Below are positions 1 through 64,000 of a stretch of 64,000 nucleotides of DNA, piece after piece. The notes under the pieces were generated by a model. It did no database searches, had not been told where the DNA came from, and saw only the letters and a program-made list of their open reading frames with translations. This DNA comes from Raillietiella orientalis (taxonomy: Eukaryota), in the NCBI GenBank assembly GCA_036172245.1, contig JAYWIR010000005.1, positions 5,394,001-5,458,000 of the forward strand, in the 5' to 3' direction. The position numbers were made by a program, and so were the translations under genes. Every line of letters starts with the position of its first letter. Position 1 is the first letter of the stretch.

Positions 1-183
1 GTTAAATATACTGAACTTGTCAACTTGGTGAGATATATAGGGAAGTGATGCCTGTGCTGCTTATCGACAAATCCCTGAATTCTGAGCGATTCAGTTTGAT
101 CCCAATTCAGCTTCGGTGTAGAGTTTTCCACTACCTCCACGCCTGGTGTCACTCGTTTTGTTTGAATACACAGATATTTACTT

Positions 184-211
184 TGTGTGTGTGTGTGTGT
201 GTGTGAGTGTG
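184..211. repeat. (TG)n microsatellite
   Basis: 11 perfect TG units at 184-205, followed by AG TG TG. Confidence 0.95.
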
Positions 212-1499
212 AATCCATTTTAGTTTGCTTCCGTTCAACACTGGGAAATCATACATTTGTTTCGAGCAAGTCAGGAAATATCAGCTGCTACGTTACTGAG
301 TATATTGCTGGAATAAACGTTGCATGATTTTACTTTGTCTTCCGTGGCTTTCTGAAAGCAACGAAATATCAGTTAGAACACAGAATTTATTAGATATCCT
401 CGATTTTGATCATAACCTCGTGTTTGTGACTGGTGGGCTCTAGAGGGCAGAATAAGAGTCAATGTAAAAATGTCTTGCTTTAATGGAATGCTGATTGGAA
501 ACTTTGTATGGTAAATTATCATTCATTAGAATTTTCTTAAGCGACTGAGTATTTTTTTTAATCATTTAAAGGACACAGATTTTCTTGATACGAAATAATC
601 ACAAATTCTGATCAAAAGAAGAAGCATGGACTACAAAGTTTAGCATTTCGGTGTGTAGTCTTAAGTTGAAACAAGGGTCTTTGTACATACGTATATAAGA
701 ATAGATGTATAGAAGAATAGACTGAATTCTGAAACTGCGAAGCACAACTCACTCACTACTCTAATGTGGGAGGAGTTGAGACCTAGCTGTTGCACTTGAA
801 AGTGTATCTAGGCAATAGTTAAGACGAAATATTACTCTGAGGAAGATTATCCACTTTAATGGAAATTGCTGATCGTGACCTGATTGCCTAGTGATAAAGG
901 AAAGTGTCCAAAACAAAGCTAATAGCTAAGTGAATGCCTTTGGATCAGAGTGAATGGACATTAAAAAATTGACTTGAGGAACTGAAATCATAAAAAACAC
1001 TGGTGTTTTTATATCTTATGCGCTTCAATCCAGCATAATGTGCTCGCATCGTTGGACTCCAGCTATGAGGAAATAAAAGGATAGAACAGAAATGAACTTG
1101 TTCATAATTATTTTGATAGCAACAAAACTTACAAATAGCTATTTCTAAACATAAGTAGTATTGATTTGAAAGTTGTCAGCATGCAATGCAAATGATAAGT
1201 GATTGAATGAAATGTCACAGTTAGTTCGGAAGAGAGAATGGAAAGGACAACGGGAGGCACAAGATGAAGGATTTGTTGAGAATTCACCTGAAATACTTAA
1301 TCAAGCATATGAAGAATTTGTAGTAGGTATGCGGTTTCCAGGATGCCCACTACAAGTCCTCCACATGTTTTCATATAATCTTGTGTTCATGTGAAAATTA
1401 CATCAAAAGTATGAATGCTGGAAACTTGGCATCTACTACTAATGCATCTATCACATAAATACAGGATGGTACTCACTTTTCTACCTTGCAATGTGGAAT

Positions 1500-3990
1500 T
1501 TCTTTGTATCCGGGAAGAATCTACATAGAGACAAAAAGGTTCTTTAGAACTTTACACGGTCGGGTTAATAAAGTCGTATAAGTGAAGCGAAAGAAGAGGT
1601 GATTGGAGACGGGTATGAAGACTGACTCTTCAAGGTTAAGAGATTGATCGGGGAGTCCTGAGATGTGGAAATGAGTAAAATTAAACTAAGATAACATAGT
1701 GTTCTTTACGGAGAACTTAAACTGTATAAAAGCTCGGTATTAAGTAAGGAGTTTAGGAATCAGGTGAACATTTACTTGCATTAATGATCAGTACTGCATG
1801 ATTTGACTCTAAAAGCACATGAGCTTCACTCAGTGCTATCGATGAAAGGTCCAGGAGGAGGAAGCCATTTTGATTAAAATTAAAGCATACCTTTATGTTA
1901 GAACAAGAATTGTTTGAAGGGCTATGGGTAATACTGAGGGTGTCAATCCTGACGTTGGTTTGGCAGGAAGTTCTGAAGAAGGAGTTGTGGAGTTTAAGTT
2001 CTAGTAAGACGTAGATGACCTTAGTGCAGTCTCAAGTTTCTAGTTTAGAAAAGACTTCAAGAGTGAACGCATAGAAACAAAGTTGGGTTTTGTATTCATG
2101 TTGAGGGATATGGGTGGTTCATTTCAGGAACTGGGAAAGGAGAGAGCAGGTTGTCGAGAAGGGAAGGGGATGCATTCAACTTTGGTTATCATTTTGAAAA
2201 CTGAAGGTGTTTATTTTGGTGTCATGACTGAGAGGATATGAGAATATATGGATACCTTCAAGTGCCAGTTCAAGTGCCTTCTTTAAATCAGAAAGGTTTC
2301 CGCATATTGTATTATCATTATTGTTGCGGGGAAAGCGGTTCATGTCAAAGGCTATTGAATGGAGATAAAATGCAAATTGAAGAGGTGCATTATGTTTTGT
2401 AGGATGTCGAGGACGTTGGCCTAGTTCCGGAGTTTTCAGTATAATTTGATAAATTGGTTGTCTAGAGACGTTTCTGACGCACCGAATTTCAGGATGGCAT
2501 TTGTATGTGCTTGTTTCAATTTGAAAGTGGCTTTTGTTTATCGATGGGAAATTGATAGCTGGTTCTTGTTGATAGCAGTGGTTGTGGTGCGTGAAGGGTT
2601 GTTTGTAATTTAAAATGTGGTCACGACGGAAAAAGTCCTTGATGCTGTCAGGATAAATTGATGTTCAGGTGATCAAAAGTTGAGGCACTGCCTTTATTTA
2701 AAAAATACACACAACTTTTATCCAGAAGTATTTTTTAAAAGGAAACTTCTATACTATACCAGCGTCCAAAGGCTTTTGCACTTGTGAAGACATTGCTGGA
2801 AGTCTTCAGTTATTAAGTGATTGAGTTTGTCCTTTTCACTGTTGTCTCCGCCTTTGTGGATAGATGGATCTTATCAAACACTTTGCCTTTCAGCTTACTT
2901 TGAATTAAGCGACAAGAAAATAATCATGGGAGAAGGTCAGATGAATCTTGAAGGCACAGAGATGCGTTTGAGGAACAAAATTCTCAAGTGGAGGAAACAG
3001 ACTACTGTCGATTCCAGTGGGATATCCGGAGGAGAGAGTAATCTTGTTGGATAATTAGTAAGATGATACAATGGATTGTGTTCCCAATCGAGTAATTATT
3101 GAAAATGATAGTAATAGAGTGCACATTTTGCATCCTTTATAATAAACATGAAATTTTCAACCTAATCCGTAAGGAACTCAGATTATGAGTCAAAATCTAA
3201 AACTAAAGCATACCAACTTTTATACTGAATCACTCATTCGATTTATTGCGCACGCTATCCGAGCTTCTTAATTAGCAGGAAAATTCAATGGAACCGATTT
3301 ATTGGAGCCTGCAAATTCAAATTATTTGAGGTTCACAGTCCATTCTATATCTGACTCTGAGAAAATGCTTCACGAGTGCATCATTTCGTTTTATATGAGT
3401 GAGTTAATCCAAAGTGAACACATTTTGAGGAACTCATTGAACGGTTTTCCCGATTTGTTCGGCTGTCAAAAAATGCTTCTTAACCGAATGCTATCTTCAA
3501 GAGTGCAAAGAGTGCCTGATGTAAGACATGCGGCCAGGAATGCTTTGAGAAAATGAAGTTGAGGTCGGTAAAATAAATGCTGTGAAACCAAGGCTGCATA
3601 AAAAGATGAATCTTACATAGAACAATTTGCTCCACAAGGGTTACGACCATGTGGAAACCGGGAACTACCTGGGGTATGGTAAAGTTCTTTTGCTTTCAGT
3701 AGAAATTTAATTTGTCGTTGATGAAGAGACACTTGCTTGGAATCATTTGACTGAAAAATTGCTCTATCATCAGGAATTATTTGAAACACTGTAGTAGGCT
3801 TTCTAGGTTTTCGTTTATCTTCCCAGTTTATCCGCAATTGGATATTTGTTTCACTTAATTAAGGGTGAAATCCTGTGTGACGTTATCCTCTGTATTTGGA
3901 AAATTGTGAGGATTCAGAGACTTTCCAAAAATCTTTTTCGTCCCCGCTTATGACCATTCTGTTGAGTCCAGTGGTCCTTTCGTCCATCGC
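1500..3990 (-). mobile_element. Highly decayed Ty3/gypsy LTR-retrotransposon gag-pol remnant (boundaries approximate)
   Basis: Minus-strand translation with stops and frameshifts gives motifs in gypsy order: gag-like 'NDALVKHF..NGL' (~3340-3390); RT/RNase H connection 'RTFSVVTTF...NKNQL...KATFKLKQAHTNAILKFGASET' (~2470-2650); RNase H-like 'NTICGNLSDLKKALELALEGIHIF' (~2240-2315); integrase-like 'NVHLIP' (~1757-1775) and 'HISGLPD' (~1647-1667). No LTR pair found. Confidence 0.5.
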
Positions 3991-4099
3991 TGTTTCTGAA
4001 GATAGGTTTAGATGTATTCAAAGGCATGATGATTTAGGCACGCGGAATGAGAGTTCCGTGACAGTCATTTGTCCGATTCTAGTTGGTGCGAATGTGCGT

Positions 4100-4140
4100 C
4101 ACGTGTGCCCGCGCACGTAAAATGAGCTCATTGGTGCGCA
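4100..4140 (+). promoter_or_regulatory. Candidate proximal promoter elements of the 4239 gene
   Basis: E-box CACGTG at 4100-4105, inverted CCAAT (ATTGG) at 4130-4134 and TGCGCA at 4135-4140, in a CpG-containing patch 100-140 bp upstream of the ATG. These motifs are short and could be chance. Confidence 0.3.
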
Positions 4141-4238
4141 ATTGAAGAATGAGAGGATAAAAACACCTCGCTAATCTTTTGAATCACAAATACGCGAACT
4201 GCGGTTTGTAATCGATTTATTTTCGTCTGAAGTCAAAA

Positions 4239-4511
4239 ATGCCTTATGTGCTTGTCGCTGCAACTCGTCTTGAGTTGGATGTGACTACAGTGTCCGGTTT
4301 AAAAGCTTGTGATTTGTCCGCTCTCGAATTTTTGCCGAAAGTGCGAAAGTCAGCCCACTGTCCTCTTAATACAACATTTCTGAAAGAGCCTGTCATCATA
4401 CTGAATGCCTTGGAAGTCCTGGGTTACCGTGTGATTTCATCCGCTGGATCACGAGCTGGCCTCACGTGGACTTTAAGGAAAAATTTTTCCGAGCCGGAAC
4501 CAGTAAATTGA
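4239..4511 (+). CDS. Small GFRP-fold (GTP cyclohydrolase I feedback regulator-like) protein, 90 aa, intronless
   Basis: Uninterrupted ORF with an invertebrate-type Kozak context (CAAAAATG). N-terminal MPY[VL]L and C-terminal 'P.IILNALE.LGYRV.S..G...LTWTLRK' parallel GCHFR ('MPYLLIS...PRIVLDKLERRGFRVLSMTGVGQTLVWCLHK'). AATAAA lies downstream. Too divergent to assign the GCHFR symbol. Confidence 0.75.
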   Translation: MPYVLVAATRLELDVTTVSGLKACDLSALEFLPKVRKSAHCPLNTTFLKEPVIILNALEVLGYRVISSAGSRAGLTWTLRKNFSEPEPVN

Positions 4512-4662
4512 AATTTGGAATATAAAGTAGGAGGCATTGCATTTATGTATGGTGAAATCACAAACTACATTCCAAAGCAATGGTGATGTTTCTTCATCAT
4601 ATAACAAGAAATTCGTATTTTCTGACGGAGTAATCTCGAATTGAAAGTTTTTCCTGTCTACG

Positions 4663-4668
4663 AATAAA
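4663..4668 (+). terminator. Candidate polyadenylation signal for the 4239 gene
   Basis: First AATAAA after the stop codon, about 150 nt downstream, followed by T-rich sequence. Confidence 0.45.
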
Positions 4669-6810
4669 AATGTACTTTTTAGAGCCTAATTTGACTGGTA
4701 TCTATTTATCATTGCGGCCAATAAGGGTGCACCCCCATGTATTTACTAACACAAAATTATTTTTAATTTGAAGGAATTCATTGTTTCTCGTTTGCTCATT
4801 GCTAATCATAAGTGATGACCAGCATACGTTTGTTAACGGTCAACAGCCGATACCGTTTCAGCATTATGACAGCCCTTGCATTCGGTATCCAGATTTTGTT
4901 TTCCTTAGCTTTTAAAGCCAACAGTGGTCTTGTATTCTACTTTTTCATTGTTGTCTGGCTTCTATCATTTAATTGTAAACAAAAGCTGGCCAGTAATGCA
5001 GACATGAATATTCTCTTAAAGATAAACGCTGATGATAGAAAAGTGTTATGAAATTACATCAAGCTTCCTAGTAGGCACAGTGAACTGTGTTTCTTGCAAA
5101 CCTAAGTGTTGCCATAACTCTAGGTCGAGCACAAATAATTACTCTGCAGTTTGCAGCATTGATAGAAAGTGATTTATGATAGTTATATTAATGCAAAACT
5201 TGGAAGAAACTTCCAGTACCATAAACTTCAGTGGACTTTCTTGATTTCTAAACTTTTGGGAGACCCTTGAGGTAGAAATGCACAAATTTTGAAATAAATT
5301 TGTTTACGGATTTATTTCCAATTTGAAGACTGTTTGAAGTATGTAATTCGTGATTAATGAATGATCTTGTTGACCTCTTGTGAATCAAAGATTACTGTTT
5401 CTGATTTATCCAATCAAACAATTGAAAAATTTCATGTGCTAAGTAGTATTCACAACCTAGTAATGAATGAACTTGAAAACTCAAATTTGTTTACAAATTT
5501 GATTTACCAGTTTTCGTATTTTTTTTATTAAAGGTATTATGTGATTAAAAGCAATGATGCACCTAACTTCTACAGTTACAAAGTGCCATTACATACTTCC
5601 CTTAATTATCATCATGAGATTCTTAATTTCATTTGAAGAGGATGCAGTCATATTGTACATTGTATTAGTTGTGTATGGTTCTTTCATGAAATCAGTACCC
5701 AAGATTATAAAAGTTTAGTTACAGTTCAACTATCATAGCTTCCTTGACTTGTGCACCTCATTATTGTTTACATACATTTTGTTTGAAATACCTGGGATGG
5801 GTGGCAAGCAAAATTTGATAAATGCAAAGGATATGGCTTATTTATATCTTGAAAATAGATTCATGTAATAGATAATTGTCGAAGTATTTAACAAATCATT
5901 ATAAATATTCAACCAGAGGAAAAGCATTTCAGTCCTTTTTATTTAAACCCCATGTCATATATAAACTAACCTAGCAGCCAGATAAAAAAGTCATTGTATT
6001 TTCTATGCAAGGGACTGAGTACCTGAAATTAAATTGAGTAAAAGTGATGGAAATATCATCACGAAGTCACATCAGCTTGATTGAATGTTTTGATTTAGAA
6101 ACCCATTATTTCTGTTTCATGTTCCTGCAAAGGTTATAAACGGTTATCTTTTGTTTAAAAGGCAAAAGATGTGTGCAGTGAGCTTGCATAGATTTGGTGA
6201 ACTAAAAAACGTAGTTTAAACCTCCTCAATACTGAGTTTATGTGAATTAGAGAGCATCTGCATTGAAGCATAACTGATTCCATGCTTTCATATTTCATTT
6301 TTCACCTTTGCATTTTTATTTTGCTGCACTAACAATGCTTTAATACTTGTTTCTTGGAAGGCCAGCATGTACTCCAACCACTGGAACAATTTGTAGCTAA
6401 GGTTTACCTTCTGATTGCTGGACCATTTATTTGAAAATAAAAAAAATTATGCAGTTAGCAAAGGACTGACAACTGCCAGTCCAAAAGGAAAACGACTGCT
6501 CCCACTGGGGACAGAACTAAGAAGTGGAGGAAGAGGAGGTGACATAATAGATCGGAATTATAGTAATGAGCACAATTCTTGAGAACCTTCATCTGGTAGG
6601 GATGGAATGAGGGAAAGTATGTGTTCAGAGGTTTTTAGTCACCTGTCTAGTGGATACTTGCGATCCTCCTTTCCTGGTTCACCCACACCTTAGGTGTATG
6701 AGAGTGGAAGAGCCTTGCTATAGCCCCCATGTGGTGGCGTTGTCGAGCTGTTCCATTGCCCCTAGCAACGGTTCTTAAGCACTTAGCGAAGCCCCCCTCC
6801 CCTTTCCCCC

Positions 6811-6838
6811 AAAGAAAAGAAAAGAAAAGAAAAGAAAG
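6811..6838. repeat. (AAAAG)n simple repeat
   Basis: About 5 AAAAG units. May be the T-rich 3' UTR of the adjacent minus-strand LINE remnant. Confidence 0.85.
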
Positions 6839-6959
6839 GAAAACCGAAAACAAAAAGAATTAAAAAAACGGAAGGATGTGACAAGCAGCAAATGAATCAC
6901 TACCGTTTTATTGCCCTTCGAACATAGGCAATTGACATTACAAAGGGCTCTCCGGGATG

Positions 6960-7265
6960 ATAGCCTTCATTTTTGCCACCATCTTTGATCGCAAGTGTCA
7001 GAAGATCGCCAGCGAGGAAACAACCGAAAAATCTGGAGAAGTGAACAATTCCTTAAGCAGGTTTTGTGGGGCAGGATAGGAGAACTGAAGTGTCTCAGTG
7101 TGCTTCCATCCCCGAAACAACCTTCCTCATTTAAAGAGCACGTGCGGCAGTTTCCACCATCCTGCAGTGGACCGTACTCGTTGGACCCTCTCCCTGCTGA
7201 GGTGTGGTTGACCTTCCTCATTACTGGGGGACAGCCGAATATGATAGGGCCGTGTCCAACTGATC
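6960..7265 (-). mobile_element. Decayed L1/Tx1-like LINE ORF2 C-terminal (zf-RVT) fragment
   Basis: Frameshifted 'FGCPPVMRKVNHTSAGRGSNE / MVET / LPHVLFK*GRLFRGWK' parallels 'WGFHSNQRTNRVSGGVVSPKCKRCGEVETLPHLLLDCGALLELWR' in the 42.2-42.9 kb copy. Confidence 0.45.
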
Positions 7266-7399
7266 CATTGTAATTTAATGTGTGTGGTGGGCACATTGTG
7301 TAGATGTGTGTGTGATTTCGCTTCATATATAAGGAGAAAAACTATTGAACCTACTAACAGTATTTGGTTACCATGAATGAATGACCTTCCTTAAAAGCA

Positions 7400-8330
7400 T
7401 CAAATAATATGGCGATTCACGCAAGACTAATCGAATCATTCAGTCAAAGCAAAACCTTCTCTTCCATCGTCGTCTATATGAAGCAGACTGCGGCATGTTC
7501 TCATGGTCTGAAAAGTGGCTTCCTACGGGATCTTGATAATACGAAGCAATGACCCCACTGTATTGGAAGTATGCTTCGCCCCAAGCGTTGGTTCCTGAAA
7601 CGAACGTGCAGATCTTGATCATTAATTAGCAAACGCTAATGGTTTTTGGGATCTTATCAAGATTTTTAGCGCCACGATCTGATCAACATCTGATAGAATG
7701 ATACCAGGAAAACATTCCTTTTTTTGTGATAGAGAGCACCAAGTTGGCTCATCAGGTGCTTCAGCCGAAACAGGACCTAAACTGGTCTCGAGTTTATGGA
7801 ATGGTTGCACAGAAGTTCATTCCGCAAGAGATCAATGCTTTCTCGTATCTCAGAAAGTAATAGGTGCTTTTTTCACGATGATGCATTATCTGTTGATACA
7901 GATAAGTTATAAATATGAAAGATACAATGAGGAAGATGTTTTCATGTGCCGCCATCAGCGTGTTACTTTTAGTACAGGCAGTGAACTAGCGTTCCTGTTT
8001 CTATGAAACAGCAACACCATCTTGGAGGCATGTTCGAGCCTATGAAAATCACGTATTCGCATCTTTTTTGGAAAATTTTTTTGACCACTTTGAGATTGGT
8101 TGGTAAGATTACTGGATATGATCTCTCTGGTCTCATTCACCCTGAAATGATGCTCGGGAAAAAAAAATTGGCTCAAAGGTGTCGAACAGCTTGATGAACG
8201 ATCTACAGGGATTCTATGCAGTGAGTGGGTATTGTTTGGCATGAATGTGGAGTATATAATATATGAGTGAAAGTAAGAGGATGACTGAAGGAAGTACGAA
8301 ATCTTATCTATGAAAGGCTAAAATAAATAT
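7400..8330 (+). mobile_element. Possible decayed L1/Tx1-like ORF2 3' fragment
   Basis: 'LNWSRVYGMVAQKFIPQEINAFSY' followed by 'CFYET / HLFWKIF' resembles the zf-RVT region. Many stops. Confidence 0.3.
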
Positions 8331-8693
8331 GAAGATTAGAGCAGCTATGGTATTTTTATCAACACCTTGGATCGAGCATAATCTTTTCTCGTGCATGGAA
8401 CGTGGTCGTCTAGTTTTAGCAATGAGTGAGTGTCAGATATCAACGGGTGCGGTCCAAGGTCCAAAAGGCATACTGTAAGATCGTCTGGAATCTACGTATC
8501 CCACACTTCAGGACATTCTGTTTGCACACATCAACCGACATGGCTTTAATAGCCTAATATGTCGAGTATTGTAATTTAAGTTTTCTTAGCGGGTTTCTTC
8601 TGAGCACTCAAGGGAATGAATGGACTCTCCTGCAATTTCTCAATCCCTCATGCTTTTCATTCCAGAGTTGTTCCGGCCTTTGGGAAATCCATA

Positions 8694-9040
8694 CAGTGGT
8701 ACCTCGGCACTCTTTGGTAATTTGTCTCGGAACTCGTGACGAGTACCGAAACAAACGAGTACCGAACGGATTTCCTTCTAGGCTTCGTGGTATTATTTTT
8801 TACCATTTTAGGACCCAAGAGTGACGCCTAAAATGTCCAGAAAGCACACAAAAAGGAAAGATTCGGGAGGCACTCTATGGAAGTATTCGGCACTGTTCGC
8901 GAGCCACCATGAGACGAAAGTGTTCACTTGTTTCATCACGAGAATGCGGTGTCGAGTTCCGAGCATGCGCCGAGTGTCGAAACATTTTTTTCTCGTCAAA
9001 ATGCGACGGGTCGAGACCGTCGAGTACCGAGGCACCACTG
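8694..9040. mobile_element. Tc1/mariner-superfamily (Tigger/pogo-like) MITE, 347 bp
   Basis: Left end CAGTGGTACCTCGGCACTC matches the reverse complement of the right end, CAGTGGTGCCTCGGTACTC (17/19). TA duplication at 8692-8693 and 9041-9042. Internal CGAGTACCGA repeats. No transposase. Confidence 0.92.
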
Positions 9041-11899
9041 TATTGCATGATTTGTGCTCATCCAAGTCGAAAACAGTTAGCAGTTGCAGAGAGCTTTATT
9101 CTGGAATAAGCATCTTGCTTCCTTGAACATGGTGGTATGTATCAATGTTACAGACCCACTGACATTCGCTCTAAATTCCATTACATCATTCCACTTCAGA
9201 ATCACCAGGCTCATAGACCGTTCCAACAAACTTCAGTGTCATCCGATTCCTATATCACCACATAAAAACATGCTTCCCGTACTAATTCTAACTGTAACTC
9301 GCCATTAAATTCCAGAATGCCATTATTTTCGGCTAGTATTCGTGTGCTGTGTAATTCTGGAGTCCCTCTCTTCAGAAACTCCGCCATTTCAGACTCATGA
9401 CTGTTCTTCAAGCCTACAAAACTTCACTTGCCGTATTCTAGCTTCCCTTGAGGCCATTGCGCGTTTTGGGGATGGATGGAGTGTCATCGCTTTTGTAAGC
9501 ATGCGCTTCTCGACTACCCAAACATAAACCCGATCATTCTTCCATACTCATTCTGCTATTCTTTCCCTATCTAAGATTTCTAAACAAAAAAAGGGACCTC
9601 TGACAACCTGAAGACAAAATACGAGCGACCTTGAAATTTCCAATGAGCGATATGCAAATATAAAGATAAGCACAACGGAAGTTGCCATGGTGGTTCTCTC
9701 TAATATTATTTCCGTGAGTCGTAACCTCAACTGATGTCTCGAGACAGACGCTGAGTCCGGATCCAGCGACTCAGGGCAGAACGGCGCACAGTTTGTGCAC
9801 CTTTGGTCACGCTCGCTAAGATGCCCGACCTTGTTTGCAGCAAAACATCAAGAAAACGGAGACCGATCTCATCACACCAGCATTTTGCACCAACAAGGAC
9901 CAGGAAAGGAAGGAATCTGAAACCATGGAAAAGTAGCCTCTTCACAGAATCCCTTCCGAGAATTTCGCTCCAACCTGACCCTCCTTTTTCCAATCGTGCC
10001 TGGGACGTACACTTCTTATATAACAACTAAGGCAAAAAGCTGTCTGGAATCTTGGAATTTCATGGAAATTTTTTACCTCAGTGGTTGCCTTAGCCGTTTT
10101 TTGCCTATTCGTCCTGAGTCTTGTATCTGTAACATATCATGTGTTTATTGCTAGGAGTTGAACTCGTTGCAGGAGAGTGGTGCAGATAAAGCCAAACCTC
10201 CAGAAGAGTGGCCTCACACCTTGAGGCTGAACTTATCTAAGCGCTGCCGTACATTTCAGGAGTTGAAAGTTTGATGCTGAAAGATGCATCTATTCGTTGG
10301 GGAAGAAACTCTTCAGAATTTCAAGCTCTTGTTTTACGGGAGGCGGGATTCTGACTTGAAAATTCTAGAGGGAGGATGCGAAACAGGTGCTACGACCGCC
10401 TTGATCATCACTTTGGTCTTTTTTCCTTCTCCTTAGATGACTCTACCGAGCTGAGCGGTTGGGCGCTCAGTATACCCGTGAGATGGTGCCCCACACCATT
10501 TGTTTTCTATGATGAAGAGAAGTCTCGGTTTGCATTCCAAAGCAAGGCTTGCTCGCCCCAAACACGTGGAAGATGACAGCAAACCGAGACTCTTTGCACA
10601 AGAGAAGCAATCCTCATATTTGTCCCTGTAGCGATGCTTAGAGTGTTGAACACTCCTAAGAATGGAAAGTCAATGTTTTCCTGATCTCCAATCTCCTATT
10701 CTGACGAACAAGCATCTCCTGGCTGAAGGGTAATCATCTGGACCAAGCTATCTCAAAGAGCATATCCATCACTGATGGTCCTGTTGAGTTTCTAATGTTG
10801 ATGACTCTGCTCTTTGGCCGTGAGAAATAAGGGAATTGCATCCAAGCTGCAGAAACATCTTCCATTGGTAGTCTATGAAAATTTGTCAGTAGCACAAGTA
10901 AAAGGGCTTTTTCCGGCAATCCTGCGAGGCCTCCCATATGGTCATATCGCAACTCCGTGACACACAAATTCTGTTCAGGCAGCATGCTGGTAACATAGCC
11001 TCTGGGAACCTAAATGACCTGCATTGTGTGAACCTATTTTATCGCATATTTTTTTTTTGGCTTCAGAGGGAAGATGCGGCAGCAGAACCGGTTTTATATT
11101 GAATTCCTCGTGACAATATGACAAGCGTGACTGAGTTCCTTTCATCCTACTTCACCAACACCATCGGCACTCAGCAGTGCTGAGCCTTCCAAGAACAACT
11201 GAAGAAATAACATGGTCTTCAGAGGCATAGGGATCGCATTTCCTGTACATAGTTCTGATTCTATGTACAGAAAATACGATCCATGTTCCGTGTACCTTGT
11301 GATTCTCTTCATTACTCCTCACTGAAGCTTCCCTTCAGTGCAACATCTGGAAATATTTGTGAAACATTACATGGAAATCGTTTGGAAGACCCATCAAGTG
11401 ACTACCTTGTAACTTTACAGCAGCTCCTTCGTGGAAACCGAGACTGCATCGGTGCAGCAGCATTCGCCTTAGAAATTCTTGCTTTTCCGACCAGTAGAGA
11501 GCGGTGTGGTCCCAACTGACTCCAATATCTGATGTACTTACGGGAACAGGAAGCCCGTCCTGCTCCCCTCTTGTCACTCTTTGCCATGCACTCCACAAAC
11601 TCTTCTAGACAAGAGATATGCACAGAGTCTGTGCACTGTTTTCTTCCAAGTTCGGAAAATATCTTTAATCCTTATCTCAGATATATTTCTTACCATAGCA
11701 TACCTGTACATCCTGCTTGTCTTTTGCCTCCAGGAAGCATTCAGAACAAATATCTTCTTTATGACATTTTAGTGTCTCGTACGAGTCACAGCTTGCGGTC
11801 ATTTCAACGCTTGCATTCTTAACTCTGGTTAATTAAAGCTTTAGGGAACGCTCCAGGGCAAACATTTTGAACTCCCCCAGGATGAACTGATTTTCGATT

Positions 11900-14330
11900 T
11901 TCGTGTCCTAGAATTCATACTCTGAATTTCCTGAAAATCTTCACTGAATCCATCGTCTGGTCTTTGCTTGAACAGTCCTCCCATAGCATCCTTTGGCAAC
12001 CAGACGTTCGTTCAAGCGCAGACTTGTCGACGGACTGTCTGGAAGACTCTAAAGCGGTCTCAGTGCAAGTTTCTGTGGCTCCGTAAAACAGTTGTCGATA
12101 CCAGCCTTGTGTACCGATCTCGGACGAGGCGGTTATCTTCAAGGAGCGTTCACCTCTCGTAGAGGAAGAACCCGAATCTCCGTTTTTCGGATACGTCCCT
12201 GAGCCAATTCCCCTCCAGGAGCGAGATCCCCTTGCTGGCTGTTCCGGAGCAGCCACTTCTCTCCTGGCTACCATAATTGCCGTGGGTCTTGTGCCAAGAG
12301 GATTCTCCTTGGATCTCTCGCAGTCGACCTTGCTTGAGAAAGCAGTAATGCTCATCATAAGTCATCACTGAACGGAGACCCGCTGGAGGAGAGGGAAACC
12401 GAGATCACTCGAGCGCCTTCGATCGCAAGCCAGTGGTTTCACCTAGGACTGAACCTTTCAATCATACAGACCTCAGCACTGATCCTTTTCCATCCACATG
12501 ATGAGAATATCTGCTGCAGGGTGTGCTCTGGGCCGCTCCTGGCAGGCTGCGCTCAACGAGGTTGGAGGTTCACAGAGAAGGATGCTCCGACTCTTGCAGA
12601 TTCTCCTCCTAAGGGCAAGCGTCAAGCGCCAGCTGGAGGATCCGACCGGCCATCTTTCAGTCATCCTGTGTCATGAGAGGGACTTCTTTTTTCATTGGAG
12701 ACGACGGCTGCCTGGAGATGGCCGTAGCTTCCACCTGACTACGCCCCTCCCAGGCAGCGGAACGGGAGGCAGGATGCTCCTGAAGTGAGCACGCGTCGCC
12801 AAGCATATTCAGCTCCCACTGCAGGATAACGCCCAGCTGCGCATCAGGGATCATCTGGTTCACGTCTGGATGGGGAGTTTCTCTGCCTCACAGCGAGTCT
12901 CCCACAACGAGTCGAGTTGCTGTCTAGCAGCGCGCCAATCCCGAGGTCTGCCTCCGAGGGGCAGGCGGTGAAAGACAGCTTTCCCGCGGGACCGACCGAG
13001 GAGTTCGAGACCTCGGAGGTAGTTTTTCATCAAGATCTGGGAAGAAGAAGGAACGGCCGTTTCCGGAGACGGGAAACCGGGAGACCAGTTGAGTCTGTCG
13101 GTTGTCTTCTGGTTGCTGCATCCCAGAATTGCAGCGTGGAGGCCGCCGGGAAGGACGGCGGAACCCAAAAAAGACAAGTCTGGGAAAAGCCTGTGAAAGG
13201 CAGAGAAGGAACCTCCTTTGTCTTTCTCTCCTCTCGCTCTTCTTCTCTTTGCTTCTGCTCTTCTCATTGGGAGAGACCAGCTTTAAAAGAACTTGTCCGA
13301 AAGCAGAAGAGACTGACACGGGCCCAGGAGGAAAACCGGAGGAGCCTAAACGTCTCGATCGCACGCGCCGAGGAACGAAAACGGGAGAGAAGGTGAGAGA
13401 GATGAAAGGCCCTCGTGGGTTTCCGAACGTGCAAGGCGACCTGCATTTGCTCCCAGAAGGCAACGACGGGTGCGACCCCTTCGGAAACGCAGGTATGGTT
13501 CGAGTGCATTTCGAGAAACAGCCGGGAGATGGCTCGCGGTCATGGAAAGCTCGTGCAACACGATAAGGAGAGAGGGGGAGAGGGGACGACTTTCGCTTGC
13601 CTCGAGAGAGCACAGCCCTCGGGAAAAGAGTGACATCCAAGAGATCGACTTAACGGTGGGTCACCACACTCCGACGAAGGACATAAATCTGACTCCAACA
13701 AGGGGAGAAAGCAAAAGTTCGCTGTGCAGCGAGTGAAGAGGAATTGTGGGGGAGGGGGAGGAGGAAACTGAGAAAGGAAGATGAAGAGGCACTCTCCGAA
13801 GGACGTGGGATCTGGGAGTGGATACGGCGTTCCTTTCCATTATCCAAGTGAAGTTGTACCGGAAATCGAGGTCGTGGAAGGCGCGCGTCCAACTGCAGCT
13901 ATCAAAGTGACCTAACCTGATCCGCGAAGAGAACAGAAGGGGCGACATCTAAGCGGCCCTTGAAGAGAGATCGCCGAGAACATCCAGGGAGTCTCCCTAC
14001 TCATTGCCTGAGCAGCTGCGCGCTTTTTTGCGACTTGATCCAAAACCCTTGCAAGAGAGGAGTTACCGTTCTGTTTAAGAAAGCATGGGGTGCGCAAGAA
14101 CTTCCCCTTTCCCTTCCCTCGCTTGATTTTCCTTTTATTGTGACAGGAGCTGCATAGGAATGTTAGGTGAGTCCAAATCTGTAGCCCTTTAGATGTTCTA
14201 ATAATTACATGGACTCCAGTTGTCAAGGGAACAAAGGATCGATGGCTGAGTTCAGATTGAAGATCATTAGCACTCCAAGGCCCCTAGAAGAAAATTTCTG
14301 CAATCTTTCCCTTTCATTCGTGTCCTTAGT
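11900..14330 (-). mobile_element. Decayed L1/Tx1-like LINE ORF2 (endonuclease plus RT remnants; boundaries approximate)
   Basis: APE-like remnants 'PWMFSAIS' (cf. PW..GDFN), 'WTRAFHDLDFRYNFTW' (cf. D..R..HP...FTW) and 'VDLLDVTLF'; RT-like 'TAFSSKVDCE' near 12330. Heavily frameshifted. Confidence 0.45.
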
Positions 14331-14899
14331 GTCGGGATGTGCATCGTGGAGGACAATTTTTAGAAAATCTCGTCATCCAGCGCCAAGGGAGTCAGGGGTT
14401 TGGTCTAGGTCAGATACATGCCCTTCAGTTGACAAAGTCAGGTGACTTTGACTCTGAAAACCATCCCTTCAGGTGTGAAAAACTCTTCTCTCTAGGAAGC
14501 TTAAGTGATCTGCTGTTTCCTCCACTCTTGTCGTAGGTATGAACCTCTGCTCCCATCGACTAGGGATCGGCACCTCTGATCAAACAAGATCCAACCGATC
14601 AGAGGATGGTGCGACTTGAGTGCCAATGTTTGCTGCTGTCTGCGATGGATCTCTCCATTCTCTCCTAAGATGCCCTGAAACGTTCCACTACCCACACTTC
14701 CTTCCGGAATCCAAAGCTTTCCTGGAGTCGAAACACTTCCATCCTCATCTTCTGGTAATTCTGAATGCTGCTCTTTATCCTTCACGGGACTGCCTCCCGC
14801 TGTGATTCCTTAGTTCCTTGCTGATTTTCGGGTAAGAAGCAATCTCTGCACATCCCGGAACAAAATAACGACGATATAGACGAATTCTTAGCTTCCCTT

Positions 14900-17800
14900 G
14901 GGGGCACCGGAGGCCACTGAGTACGGAGGCGGAGCGACCAGGAAGAGGAATGCGCGTTGCAAACTGCAAGACACCCTTGGTGCACCTGGTAGTGGCACTG
15001 CTTCGTGTTTGTTTCTCCTCCGGGAACCGAGACGCCTGGTATACTCAATCCAGAAATGGCACCTAGACCCATTTGATTTCTATCAGAGGTCTGAAGGCCA
15101 AACCTGAAATGGACTCAGGAAGAAGAACCCAGATCTTTGGTTCAGACCCAACTAGCTGACCCCACGAATCCGACTGGTTCCGTCAGCGGAGTCTGAACGA
15201 AAGCTCCTTCGACAAGAAAGAGTTCAGGGAGATGAATGATTTCCCTCGACACATCCAAGGTGATAACTTCCCCCATTAGCAGGTTGGGTCAAACAGAGGA
15301 TGTTCTTCGCAGTTGAGCAAGAGCTAATGCGCTTGGACCTGGCTCAGAGCGGTGCTGCTTCGTTGACACAGATGTCGCTGTTTGCCTCCCTTGCTTGGCG
15401 CCGTCCGGTGGATCCGGCGGGGATGGAAGCGAAATTTGCTTCGGCACCTTCTTGGGCCATTGGTCCCAGATCGAAATGTCGCACGCTCCTGAACAATGAA
15501 AAAAAAAAAACGTTTTTGTTTGCACAAGGTGATGCAAAGAACAACATTCGCAGTCCTTTCGCTTCCGGCTGGACGGGACCGAAGAACGGAAGAAACGAGG
15601 GCAGCGGACCTTGACAACTTGGAATTCGAAGGGACTACCAAAAAAGAAAAGTGCTTGTTCTAAAGGTGTCACTAGGAGAAACGGAGGTTGAAATCCGAGG
15701 CGCGATCAGCAAGAGCAGCCAGAAGGTGCGAACTCAGTTGGTCTGCGGCGGCTGTGGCTAATCTGCCTTCGTCTCATTAAAGTGGCATTGCGGTGGCGGT
15801 CATTCTCGAGAAAGGATGGTGACAGCGCCATTATCGATCTCCGGGAAGACGACACTCTTTCCGAAGCGTCCACGAGGAAGCAGAAGCCTGGAAAACTTCT
15901 CCCCATACAGCCTGCTCCGAAGCTCACTCTGAAACCTGGCACGGCTTCAGGAGAAGAGCAGAAGCACTCCATGACCACATAACCCCTCAGGCTCCGCATA
16001 AGCAGATGGAACCGATTCTTCCCTTGGAAGCTCTCAAAGAAGACATCAGCCCCTGTGAAGGTGCTTGCGCCCGCGAGTGAGATATGAGCAGGCATCCAAA
16101 GACCGGCTTCCAGAACGCCCCTTAGAGGTCGAGAGAACGCGGCGCGAGATTTGCCTTTGACGATCGTGAGAGCCAGGAGATGCAAAGCGGGGAGGCAGAC
16201 ACATCTTGTCGACCATCTGATGGTCTCTTAAGAAACCTCTTTCGACGTCCATCTTCTCTTCGAGGATGGGGAAGCCGAGCTTGGAAAAATCTGGACCCCA
16301 CTGGCACCACGGTTTCCCGGAATGGGAAGAAAGGAAGAAACGCTTCCCACGAAGTGCTTCTCACCGTCCTGTAGCTCAGCATCGTTTGGCTGCTGATTCT
16401 TCTTGCACCGAAGGATGATGCACTTCCGGTGAAGTTCGCCGGATCCGCTGTGCTCCTGCATTCTCTTCCGCTTTCACCCCTCGACCTTGAGGGCAGAGAA
16501 ATTAGGTCTCTTCCTGGACATCCTCCTCAGTTCTGACGGGATACAGAGAACTGAGGGATGGAGGATCTTATTCTGGATAGCAGGACCATTTATTTGGAAT
16601 CAAGAAACAATTTTTTTTTACAATTCGAGAGGGGTCCACATGTGCCGCCTCGAAACGAAAGCGACTAACCTTATTGAGAGAAGAATTAAGGGAGAAGTGG
16701 AGGAAGAGATGGGAGATCCAGTAAGTAAATAAACAAATGAAGAGTGGGATGGATTGGTCCTTCCGTATGGAACGTAATTCCCGAAGGTCTGCATCGGCAA
16801 GAACGGAAGGGAGAGATGAGGTTCAGTCACTGGCCTCCAGCCAGTCTGTCGGCAGCAGCCCTGAGAGCCCTTGGATTTGACATCCTCACGTGGGGAATGA
16901 CGACTGAGAGAAAACTGATCAAAGCTGGAAGGATCTTTCGGAGGCTGGCAGGACATGAGGGATTCACACGATGAGCGGACGGGACGAGGCGGACCTGGAT
17001 GAGGCCTCAGAAGAAAACAGCTTTTCATCCTTCGGAGCCCCTCAAGAACGAGGATCGTAAAGAGGGATGAGTCTGTCTGACCCAGGGAGAGAACAAAGGG
17101 AGACTCCGCCATTATTCCGTAACTTCAGGTCAGCTCATCGGTGGATCCAGAAGAGGGAAGTTTCTGTTTCATCTAGTGTGGGGGCATCCATGCGAGCTTT
17201 CTCTTAGTTGATGGCGATCAGGGACGCTCAAGCCATCCATGTCTCTGAAGGGGTTGAAGGGTTCATGGTTTTGTGAGATATGCAGCCCCTTCGTTCTGGA
17301 TATTTCGTTTCCATACTTGGATGATCCTGGACTCCCTCCGCCACAATGAAGTGGCGGAGGGATTCCAGATGCTTAGCGTGCCGCAAAAGCAGGAAGACAC
17401 CGGAGATCCGAACCGCAACCAGATGTGTCTCGGGGAAGAGGAGCTGCTCGCAGGGAGGATGAGCCTGCGCACGTCCCATCCGGCTCTGACTGGTATCGTC
17501 CAGCAGAAGCATCTTCTTCCTAGAGGGCGTCCAGTGCTCTAGTGGCTTTGTCGACGGGGAGGGGAGGGGAAGGTGGAGGAACGGCGGTAGTCATGGCACC
17601 GACCGCATCACACCAGGAGAGAGAAAATTGATCTTGACGAAGAGCGGTCCTGAGACCTATCTTATAACCATGGTAGAAACAAGGATGAGTGGGGAAAGTG
17701 CTTGTTGACCATCCACGCGTCTACCTGGGCTCCTGAAACGGAAGAACCAAGGTCATCCCTCTTCGGCCGTCCGTCTTCGGCGTATGCCGGCTCGTACCTC

Positions 17801-18450
17801 ACCCAGTTCCTCCGTTCCTTGGACACCTGTGAAATGGATGCCTGTCTGAATGGCGACCTCAGATCGTTGTCGCCTCCCAAGTCTTCCGGAACGCGCCTGA
17901 GGGGCTCTGCAGCGAAACGCTTTGGTAGAGGAGAGGGGGCACATCAGCCTTGAGGTCCACATCCCTCGAGATGACAGCGTCCCGGCAGCTCGAGCTCCAT
18001 CCGCTGTCGCTCTTCCCAACCCCTTCACTCCGAAACCTCCAGGAGAACGGCGAAGACCCGCCGTCCGGAAGAACCCGCTTCTGGCTCAGGGAAGGAGAAG
18101 GGTAGGAGGTAGAAAGTCAGGAATACTGATCCCTCTTCCGCATCGAGGCAAAGTCACACACTCCCAGGGTCCTCATTCCTTCCCTTGAGCAGATTTGCAA
18201 CTTGTGGATCCGGAACCGAGACGAAGAGGGGCGCCCCCCCTTTCCCAGCTTCTCCCACGGGAACGTTCAAGAACGCTGGAACCACAGAGGGGAGGATCCT
18301 CAGCAATGAGCATGAAGGACGGACGGACACAGACTAGGGCTTTTGGATGGGCCTCCGTGGGGCAGGGAACGGGAGGAGATATCAAATGCACCTGCTTCGG
18401 CGGTACATACACTAAAATTGGATGGGTCTCAGTACCACTCTGGGGATCCC
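14900..18450 (-). mobile_element. Decayed L1/Tx1-like LINE (ORF1, endonuclease and RT remnants; boundaries approximate)
   Basis: Motifs in the expected order: 'LLFPETH' (cf. LQETH, ~17430); 'STFTGADVFFESF' (cf. SPGPDG..EFY, ~16050); 'RRSIMAL' (cf. RPISL); 'LCQRSSTALS' (cf. RQGCPLS, ~15350). Confidence 0.45.
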
Positions 18451-20283
18451 AGCCTTAACCGAAGCGTGTCTCAGCCTCCCTCCTCCCTCTCTCGCGGTGG
18501 TCGCATCCCTTCGGCGTTCCTGGGGAACACCTTTCCTTTCGGAAGTTTCGAACCATTCCAAGAACCTTCGATTTTGCTTCCCGGAGTTCGAATCTTCCTC
18601 CTTCCAGTCACTCTTCTTCCTCCCCCCCTTCAGTTCTGAAGGGGGGGGGGGCAAAGGCCCTATCGTGAAGGATGAGAGACTCGTGGGCGGCACGAAGAAA
18701 CGCCGTCGGCAGGAAGGAGGAGGAGGGGCAGATTCTATTCGGGTTGCTCTCTGTTCGTGCTGGGCGGAGCGGCGCGCCGCCGCTTCAAGCTGGCACCCCT
18801 GAGGGCCTGCTATTTTCAGAAAATGGAGGTGAGTCGGCGCGCGCGCGTTCAACGAAGCCAAGGGCAGGCACGCAGGAGCCGGGGGGACCGGCCAGCTCGA
18901 CCGAGCTGCATCCGCTCTTCGCTGCCTTCCCCCACGTGGCATAGGGAACGGGAGGAGGCGGACAGGTGACTCGCCGAGCGTCGGTGGTTGGATCGATCCT
19001 TTGGTATTCTGCGGGAATTCTCCCCTTTCTGCAATCGGGGAGGCGGGAGAGATTATCCGGGATGCAGCAGATACGCCCGAAGAAAGAGTCCTGCTTCCTC
19101 GTATGCTTCCGCTCCCTTCCTCCTCTCTCTCCCCTCCCCGTGTCGCGCGGAGCAGCAGCAGCGCCTTTGCCTCCACGCTCTCCCGGAGCAGAGTTTCCTG
19201 AGTCCAAAAGACAGTGCGAGAGACGACGGCCGTTCGGTCTCCGCCGCCGCCGCGCAGATTCCATCCTCTGACACGGTGACCCGGTTTCGGCCTCGAGATG
19301 CACAGCTGCAGCAGCATCTGCCCGCAGAGACTCTCTCCCCATCTCCCGGAAACGCGCTCTCATTGGCTGCGGCAGATCGGCGAGGTGTGCGATCCCTAAT
19401 CACGTCGAGGTCCGTCCCGTTCTCTTCTTCCTTCGGAGCAGCAGCATCTCCGGTGCGAGAATCCTTCCACAACATCCTTCGAGAAGGCTTCCGTTTTGTT
19501 CCCTGACTTAGTTCCTTTTCCTCCAGGATGGGCAGCATTTGCCCCCGCGTGTCGATCACGGAGCATCGGGTGAGCCATCTCTGCGAGGAGGATGAAAAAC
19601 GGCAAGAGGGAGAAAGGAAAAATGCTGTCGTCATGGAGAAGACGACGATGACGAAACGAGGGAGGGAAGGAACGGTGGGCAGCAGCGCAACGCTCGGGAT
19701 CCCCCCCCCCCTTCCGAGTTGACGCGAGGCTCAGGCGATCCGACCAGGGGAGACGGGGTGTTGTAGGTCTGACGGTGCAGGATACCGGAAAAGATCCGGA
19801 AAGAAGGAGGAAGAACCCCTGCCTTTTTCCAGGCGGGCAGCCAGAAGGCGGCAGCCGAGCGAACGGATGCGTTCTCGGGAATGATGAGCGGCCTGGGACA
19901 GGACGACGTTTGCATCGGATGCACGAAGAGATCGTCCGCTGCGTTCGACGCTGAGCATCAGAGGAAGCGTCCAGACCACTTCGACGCTCTCTTCCAGTGG
20001 GGAAGCGGTCCACCCTATCCGTGCGCACCCATTATCTCCGTCTCGTCTCGTCGTTCGGTCCGTTACCGCGGACGCGAGTGTACGCCACCGCCGCCGCGCG
20101 CGAGAGGGCGCGCGGTTTCCTCCTCCTCTCCCCCCCCCCCTCCCATTCGGTGGTTTGTCCGTAGGCGCACTTCGGTTCGCAGTCTCGCTAGCTGGACCGA
20201 GACGAGAGAGATCCGAGCGACAGCGAGTCCTCCTCCCCCCTCTTTTCGCGCGCGCGCGCCGGAGCACTCGTCTCCGCTTTCCC

Positions 20284-20337
20284 TACGGCAGGGCAGTAGC
20301 CATTACAGGAACCGTCGTTCTGATCTATCAGCATGAT
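20284..20337 (+). mobile_element. 54-bp retroposed short-element fragment, copy 1, with 17-bp TSD
   Basis: Flanked by CTCGTCTCCGCTTTCCC (20267-20283) and CTCGTCTCTGCTTTCCC (20338-20354). Nearly identical to the 3' half of 25904-26019. Confidence 0.85.
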
Positions 20338-22899
20338 CTCGTCTCTGCTTTCCCCGTGGAGAGAGCGGGACGCGGTCTCCTCGTGGTGCCGGAGAGGCCA
20401 GCGGGAGGTTGCCTTCCGGAACGCCGCAGGTGCGTCCGGCGAAGCCGCCGCTCCACGTCAGGAGGTCAACAAAACCATGCAGCCTCTCGGCTCGAGATGC
20501 CGGACGTTTGCTTGGCCCACGTCGCCCCAGGCCGCTCCCTGCTTCCGGCGTGTCTTCTCGGGAGGTCCAGCGTCTTCAGCTTCTCCGACGAGCATTCTTG
20601 CCCGAAACCTCCTCCTTCAGCCAGGCTGTGCCCTCACCGATCCCCGCGCTGCGAGAGAAAGTGGCCGGCTCCATCGACAACCTAGATCCTCGTCCACTCC
20701 TTCGTGTCCACCGGACGACCGGCTCCAATCTCCCGAACGCTGCTGCCCGCCTCATTCTTGTCGAACGCGTCTCTTCGGGCCGCTTGATGATTCTCGGATG
20801 CCCACGCGCCGCAGGTCATGTTTGTCTCCGTTTGTCGTCCCGCTGCCTAGAGCAGCTCGTCCAAGCGTCCCCACAAAAATGCAGGCGGCGAGTGGATGCC
20901 GGCCCATCACGCAGAGGGAGCCGACTGCGGCCTCAAGCCGGAGGTGTTTCAAATCGCATCTTCCCGGAGAGTTCTCGAGAACCAAACGGATGTCCAGGGA
21001 TGAAAAGAGAGAGGGACCGCAGAAACGGAGAAAGAACTTCGCGAGACTTTTCCAAACTGGTGAAAGGGTGGCCTCTGGTTCAAAGAGCGTCTCTGCAGCA
21101 GCTGGACCACGGTGGCTACTCGTCGGTGAGGTGAGTCACATGTTTCGAGCGAGCTTTTCCGGACGCCGAGCTGGGTCTCGGTTGGGGAAGGTTCCTGCTG
21201 AATTGGCGCGTGGAGGTCAGTATCTCTTGAGCCACTGAATTCCCAAACCACCCGAGTCCAGTCGGATACGAAACTGCGCACGTGGGAAAAAGCGACATCT
21301 CTGGGGAAGCCGGAGATCCTTTAGAGTGTGTCTCAAACCCTCCATCAAAACGTAAATGTCCGTCTGGCAAACGAAGACGGCATTTCTTGCATAAATTCAG
21401 GTTTTTTCCTTGATGGCATCTGTCTCCCGACTGATCCGGAAGAGGTAGAGATAGCGTCAAGAACACACCTCAGATAGCCTTCTGTTTGCCATAGGGCTGG
21501 AAGGAAGGTGGACCAAAACAAATACAAAGAAAAAAAAAGGAATGTCTCTATGAAACGAAGGGACTGAGCAGGGGGAGGGGGAGAAGGTCGGCCACTGACA
21601 TTCGAAAGTCAGTCACCTGATTTCATGCTCCATTTGTTCAATGCCCTGTAGAGTCAGGCGGGTCCAGCAGACGGTCAGGCCACATGTCACGGAGATGCCA
21701 GTTCGGCGACTTATCGTCTGGACGCCGCCTCTTTTTCAGGGTCGGTCTGTCTGGAGTTTTCAAGCAAGATGCGTCCGCGACGAACAGCAGCGGCACGGGT
21801 CTGGAGGAACTGGAATCTGGACGAACCTTCTTAGCACTCCTCCCTGGTTGTCTTCTCCCTGGATGAGGCAGCACTTTTCCCGAAGACTTTTATTCGCTCT
21901 GCAGGACGCGGGAAGGAAGGTGATCACGCTGGGGGTAAGTTCCTTGGTGTCTGCGTGAGGATCCTCACCTTCGTCTCTCCACTCTTAAGAGACTCAGATG
22001 GTCTCCAAGCAACAACGTTTCTCACTCTTGGGTCGCATCGATCGCTACTTGGAATTGGGCTCTTCCACACTTTTCGCTCAGCCGCAGCGATCGTTGAACT
22101 GCAGGGTGCCATCCCACCTCTTGAACTGGCGCGCGTCGCTTCCTTCTGCAGCTCAGATATCGTTTAGAGATCGAGCTGGAAGAGAAAGGAGCCATTCCAG
22201 AGTATTTCTCCAGAGGTTCCCAGATGTATCCGAAGCAGAATCCTCTGCAATACTCGGAGACTGGGAGTATTTATTTTTATTAATCTGTTGCTTCCAGTTC
22301 TCTTTTTCGTCCCACTCCCCTTCTTTTTTTCTTTTTTTTTTTTAACTCGTCAGCTTCATTTTTGTTTGAGCTGCCGTGTTTGGTAGGAGCATCTTCTTGA
22401 AGGATTCAGGAGGAGTGAGCTCGCAAGTTCTGGCATGGATGGCGTTTACCACCAGCGTTCTTGTTTCCGTCTTCCGTTTTCCGAAAGTGTAGCGATTCCG
22501 ATTCCCGATCCCAGGCTTCTCACGCGTCAGCAACAGCGGCGCCTTCTGTGGCTGCATTCTTCAGCCTTGTGGATCCTCTCCTTCGCCTCTCTCCACTCCA
22601 TCCCATTCCTCCCACTTCGTGTTAGCCCTGCCGACCTTGTGTGCGCCTCGCTCCTATTCTCCTCGCGGCTCCCTCTCCCTTTGTATTAGCAATGGCACGC
22701 TCCCTATCCCTCTTCTGCAGAGGCATTCCATGCGCACCCATCGAGGGCCGTCCCGTTGCACGTGACACCTCGATCGAAGTGTGAAATCATCCGGTGAGGG
22801 AGAACTCGCTCCAAGTCCCATCTCTTTTTCTGTTCGCCTACGCTCGGTAGCTTCGCAGAGTGCAAGCGTCCTGCGGTGGCTGAGCCTTTCAGATCGATA

Positions 22900-23927
22900 C
22901 TTGGGCTCGGCTCACCAGCACTAGCCTGGAAGATCTCGTCCTGGCTCAATGGTTTGGCAGGATGCCTACAGAGAATCGTTGACGGACAGACGAAGTGGAC
23001 TCATGCATCCGTCACACCTGTGGCTGCAGCACTGTCTTCCCTATGGGAAAGCAGTGATAGTTGCCTACTGGCCAGTGGGAGTTCTCCTACAACATCGTTG
23101 GAGTGGAAAAACTTTTAGGCGGATACTCTACGAAAGTGCTGGCCGACGCGGCTAATCCTTTCTTGTAGATGAAGAGACCTCACCGGTGGACCGACACGTT
23201 AAGTGTGCTCCCGTAAGAACTCTGGTCCCTCCCCTGTGTCTGAACACTACTGGTCTTTCTCTACTGTGGCAACACGATGTGGTGCTGTACCTGCATTGGG
23301 GTCTTCCCTGCAACGAGCGCGTGCACCACATGACGAGAGGGAGTGCGTCTGCTGAGTGTGTGCCAGGTGTGGAGAGACCGAACCGCGCTCCCTGCTGATG
23401 AACTGCGGCGTCATCCGTCCTCTATGGAAGAGGCTGACATCGGCTCTTCACCCGGAAGTCACCCCTGTTAATTTGCTGCATCGCTTCTTCAGCCGAGACG
23501 GGCTCTCGTCTGCCGCTGTGATGCGACTTTGTGTTGCATCCGCGGCATCCTAACGGTCCGATACTCGTTAGAGTTGTACGGACAGCGAAGAGAGGCTGCC
23601 TGCATCGCTATGGTTTTTCTGAAGAAAGCAAGTAGGTGGCCTCATCTGAAGCAAGAAAGCAGGGAGCTCAGCAGCATCACACGAACAATTTAGAAGATAG
23701 GCAGCAATCCCTGTGTCCCCTTTCCCACCCACCAAGTATTCATTTGTTCATCCCCGCACTCCCTCAGTGCTGCAAACAACTTCTTTTTTGTTCTGAGGGT
23801 CGGAGAGTCCTCCCCGATGAACTTTTTGTTTCTTTTTTTTTATTTATTCACGGGGACTGCGTTCCTTGTTTTTGGTGGAGTTTTATTTTTTCATCAAAAT
23901 AAACGACCGGGCGCAACCGGTTGAAAA
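22900..23927 (+). mobile_element. L1/Tx1-like LINE 3' portion (zf-RVT, 3' UTR, terminal hairpin)
   Basis: 'LVPPLCLNTTGLSLLWQHDVVLYLHWGLPCNERVHH / CARCGETEPRSLLMNCGVIRPLWKRLTSAL' is colinear with element C. T-rich UTR, then AATAAA 23898-23903, hairpin 23904-23923 and AAAA. An endonuclease remnant ('GRIDRYL', ~22035) lies upstream. Confidence 0.85.
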
Positions 23928-25903
23928 GCCTGTCGGGTCGCGAGAGTCCACGAGCAGACTTTGCTTCTTCTGAAACAGTGAGCCAAGGTGAACTCTGTCC
24001 AGGGAAAAGGAGAAGTACTGGGCTAGCCATTCGACGCGCCGGCCGCCTCTTTTTCTTCCAGGACTTGTAAGGGAGATGCACTCGCCTTTCCTCTTCTCTT
24101 GCCAAGTGAGAGCCTCTGACCGGTCCATCGAGCGTGCAGCAGCCAACTTCCAACTCATCTGGTGGTACATGGCTAGTACGACCGCCCCCGCATCGCATTC
24201 CTTCGTGGATGCCTTTTCTCGTATACGCGTTCACAATTCCTGGCGGAAGATGCAACCTCCGACCTCAAAAGAGCTGCCCTCCTTTGCGTCATTCTCACCA
24301 CCCGTTCAAATAGAAAAGCACGGCACTTGGTCGGTGGCTCCCGTGCTGGTTGGGAGGTCATAAGCGCTTTCGGGTGCGTCTTTCAGAGCGCAGGCGTTGG
24401 AAGCTGGGCAACAGTGCCAGCAGGGTTGACATGGGGACAGCCTCCCCCCCCCGGTTCAGTCCACCTGAAGAACCTCGCCTCGCAGTTCTCGAAGTCACGA
24501 GCGAGTCCCAGCTCTGGCTGACTCCTTTCCTGGTCATCGAGCCAGAGCTGTGAGTGGTTTCACGAGATTGGGTACTGCGCATCTGATTCTTCCCTCATTC
24601 GCTGCCGCGTTACTGCGCACGCAGCTGCAGCAAGAGCACTGGGTAACCGGCATTAGGCAGAAAATCCAGGTCTTGACTACCGAGAGACTTGAAATCTCGC
24701 ATTTTCGAAAATCCCTTTTCCTTTTTTTAGCAAGCATCAGATGCTCGACCAGTGGAACAATCTATCGAACGCCCCTCCAGGCGTGATGACACGGCGACTC
24801 TTTCTTAGACCATTATCCCGATCAGTTTCTGTTCCCAGAACGCAGTTTCTCCCCCTCCGCGTTCCGTCCCCGATACGCACTCCTTCATATCCAACGTGGA
24901 AGAAGAAGGATGGAGCAAGTTGCCAATTCATCGCTGGAGACGGACAAATCTTGGGTGTTGTCCCTCCGCCCTACTCTCGCCTTTTACTCCAGCAGGAATT
25001 GTGTCAGCACAGGTTGAGGCCTTCGACTTTCTCTTGTCGATTCTCAGGGATTCTCGCTAACCGAGAGCGAAATCTCCTCCTGTCCAGCTGTCATTCCCCT
25101 TCCTCCATAGAAGTGACCTACAGAGCTTCTGACGTTTAACTCCTCTAGAAGCCTAGACGTCTTCGGCGTTTGATTCCCGATTCCTGCACCGACTGGGGAG
25201 CAGGTCGCTGTCAGAATACTTTTCTAACTCGCGCGATTCACGGGGAGCATTTTTGGATGCTCAGCTGGATGTCAGATCTGCTTAGATGCCTTAATGAGGA
25301 GTCGGAAGAAGATCACTTCCGAGCTTCGCATTGCCATCCCCCTGCATGGCTGGAGGTGGTGGCTAAAGATATGACCTTGTAGATTTTCTCTGGGAATCTC
25401 ATCAGACTGGAAATTGCATCAAGGGTGACTAGTTATCTAAGACGTAGTTGAAGAAGCAGTCTTGAATGTAGAGCTTCTTTACTGTGAGACGGGTCACAAT
25501 GGAAAGGAAGCGAAGATTGTTGAATAAATAAGTGGTAGCTCTTGACTCTTGGCATCTCCAGAAAGACTTTTCCGTAATCCCGAAAGAGCTTGGGGAACCT
25601 CCTGGATGCCTTTTGCTCGTTTCTCATCGTGCAAATTCATGAAGTTCCCCATGGAGGGACTCCTCTAGACACGCAGCGAGCCCTCCTTTCGTCGTCAGCC
25701 AGTTGGAATAATCCTCTCTTCTCAGCTAGAAACGAGAGTTTTGTTTCTGATTCCATGGAGAGAAATCTGCTTCTTTCTTGTCCCATCTGATGCATTCTGA
25801 GCTTCATGCAAGTTTCGCATCTGCCACCTTGGGTGTCTGGCATTCCTGTCGGAGAAGAATGCAGTTCCGTTGCTTTCTCCTGTCAAAATGATTTGAGAAC
25901 AAG

Positions 25904-26019
25904 GTATGATGCGGACATCCTTGGTGGCCTTCTCTTCTTATGCTGATTACGACCAACGGTTACTCGCGTACGTCAGGGCAGTAGCCATTACAGGAACCAT
26001 CGTTCTGATCTATCAGCAT
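25904..26019 (+). mobile_element. 116-bp retroposed short-element fragment, copy 2, with 7-bp TSD
   Basis: Flanked by GAACAAG at 25897-25903 and 26020-26026. Same 3' end as copy 1 but longer at the 5' end. Confidence 0.75.
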
Positions 26020-29000
26020 GAACAAGAGACAAAGTATTTAAAAAGAGCTTGCAATCTATTTCTGTTCACCGGAGAAGAAGAGAAATACAAGACCCCACCT
26101 CCTTTGGTTCAGGTAGGCCTTGTTCAGAGGACAATAGAAGAATAACTGTGTATCCTGTCAAAGAACAAACCTGTTAATCTTTCAGCTCGAGTGCCACGGA
26201 GCTGCTTGGCTGTGGAACTGTACACCAAAGATGAGCAATATCGATGAGCTTGCTGGCTGCCCACTACCCCATAGGAACCATCTATTCCTAGCATCGAATT
26301 TCTGGAGACACACGACAACATCGTCGGGCACTCTCTTCGGATGCTTCAAGATGAAACGCAAAAATCTTGGCAAAGCTGAATTTTCTCCGCATTTGCACCT
26401 CTCTACTGGGTCATCTCCGTTTCTCCAGAGAAGAAAAAAAGGTCGGCATCTCTGTCTGCTCTTACAACCATTCCTTCCTTCCTTTGGATCAAGTAATTTG
26501 GAATGCCTTTCTTGATTTGCTATCCTGCTCTGCATTCCTACAGGAGAGCAACATCCGTGTATTCTTTGGGGATGTGCAACGAAAAGTACTGTGGGCACAC
26601 AGGTGTTTCAGTCCTTTCATTTGCAATAGGGCTCTCTTTCTCTGGATTGTTCCTGCTTCTTCCCGAGTACTGGACACAGACTCCAAGTGGAAAAATCTCC
26701 GAGGCTTCATGTCAGTAGGGAAACAATTTGACCCCTCTTCCAAAGTCAGTGGCAAAGTCCGCGCTCTTGCTTTACAGATTCCAGGTGCATTTGGTTTTCT
26801 TCTATCCACACCAGACAAAGGCAGGTATTTCCGTCCAGGTGAGAGCACTGTAGCCTACCTCTCGAAGCGTTGCGACTTTCCGATCATCCATCAATCTCAC
26901 TCATGTGCAAACATAGGTCGGTGACAACGGCTCTCCGTCTTCCAGTCTCCTCTTCTGCAGCATCTGATGAGTTGTAATGGAGCCGATTCCTTCTAGAAGA
27001 TCACCAGCTCCGGGTAGGAGGAAGGAGGGTGCATCTCTCTCTGCACAGCTCTGCGGTCTAGTCCGGTCACTCTTCCGTGCGAGCCCACTCATCTACAATG
27101 TCATCTGGCAGGTCTGAATGCTGAGAGAGAAAGCATTTTCATCTGTTCCCTTGAGGGTGAGGCAGGCTGCAATTGCGAGGAAAGTGTGCGCGGCAGACGA
27201 CATTTCGCAACCGATTCAGGACCTTCGGCACTGGTCTCCATAGCAGTGGGACCACCTCAAAGGCAACCAAAGCGCAACTCAGCAGCCGCCTGCCTCCTCG
27301 TTTGCTACAAAGTAAACAGCAGCAGGCATGTGCGAATCCCTACTCGACGCGGACTGGCCTCACGTTCCGTGGAACCTCTGCCTGCATCCCTGCTCACATC
27401 GGACCGCCGGAGCAGGGGAGACGAGATGCAGAAGGTGGGATGTGAATGAGAAAGAAGCAGGCAGAAGGTGGCGAGCCGGAGTGAAGGGGGGACCACACCT
27501 CACTGGAGACTCATTCGAGGGGGAGGGGAGGGTAGTTCAATAAGTAAAACAAGTAGGAGGTGAAATCGACCGGCCTCCGGCTAGTGAACATAGTTCCCGA
27601 GGGTTTGTGGAGCCGAGCCGGTAAGTAAGGGTCTCAATGAGGTGCTGTCCAGGAGTGACCAAGGGACAGTGGAGGAAAAAACTGCTGCTATGATCGGGAG
27701 AAGGAGAAGCAAACCCGAGGAAATAAGATAAGAGATGAACATGAGGACACGGAGCGGATCGAGAGGAAAGAGTGCTTCCGTCTTGCAGCAGGATGCCAGG
27801 AACGAGTTGGAGGTGGTAGGCAGTCGACGAAACGTCGTCTGCACAGAAAAATTCCATTAGAAGCGGAGCTGGGGCTCAAGGACAATAGAGAGGAGAAGCT
27901 TCAGTTGCCATCGATGGTTGCTAATGATCCCCGTGGCGTCATATTCGCGCCCGTTGGTCACTTTCAGGAGTCTTTCCACCTCAAGCGAACCATTCAACTA
28001 GGGGGAGAGGCTGCACCCGGTAGGCTAGATGCTCTTCTCTCCCCTTTCACGCAGCGCCACGTCCAACGCAGGATGAGCTCCCTCAAGCGAGGTACCGACC
28101 CACGTCAAAGAAGCACCGCCTCTTTTCGAAACGGCCGTGGAGCCGCCGCTCCCGCGTAGCACGAGGTAGTGGTGGCGGGAGAGGGGACCCCTTGCCCGGT
28201 GCATACTACACTGGTGCTGTGTCCTCGCCGGTGGTGGTTGTTCACGGCTCGGAAGGGAAGCAAAAGGAACTTGGGTAACAAAAGAACCGGACATGTGGGC
28301 ACTGAAGGTCACGCTCTTTCAGCCGCGCTCGTCTGCTGCATGACCTTCAATTCAGATAAAGGGATGCTGCGGGATTTTCTCTGCTCTTTTGTCAGGACGG
28401 GACGTGGCCGAGCTTCCAGAACTCGTCTGCAGCCTTCCGGGAGAAGGAGAGAGGGAATCTCTGAGGAAACGAGGGACCGCCGCCTCACCTGCATCAATGG
28501 CGCGCCAGAGGGAGTGGAGAGGAAGGCGAAGGAGATGGGCGCCTCTGCGCCAAGTTTCCGAGAAATCTTCGAAAGGTCGAGGTGGACGGGTGGCAGTAAC
28601 CGGGTCACGTCTCCACTCTTTGTCTATGGTCCAAAGGGATCACTTTTTCTCTCTCTCTTGCTCTCTTTGTGGTGGACTCACATCTGAGAATCGTGGTCCG
28701 GAAACGAAGATGGAGAGGAAAAAAAGAAAGAAAGAAGAATGGGGTCCAAGAAAGTGCAGTCTCCAAACTCCGAACATCTTTTTTGTTCTTCTGAGTTTTG
28801 AGGTCGGTGTGAGGAGAATTGCGTGGAGAAGGAATCCACAGAGGGCGCCCTCGACCTTTCCAGTCTCATGCTTTCCAGTCTACGACGGACTTCCGGAAGA
28901 GAAAACAGACGGGCGCGTCCCTGAACGTGCATTTGACAGAGCTTCCGCAGGAAAATAGGTCCTTCTCTCCCTTCCTAGGAAGAGGCAGGATGTGCGTCCT

Positions 29001-30474
29001 CGCTGCGGAGACGCATTCCCCGAGCTTGGACCGGAACCAGGAGACGCATTTCTGCCGACATACGCGCTGGTTCCATGCCAGTATACTTATGTACGTACGT
29101 ACATGTGTACATGTGTACAGTAACGCATACATTAGCAGGGACTTCTTCACATATTCAGATTTATCAGTGTATGTTAGTGCGTGTTCACACGTGAAGATGG
29201 GCGTATCTGCACGCGCATTTCTGGAATCTCTCGGCAGCCACAGGCGACGGGATGCGAAAGGAATGCGAAGGACTCCAAGCAGCGGTCAGGACTCACGGGA
29301 TGCATCGCTCCACGAGGAACGACAGCCTTCTGTGGGAGAAGCAAAGAGGGAATGGCGGGAAGCTGGCATCAATGATCTCGGGAAGCTGGAGATCCCCTCA
29401 TTGCGAGAGAGGGAGGGATCGGAGGAAGAAACTCCAGAAGCAGGCAGAGGCAGAGCGTCGGCCAAGGGCAGCGGAGCAGGGAGCGACCGCATTCTGGGGA
29501 AGAGAATCCTCGAGCGAAGGACGCTGCGGAGATCAGCAGGAATGCCCGGCACTTCGGTTCTGACCGAGGAATGGCTCTGCAGAGAGGTGCTCGAGCTCAA
29601 AGGGGTTGGAGAGGGCGCGTTCAGGAGACCTCTCCTTACCCTCTCCCTCCTGCGTACCGCGGCTTTATTTAAGATCGCCGTCACTCCCTCAGCCCTCTAC
29701 GAGAGGAGACCAAGCGGTGAAATAGATGGAGCGTTTTCCTCTCATCTCTCCGGGGAGGCATCCTGCGCGGGAACCACGGTCACACTCGCGTGAAACGCGG
29801 GCGTGCAACCGATGAGAGGGCAACGGCGAAGGGCCAAGCTCTGCCGGAAGGAAGCAGAGAGCTGCTAATGATGCCGCAGCCGAGCGTGTGGAGGTCTCGT
29901 GAGGAAAGGAGGGACGGGAGAGAAACAGATCATGGCTTGGGGACGGCGAGCGCGCGGGTCGCAGGTGCGGCGGACGGAGCATGCTGGATGATACGAGCCT
30001 TCTCCCCTGGGGGCATCCGCCGGTCATCACCGGTGCGACGCGCTTCGTTCTCCGGCGACAAGGCAGAGTGGCGGATGGGTAGACTGCTTCCTCACGCCTG
30101 CCGAAGGTAACCCGTCTAATCGCAGCCAAGTCCGCCGCACCATTGAGATCCACGGCGGATGCTGCTGCAGGATCTGGAAACACTGTGGAGATTCTCTTGT
30201 GATTCCCCAAGGGAATTTTCAGACTCCGAGCTTCTTGATCCGCTCCTTCATTTTTCTCCGAGTTACAGCGCCCCAATGTCTTGCAGAGGCTCTGGGATCT
30301 TCCCTGGGACGGAGAACAGAACCATGCTCTCGCATGAAAGGGCCCCTGCTCACGGAGAAATCGCGGGAACCCTCCCCCCCCCCTACCCTTGTGCTCTCGC
30401 ATTGCTCCCGAAGCGGCAGCAGGGATGTACCCGCAATGCCAGGGAGCTTCGCTTCCCCAGCATCCAGCAAGACG

Positions 30475-30962
30475 GACCACTCAGAAGGACGGTCGTCTCT
30501 TCGGGATTACCATCTGCCCACTTGCCGGCCATCCCTCTCCCACTTTGCAAGAGCGGCGGTAGCAATTACGGTCAAAGAAAGGTGTGGACAGAGTCCGAGT
30601 GCGGTCATCCGTGAAAAGGACGACTCGCGACGATTACGGACGGACCTAGACTTCCTCAATTGACCTAGTCCCCACAAAACAATCTATTTTCCCGGTCCTT
30701 CCCTTCCATACCGACGCAGGTTGTCGGGAACCATAGTCGTATCGTTGTCACCACCATCTTCATCATCGTCGTCGCCACGGTGAGGCCGATCCATTCTACC
30801 CCGTTTCGCCTCCTCATTGGCCCTTCCTTCCCCCCCCCTCTCTCTCTCCATGCCTGCCAGGCCTGCCTCCAGCGAAGGTCGAATCCTCTCGTTTTGCGTC
30901 AGCAGATGGCTGGCCCTTTCTTTTGGGGGCAGTTTCGCTCACCCATAGTGAACGGATGGTCC
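30475..30962 (+). repeat. ~490-bp dispersed direct repeat, copy 1
   Basis: Matches 51528-52016, with two substitutions and one poly-C length difference seen by eye. Confidence 0.95.
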
Positions 30963-32199
30963 CACACTCTGGGGACGGGAAAGACAGAAGTTCGTCGAGG
31001 TCACTTTGCTTCCGGGATGCGCCTCTCGCTTATGAGACCAACTTTCGGTTCCACGCGGCCCCAGTTACGAGAGGAGAAAATCAGGTGTTTGGGAAGAGGA
31101 GAAAAGGCGCCTCCCTTGTGCCTCCAGAGCATGGGAACCAGGTGGCGCCTCGAATGCCCTCCGAGTAATGCCGTAACCCCAATAGATCAGATCGAAATTC
31201 GGATCTGAGGTGGGGAAGCTGTGAGTGCGATCCCTCTCCCCTGAAAACCTACAGATGAGCCCAAACCGAAATCTCTGCTGCCGGTGGGTGTGACTTCTAG
31301 GTAGAGAGCATTCGGATCCGGGAGGTGCGAGCTTGACGCACTGCCTGCGGCGTTCTTTCGCAGATCCTCTACCGCCATCGTTTTCTCACTCCTCGCAGAG
31401 TCAGAAGAGTTTGGCAGCCTCACATCTGGTTCTTGGATGGGCCTCAACACCAGAACCAGGATCCCTATTCCTTCAAGGGGACCCCGGGAGATCTGAGGAA
31501 GGCTTCGTGAATTCTTGGCTTCTCTTTTCTTTTTTGATGAGGAGCGAGAAGAGCGGACACTTACGAGTGGAGGAGGAGGAACGTACGGAGGAATATGCAG
31601 AGAAATCGTTCGTCCTTTGATTCCGGCTGCTGCGGAAGGGAGGATTGACCCCTATCCTCAGCCTTTCAGACTGGCTGCGACGTTCAGGCACCAAGAGATG
31701 CCACGCCCTGAGATGGCTCTCAAGGCAAGCCGCACGGCAAGGTTACAGATCTGGGCCGAGAGAGGGACGTTTTGCGGGAATTGCTGGTTTCTTAACTCTC
31801 TCGTCTAGAATACCGCTCGGAGCTCTTTGCTGCTGCTGCTGCTGTTCATGCAGAGAGCAGTCACTTCCATGCTTGGGAGTGCCCTGGTGCAAACTGCTCG
31901 TCTCCCAGCGCACTGCAATCTCGTTCTCCGTCTTCTCTCTTCGTCCTCTTTCGTCCTGCGCGTCCTTCGTGAACTCCGAAGAGAACTTCAAATCTTCACT
32001 CTCTCTTTCTTCTCCTCTTCTCCTTCTTTCTACCCGGCAGTTCCTCCCGTCTTTGTTCCCCCTCTTTCCGGAAGTCGAAAGTTGTGGTGCACACGTCTCG
32101 ATCACGTTCAAAACCAGTAGGGGTTAAAATCCTCCTCCACATCATATTGGCAGGAACTCATTGGAGTATTTGCTACAGCCACCAAGATCTGCGCCGGAG

Positions 32200-35100
32200 G
32201 CAGCTTCAGGAGAGGTAGTGCTCAACGTAAAGACCCTTGCGGAACCTGCTGTTCTTAGACGACGGAGACAAGAACCACTCCGTCCTGAAGGATTCAGGCA
32301 GAACACTTGAGCAACGCTCGTTTTCAGGGTCAGTTGCTCTGACATGTAAGAAGCTGAGCACTCTAGCGGATTCCAACCTCCATGGCCACCGTCTGCTGTC
32401 CATAGCATCCAACATCTTTCATGGGATCTGATAAGCACCTCATAGGGTACGCCGTAACCAAACGTTTGGTTCATCCCACAATGCTATCCCTGCTTACCGA
32501 AATGGGGCCTCCCGGGGCTCCCATGGACATCCATAGTAGGAGCTGCAGCATTCAAGAAAGGCGAAGCCCTCATCGGCTGATAGTTTAAGGAAAGGTTGAT
32601 TACATCCCCAATGTCTCTAATCATTCTGTTTGCCTGATTAAACTCCGCTTTTCCTTTTCACTTCTAAGGGCACCCTGAAGAAAGCTTTGAAAGCATCCGG
32701 CTGCTGCATCTTCTTTCGCCCCTGCACCTGACTCCTACGATCAATTTGCACGTCAGAATCGTCACAGACTTTCTCCAGAGTTTTCCCTGTGTTTGTATCC
32801 TAGATAGGCCTACTTCGCCAACAGTCGGGAGTTTCCATCCGAACTACATCGATGGAAGAGGTCTGCCAGCTAAAGCACTCCCGAATCCCAGCTTCGAGAA
32901 GACCAAGAGGATTCTCTTGCTCCTGGTTTCTTCTACTGGCGAGCCGTTTGCTGAGGCAGACGAATCGAGCAAGTGCTTGTGACCAGAGAACAAGTCCTCT
33001 AGAAACCAGTGAATGTGAGGCCCATGGACCAGGTTACTGTTCCTTCTTCCCGTCGAGCGGATTGGGCAATTCGCCAGAAAGAGGTCGCCAGTGCGAGAAC
33101 CGCAGTCAGAATGAGTTCCCTGGGCTGCTCTCTTTTCCCGGCAAGCGAGCGCCGGCGTGGTGGTAGTGGCAAGAACGTAGTTCCACGTGAGGTTCCAGGG
33201 TCACCGCACTCATAGGACGAGATGCTCCAAGTCTTCAAGGAAGGAGCTCTCACCTCACCGGGTGCTCTCGAGGAGAAGCACATAGTGCATTGTACCATCG
33301 GATGGGGATCGAGGAGGGAGTGAGCGGTGAAGAGAAGGCGACCGGAAAGCGTAGAACATCCAGCCGGTGTTGAATGGTGTTGAACACTCCGGCGAGAAGA
33401 ATGCCAGGAGCAATGGACGGGTGTTTCCGTTTCTTTTGAGCGGAAAGAACGAAAGCGAAGGCAGTTCAAGTTTCGCAGGGAGCAAATGTGGCTTGCGGCT
33501 CGTTTGTTGACCATCTTGAACTATCCATGATCTTCTGGGAAGATTCAGGAACGCAGATATCGCGACTGTAAGAAATGAGCCAGCATATAATGCTACTTGA
33601 GGTGTCTCGCAGCTGTTTGGCTTTTTCAGAACGTCTGACATTGTATCTGGATCATACTCATATCATCTACTATTTCGCGGATGCACCATTAACGCCTCGA
33701 ATTCCCAGCTCGGAATAATGGCTCCCCTATCCCCTTTCATCTCCGAATCTTTTGAGACCATGATGACCCCCCCTTCCGCAGATCGCGACTCATACGATCT
33801 CGTAACATCTGAGCAGAAGTGCGAACTTGCGAAGACGATTGCGATTCCCTTGAAGGCCGGCATCCTTCTTCCCCCTCTTGGCTCTCGGAGCAGCTGCCGA
33901 AGCCGTCTTAAAGCGCGGATCATGGGGAAGAGGTTGGAGCCTCCACAGCGGTTGGCACCAAGTCCGTCCGTGCTCTCGCTCTCACCGCGGGCCGAAGCAT
34001 CGCAGCTTCTCCTCGCAGAACGCGTCTTTCGTTCGCGTTTCCCCATGAGCGACCTCACCGCGAGGAACTTGAATGGGTGGGTCTATCTCGCCTCTTACTG
34101 TGTTTGAATGGGTCAGCTGCAGAGCGATCCACTTTGCCGCGTCTCGATGCCTCTGCTTCCCGTTCCCTTACTCGTTTACTGAGCTGCAAGAGCTTAGAGG
34201 AACCAGGGAAGGTCTCAAGCCGATAGCAGTGGACGAACTTACGAGAGCTAAGAGACTGAGCTGGGATTAACCGGAAGCGTTTCTTCGGAGATGAAGCACG
34301 TGAGCACTTAGGTGCCTTTTCCTCTAGGAAGAAGCTAGAAGCTTCGAGTTCCTAGTGATGGAGGAAAAGAGCTCTCTTAGCAGCTATGGATGATTTGTTC
34401 AGGCTTTCCGTGGATCTAGAAGTAGCAGGAAGAGAATTCTGATCCAGCTATAGAACAGCATTCCGAACGATGGTCTTTGCAAAGAAGCACGGGAGCTCCC
34501 CAACTGAAGATCATGTGGACCTAAGAGACAATCATCTGAGGAAGAAGCATCTTAAGAAGCCCGAAATCAGCCTTCTTCTCCTTGAGGATTCTCAGTGCGA
34601 TCCCAAGAAGTCTCGGTCATAACAAAAAAGGAAGATGAGATCCGAAGGAAGAAGAGTGTGATGTCCTTCAATAGCAATACTTGCAGCTCTAGTGGCTAAG
34701 ATAGAACTTTTTTCCCGTCGCGGTCTCCAAGAAAGGGAATGGTTCGCCCGGGACTAAGAAAAGAGAGAGGAGAGAGTTTGTCCTGGGCTGGATTCGATTT
34801 GCCAGAGAGGCCAAAGGAGTGCTTTCCAGTCAGGAATTCGTGCCGACGTCCGAGGAAGCCTCATAGAGGAGTCTTCATGGAGGAAAAGTCTGACGAACTT
34901 GAAAACAGGAAGCTCCTCTTCCATGCAGTACGTGGGTATGAGCATTGTATGCGATCCTTCAGTGTATCTCCAAGGAAACGGGGATATGAGAAACGCAGTG
35001 ATTAGGGTTATTTTCCGTATTGGGTGGGAGCATAGGAAACGGCAAGTTCGAAGGGCAAGAAGCTAGAAGGAATCGAAATCCGAAGAGAAAACCTCGAGAC

Positions 35101-35600
35101 TATTCTTTGTCCATACGCCTCGCCGTTGGTAGGGTTAGTCTTCCGTACCCGGAAAAGATGCTCTGTCGTCCCTGAGTGCGTCCTAGACAAGATGATGGCG
35201 CCTAAAGCTCGCGTCTGGCTTCCAGAGGCAGACACCGGAAGGTATAGCAACTCTGTGAGGAGGAGTTTCCATGTTTTTTGAAAAAGAAATCTGTCTGTTT
35301 CATCCGTAAGGTTCGAGATGGATACTGATTCTGCGAGTAGACGAGAACATATAGTGGAAACTGCACCCGTCTCGATGACTGGTGCTGCTGCCTTGGTGTC
35401 GGGAAAGAGGTTACGGAAGCGAGCACTCTGAATGAACAGGTTCTCTGGCAACCATCGTTGAGAAAAATTTCATCTTCCCAGTTGCAAGCTGTGGAGGCAA
35501 CTGGTTAGAAATATTGAACCTCCATCTGAACAAAAGGATCGTGCACAAATCATCTTCCTCTCATCTGATCAACAGCTGGTAATTGACCTTCTTCATCCAT
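32200..35600 (-). mobile_element. Decayed L1/Tx1-like LINE ORF2 (boundaries approximate)
   Basis: 'IILSRTH' (cf. LQETH) and 'GQRIVS' near 35.1-35.2 kb. RT-like 'CGGSNLFPMIRALRRLRQLL...IAIVFAS' and 'GDRGAIIPSWEFEAL' near 33.7-33.95 kb. Confidence 0.35.
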
Positions 35601-38600
35601 CAGAGATGCTGTTTGTAAACCTTGAATGCAAAAAAAAAAAAAATGTATTCTGCAGAAGGTGGAACCTGACAAGGAGACGTACGTGATCCTCTGCAGCACA
35701 GGTAGACGGCACACGCAAAGCCTACGACGACCTTGACACCGTCATCGTCCAGAACAAGCGCATTTCCCATCGAGGGAACGCCAGCCGACTCCGCGCGCGT
35801 TCCTCGGATGACGCCAACCGCCTTCCTTCCAAGTCAGCCTTCCCTTGGGCTCGCACGGCATTCTGTATGCGTCTACACTCTTGAATGGAGCTGTGAGCGG
35901 ACGCATACCGGAGCTCTTTGAAATGACAGAGGCTGCGGCTCCCATTCTCCAGCCAGAACGGAAAAATTCCCCCCTTTCTTTCGCCTTTTCGTCAACCCAG
36001 CTGTTGACTTTTACCAAAGTGCATTCATTTCGTAACCAGGCTACCACGATGATCGAAGAGGACGATGCGTTGTTCAGAGCCTCGCTTTTATAAATACGGG
36101 ATGAAACCTCGCGTTTGTGCTCGAGGGTAGCACCGTCTGCGTCGGTAAGCTTTGCGGGATCATAGGATTCCTTGTGCTCCGAAACCTGGATTCGGCTTTA
36201 TGAAAGCGCAGTGCGACCTTCAGCCGTGGACTCAACTCTTACATACCTAGGACCGTCACTTCGTTGCTCTGGGCAGCGCAGTCAGTCCTGGGCGCCTGGA
36301 GGATTACGGGACGGTCCCGGTTGAGAAGACGGTCAGGAGGAGGTGAGGCAGCCTCTGCAGCCAGCGACGGCGCACCTTTTCCCTCGCGGGTTCAAGTCTT
36401 GCCCATTCTCTGGGTCCGAACTCTCTTTTGCGGAGATGCTTTCCTACTGGCGACGTGTGGCAAGTCCGTCGCCGCACTGCGGCGTTGTGCTCGCCGAAAG
36501 AGAACGCGCGTCATCCAGAAAAACGCGGCCTTCTCGTCCACGCTTCCAAGTCAGCCTCGCGCAGTTTCCGCGCTTCCGGGCGAAATTCCACAACCTCAGT
36601 CGACCTCCAGCCCTGAACAGGAGCGGAATTCGCGCGGTGAGCTGTTTGCACCACCGTCGGAGCTCTGCACATCCAGAGACCTTCTGGGATGCTTCAAGCT
36701 TTCCGGTTTCTCCTGGATACTCGGGACACTCTTCAGGAACATTCCCTCCTTGTTTAGCGGCCTCTGGAGATCTTTCAGTGATGCAGCACATCTCTGTGAT
36801 CGGATCGACGGAACCAGTAAGAGGAAGCGCGAAGGAAACAAAAACGGGAATGATGCCCTTTTAAGGACGTTGGAAGTTGGCGCACCTCAAGCAAGGCGCG
36901 GCGTGCTTTTCAAAGAGACAAAAAGAGAAAAGGAGAAACCTAGAGGCGAAGAAAGTATCGAGATAAAGGACCATTCATGGAAGGATACCCAAGCAACGGA
37001 ACCAGCAGCAACATGGAGCAGCACAAAACAAAAAGAAACCGCAGACCACGAGCGGTCAAAACAAGTTTTCTTCGAAAGAAAATGATGGCGAAGCGTGATG
37101 GCGGCGGCATAGCAACAGCGGGATTTCCCCGCGGCGGCCGCTTTGTGAAATTATCTTGGCCTAGTGCGAGAGTGGCTGCAGAACTTTCTGAAGGATCTCA
37201 AAGCCTTCTGAAGCGTGCTCTCAGCAGACAACTCGGGTATGCAAGAAGGCGCTCCTTGCCAAGCTGGGCTGTCGGGGCGAAGAATGCTGCTCATGACACG
37301 AGCTCTCTATTCACCAAGGTCTCGTGCAGGAAGCGTTTCGCAGGTGCATCTCTTGAATTCAGCAGGCAGAAGCACTGTCTAGAGCTGCGCTGCGGGAGGA
37401 GGGAGATTTCTAGACATCGCGGCGAAGGAGACAAGAAGGTTCTTCCCCCCCCCACTCCCTCCCTTCCCTCCGTGCTGGATGACCGCATGTGTTGAATGTG
37501 ACCGCGGGAATCCGGTTCGTTCGCAATCTGGAACGCAAGAGGAGGGGCTTCCAGAACAGATTCGGAACACTGGCAATTCGCCATTGTCGCCAAGACGGAG
37601 CGTTTCCCTCCCTCCAAAGTTGAGCAGCCACGCTGAGTCGACCCCACCGCGAGCACTCGGTTCAACTGACATGTGGGTGCCGACGGCTCTTCCTTCATAA
37701 CCCGCGTCCCGTTCGCGTCCCGAGCTCCTATAGGAGGTGCACCGACTTGGTGAGAGGTGGGAAGGCGGCTAACTGTCCCATGTTCCCACGCCTCTATATC
37801 CGAAACTCATGGCGATTAGCATGAAGCTCCAACACATTTCCTCTCCGACTGCTGAACCGAGGGTGTCCGGCGTTTCGCCTAGCATCCCTCCATCTTCAAG
37901 TAAAAGAGAATGGAAGGAGAAGGAAGGAGGAACAAGAAAGCGCATCTTCCGAAACGTCTCCTCCGGGTCGGGATACTCGAGTCGGCAAGCCTTCCTAGTT
38001 CCGCTTCCATCTCTGATTGCACCTTGCGTGCATCCATGGTGGTGCAAGAGCACCCGAGGAAGCGATGAATGCAGAATAAAGAACGCGCTGCCAAAAAGCA
38101 GGGGACACTGCCGGAATGCAGGTGCTCCTTGAGAGATTCCTCCTCTGCTTCACGGAGCCTCCGTCGAAACACTCAGGTCTTTCGCGCGCGCTTCGACCTC
38201 GAGATCCTTCCGCTACGTGGAGAAGCCGACTCTCGTGTGATCCTGAGTTCGCCTGCCTCTCGGAGTTCCCTCGAGGAGGCCGTCCTCGCTCTCTCTTCCG
38301 GGAACGAAGGGAGTTGCAGCTGCCAGATCCCCTCCTCTTCCTCCTGCTTTCCTCCTCTTCCCTTCGTCCTTCACATCCCTCTGCGCGACGCGGTTCCCGT
38401 AAACCTCCCTCCTGAGCACACACGAGGAGCGTGAACGCACGGCTGCAGGGAAAGCAGCGGTGCGACCACCTATCTGCTCCTTAATTCATCTTCGATTCTC
38501 CCTTTCAGGACAGCGTTGGTCTCGGGAGAAAAACGGGATTTCGAAACACGGAAGGTTCGGCCGCGGTTCAGAAGAGTGTTGGTCTTGAGGCGTTCCTCTC

Positions 38601-41149
38601 AGCCGGATACATCGGCGCCCCAAACCACTGATCTACTCTTCCCATTGGTGGCTTCGCCACCTGAAACTTCCTCCCTCTTTCCCACTGCCCTCGTGAGCGG
38701 CCTGGTCTTGTCTTTATTCCCTCTCGGAAGCGGTTCCAGGAACGGTGAGGCGTAGGGCATAACCCTCCACCCCAAGGGAGCATCCTAGATCGAGAAACAA
38801 ACGGGCGTGGCAGGGGAGCAGATCCATTCCTGTTAGATGAGGCATTCGCCCACTCAGCAGTTCGGCTGCACGGGGCGAGGAGCAGGGTTCTCGGAGGAAG
38901 GTGCAGAGAGTGGATGAGAGCAGCCCAGAAGGTGTTGTGGGTGGGGGAGGATACGTCGCCGCAGTCCAGTTCCTCTGCGCGATCGATGCGCCTGGGCAAC
39001 GCCTTTTCCAACTGGAGGCAGTACCTTTTCGAGACGTCTGGACTCAGCCCTGATTTTCTCTGCACCGTGGAGACCTCCGTCAGACCGGTGTCGGTTGGCT
39101 GCTGCCGCTGCCTCCCCTTCCTCGCAGCTACTGAATTTCCACGGTGCCCACGCCTTCGAGGAACACGGGTGGGTCACCAACTCAATGGTTCCTCCTGGGC
39201 AGGTTCTTCCGAGGTTTCTCCGGAATCCGAAAGGGCCATGGCTCTCCCCCTGCCCCTCCCGAAAGAAGAGCACGAGGCGCGAGGCCTTCCAGAGAATCTC
39301 GCGCAGTTCGATGACTGTGCGTCCCCGCCATGGACGAGTCGAGAGCATTCCGAGTGCGCGGGGATCCCCTCGGGAGCAAAGGTAGGGTTCCGCAGCGCAA
39401 AACGCGAGCGGAAGCCTTGCGGGAACGCGAGAGGGAACCACCCACAGGAACCCCGAAGGCTCCACACGGCAGTGCTTAGGCTCACAAAACCAGCAGCAGC
39501 CCCCTCCGGCAGCTGCTCTACACCTCCGTCTGCTGAGCAGCCTCGGGTGACCTCCCTTCAAAGTCGGGCAGGCCATTCTACAGATGCCCAGCTGGTGGGG
39601 AAGTTGGCAAAGTGCCAGGGGAACGGAAGATCCGTGGGCGATCGGCAGAGGCGCCGTCGCAAAGGAAACGGCGCTCTAGAGAGCGAGCTCCACCAGGGAA
39701 ACCGTCGGGAAGTGCAGGTCGGAATATAGGAACGGATGCTCGTGGGGCCCGCAGCCTTGTCTGGAGGATGAATAGGAGACGAGGCTCAGGAAGCGAGGGC
39801 GCGGTCGTGGTTGTGCCTCCTCTCCTCCCTCCCCCGGCGCATCACTTGTCAAGACAAACACGGGTGAAATCCTGTGGTCACTGTGGATTCTCCGGCAGAT
39901 GGTGAGTGGGACAGCCGACATCTCCCGAAGGAGAAAGCGCTCCTTCGTTTCCGGAGTGCCTCTCACTCTGCCACTCTTCGAATGACCGACCGGAATGCGG
40001 TTAGCAAGTGGGGCAGGGAGCTCCCTTCGCACTCCGGAGGCCCAAGGGGCCGGGAGCGAATCTGATGCTGCGGGGCCAATTCCGGTAGCAGGAACCACTT
40101 CCTGCCATTCGGATTTCTTCGCGGGAACGCCTTTGTGCGCGTGCTCGAGAACCCTGCAAAAACACGTCCTTCCGCTATCGGCAGCCTCGGTGCGCCCATG
40201 CGCATGCAGTCACGCCCCCTTGGTTGCATTTTCGTGACGTCATCCTCAGGGTCGGCCGCTTCGCAGCGCTTTTTCGCAAGTACCGGCTGTTCTGGTTGTT
40301 TAGCCGGTTCCCGTCTCCTTCTCAATCTCGTCTCGGGAATAAAAACAAAACGAAAACAAAATGGAGACTCTAGGAGATAAACAGGACGAAGCACAAATGG
40401 AGGCTCTTCCGAGGAGTAGGAAGGAGTGAGGGATCGTACCAGGGTGCGCCGTTTGAAGAAGAAGAAGAAAAAAAAAGGCCATCTATCCCGTCGCCGGAAT
40501 CCACTATGTCCCTATTCCGTTCATCGATAGCTCTGAGGCTTTTCCTGCTGGAGTGCCGACCGGAACGCTCGAACAGAAAGAACCGGGAAAGCCACTTGCT
40601 CGACGGAGCGGAAATCTTCTCCAGCCTCCTCCATGGTCACGGCCGTGCCAGCAAAGGAGGGATGGCGCAGCGCGGTTCCCTCCCTCGCCTCCCTCCTTCC
40701 GGGCGCATCCGAGCGGGAAGATTCCGTCGGAGCCCATCTCTGGAGCCTCTTTGTCTCACTGAAGGGCTGGAAGGTCTCCCGGATTCTGCCGGCCTTCCGT
40801 CCTCGCGGGAGGAAGCGCATCTCGCCTGAAGCGTTCCGTTAGGGTCATTCCCCTTCCGGGTGCACTCCCCTCCAGCTCTCTCGCTCTTTCTGGGACACTG
40901 GGAGCTGGTCCCTTCCGATCACCGGAAATCCGCCAAAGGCTGCCGCAGCAGCGCGAAACTCTTCCGGAGGCGGCCCGCTGGTCCCCTCCTTCCACCTTCT
41001 CTTTGGAGTCTACAGAATGTAGGACCTGGTTCCTGAACCCATCGGGTCTGCGATCCTCTCCGTGAGACCGTCGATCCGCTTCGGTCCGGGGGATGGTCAA
41101 GCAACGCCTTTCGCGTCGAAGGAGCAAAGTCCATCCTCCAGGAAAATCC

Positions 41150-41987
41150 CGCACCGCACCGGGCGGGTCCCTCGCCCCGCTCCATCTGGCGTCAGGCCGC
41201 CTAAAGCCTCTTTCGGGGAAAGCAGGAGGCAAAGTGTAGGGGGAGTGCCACTGTCTTTTCGGTGGCGATGGTGCCACCTGCAACTTGTGCCGGCTCCTTC
41301 TGGTTACCAGAGCACGGGGAGTGTCTCTTCCTGCGTTCATTCGTGACCTCGCGACCAGAACAGACCAGCCTCTCCTCCGCGACCTCGCAGCGATCGGATC
41401 CGGTCGCATGCACTCCTCCTCTGGCCTGACCTCCCACCGTCACTTCCGGCAGCTCTACCGCCGCCGACCCAGCTTCTCACAGGCCTCCCATCTCTCCCGC
41501 GACACTGATCAACCCGCCCTGAAAGACCGAGGAGGAGAGCAGTCGGAAGCAGAGCGCCTTACCCGGCTGCTTGGGCGGGAGGCATGGGATGGGAAGAGCT
41601 CCCAGCTCTTCCTCGGAGGACGAGCAATCTCTAGCCTCCGACCTTCTCAATGGGAACGCTCCAGTTGAGTAGGGGTGTCGATCTGGTCGCCTCTCCCGGA
41701 CCTGTCCTGCTGGGTCCTTCGGGGAGCGTACCGGGAGCGTGCGCCCCTGTTGCTACTGCGGCGACGGGGTGACGGAGCGCCCGTTCAGGGAGGTCGACCT
41801 GGAGACGGAGAAGCTCTAGGGAGCCTCCGCCTATTCCTAATCGCAAGCAGATGGCCCTGAACTGACCACTGCCATTCTGTCGAACCCTTCATGCCTCCGA
41901 AATGAAATTCACGAGAGGCAAGAATGGAATCGAGCGCGGGAACGCTCCGCAGCGGACGGCCACTCTTCTTCCATCCTTCCGTCGTCG
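41150..41987 (+). mobile_element. Element E: old LINE endonuclease remnant that appears to host the nested block
   Basis: Degenerate 'GSATVF / LQLVPAP' (cf. GVA.LF, NVYAP), 'SRGVDLV' (cf. SRID), 'TDHCH' (cf. SDH, ~41863) and 'RGK/WN' (cf. G.WKLN). Confidence 0.35.
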
Positions 41988-41992
41988 GTTGT

Positions 41993-43583
41993 TTATCACC
42001 CGGGTGCGCCGGAGCGTTTATTAAAAACTATCCGGGAACAGATTTCCTGGACAAAGGAAAAACAAGAGACGAAGGGGGTGAGATCCCCGACACGCAGGTC
42101 GGTATGCCGAAAGTCCGGAACGGGAGGGAGGGGACCACAAATACACTACTATAAAAAATAAAAATAAAAATATGGTGGGCAGGGGACAGGGGTCTTTGGT
42201 TCGGCCGTTCCTTCCTTTCAGAACCGGCGATGGATGCCGGCGATCTCTCTCCTCACGCCCTCTGGTAGATGGGCCCACTCGGCAGCCGACGACATGCTTG
42301 CGCCGGCTAATCCGGTAGGCTGACGAAGGATGGCCAGCTTCTCCAACTCTCGGTGGGCCTTGTCGATGGCGCGGGTGCAACACACGGTTGCAACGACAGC
42401 ACCCAAAGACAGGCCGCCTGGCGTGAAGAAGCGGCGCATCCAGTCTCTCGCGGTGTCCCCCTGGTGCAGGAGAGCTGAGGTCAGCCTCCGCCACAGTTCT
42501 AGGAGGGCACCGCAGTCCAAGAGCAGGTGCGGGAGCGTTTCCACTTCCCCGCACCGCTTACACTTTGGGGAGACAACTCCCCCGGAAACACGGTTCGTCC
42601 GCTGGTTGGAGTGAAAACCCCAATGCACCAGCATGATGACGTCCTGCTTCCACGAAAGGGGGAACACAGAAGTGTTCAAACAGGAGGGAGGGACCACAAG
42701 TTCTTCGGGGGCCACACTTAAGTGTTCACTCCACCGAAGGAGTCCCTTCGAGATGTGGCGAGGCGTGGCGGCATCTGCCAGCTCGCAAGTCCTCCAGCCG
42801 CCAATAGGTCGTGTTGTTCCTGCGATGGTGCGGGCGACCTCCCATCTCGCTGGCTCGCAGCTGTCATCTTTTGCCCTGAGGGCTGACAGCGCATCGGCGA
42901 GGGGCGTGACGGCCAGGCGAGTCCACTTCTGGCTGTTGCACACCTCGTCCACCGTGCAATACGGGGACAAATGAGGCAACGAAGTTCCAGGAGGGAAACA
43001 TCCTGGTGCTTTGCCCAGCCATGCAACGGTTCCTGCCTCCAGGCTTCAAAGTTCGTTGGGCGGCAGGAGATCCATGCGTGGGCTGCCAGGAGCCGGTAGA
43101 GAGGTTTCAAGGGGAAACCGAAGCTATTCGTGGAGCGCTCCGTGTGTGGCCGGAGCGACAGAAGTCCATCGCAGCCGGTGCAGCGCCGCAGGAGCAGGCG
43201 CGCGGGAGCGCACCACGGAGTGGACCAAAGGTTGGCGCACAGGGCCAACATTCGAAGCTGCACCTGCAGCTCGATTCTCTCCAGCGTCAGGATGCCTAAG
43301 CCGGCATCCCGATGCAGAGCCGCCAAGTCTTTGAGGCGGATCCTGGACCTCGCAGGTCCCCACAGAGCGTTCCTCAACAGACTGTGCGCCTGGAGCTTGG
43401 CCGAGTGGGGGGGAGGGCAAACAAAAAGCAGGGGGCGCAAGAGGGGGGCAATTAAGGTGTTCCATATCGCGGCCCGCTCCGGCAGGAGGAACCTGCCATG
43501 GTGGAACGGGCTCAGAGCACTCGTAGCCTTCCGAAGGCAGTCCGACCACACTTCCACTGGGCTGATGCTCCCCAGCGGAACGC
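41993..43583 (-). mobile_element. Element C: 5'-truncated L1/Tx1-clade LINE with 14-bp TSD
   Basis: TSD CCGTCGTCGGTTGT at 41979-41992 and 43584-43597. Reads from 'GVPLG' through 'DAGLGIL' to 'CKRCGEVETLPHLLLDC' with one frameshift (~42980). 3' UTR, AATAAA (42017-42022) and terminal hairpin (41997-42016). Confidence 0.93.
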
Positions 43584-43597
43584 CCGTCGTCGGTTGT

Positions 43598-44125
43598 ATT
43601 GGCAATGTGGCGCTCGCAACACCTGTGGCGTCGCGTTTTTTGTGAAGCCAGCAGTCGACGCCGTCGTCAAGGGCGTACGCTTCGACAAGGACGGTCGGGT
43701 TGGCCAGCTGATCCTCAGGTGGTCCGACTCGATCGACCTTGTCGTGACGAACGTGTACGCTCCTAGCGGCGGATGCGGGTACGGGGAACATTCCCGGTTC
43801 CTCGAAACCCTGAAGCGCGACTGGCTGGCTGATACAAACGTACGCAAGGCACACCTGATCGGTGGGAATTTCAACATCCGTCTGCTATCAGGTGTGCCTT
43901 GCAGGCAAAAAGACGGCCAACGAGTTGTGAGCGGAGATGCGGGCGCGCAACTTGTTGGAAGACCTCCCGGAAATGGTCCCAAGCGTCGACCAGGTTTTCC
44001 TTGACGCCGACCTGTGTCCACGGGTCGGCAGACGAGGGAAACTTCCATCGACGCTATCCGACTATTTCCGGTTGATTTTCGAGGTTAGCCTCGTGACAAA
44101 GGACCACCATCCAGGGCGTGGCGTC
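43598..44125 (+). mobile_element. Element B, 5' segment: APE endonuclease domain of an L1/Tx1-clade LINE
   Basis: 'CGVAFFV...DKDGR...NVYAP...LIGGNFN' and 'LSDYFRL..EV', ending 'HHPGRGV' at the element A TSD. Confidence 0.92.
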
Positions 44126-45465
44126 AGTTCTTCAGCATCTACTTCGAGCTGGTGCTGAAGGCATACAGAGAGACTCTGGCAACCTTGCCTAGCTCGTGTC
44201 CCGGTACGCCTGCCGTGTCGGCCTATGCCGACGACCTTCTGCTCCTACTACCCGGGACCACCCCGGCATCAGTGCTCGAAAAATTCTTTGAGCTGCTGCG
44301 CCGCGGGACAGGCCTGGAGGTAAACAGGAAGTCGTCGCTACTTGCAACGAACACGTCGTGGCGCGGATCGTCGGACTGGATCCGCTTGGGGATCCCCACG
44401 GGCGGGTACATCAAGTACCTTGGCGTCCCATCGGGGGACTTCTGCGCTGCAGAAGCCTGGTCCGACCGTCTCCAAAAGATGGAGTTGGCGATCGGTCCGT
44501 TCCGGGATGGCAAGTTTTACTTGCAGGAACAGACCACGGTGTGGAACGCTTTTGCGGCCCCTCTCCTTCGCCCCCTACTTTTTGTGTGCCCCGTCCCTCC
44601 CCAAATTAGGACACAGACAAGGGGCCTCATCAGAAAAGCCCTTTGGGGAAACTGGAGGTCCCGCGTCCGACTTAAAGACTTGTGCGCTCCACGCAGGGAC
44701 GGTGGACTTGGTCTCCTGACGTTGGAGCGCATGGAGCGTCAGCTCCAAATCAGGAAATTTGCCCTTGTGCCAAAATATTAGACAGCACCATGGTGTGCGC
44801 CCACACGACTCCTCGCCCACAGGGCAACCGGCTGCTACGGATTGACCTCAATCCTAGTAGCCAACGACCGTAGTCTGAACCATTGTGGGTTTCAACTACG
44901 GGACTTGGTTGCCCTGGTGAGGGACAACCCGTGGATCTCCTGCATACTGCATACTCCTATCTCCTGATCTCCCGCGGACCGGACTACCTGGCTACAGGAG
45001 TCCGTTTCCGCGTGGGCTAAAATCAACGGCTCCAGCGATGTGGACTTCTCCTGCCTCCGTCGAGGCAGGTACGCTGACCAGCCATTGCAGGAGATCGTTT
45101 CCAACTCACGGAAACTTCTGTGGCCTTTATTCACCCTCCTTGCCCCCGTGCTGCCCTCCATCAGGGATGCCAGGGACAGCCAAGAAGAGATATCGTGGGA
45201 AGTGTCCTGCCTCATCGAAGGCGGAAAAAAACTAATGAAGGCGTGGACGTCCCGGGAACTAGCGGACGCTACAACCCCGAGTGTCCCGCCTTCTGGACTT
45301 GTGCGCTGGGGCGAGCTGCTCGATATGCCTCCGGAGGAGGTGAATTGGCCCCCAGAGTCTTGTGACAACCGCACCCTCCCCCTACAGTGGCAGGAGACGG
45401 CGTTGCTTCTGCTCCATTGGGGACTTTTAAGCAGATCACGCCTGTCTCACTGAACCTCAGGGAGT
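44126..45465 (+). mobile_element. Element A, 5' segment: 5'-truncated LINE RT (YADD) and downstream ORF2
   Basis: 'FSIYFELVL...SAYADDLLL...GLEVNRKS...IKYLGVP...DGGLGLL'. 20-bp TSD ACCATCCAGGGYGTGGCGTC at 44106-44125 and 48393-48412. Confidence 0.93.
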
Positions 45466-47745
45466 TTTCACCCGGTCACGCCGGGGCGTTTATTAAAAAA
45501 AACACAGTACATCTGCGGTACTAGGCCCCGCTACGGCCCATATTTCATGGGACCTGCCAGGAAGCCGGTTCGCAGACCGGCTTGACTCTCCTCGGCAGCA
45601 AGGGGGGGGGGGGTAGGGGGTAAAACAAAAAGAAAAATAAATGAAATAACAAAAAGAAACTATTTGGGGGGCCGGGAAGGGATCACAACCCGCTGGAGGA
45701 AGAGACCATTCCTTCCAGGATGCCCTCGAGGTCCCTCGTCATAGCTCCCAGATGGGACCAGCCGATCGCGATTCGCAGGTAGCGACCCGCGTGTACGATG
45801 GGGTCCCTGTCGCTGCTTCCTCTGTTGGCTGCGCTCCACGAGGCCACAATCCCTCGGAGGCAGCAAAGCGCTGCCACGGTTGAGGCTGGTGGCAGGGTGT
45901 CTCGCACGAAGAGGAGTCTCACAACGTCTCTGCGGGTACTGCCGACCGGCATAGGGAGGGTCGTAGCAAAACGTTCCCACAAGGGCCGGAGGGCAGCGCA
46001 GTCCACTAACAGATGGGGGAGGGATTCTTCCTCCCCGCACACTGCACAGTTCTGTCCCACGTTCCCCAACGTCCAGTGGTGGCGGCGCGCATTGCAGGGA
46101 ATACCCCAGTGCAGCAGCAGCAGCGCCGTTTCCTGCCACTTGAGGGGGAGGGTGGATGAGTCTATGAACAACGGGGGCCACTCTAGGTCATCCGCCGGGA
46201 TGCCAAGCAGCTCGCCCCATCTCCGTATTCCATGCGGGTGAACGCTTGGGGTTGCGGCGTCTGCCAGTTCCCTCATGGTCCACCCGCTTAGATTCTTCTC
46301 CTTGCCCGCTATCCTGCAGGATACTTGCCATCTCGGCTTCCGAATATTTTGGAGCGCCCTCCGTAGGAAGGGCAGCGCCGTGGCTAGTGGGGTCGTCTCC
46401 GCCCAAGTGCTTCTGGCGGGACACTCGAGCATGTTCCGCAGCGTGCAGCGGGTGTAGATGCCGGGTCGCAGGCGGTTCCACGATTCACCACTTGACTGGT
46501 TTAACTTCTCCCACGTGCCAACTGTTTCTTCCAGCCATGCGCTGGAGTTGGCGGGGATGCAGGCCATCCAGCCGTTGTCCTTGGCCAGGGTGGCCATGCG
46601 TCCCAGGAGAAGTCCGCATCTTCTTATTTTCCGGCCGGGGCACAGAAGAAAAGACGCGAGTCCTTCAGTCCCGGACACACGTCTGGCGAGAAGGCGGGCT
46701 GGAACGCACCAAGGGGTGTTCCCCATTTTCGCCGCGATGGCTAGAGTACGCCACCGCAGCTGTGTTTCCATTCGCTCCATCTTCAGGACGCTAAGACCTA
46801 CGTCCCGACGTGGAGCGCAGAAATCCTTTAAAGGCACACGAGGCGTCCCGCTGCCCCACAGGGCGATGCGTAGGAGGTCCTTTGTTCTTTTTTTCAGTTC
46901 ACGGGGTACGGGGCAAACAAAAAGCAGAGGGCGAAGGAGGGGGGCCGCGAACGGGTTCCACACCGCGGCCCGTTCCGGCAAGTGAAGCTTGCCTTCCAGG
47001 AACGGGCCGATCGCTAACTCCACTTTTTGGAGACGACCTGACCACGCTTCTGACTGGCAGAAGTCCCCCAACGGAACGCCGAGGTACTTCAAGTACCTCT
47101 CCGTGGGGATCCCCAGGCGGATCCAATCAGGTCGTCCTGCCCACGTTGCACCAACCGCAACCAGCGACGACTTCGTCCTGCTCACCCGTAGTCCTGTCCC
47201 ACGGCTCAGCAAGTCGAAGAAATCTTCGACTGCCGAAGCCGCTGCGGACATGGGCAGCAGGAGCAAAAGATCGTCAGCATACGCCGACACGGCCGGCGTG
47301 CCGCGGCACGAGCTCTACAGGGCAGCCTATGTCGCTCTGTATGCTCTCAGCACCAGTTCGAAATAGGTGCTAAAGAGCAGGGGACTCAGGCTGTCGCCCT
47401 GCCGGATGCCGCGCCTCACCGGCACGCCGAACACGTGCTGTCCTCTGAAAAACAAGTTGATGATCGCATTGCGCCAGCAGGCGCGCAGGTAGGCCGTTAA
47501 GGTGTCCGGGAAGCCCATGCGATCCAGGAGCTCCGGAAGGAGTTCCTGGTCCACGCAATCGAACGCTTTGTGCAGATCGACTGCGATCGCTAGAGCCCCC
47601 TTCCCTTCCCGGTCGTCCCTTACTTGCCCCGCTGGCGCCCCCAAATCAGGTTTGTCGACATTCCGTTCTTTTTCCTTTTTTTCCTCGCGTTGCACATGGA
47701 ACCATGTGCTGGTGAAGAACAGGTTCGCTTCCATGCTTCGCCCTG
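45466..47745 (-). mobile_element. Element D: 5'-truncated L1/Tx1-clade LINE inserted antisense in A, with 7-bp TSD
   Basis: TSD AGGGAGT at 45459-45465 and 47746-47752. Motifs 'GRSMEAN', 'VDLHKAFDCV', 'GIRQGDSLSPLLF', 'YADD', 'KYLGVP', 'CAVCGEEESLPHLLVDC'. Open 535-aa frame at 45683-47290; stops at 47315 and 47327. AATAAA 45489-45494, hairpin 45469-45488. Confidence 0.95.
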
Positions 47746-47752
47746 AGGGAGT

Positions 47753-48392
47753 GTGGATGCCAATTGCACAGAGTGTGGGGAAAGGGAGACCTTCCCCCAC
47801 TTAATTATCGAGTGTGTTGCCCTTCTCTAGATGTGGGATCGACTCTCATCGATCCTGAACATTCCGGTTGGCGACCCAAAAAACATTTTTCGACGCCTCC
47901 TGATGCGGGACACCATGCCAGCCGCCGCGTGTGTCGCAGTTCTCTGTTGCATACGTGGAATTTTGGATAAGTGGACCGCAACAAGGAGAGGACGGTGAAA
48001 TCGGAATGCCATCCACTGGGCAGCCATCTCTTTGGAGAAGGCTTCCCGTTGGCGCCGACTTAGAAAACATTTGCCGGCACTTGTTCGCATCCAAACCCGG
48101 ATGCAGAGGTCTCCTCACTGCGTACCGTGATCCCTTCCCTTTCCTCCCCTCCCTAAGAATATTGTCCCCCCAGGCGTATTCTTTTTTGTGGGTTTTTTCT
48201 GTTTTTCCCGCCCTTTGCGCCAGCGGAGAGGACCTTATCGGCCTGAGGGTCGGTAAGGACAAGTGCCCCAAGACAGTCACAACATGTGTTCTGACTGAAA
48301 AACAAAAATAATGTTGACAAAGAAGACTTTATTATGGAATTTTACCATGTAAAAATTTTAATAATAAAAGCCCCGGCTCACCCGGGTGAAAA
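47753..48392 (+). mobile_element. Element A, 3' segment: zf-RVT, 3' UTR and terminal hairpin
   Basis: Removing D rejoins 'SRLSH*TSGS|VDANCTECGE..TFPHLIIEC', colinear with 'ARRHHWTLGNVGQNCAVCGE' in D. AATAAA 48363-48368, hairpin 48370-48388, AAAA. Confidence 0.92.
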
Positions 48393-48412
48393 ACCATCCA
48401 GGGTGTGGCGTC

Positions 48413-51173
48413 TGCCGGGGACTGGACGCGGATCTCAGGTGCGGCGGAACACCGCCGATACCTGAGAGGCGTCACCCTCTGGAATCTCACAGACTGGAAT
48501 CTCATGAAGGTCTCAGTCCGCGAGTTCTGCGAGGAGTTCCCTCTGCACCTCCTGCCCCTGGGATTTGGTGAGAGGGCCCGCAACGAAAGAGAGTATTTGC
48601 AGGCCCGTCGTTACGGGAGGACCCCTAACGTCCGTCTCTTGACCGAGTACAAAGCCGGGGCCGAGCGTCAAACCTGGCAATCCGGGCCGCCCAGCGTGCT
48701 GGACGACCTGGACCAGGAGCACTCGGACCAGGCTTCGATACGTCGCCTCGTGCGGGGATTTTACTTCTCCCTTACGCCAGGGCACCTGCGGAGTGGGACG
48801 CCTCGCGGCGCTTACTCCCAGATGGAGCCCCGGCCATAGGAGAAGAAGAGAAAGAAAGCCTCGACGAACCTTTTACGACCGGTGAAATCATAACCGCGAT
48901 TAAAAGGCTCAAAAGGCGTAAGGCGCCAGGGGAGGACGGTCTGCCGGAGGAGTTTTTTCAGTGCTTCGCGGCAGAGCTGAACCCCTGGTGCTCGAGTTGA
49001 CACGGCTGATCCTAGACGAAGGCACAGTACCATAAGGCGTTCGATTTTCACCCGGATTTCGCCGGGGCGTACCATAAGGCGTTCGACTGCTTGGACAAGG
49101 AACTCCTTCCGGAGCTCCTGGATCGCATGGGCTTCCCACCCTCCCTACTGATCTACCTGCGCTCTTGCTGGCGCAGTGCGATAATAAAAGTTTTTTTCAG
49201 CAGTCAGAATGTGTACGGCGTGCCGGTGCGCCGCTGGATAAGGTAGGGCGACAGCCTGAGTCCCCTGCTCTTTAGCACCTATTTCGAACTGGTGCTGAGA
49301 GCAAACAGGGTGACATTGGCTGCCCTGTAGAGCTCGTGCCGCGGCACGCCGGCCGTGTCGGCGTATGCCGACGATCTTCTGCTCCTGCTGCCCATGTCCG
49401 CAGCGGCTTCGGCAGTCGAGCATTTCTTCGACTTGCTGAGCCGCGGGACAGGACTACGGGTGAACAGGTCGAAGTCGTCGGTGGTAGTGGTTGATGCAAT
49501 ATGGGCAGGACGACCTGACTGGATCCGCCTGGGGATCCCCACGGAGAGGTACTTAAAATACCTTGGCGTTCCGTTGGGAGACTTCTGCCAGTTAGAAGCC
49601 TTGTCAGGTCGTCTCCAGAAAGTAAAGTCGGCGATCGGCCCGTTCCTGGGAGGTAAGTTTCAGTTGCCGGATCGGGCCGCGGTGTGGAGCGCGTTCGCGA
49701 CCCCCCTTCTTCTCCCCCTGCTCTTTGTTTGCTTGTACCCCGCGAGATGAAGAAGAGAACCAAGGACCTCCTGCGCATCGCCCTGTGGGGCAGCGGGAGC
49801 CCCATGTGCCTCTGCAAGACTTGTGCGCTCCACGTTGGGATGGCGCTCTTGGCCTCCTGACGCTAGAGCGGATGAAAATTCAGCTGCAATGGCGAACCTC
49901 GGCCATCGCGGCGAAGTACTGGAGCACCCATTGATGCGTTCCGGACCGCCTCCTTTCCAGCCGTGTATCCGGGATGCAGGGTCTCGCGTCGTATCTTCTG
50001 TGCCGCGGCCGGAAGATCAAAAGATGCGGCCTTCTCCTGGGACGCATGGCCACCCTGGCTAAGGAGAACGGCTGGATGGCCTGCAGCCCCACCAACTCCA
50101 GCGCATGTCTGGAAGAAACAGTTGGCACGTGGGAGAAGTTAAACCAGTCAAGTGGTGAATCGTGGAACCGCCTGCGACCCGGCATCTACACCCGCTGCAC
50201 GCTGCGGAACATGCTCGAGTGTCCCGCCAGAAGTACGTGGGCGGAGACGACCCCACTGTCCACGGCGTTACCCTTCTTGAGGAGGGTGCTCGGCAGCAGC
50301 CGAACGCTGAGGTGGCAAATCTCCTGCTGGATAGCGGTCAGGGAGCAGATGATGAGCGGCTGGACCACGAGGGAACTGGCTGACGCCACGACCCCGAGCG
50401 CCCTCCCGCGAGGAATTCGGAGATGGGGTGAGCTGCTGGGCATCCCGCTGAATGACCTAAAGTGGCCCCCGGTATTCAGAGACGCATCCACCCTCCCCCT
50501 CAAGTGGCAGGAAGCGGCGCTGCTGCTGCTGCACTGGGGTATTCCCTGCAATGCGCGCCGCCACCACTGGACGTTGGGGAAGGTGGGACAGAAGTGTGCA
50601 GTGTGCGGGCAGAAGGAATCCTCCCCCACTTGTTAGTGGACTGCACTGGCCTCCGGACCTTGTGGGAACATTTTGCTACGGCCCTCTGGATGCCGGTCGG
50701 CAGTACCCGCAGAGACGTTGTGCGACTCCTCTTCGTATGAGACGCCCTGCCACCAGCCTCAGCCCTAACAGCGCTCTGCTGCCTACGAGGGATGGTGGCA
50801 GCGTGGAGCGCAGCCAACAGAGGAAGCAGCGATAGGGACCCCATCGTACACTCGGGTCGCTACCTGCGAATCGCGATCGGATGGTCCCATCTGGGAGCTA
50901 TGCAGAGGGACCACGAGGGCATTCTGGAAAGGATGATCTCTTCCTCCAGCGGACAGCGATCCCTTCCCTGCCCACCCAAGTGTTTCTTTTTTTTTGTTTT
51001 CCTTTTTATTTTTATATTTGTTTTCTCCCCCATCCCCACGGTTGCCGAGAAGAGTCAAGCCGGTCTGCGCACCGGCTTCCCGGCAGGCCCCACGGTCTAT
51101 TGGCCGTAGCGGGGCCTCGTACCGCAAATGTACCGAGTTTAGGAATAAACGCCCCGGCGTGACCGGGTGGGAA
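48413..51173 (+). mobile_element. Element B, 3' segment: RT, zf-RVT, 3' UTR and terminal hairpin (with deletions and stops)
   Basis: 'KAPGEDGLPEEFF', 'HKAFDC', 'GDSLSPLLF', 'YADD', 'KYLGVP', 'CAVCGQKE'. AATAAA 51144-51149, hairpin 51150-51169. Probable 12-bp TSD CTTCCGTCRTCG at 41976-41987 and 51174-51185. Confidence 0.93.
49045..49068 (-). mobile_element. 24-bp LINE terminus-only insertion with 18-bp TSD
   Basis: GTACCATAAGGCGTTCGA is duplicated at 49027-49044 and 49069-49086. The insert's reverse complement is GCCCCGGCGAAATCCGGGTGAAAA. Confidence 0.92.
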
Positions 51174-51527
51174 CTTCCGTCATCGCCGACGAGGCGAGGA
51201 GCGTGCATTCCCACCCGAGGTCATGCGTGCCTCTGAGAGCGAGTAGTCGTACGCCCACTGGAGCATGGCCCCCACGGACTTGAGTTCGAGAGTTTCTTGT
51301 GCGCGTGTCAGGTTCCCGTTGTGTTCGCGGCAGCGTGCACTTCTTTTCTTCTCTCTCCTTTTTTCATTCCACGGTCGAAGTCTCAGTGGGATTCGCCCAC
51401 TGACCCAGGTCAGCTGGGAATCTGCGAAAGAAATCGCCCCTGAGCACGGAAAGATCGTGTAGATTCCCTCCCCTCCCCCGTGCTCACGACGCCGGGGGGC
51501 TCCGTCTTCCCAGCATCTAGCAGGGCC

Positions 51528-52016
51528 GACCACTCAGAAGGACGGTCGCCTCTTCGGGATTACCATCTGCCCACTTGCCGGCCATCCCTCTCCCACTTTG
51601 CAAGAGCGGCGGTAGCAATTACGGTCAAAGAAAGGTGTGGACAGAGTCTGAGTGCGGTCATCCGTGAAAAGGACGACTCGCGACGATTACGGACGGACCT
51701 AGACTTCCTCAATTGACCTAGTCCCCACAAAACAATCTATTTTCCCGGTCCTTCCCTTCCATACCGACGCAGGTTGTCGGGAACCATAGTCGTATCGTTG
51801 TCACCACCATCTTCATCATCGTCGTCGCCACGGTGAGGCCGATCCATTCTACCCCGTTTCGCCTCCTCATTGGCCCTTCCTTCCCCCCCCCCTCTCTCTC
51901 TCCATGCCTGCCAGGCCTGCCTCCAGCGAAGGTCGAATCCTCTCGTTTTGCGTCAGCAGATGGCTGGCCCTTTCTTTTGGGGGCAGTTTCGCTCACCCAT
52001 AGTGAACGGATGGTCC
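51528..52016 (+). repeat. ~490-bp dispersed direct repeat, copy 2
   Basis: Near-identical to 30475-30962. Confidence 0.95.
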
Positions 52017-52399
52017 GGCACTCCGGTGACGGAAGGTCAGACGCGATTGGCTGGCGTAAGCCAAAGCACGCTTCTGCTCGGCACCGGAAGGGAAATGGGA
52101 GGAGGATTTACCAATGAAGCTGGAACCAGACGACCTGCTTGTTTGGGATCAGCAGACTCTGCTGATGCCCTGGGAAGTCATTTTAGGAGAGAAAGCTGTC
52201 ATCTGAAACAGGAGGAAGCCTAGAAGATCGAAAGGCACCTGGGAAGTCCTGAACACCGACCGCGTCTCAACGGCATGCTTCATGCGTACGAAGATCAAGG
52301 TCATGGACTGCGTCTTTGGCACTCGTTTCAAGCAGCCAGTCGCCAGTTCGTGAGAGGCCATTCGAGGCGGCAAGTCAACCATCAGCAACACCTCTTCCA

Positions 52400-52770
52400 T
52401 GCAAGAGAAGGCGCGCCACGAATCCCGAAACCAAACCAAGTCCACCTCCCCAGGTTCCACACAGAAGAAATGTCCCATCCTTTCCAGGTTTGCTAGTCCG
52501 TTATCACCATCCACAGATGGAGATGACGGACACAGTGGATGGTGGAAGGGGGATGACGGAAACTCAGAGGATTCATCGTTGGGCACTGCAGCTGTTCATC
52601 TTGCGATCCTTCCCAAATCCTTCGTTTCGATTCGCAATGTCCCCGTGGGCGAGAAGATTCAAAGTGGCGTTCGCAGCCGAGATGCGATCTCCCGGCATGC
52701 AGCATCCATTTCTCAGCAATGCACGCTGCGTGACCATGTAGCCCTCAAGCTTCCCTTCTGCTGTGCCCCT
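52400..52770 (+). mobile_element. Possible LINE ORF1 (gag-like, zinc-knuckle) remnant
   Basis: 'FVSIRNVP' followed by 'SPGMQHP / QQCTLRDHVALKLP' resembles the V.I.NVP...Y.G.P..CxxCxxxxHxxxxC pattern of L1/Tx1 ORF1, in degenerate form. Confidence 0.35.
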
Positions 52771-53675
52771 GTGAGCCCCCCTCCCGGATAGCAGCGCCGA
52801 TGACCGCGAACTTCCCACCCATCATCGTGGAAGGCGTTCCTGGAGCGCGCGAGAATTTGGACGCGTAGCGATGGGAGCCACTTCGCGCGCACCCCCCTCC
52901 CTCCCCACGTTTCCCACAGCGACTGTCGAACGGAAGCTGACCGGACAAAGGATCTTAAGGACCTTCCTATCCTTCTACAGAGGACGAGGGGGGGTGCGTG
53001 ACCAAGTGCGATCGTTTTATATTCAGCCGATTCGGGTGTCCCTACCACGAACCCTCAGCATATTCCTCCCTGCACGGACCCCGTGAGCTATTCGGGGACA
53101 TTCACGAGAAAAGGAACACAAAGGCATCCTTCCTCGTCTCGCAGGGTTTCGTCTTTCCGACCCCCCGTGGACCATCTCCGCCCTTCCCTTCCGAAAATTC
53201 GAAAGATCTGAAAGCATCCAAAGGGAGCTGCGGAGAGCCGACTAAGAACCAAACGCCCCTGTTGAAAAGTCGTCGTCAGGGAAACGGGAAAAAAAAAAAA
53301 AAGAGGCAGCTTTTCTGTTTCTCCTCCCGTCCAAGGGAAGAGAGGCGACGAGAAACAGCCCGCTGCCGCTGCCATCTTCGAAGGTCCGCGAGAAGACCAG
53401 CTCTTGCGCGTGGGAAGAGTGGAACTCGCTCCTTCGCCCCCGAGCCCGTAGGGGCGACAAGGTCCAGATTCACCCCGAGGGGATGCAGCGAGGTGGAGGA
53501 ACGCCCTAGAGAGGACCATCTCTGGGCTACACGTAGAGGACTGCGCAGATGCGCCCTTCATCTCGAGGCGCGTTCTCAGAAAGCAAGCACCACGAGGAGT
53601 CGGGTGAGGTCGCTTAACTCCTTGGGTGGGGAGGCCTGAAGGGTGTAGCGAGCGGTGCTGCCGTGTGGATCCGAG

Positions 53676-54061
53676 ATGGTTCCGAAGTCCGGTAGTGGGG
53701 AAGCAGCGAAGACAGGCCAGGTGCAGAACATCACAAAGGGAGACAAGAAGAAGAAGAAGGGGAAGAGGAAGGAGAACCACGCCATCTACATTCATAAAGA
53801 GTTTCGAAGCAGGTGCATCCGGATAGGGGTGTCTCCAGCAAGGCCATGTCGATTGGGAACAGCTTCGCGAATGACATCTTCGAGCGTATCGCAGCAGAAG
53901 CGTCCCACCTGTCCCACTACGACTGTGCGCATAGGACCATCATCACCAGCCGGGAAAGTGCAGACGACGGTGCGCCTGTTGCTGCCCGGAGAAATGACCG
54001 AGCACGCCAAGAGTACCGACAAGGCACGAAAGCTGTGACCAAGTACACGAGCTCGAAGCAA
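53676..54061 (+). pseudogene. H2B: Histone H2B pseudogene (full length, frameshifted)
   Basis: Segments: '[41 protein letters not shown]' / '[43 protein letters not shown]' / '[17 protein letters not shown]' / '[12 protein letters not shown]'. Three frame changes; CAA stands at the expected stop position. Confidence 0.96.
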
Positions 54062-57000
54062 ATTGTACGGCAGCAATGCTTTTCGGTTTCGTGGTGGAGG
54101 CGGTCTTTTTCGCTGCTACTCTGTCATAACCAAAGACCAGGATCAACGGCTCTATTCGAATGCTTACGGAAGAATGCAGAGCGATCGGCAGTAATGATAG
54201 CAACCACTGAAGCAATGATGCGATTAGAGCCAGTCAGAAGACGTTGAGGGGCTCTGAGGCTCGACTCGTCTGGAAATAGCAACGTCACCGTGTCCAGCCG
54301 CTACGCCGGCGCTAGCAGCAAAGTCGGCTACGTCGCCCATCTGACGGGCAGTGCCTCTGGCTCCCTCGTGGGCATTGACGGGACCCACCTCTGCGTCCAA
54401 CCCTGGGAGCGCGTGGTCTGGTGGATATCCCTGGTCCTCTCCGTGGCCCTCATGCTCACGACCGCCGTCTGCAATGTCGCCTTCCAGACGAGACGGGCGA
54501 GGCGGGCCCAGTGGGAAGGGGAAGGGAGGGAGGAGAAAGAGAAACGCCGGGGACGGGAGTCGTCTCCCCTTCCTTCCTGTCAGGGGCCGCTCACCCTGCC
54601 CTCCCTTCCGGGGTTTCGGGCGGCACGCTACTCAGCGCTGCAGTCGGAGCGGCGGATGAAAGATATATATATTAAAAAAAAATAGCAATATCGGAGGAGA
54701 GAACTCTCTAAGCAACTATGCAGTCTGGATACATCCCAACGCACCCAAATAGTAAATGCCTTCTAATTTAAGACTGTGCATACCCATTTTTTTTTTTTTC
54801 TTCGTTTTCTTCTTTTTTTTTTTTTATTTAATTCAGCCAGAGGGGGCAGTGCAAAGGAAGTAAGACCGAAGCAAGTTTTTTCCCACATGCGTGTGCAACA
54901 CAGCGTGATGAGAGGGCAACTGGGAACAGGCTTGGTTCCTTCTGTTTCCTGGTTCCTTATCCTGCTGGAAGCACCCTCTGCGTAACATTCTGTAGCGGAT
55001 GTCAATTCCCCTCTAAATGGTTTACTTGACGGTTAGGTTAGCCAGGAGAAACTCCTTTAGATGAGAATGTTCTCTTTGACAGTTGGTCGATGAGAGCAGA
55101 AAGACCATTCTGACTCTTTCGTTCCTCTCGATTATCTCAGACAGGCGAGAGAAAGCAAGTTAACAAAACGAAAAACTAGTTCTGTGTCATACTTCCTGGT
55201 GGACTCCGAAAAGGCATTCGAAAATCAATCAGAACATGCCGAGGACAGTAAAAGTAGCAATGCCCTCCCCCCACCTCTACCATGCAATATCCATTCTATG
55301 CTCATTAGCGAGATTGATGTCGAAATTTTTTGAGGTCTTCGTTTTTACGTCACCAGTTCGCTCTTCAGCCTTCGTGATACCAGAGCTAAGAATACTTAAG
55401 CAGTTTTGTGGATAACTCCTTTTACAATCTCGTCCACTGTAAAGCTGTGTTAAAAGAAACAGGCACACACACCAAAAAAAACAAAAAGGCAAATTCAAGA
55501 TCAAAGAAAATCTTATCTGATCTTAGACTTTTTCACCGAAAGATGTGATGGCAGTAATTACAGAAGCGTGCTCGAGAACTATCAAAGCTGAAGCAAGATC
55601 CCCTTTCCGCTATCCAAGAGAGTGTTCACACATGAAATCAGAAAATTGGAAAAAATTCTCCAGGATCTCCCTCTTGCATTTTCAGATCCTTTCAGTTTTT
55701 TCGACTGAGGAAACCGACCGTCAATGATTTATGAATCATTTTTCATCCCGAACAATGAAGATTAGAAATGCTCGTCGTAGAGCGTTTGGTGTTTCCTCCT
55801 CCTCCCACAACCTGGATGCATTATTTAAGGAAATTCTTGATTACAGGGTCGAAAATACAGATAAAATATGGAACAGAGCAAGCCGTTCACAAAAGGAATG
55901 TTCGATTAAAAAGAATCATGTGGAATGCTTTAATCACGGGACAAGGAACTGCGTTTACTGACAAACAGCCTATGATGAGTCTACAGTATTACCAGTACAT
56001 TTCCGCCTCACAAGTAGATGGCTTGTATTTCATACGCTCATAATATCATATCAGTCATTTTCACCTCTATAAAAAAAAAAAAAAACTACTTTTCCGATAT
56101 TTGCAGAGCGTCTGTTGGGAAGTTGGAACTTTGCACTAGACGTTCTTATTGGCAGGTGATCCACAGCTACTGGAACTACGAATCCGGAATTTTGTGCATG
56201 AGATTGGATCTCGTAAACAGCCACATCGGAAGCTCGTCTGGAATGAAACCGTAGCCACCTCTCTCCCGTGGACACATGTTTCTGGAGCTGCATAGATAAA
56301 CGGGAAGTTTTCAATAAAAGGAAGAGTCATTAACGTATGTATTGCTGAATTTTACATCCTTTTTAGATCACGTGACAAAAATTTTACTGGACATTGCATC
56401 CTCAGTACATAAGAGTTGAAACTCCTAACCTCACACCAAATTGGGGCTCAATAAGACTGTTCTCAAAATTAACAACCATTCTCTTTAGACAAAAAAATTT
56501 TCTAGTTCCAAAGTTCCATGAGGATTCCCTGAAACCACCATTCCGAGTGAAGTTTTCATTTCGCTGATCCCATAATTTCACGTAAACTCGCAGCCTTTTG
56601 TCTTCATTCCATTTTACTTTTTGCTTCATTGTTTTTGCACATTTATTTGAGTTTAGCGTTTCCATTTAAATGAAATTAATGGCATTTCACCTTGGATTCT
56701 GATACTCTGGTCAGGTTTTTCCGTTCGTAAACAGATTGTTCCAGGCACTTGGAGATACAACAGCTTGGGAGAGAGGAAAACAAAAAAAGGAAAAAGAAAA
56801 GAAAGAGAAGGAGGGAGGGAGCGAGGGAGGGTGAGAGAAAGCCAACAAATAATTCCTTGCTGTGTAGAAATTCGAAGTGAGGTTTGACCTCATTGAAGTA
56901 TATTTTGGGAATATCTTTGTGTTAATATTGAAAACAGGACTTGTTGCCATGGCAACTAGTATTCGAAGGGATTGCCGCACGGCGGATGTTTTTTTTTTTG

Positions 57001-58732
57001 TTGTTGTTATCAAACAAAGTGGGTGACAAAGCTCGCTATTTATTTTAATTCCCGGCTTGATTCACGTTTTCAAGCACCAAGTACGAATTTTTTTTTTTTT
57101 TCATTTTCGAGATTTTTCTGCACGAAGAGAGAATTTTTATTTGCTCTCTCCAATTAGCCACTCGAATGATTCTCTCTCTCTCTCTCCCCCCCCCCTCCCC
57201 CTGAAACACACCTGGTTGCATCTACAAGAATTCGTGTTGTTCTGCACACAGCACGCCGTTGCTGAGTTGTTTGCAGGACGTTCGGCTCCGATGCTGCGTC
57301 AGCAGTCATATGGCACGACGGTTACTCGAGAGACCGCACGCTTCTCGTTCGGGAAAAAAAGGTCATCCGGTTGCACGAGAAAACTTGTCGGGATCCAGGA
57401 AGATTCTTGCGATGCTTAGCAGCACATTAGTCACCTCTGCAACATCTGCTCAAGCAAATCGCTATCGGTCGAACGCGCGATCCCAGCGTAATTAACGGCA
57501 GGCCGATTTCGCCCGCGATAAGGCGACACGACGCTCATAACAAGGCAGAGAGAATCGAAAAATGCATCAGGTGGTCAAGATCACTTCCCCAGCGCGATAA
57601 GGAAGGTGACTACGGCGACTTCTTGCATTTGGCCTTTTGTTATTTCGCAGATAAAGTATCGGCTCAATTCATTGAACGCTAAAGGCTGGATGGAGAAGAG
57701 GCAGCAGACTAGAGGAGCACTCTGGTTGGCGGCTTTCGAATATGGGCCAGTGCGGAATCGGACACGATCGGGCGTTTCGTGCGCTCTGCGATCGGCGCTG
57801 TTCCCGAGGCGCCCTCGGGATCTCGACGGGGACGAAGAGGAACAAACGACACACCGGCATGTTGCCGGGAAAGAACGGTGGAAATCCGTCCCGCCCCATC
57901 TGTCGCTCGCCCGTCGTCCTCTAGGTTGCAAGAACCTGAGATTACGTGTTGGCTCGCGAGGGCTCAGCTGAAAGGATAAGGGGAAGTAGAGGGAGGAAGA
58001 AGCAGGAGGAAACCCGACCCCATAATCTGTTGATGAGGAAGGAGGGAGTTGATGTGCCCATAATGGCTCTGCCGCGAAAGCGGATCTCCGGTTGTCCCCT
58101 CTCCCTTCAGGGGAGAATGGACCTCGAAGGGAAGGATCAGGATGCCTCCTCTCAAGTCAGTGCGTAGGCGGTATGACCACTTCGCTTCTGCTTGCGAGCA
58201 CCCTGGTGCACGACATCTCGAAATCGTTCCTTTTTCTTTTTTTTCATATTTTTTTTCTGTTTATTCTGAGGTGGCTGCGGAGGACCAAGTGGTGGCAAAA
58301 CGCGCACTCCTAGTTCTCGCAAACGCAAGACTTGTCCACCCGCCGCCACCCTGCCTTCCTGGCAAGGAACTTTCCATTTCCGAGTCCGAGTGTGCCGTCG
58401 GCTTCCAGCGGGCCAGAACAGAGCCTTTCTCTCTTGACAGCCCGCATCCTTGGCCAGACTGGACATGGAATCTCTCCGAAGTGCCCCCCAGCAGCGATCG
58501 CAGCATCCTCTGGGTTTTCTGGGAATTCCGACAGCTTTTCTCTGAGCTCTTCGGCCATGGGAGTGGCTCGGCCATCCACTCCTGTCTCTGGGCGCGCGTG
58601 ATTTCCGGCGCTATGACGTGCTCAAACATGACCTTGTGAAATCCCCATCCTCTCTAGTCAAGGTCACTCCTCGAAACGCTCGCAGAGGAGTGCTGCAAAG
58701 GCTGGCGTCGTAAACAACAGCGGAAAGCCATG

Positions 58733-58812
58733 ACCACCACCTTCACACGGCTACTACCAGATCATCGTCATTACCACCACCTCCACACGGCTACCACCAG
58801 ATCATGATCACC
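58733..58812. repeat. Tandem duplication, 2 x 40 bp, within a CAC/CAT-rich tract
   Basis: ACCACCACCTYCACACGGCTACYACCAGATCAT... begins at 58733 and again at 58773. Confidence 0.9.
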
Positions 58813-60249
58813 ACCACCACCATCATCAGCGATGTTATCGTCGTCCTCATCCTTTCGTTTTGGCAGAGTACGCGATCTTTATCTCAGACCCCAGCTTGAT
58901 CCTCCGCCTCATCTCTCCCCTCACAAATGGATACATTGCTTGTGGTCCATGAGGAAGAAGAGACTGAACGAATGGAGGCTCTCTATGCCACCGCACCTCC
59001 CGTTTCCATGGAGTCCATCTACGCTTCGAGAACAAGGCGACGACCTGCAACCATCTCCCCCCCCCCCCGCCTGCATCCATTGCTATCTTCCGAGGGGATT
59101 GTGGCTGCTGCACTGGAAGGAGAGAGAGAGGAAGAGGAGTTCCAGCAGCATCCTGGAGGAGGAGGGGCGGAGCCGGGATCGGAATTGCAGCACCAGGCAG
59201 CCGCCTCAGGCTGGATTTTCCGGTGCCAGGTGGGGATCCGACCGGCAGAAATTCCGGGGCAACGGGAGAGAATACGAGCCGGAGGGTAAAGAGCACGCCC
59301 CTCCGTTCCTCCTCCAGAGGTGCCGCAGCCGGACAGGGCCAGGTGAGTGGAGGCGGCGGCGTCCCTGCAGGGGGAAGGGGATTCCAGGGAGGCAAGTCGG
59401 CACCTGGCGCAACGCGGACGCCGCAGGGACGAAATCGAGCGAAGAGGTCCCGACCGGAGCGGCGAACTCGTTGGGCGGGAACAAGGGTCACAGGGGGTCC
59501 TTCCCTCTCTCTTCTTCTCCTCCTCCTCCACGAAGAGGTCATTCCAGGAAGGAATCTTCTGCCGTAGCCATGGTGGAGACGGTTCCTTCCTCCCAGCGGT
59601 TGCAGCAGCCCGAGCAGCACTCGAGGGAAGAATCCCGGGCAGCGGTTGATCTGAGAGACCGGTCCACGGGAGCCTCGCGAGGACTTAGCAGCTGACAGCC
59701 CATCCCCGAGCTGAGAAAGGGGTTCTCCTCCCCCTTCCCCATGTCCTTGGGCTCCTCCCCGACTTCTCCCGGGAGGAGCTCCCCCTTGTGCGCGCCAAGG
59801 GATTGGGGGGCGAAGAAAGGCAGAGGCATCTCCCTGAGTAAGGAATCCACTCCTCGCCGCCCTTGACCCTGCCTACGCAAGGGTGCTTCCTCGAAAGAAC
59901 GAGGAGCCGAAGGAGAGGCTCGAATTGGCACCTCCCTGGATTCCTTTCTTCCTCTTCGTGGGCGCTCTTCTGTGAAGAGAGACCGCGATGGACCGGTGGA
60001 CCTGTCCGAGTCCCGCCTCACGACCTCCTATCTTCGCAGGCTACACCCATCTTCTCTCTCCCAGGCGTACCTACAGGGCAAGCGCAGCCATCCCAGTCTG
60101 GAGGGAGTCGCCGAAACCGCTCCCGACCCACTCTCGGAGTCCCTCCCCTTCGAGTTGGTCCCATGAGGGGTGCTAAGAGCAGCGAGGGCGCAGATGTCCC
60201 CTTCCTTCCTCTCGGGGATCTCCGAAGAATCGACCGAGAGGCGTCTGCC

Positions 60250-63100
60250 GCACGGGAATCCACAGGAGGCCTCCATGCTTCCTCCGTCCACGTCAGCCAG
60301 TGGACGCGGAGGCTGCGCCTCCGAAGACCCAGGGGGTCGACCCTCCCCTGCTTTGCTTCCACTCGGTACCTCCATGCCCTACAAGCGTACCACCAGATCG
60401 GGGAGTCTCCGCAGAAGGAGCCACAGGGTGTCAACAAGGGCACGTCCTTTCCACACCCGCCGCCGATCTCTCGCCCTCTCCGCGTTTCCCCAAAGCCGAC
60501 TCTTCGCGCCCCATCTCGGAAGGAAGGACTCCTAAGGAGCAGGAGCGGAGTCTTCCGGGGCGTGTCGGCTGCAAGGTGGGCAGCTACCGGCGATGTTTCC
60601 CCCGAAGTCACGTCCTTCTGCGATCGGCTTCTCCGTGCGCGCGCCCTCCGGCCACAGTCCATCTGCTGCGAGGCCACTCCGGTCTCCCTGCTCGCTTTCG
60701 ATCTCCAGGGAGCCTTTCGAGACCCTTCTTTCCGAGGACCGGACTCGAGGAAGACCCGGGAGGACTGGGCAAGCTGGGAAGCAAGGGGGCCTGGAATCGT
60801 CCCAACTGCCTCCTTGGGAGGGCAGGATCCCGGAAGCACGCTCGGGCGTCCCTCTTCCATTTCTCCCCCCCACTGTTCTTCCCGAGCCTCCTTCCGTTTC
60901 TACCGTTTCATTCCCTTCCCCGGAAAAGGAAGAGGTTCCCCCTCCGATCTCACACTTACGACCGACGAGGGAGGGCGCCACCCAAAGCAGCGGGGAAGGT
61001 GCGGGAGGAGGCGGCGTAAGAAGCAGCCTCCTCCCTGCACTGGACCAGAGGCGGGAACTAGGAGCGACGGGCAATATCGCAGGACTGCAGGGAGTCTGGT
61101 CCGAGTTTCCTCTCTTGCTGCCTACTCCGGGGGTTGTCCCTGGGACTACGAGTTGAGTCGCTCGCTTGTCTTTCGAGACCAGGTCTGTTTCCCGGAGACG
61201 GGATGCTGGGAAAGCTGGAAGAGCGAGCCCGTGTCCCCCCTCTCTCTCCTCCTCTTCCTCGACGCAACACCCCCCGGCGCCCTCGAAAGAGCTCACTGGA
61301 GCAGGAGCGACGATCCCAGAGGATACGGAGACGCTTCGCTTCCGAACAGGGAAGATCCCTTGGATCCACGCACCTGAGGGGATGACCACGGCAGACGACG
61401 GACTTTCCTCTGATTCCTCCTCCTCCTCCCCCCCCCTGCATGTGTCGGCTTTGGAGGACGCCTCGAAGCCAAAGAGGAATCATCCATTTCCTTCCTCCTT
61501 TGTCGCTGGAGATGGAAAGCTCTGTGGAGCGTCTCACATCTTGCGGAGCCGCGCGCGAGCAGCACTACAGGGAAAACTCGACGCCTGCAGGCGAAACGCG
61601 CGGGAAAGGATGCGGCTGCGTCCGGTCATCGTAAGGGTCCAAGGAAGGGAAGGGAGGTGGAGGTTCCTAGCGGCGTCGAATCGTGGTTCCGACGCTCGGA
61701 GATGCACTCCTCTCGACCCTCTTTCCCGCTCCCCTTCCTGAAACCGGCTACCCCCGACCAGCCGGAAGGACACGCTGCTGCTTCGACAAAACTGGAAGTT
61801 ACGGGAAGGGTGAGGGGAAGAGGAACGAGTCACGGGGACGACGACGCGCGCACGGACAGAACTGCCGCGAGCCCGCAGGAAAGCGGGAAGTCGCGAAAGG
61901 GCAGGCCCGGGGACAGAAACGGAGGCATCGCGCGAAAGCAGCCTCCTTGTTAACCTGGACCAACCGCCTCTCTTGCCCCCCCCCCCCTCTCTTTGACTTC
62001 TACTGACACGAGGGTGAGCGCGCCGCTGGGTCAGCAGTCCCTCCATCGAAAAGCGACGGGGCTTTCTGCTGGGTCCACTAGCTTCCCTAACAGAATTTCC
62101 TCCCCTATCCGCAAGAGGGACAGCAGTGCTAGGAGCATCCGATCGAGTGCCGATCATCTCCCGTGATCAGGGACAACGAAGTCACGGAAAGAAGGGGAAG
62201 GCGACGAGGTTCTGAGAACCAGAGCGCCCCCGCCTCCAGCCGAGACCCCACGATGCGGTGGTGCTGCCGTCATCACCACCGCGGAAGACACCGAGAGATG
62301 GAAGATGCTGCCGCGACCTTGAGATACGTCTCCAGAAACGAGTGGGGCTCCATGGGACTGCCCGCTGCTGCACTCGGCTATCCCACTTTTGTTCCTCTTA
62401 CCCCTCGAAGAGAAGACGAAGAGAAGGGATGGGGGCGATGGTCCATTCGTTCCTTCCTTCTCCCTCCGTCTTTTACTCTCTCTCCCTTGAGCACGAGGAG
62501 AGCGTATGGTTTTTGATGGGTGCAAGAGCCGAGTCCTCTGGCGAGCAGTGAATCTCCGAAAACCCAGTACGAGGGAGGGGGCGACAGAAACAGGAAAAGG
62601 GAAGGGGAGGAGGGCGAAAAGCTGAGATGACGATGATCGCGAACCATTCTGAACGGCCCGGATACTTGCCAGGGTGGACGCCGAGAGGCGGAGGAACCGC
62701 AAAGCTGCCCAGTCCGGCTTCACCCTGCTGGGCAAAGAAACTCCCCGCGTTCTCGAGGCAAGTGAAAAGTCTGGGAAAAGTCACGCTCGCGTCCGGGAAC
62801 ACGGAGCAGTGCCAGCTCGGCGAGGAGGGCGGCGCAGTGCGCATGCGCGCATCCCTTCCTTGCCTCGTTTTTCGGGATGGGGAAAAAAAGGTGGAAGAGG
62901 GCTCCTCCCGATTCCTCCCCGAGCAGGATCAGGAGGGCGCAATGCTGCCTGCTTAGCCTGCCCGGCTCGCTGCTCGAAAGAGGGCTCCGACGTTCCCTTC
63001 GGCGCGCTTTGGCCAAACGGGTTGGCCGGCGGAAATCCGCGAGCCGACCAGGGGGGGGATTCGGAGCTTCGGCCTTGCTCCGGAGGCCACGGGCTGCTTG
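60250..63100 (+). mobile_element. Decayed L1/Tx1-like LINE ORF2 (RT and downstream remnants; boundaries approximate)
   Basis: Ordered degenerate motifs 'PKTQGVD' (cf. KSPGPDG), 'RPLRVS' (cf. RPISL), 'LLAFDLQGAF' (cf. DLEKAFD), 'FTLLGK' (cf. LS..GK/R) and 'PRADQGG' (cf. P..GGLG). Confidence 0.45.
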
Positions 63101-64000
63101 CGAAAGTCACCGACAGGAAGATGGCGCATTCTGATCGAGTCTGGAGATTTGAATGCACCTGCGGGGAATGACGAATGAACTTCTTGGGAGCAGTGAGGAG
63201 GCCTCCAGAAAGCGCCCTCCCTCGTGGAAGCTCCAATCCCGACCGCGTTCGAACTCGGGTGGGCCCATCTGCTGCCTCTGCCTCTTGGCGATTGCAACAC
63301 CTCGCCAACACCCCTCTTTGTCTCTCGTCTTGTCCGCGAGGAGACCTTGGTCTTCCGTCCGGGGAGAGTGCAGACCTTTTGCAGGAGCCGGTGAACACAC
63401 TGGCCTTAGCCGCGCGTGCGCGCGTCCCTACAGATAGCCTTCCCTGCTTTCCTATGCAAGAGCAGAAACTCCAGCTTCTCCCTCTTTCCTCCCCTTCCTC
63501 CCTCTTGTCAAAGGCACGAGCGACGCTGGATGCTTAGCGACCTCTTCCTGGCAACGGTCACATCCCGTTGAGTCGACTAGAGTATCTGCGAGCGACCCGG
63601 GAGAAAATGCATTTGGAACTCTCATCCTCGGATACTTGACAAAAACCGTTATCGTCTCCACACAATACTGGGGACGCGCTTCAGGGAGCTCCCATCTGTG
63701 GGGGGTGGGGTAGGGAGCCGATCATCCGGGAAGAGACCTCCCAAGCTTCACGCTCGATTCCTTACCAGCGTTGTCTGTGTAGGCACTTCGTGGTTGGCGC
63801 CTCTGTTTCCGTTGTTTGAGGACGTCCTCCCTTTCCTCACCCATCCCAACTCCCGAGCGGTTTCTGAAGCATCCCCAATTCTCGGTTTATCCTCTGCCAC
63901 TCCGACTGCGGTCCAGGAGAAAGTAAAATTTCCTCACGGAGGGTTCTCACCTTTCCGTGTGATCCGTCAGATGGTTGCTGTCAGAAGCGACCCAGAACAA

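Follow-up and report, generated by a model that had tools for sequence, protein, structure and literature searches.

Which RNAs are copied into a genome is decided by the template choice of the LINE RT, and the relatives of L1 are usually thought to depend on poly(A). The locus described here raises the question of how LINEs of plausibly L1-related type, the copies of which end in a short hairpin instead of a poly(A) tail, mark the point at which copying begins. The window, i.e. the whole stretch of DNA that was analysed, comprises 64,000 nt of Raillietiella orientalis (GCA_036172245.1, contig JAYWIR010000005.1, positions 5,394,001 to 5,458,000, forward strand). It contains five decayed long LINE copies, referred to as F, C, D, E and B, and a 24-nt copy (mini), and their termini share one common pattern. 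Reading the sequence directly, we found all six hairpin termini where the initial annotation had placed them. The pattern CCGGN{4,7}CCGGKTGRNAA matched six times in the 64-kb window, against a mean of 0.02 matches in 100 dinucleotide-preserving shuffles, none of which reached six. A covariance model of the six termini, a check put forward in the same annotation and here run unfiltered on both strands of the window, recovered all six with E-values from 6e-11 to 2e-6, and the next match had an E-value of 2.4. The presence in the window of hairpin-ended LINE termini without poly(A) is thereby confirmed. A weak match of the covariance model at 53238 was rejected, and its sequence contains no hairpin.

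The host, copy B (40807..51173, + strand), is interrupted by C, by E together with D, and by mini, and ends in a tail at 51144-51173 with TG-GGAA. According to tblastn and Pfam, its parts are an APE-like fragment (43597-43875), the start of the RT (48696-48985) and the stretch from the RT to the 3' end (49069-51173), which is 86% identical to D. B is flanked by a candidate TSD of 13 bp (40794-40806 and 51174-51186, 12/13 matches), and its 5' end is therefore tentative; at the other end, two contigs of an independent DNA run (X1) track B through the GGAA tail as far as 51173, where they part from it with no A run. Copy C (41993..43583, - strand) is 5'-truncated, measures about 1.6 kb and sits antisense in the APE region of B. 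Its tail runs from 42022 to 41993, has a U.G outer pair, ends in TG-ATAA and is followed by the 3' TSD ACAACCGACGACGG (41979..41992, - strand), which matches the 5' copy at 43584-43597 in 14/14 positions. Copy E (44126..48392, + strand), 5'-truncated within the RT, sits sense in the APE-RT linker of B and has a 20-bp TSD (44106..44125 on the 5' side, + strand, and 48393-48412 on the 3' side, 19/20 matches); contigs of run X1 skip this insertion from 44123/5 to 48415/7. The hairpin in the tail of E (48363-48392) had been annotated as a separate short copy 'A', which has to be corrected: it is actually the 3' end of E, which is split by the antisense copy D. The latter (45465..47741, - strand; tail from 45494 to 45465) is also 5'-truncated within the RT and was inserted just 5' of the CCHC codons of E, with a 10-bp TSD (45455-45464 and 47742-47751, - strand, 9/10 matches) and an empty site represented by X1 contigs that join 45427/45451 to 47742/47747. 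Mini (49045..49068, - strand; GC-CCCGG-CGAAAT-CCGGG-TG-AAAA) sits antisense in the Y-H-K-A-F-D codons of the RT of B, between TSDs at 49027..49044 and 49069-49086 (- strand); it is the only short copy in the window and represents a truncation, not a SINE. Copy F, finally, consists of a body at 22963..23897 (+ strand), identified by tblastn as a 5'-truncated ORF2 C-terminus with 3' UTR, and a tail at 23898..23927 (+ strand; AATAAA-CG-ACCGG-GCGCAA-CCGGT-TG-AAAA) in which the outer pair is A-U and the stem runs uninterrupted for 7 bp; TSD searches of the window revealed no convincing TSD or 5' end for this copy. The order of nesting is B, then C and E, then D. All five mapped targets differ from each other, and in this one window four of them are situated within the ORF2 sequence of a sibling LINE.

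In the five long copies the 3' end always has the same order: AATAAA, 2-3 further nt, a GC stem of 5 bp that closes a loop of 5-6 nt, TG, and four final bases. As the initial annotation had noted, AATAAA directly precedes the hairpin in all five, and it starts exactly 30 nt from the last base, so that the length of this module is identical even in F, which is split differently (no bulge and a 6-nt loop). The final four bases are AAAA in four of the six termini, ATAA in C and GGAA in B. The claim that there is almost no poly(A) was borne out as well, since none of the six copies exceeds four templated A, nor does the tail of any of them extend beyond four bases before TSD or flank begins, as a poly(A) end of the relaxed L1 type would. 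The TSDs, with a length of 10-20 bp, start right after the fourth tail base in 5/6 copies, indicating that these are exact retrotransposon 3' ends without poly(A). The first bases of these five TSDs are TCGAAC, ACCATC, ACAACC, CTCCCT and CTTCCG, and because none opens with a tail-like A run, priming through A-to-T annealing at the target appears unlikely. Mini, which consists of nothing but hairpin, TG and AAAA and is yet flanked by a perfect duplication of 18 bp, demonstrates that the tail is where reverse transcription starts.

The explanation that we consider probable is that the 30-nt module constitutes a cis-acting 3' end, which would function as a stringent-type start signal for the element's own RT and possibly also as a poly(A)-site spacer. 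The ORF2 protein would recognise the hairpin on the RNA of its own element, and target-primed reverse transcription would then begin at a fixed point, four bases past the stem, with no need for poly(A) or for base pairing to the nicked target. The conserved stem would serve as a shared handle, while recognition specific to each lineage, as found in zebrafish ZfL2, may reside in the loop, which differs by subfamily and is the same in both copies of one subfamily. The same block may also set the 3' end of the RNA. An AAUAAA-directed cut usually occurs about 20-24 nt downstream of the signal, and since the distance from AATAAA to the end of TG is a constant 20 nt in all five long copies, thus a normal cleavage distance, the block probably has this second role. 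What we infer in this model is recognition by the protein, together with the parts played by the loop and by AATAAA.

The same spacing can be read differently, namely that the module is mainly a device for forming or stabilising the RNA 3' end. AAUAAA would then direct cleavage right after the hairpin, the hairpin would fix the cleavage point or protect a tail-less end, and the RT would start at any 3' end, or else with the first A of a poly(A) stretch, leaving the hairpin unrecognised. The retention of AATAAA in every long copy at the usual signal-to-cleavage distance fits this, and taken alone it could be explained by 3'-end formation; so does the A-rich tail, which is AAAA in 4/6 termini. 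However, a start inside poly(A) without a ruler predicts tails of variable length, whereas all six have exactly four bases. The GGAA and ATAA tails, and the two other contigs that run through the GGAA of B, suggest that these bases are templated, and the stem sequence is kept far beyond what a spacer needs. We therefore regard this reading as unlikely to be the main account, although it is compatible with the preferred explanation and may form one half of it. The initial annotation had proposed either RT recognition or a 3'-end signal as the role of the hairpin. The exact ends, the TSDs, the lack of poly(A) and the constrained tail agree with such a role, and the function itself can reasonably be presumed from them.

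The minimum-energy structure is the same hairpin in all six termini, with energies from -8.3 to -12.1 kcal/mol. Compared to shuffled sequences this stability is ordinary, with z-scores from -0.08 to -2.9 and between 2 and 91 of 200 shuffles folding equally well. The stem pairs were threaded by a regular expression, since MAFFT and covariance-model alignments misplace the 5' arm of F by one column. Variation in the stem is confined to the outermost pair, where F has a double change from C-G to A-U and C a one-sided U.G wobble. The four inner pairs are invariant in all six termini and consequently say nothing about covariation. The covariation described in the initial annotation thus comes down to one double change and one wobble in the outer pair, and with a single pair in six sequences it is thin evidence that amounts to no statistical test. 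The observation that loops vary while the stem is kept, even between subfamilies with dissimilar UTRs (52-59% identical), did hold: the loops differ by subfamily, with CGTGA common to D and B, and another loop in each of F, C, E and mini.

A palindrome could also work at the DNA level rather than as an RNA signal, for instance by folding in the cDNA or at the junction formed on integration, or by marking a landing place for further copies. Its core, CCCGG...CCGGG, is indeed a near-perfect inverted repeat, and the elements do insert into one another. The antisense strand folds as well or slightly better in 4/6 copies, so that the canonical copies cannot tell which strand acts. The two stem variants, on the other hand, keep their pairing on the sense strand only, through U.G or G.U, and there the sense strand folds more strongly (-11.0 versus -7.0 kcal/mol in F, and -7.4 versus -7.0 kcal/mol in C). 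Moreover, none of the five mapped insertions lies in or adjoins the hairpin of another copy. A role of the palindrome in DNA has, in our view, little probability.

A 3' tail that is far better preserved across diverged lineages than the remainder of the element is a mark of stringent-type recognition. In nine inter-subfamily pairs the 30-nt tail is 77-87% identical, whereas the 200 nt of UTR next to it reach 52-59% and the coding DNA 53-64%. The UTR value corresponds to the level of unrelated sequence in the same alignment, and UTRs are unalignable between subfamilies. The best DNA-level matches between subfamilies reach 70-78% in coding DNA, and for D and B the overall identity is 86% and that of the UTR 78%. 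That the tail is so much better kept than UTR and coding DNA supports the view that it is under constraint. It might instead be an ancestral tail without function, shared by chance or recent common descent; the copies are few and the inner stem never varies. Yet the tail has kept its fixed length and its identity while coding DNA became 36-47% different and UTRs unalignable, and the nesting order indicates that it was used over successive rounds of insertion. Absence of function is for these reasons very unlikely, with next to no probability. The covariance model recovered only the six termini, and thus neither a SINE nor any other non-autonomous element bearing this tail was found in the 64-kb window.

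A bolder reading is that these elements form a deep L1-related lineage that has dispensed with poly(A) altogether, and carry a portable 24-nt tag in the AAUAAA spacer, so that one 30-nt block makes both the RNA 3' end and the start of copying. We consider this doubtful. If true, the 5-bp stem, the lineage-specific loop, TG and the 4-nt tail would by themselves suffice as template, which is what mini would then mean, and they would constitute the smallest known LINE recognition element and a candidate handle for programmable retrotransposition, the more so if insertions into sibling LINEs were truly site-specific.

The initial annotation had assigned the group to the L1/Tx1 clade. RVT_1 was detected in D at 47330-47800 with 36.7 bits (cut-off 29.6), and a 62% identical relative (P0002) scores 85.7 bits. 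The APE-like fragment of B at 43597-43875 aligns by tblastn to residues 79-162 of the protein P0050 (E 1.5e-6), and its Exo_endo_phos score of 15.9 bits is below the cut-off of 24.5. A CX2CX7HX4C motif is readable in D and C, with zf-RVT scores of 22.8 and 17 bits that are below the cut-off of 27.5. Among the 30 best full-length relatives, PF03372 is present in 27 and PF13966 in 21. R1-clade elements also have a CCHC motif, so that this motif alone is not decisive for the L1 group. A quick ML tree was made of 45 RT regions, including three outgroup rows of the EEP2/RNaseH type and without named Repbase/Dfam clade references. In this tree the family forms a long isolated branch (1.26); the other 40 sequences of APE/zf-RVT type group without it (SH-aLRT 82), and a split with a value of 94 sets it apart from the three EEP2/RNaseH-type rows, neither value being starred. 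A phmmer search of PDB with a 705-aa read-through (X at two stops) did not separate R2Bm (5.8e-14) from human L1 ORF2p (1e-13), and a 543-aa ORF gave no match in either the phmmer search of PDB or a longer homologue search. The protein atlas returned generic RVT_1 clusters only; one cluster labelled 'TX1' had a value of 0.88, which is under the lead threshold. No Pfam family at E <= 0.1 that would point to an ORF1 of L1/Tx1 type was found in nine + strand ORFs (55-142 aa) at 40763-41857, which is a weak negative because the 5' part of B has decayed. A Pfam search of 96 and 69 further ORFs gave no other LINE domain except a weak RVT_1 in B (20.8 bits, cut-off 29.6). The domain content (APE fragment, RT and C-terminal CCHC) and the APE, RVT_1 and zf-RVT architecture of the nearest relatives thus make membership of the L1 group plausible.

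Further copies were sought in other sequence collections. In metagenome contigs the protein pattern gave 280 matches, none of which was confirmed by tblastn. The DNA pattern gave one match there (L001), rejected for having no LINE homology, and six in viral contigs, all rejected and all without AATAAA and LINE homology.

How does this group compare with known LINEs? Mammalian L1, the relaxed type, depends on poly(A) and nicks at TT/AAAA. It resembles the nearest full-length relatives of the group in having APE, RT and a C-terminal cysteine motif, and the TSDs here are likewise 10-20 bp, but poly(A) is found in none of the six copies and an A-rich junction in none of the five mapped targets. 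The L2-clade elements UnaL2, ZfL2-1 and ZfL2-2 carry a stem-loop at the 3' end and, after it, a short tail that is not poly(A) (PMC4176376; UnaL2: PMC3747384), and the ZfL2 study describes that ORF2 binds the cognate stem-loop through a linker region, with general recognition of the stem and specific recognition of the loop (Hayashi et al. 2014, PMC4176376). This fits a shared stem with subfamily-specific loops, although the L2-clade tail is a tandem repeat, (TGTAA)n, that allows slippage, whereas this group has a single 4-nt tail and relatives with L1-type domains. In SART1 (R1 clade), retrotransposition and the precision with which reverse transcription starts depend on a structure in the 3' UTR (cited in PMC3472496), but SART1 belongs to another clade, is telomere-specific, and keeps and needs poly(A).

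Stringent, hairpin-bearing 3' ends are already in print for L1-clade LINEs that keep poly(A) (Ohshima 2012, PMC3472496), i.e. the monocot 1a group (LINE1-1_ZM) and Chlamydomonas L1-1_CR, which is ZeppL-1_cRei (PMC3472496; Craig et al. 2021, PMC8226300). As presented in Ohshima 2012, their last ~45-80 nt are much better conserved (divergence 0.144 versus 0.570 in the monocot group), and stringent 3' recognition was inferred from a hairpin that folds at about -11 to -13 kcal/mol and shows compensatory changes. The group described here resembles them in its conserved hairpin-forming tail. It differs from the examples given there in that those terminate with poly(A) and hold the tail in common with SINEs, whereas here poly(A) is lacking and a SINE partner was not found; in the hairpin of the monocot group it is the stem that varies and the loop and flanking bases are conserved, whereas here the stem is conserved and the loop varies, and the hairpin stands directly after AATAAA. 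The tail strategy is therefore already known from other LINEs, including a few L1 relatives, and occurs here without poly(A), so that the group adds a new, well-documented example rather than a new principle. Ohshima (2012) proposed, from a few plant and algal lineages that keep poly(A), that the ancestral mode of recognition in the L1 clade is stringent and based on structure (PMC3472496). A diverse L1-like group with a tiny hairpin tag and no poly(A) would add a data point to this view, and would lend itself, as a compact system, to tests of how stem and loop are recognised. Finally, the location of four of the five mapped insertions inside other copies of the same LINE group is by description reminiscent of the target-specific insertion of the L1-related Tx1 group (PMC3747384), and of Zepp and ZeppL, which are likewise described as inserting into existing copies and building nested clusters (PMC8226300).

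Self-comparison and tblastn resolved the six LINE copies sharing one 3' hairpin end into one host element (B), four insertions in it, and one separate copy (F), and this map replaces that of the initial annotation, in which hairpin 'A' was in fact the 3' end of copy E. B occupies 40807-51173 on the plus strand (tentative limits), with an endonuclease (APE)-like stretch at 43597-43875 and the start of the reverse transcriptase (RT) at 48696-48985. From the RT through to its 3' end (49069-51173, plus strand) B is 86% identical to D, and its candidate 13-bp target-site duplication (TSD) matches at 12 of 13 positions. Copy C (41993-43583, minus strand) lies antisense in the APE region of B with a perfect 14-bp TSD, and E (44126-48392, plus strand) is inserted in sense orientation in the linker between APE and RT of B and has a 20-bp TSD (19/20 matching). 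D (45465-47741, minus strand) is inserted antisense within E, just 5' of the codons for the C-terminal cysteine motif (CCHC) of E, and has a 10-bp TSD (9/10 matching). The mini copy, 24 nt consisting of hairpin, TG, and AAAA (49045-49068, minus strand), sits antisense between perfect 18-bp repeats that code for Y-H-K-A-F-D of B's RT. The stretch 40807-51173 is a Russian-doll nest, with C, E, and mini in B, and D in E. F is a 5'-truncated copy at about 22963-23927, with an approximate 5' limit; no convincing TSD was found for it. Independent support for the nested insertion map comes from a public DNA run, 365 contigs of which were placed at a likeness of at least 80%. Some of them bridge E across the site of D and some bridge B across the site of E, and represent empty sites.

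Four of the five mapped insertions sit in ORF2 sequence of sibling LINEs, which, in this one window, may reflect either site-specific targeting or a preference for copies already in place, as in Zepp. Of note, the RT of B lacks ~130 codons (residues 98-229 of P0002, a relative from the protein collection searched; roughly 400 bp), and the gap is located exactly at the left edge of mini's left TSD (48986-49086). GTACCA, with which this TSD begins, can also be read in B's frame on the upstream side of the gap (…EGT-VP), and the gap may be a microhomology-mediated deletion adjacent to the insertion. Further, a 552-bp direct repeat with 96% identity, for which no Pfam match was found in the ORFs scanned, is present just 3' of B (51491-52041) and 20 kb upstream (30438-30988). 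Just outside the LINE nest, an ORF at 53798-54244 matches the core-histone fold (Pfam Histone, 27.5 bits versus a cut-off of 26.4), and an A14 run is found near it at about 53287-53302. The base composition changes sharply from 35-44% GC in the left 12 kb (1-12000) to 50-61% GC in the LINE-bearing repeat island (12000-54000).

In every mapped copy (5/6), the fourth base of the tail is immediately followed by the TSD; the 3' ends are therefore exact. There is no poly(A) in any of the six copies, in line with its reported near-absence, and the six termini read as given in the initial annotation. The five long copies all end in a fixed module of exactly 30 nt, composed of AATAAA, which had indeed been noted before the hairpin and is present in all five, then 2-3 nt, a 5-bp stem with a 5-6 nt loop, TG, and four bases. 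The latter are AAAA in F, D, E, and mini, ATAA in C, and GGAA in B. The pattern CCGGN{4,7}CCGGKTGRNAA matched six times in the window, against a mean of 0.02 in 100 shuffles, and a covariance model of these termini recovered just the same six (E 6e-11 to 2e-6; window, both strands, unfiltered), with the next match in the window at E 2.4. A weak match of this model at 53238 was rejected, since there is no hairpin at that position.

Identity between subfamilies is 77-87% over the last 30 nt, whereas it is 52-59% over the preceding 200 nt of the UTR, as low as for unrelated sequence in the alignment used, and 53-64% over the coding DNA (nine pairs each; best inter-subfamily coding stretches by blastn 70-78%). 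A contrast of this kind was used by Ohshima for the monocot L1 tail (0.144 versus 0.570 divergence; PMC3472496). The order of insertion was B, then C and E, and then D, thus the same tail was used over successive insertion rounds.

The same hairpin is the minimum-energy fold in all six copies (-8.3 to -12.1 kcal/mol), and shuffles of equal composition are often as stable (z -0.08 to -2.9). Four of the five stem pairs are invariant; variation is confined to the outer pair, with C-G in four copies, A-U in F, and U.G in C. The covariation claimed in the initial annotation is therefore present as one double change (F) and one wobble (C), but it was put too strongly, as it concerns the outer pair only. 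The flanking CG...UG can add one C-G and one G.U pair, and in F, where the bulged C is missing, the stem is continuous over 7 bp. The two variant copies fold more stably on the sense strand, and the four canonical ones slightly more stably on the antisense strand. The indications for a sense-strand RNA structure are suggestive, six sequences being too few for a covariation test. The loops differ between subfamilies (GCGCAA, CGCAC, CTCAC, CGAAAT), as observed earlier, and D and B, as members of one subfamily, both have CGTGA. By eye, the 3' UTRs of D and B contain a second, longer inverted repeat, AAGCCGGT...ACCGGCTT, with an 8-bp stem (45530-45560 in D, minus strand; 51080-51110 in B), which is absent from F, C, and E. 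All five 3' UTRs also open immediately after the stop codon with a C-rich CCCTKYCCC... followed by a T-rich tract (23685-23730, 42190-42240, 45640-45690, 48130-48200, and 50960-51010; by eye), which is a second, looser feature common to otherwise unalignable UTRs.

Stringent-type recognition is the most economical reading of the hairpin end. The ORF2 protein would bind the hairpin on its own RNA, and target-primed reverse transcription would then start four bases 3' of it. None of the five mapped TSDs opens like the tail (first bases TCGAAC, ACCATC, ACAACC, CTCCCT, and CTTCCG), so the RNA end need not anneal to the nicked target. A templated tail, as opposed to a poly(A) remnant, is suggested by the fixed number of four bases, by the non-A variants GGAA and ATAA, and by two contigs of the public run that track B through GGAA to 51173, beyond which their sequence differs and has no A run. 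The AATAAA-hairpin block may also form the 3' end of the RNA, since AATAAA and the end of TG are always 20 nt apart; 20 nt is the usual spacing between AATAAA and the cleavage site. The two roles are mutually compatible. A function in RT recognition or as 3'-end signal, as initially proposed, is a reasonable reading of the exact ends and conserved tail, although the covariation argument supporting it was overstated.

In D, RVT_1 scored above the Pfam cut-off and zf-RVT below it, with a readable CX2CX7HX4C motif. The protein collection searched contained a single close relative, P0002 (62% identity). Among the 30 best full-length relatives (26-30% identity), Exo_endo_phos was found in 27 and zf-RVT in 21, and a single one has Exo_endo_phos_2 in addition to both. 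In a quick ML tree calculated from 45 RT regions, the hairpin-ended family forms a long branch that falls outside the 40 remaining APE/zf-RVT-type rows and is split from three EEP2/RNaseH-type rows with unstarred support. PDB matches did not tell L1 and R2 apart, and nothing among the domains, relatives, RT tree, or PDB matches pointed to L2/CR1. Based on these findings, assignment to the L1 group is plausible, with L1, Tx1, and Zepp all as possible positions within it. For the L1/Tx1 placement first suggested, the basis is the domain content and the closest matches.

Conserved 3' hairpins with compensatory changes have been described for L1-clade LINEs, namely monocot 1a/LINE1-1_ZM, and Chlamydomonas L1-1_CR has a tail in common with a SINE (Ohshima 2012, PMC3472496). 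Unlike the Raillietiella copies, these end in poly(A). Table 1 of the same study gives other 3' repeats for 8 of 15 green-algal L1 families and none for 5. A review by Ohshima repeats the L1-clade hairpin-tail account and puts Tx1 inside the L1 clade (PMC3747384). L1-1_CR corresponds to ZeppL-1_cRei, and Zepp shows nested insertion into existing copies (Craig et al. 2021, PMC8226300). For human L1, a conserved 3' UTR stem-loop has been proposed (Grechishnikova and Poptsova 2016). Limited open-access word searches yielded no L1-group family that combines a hairpin immediately behind AATAAA with the absence of poly(A). The feature is real and well delimited, and is a variant form of the known stringent-type LINE 3' tail, found here in L1-like elements that lack poly(A). 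For zebrafish ZfL2, binding has been assigned to two parts of ORF2, a conserved one for the stem and a variable one for the loop (PMC4176376), and the shared stem with subfamily-specific loops found here parallels this bipartite recognition.
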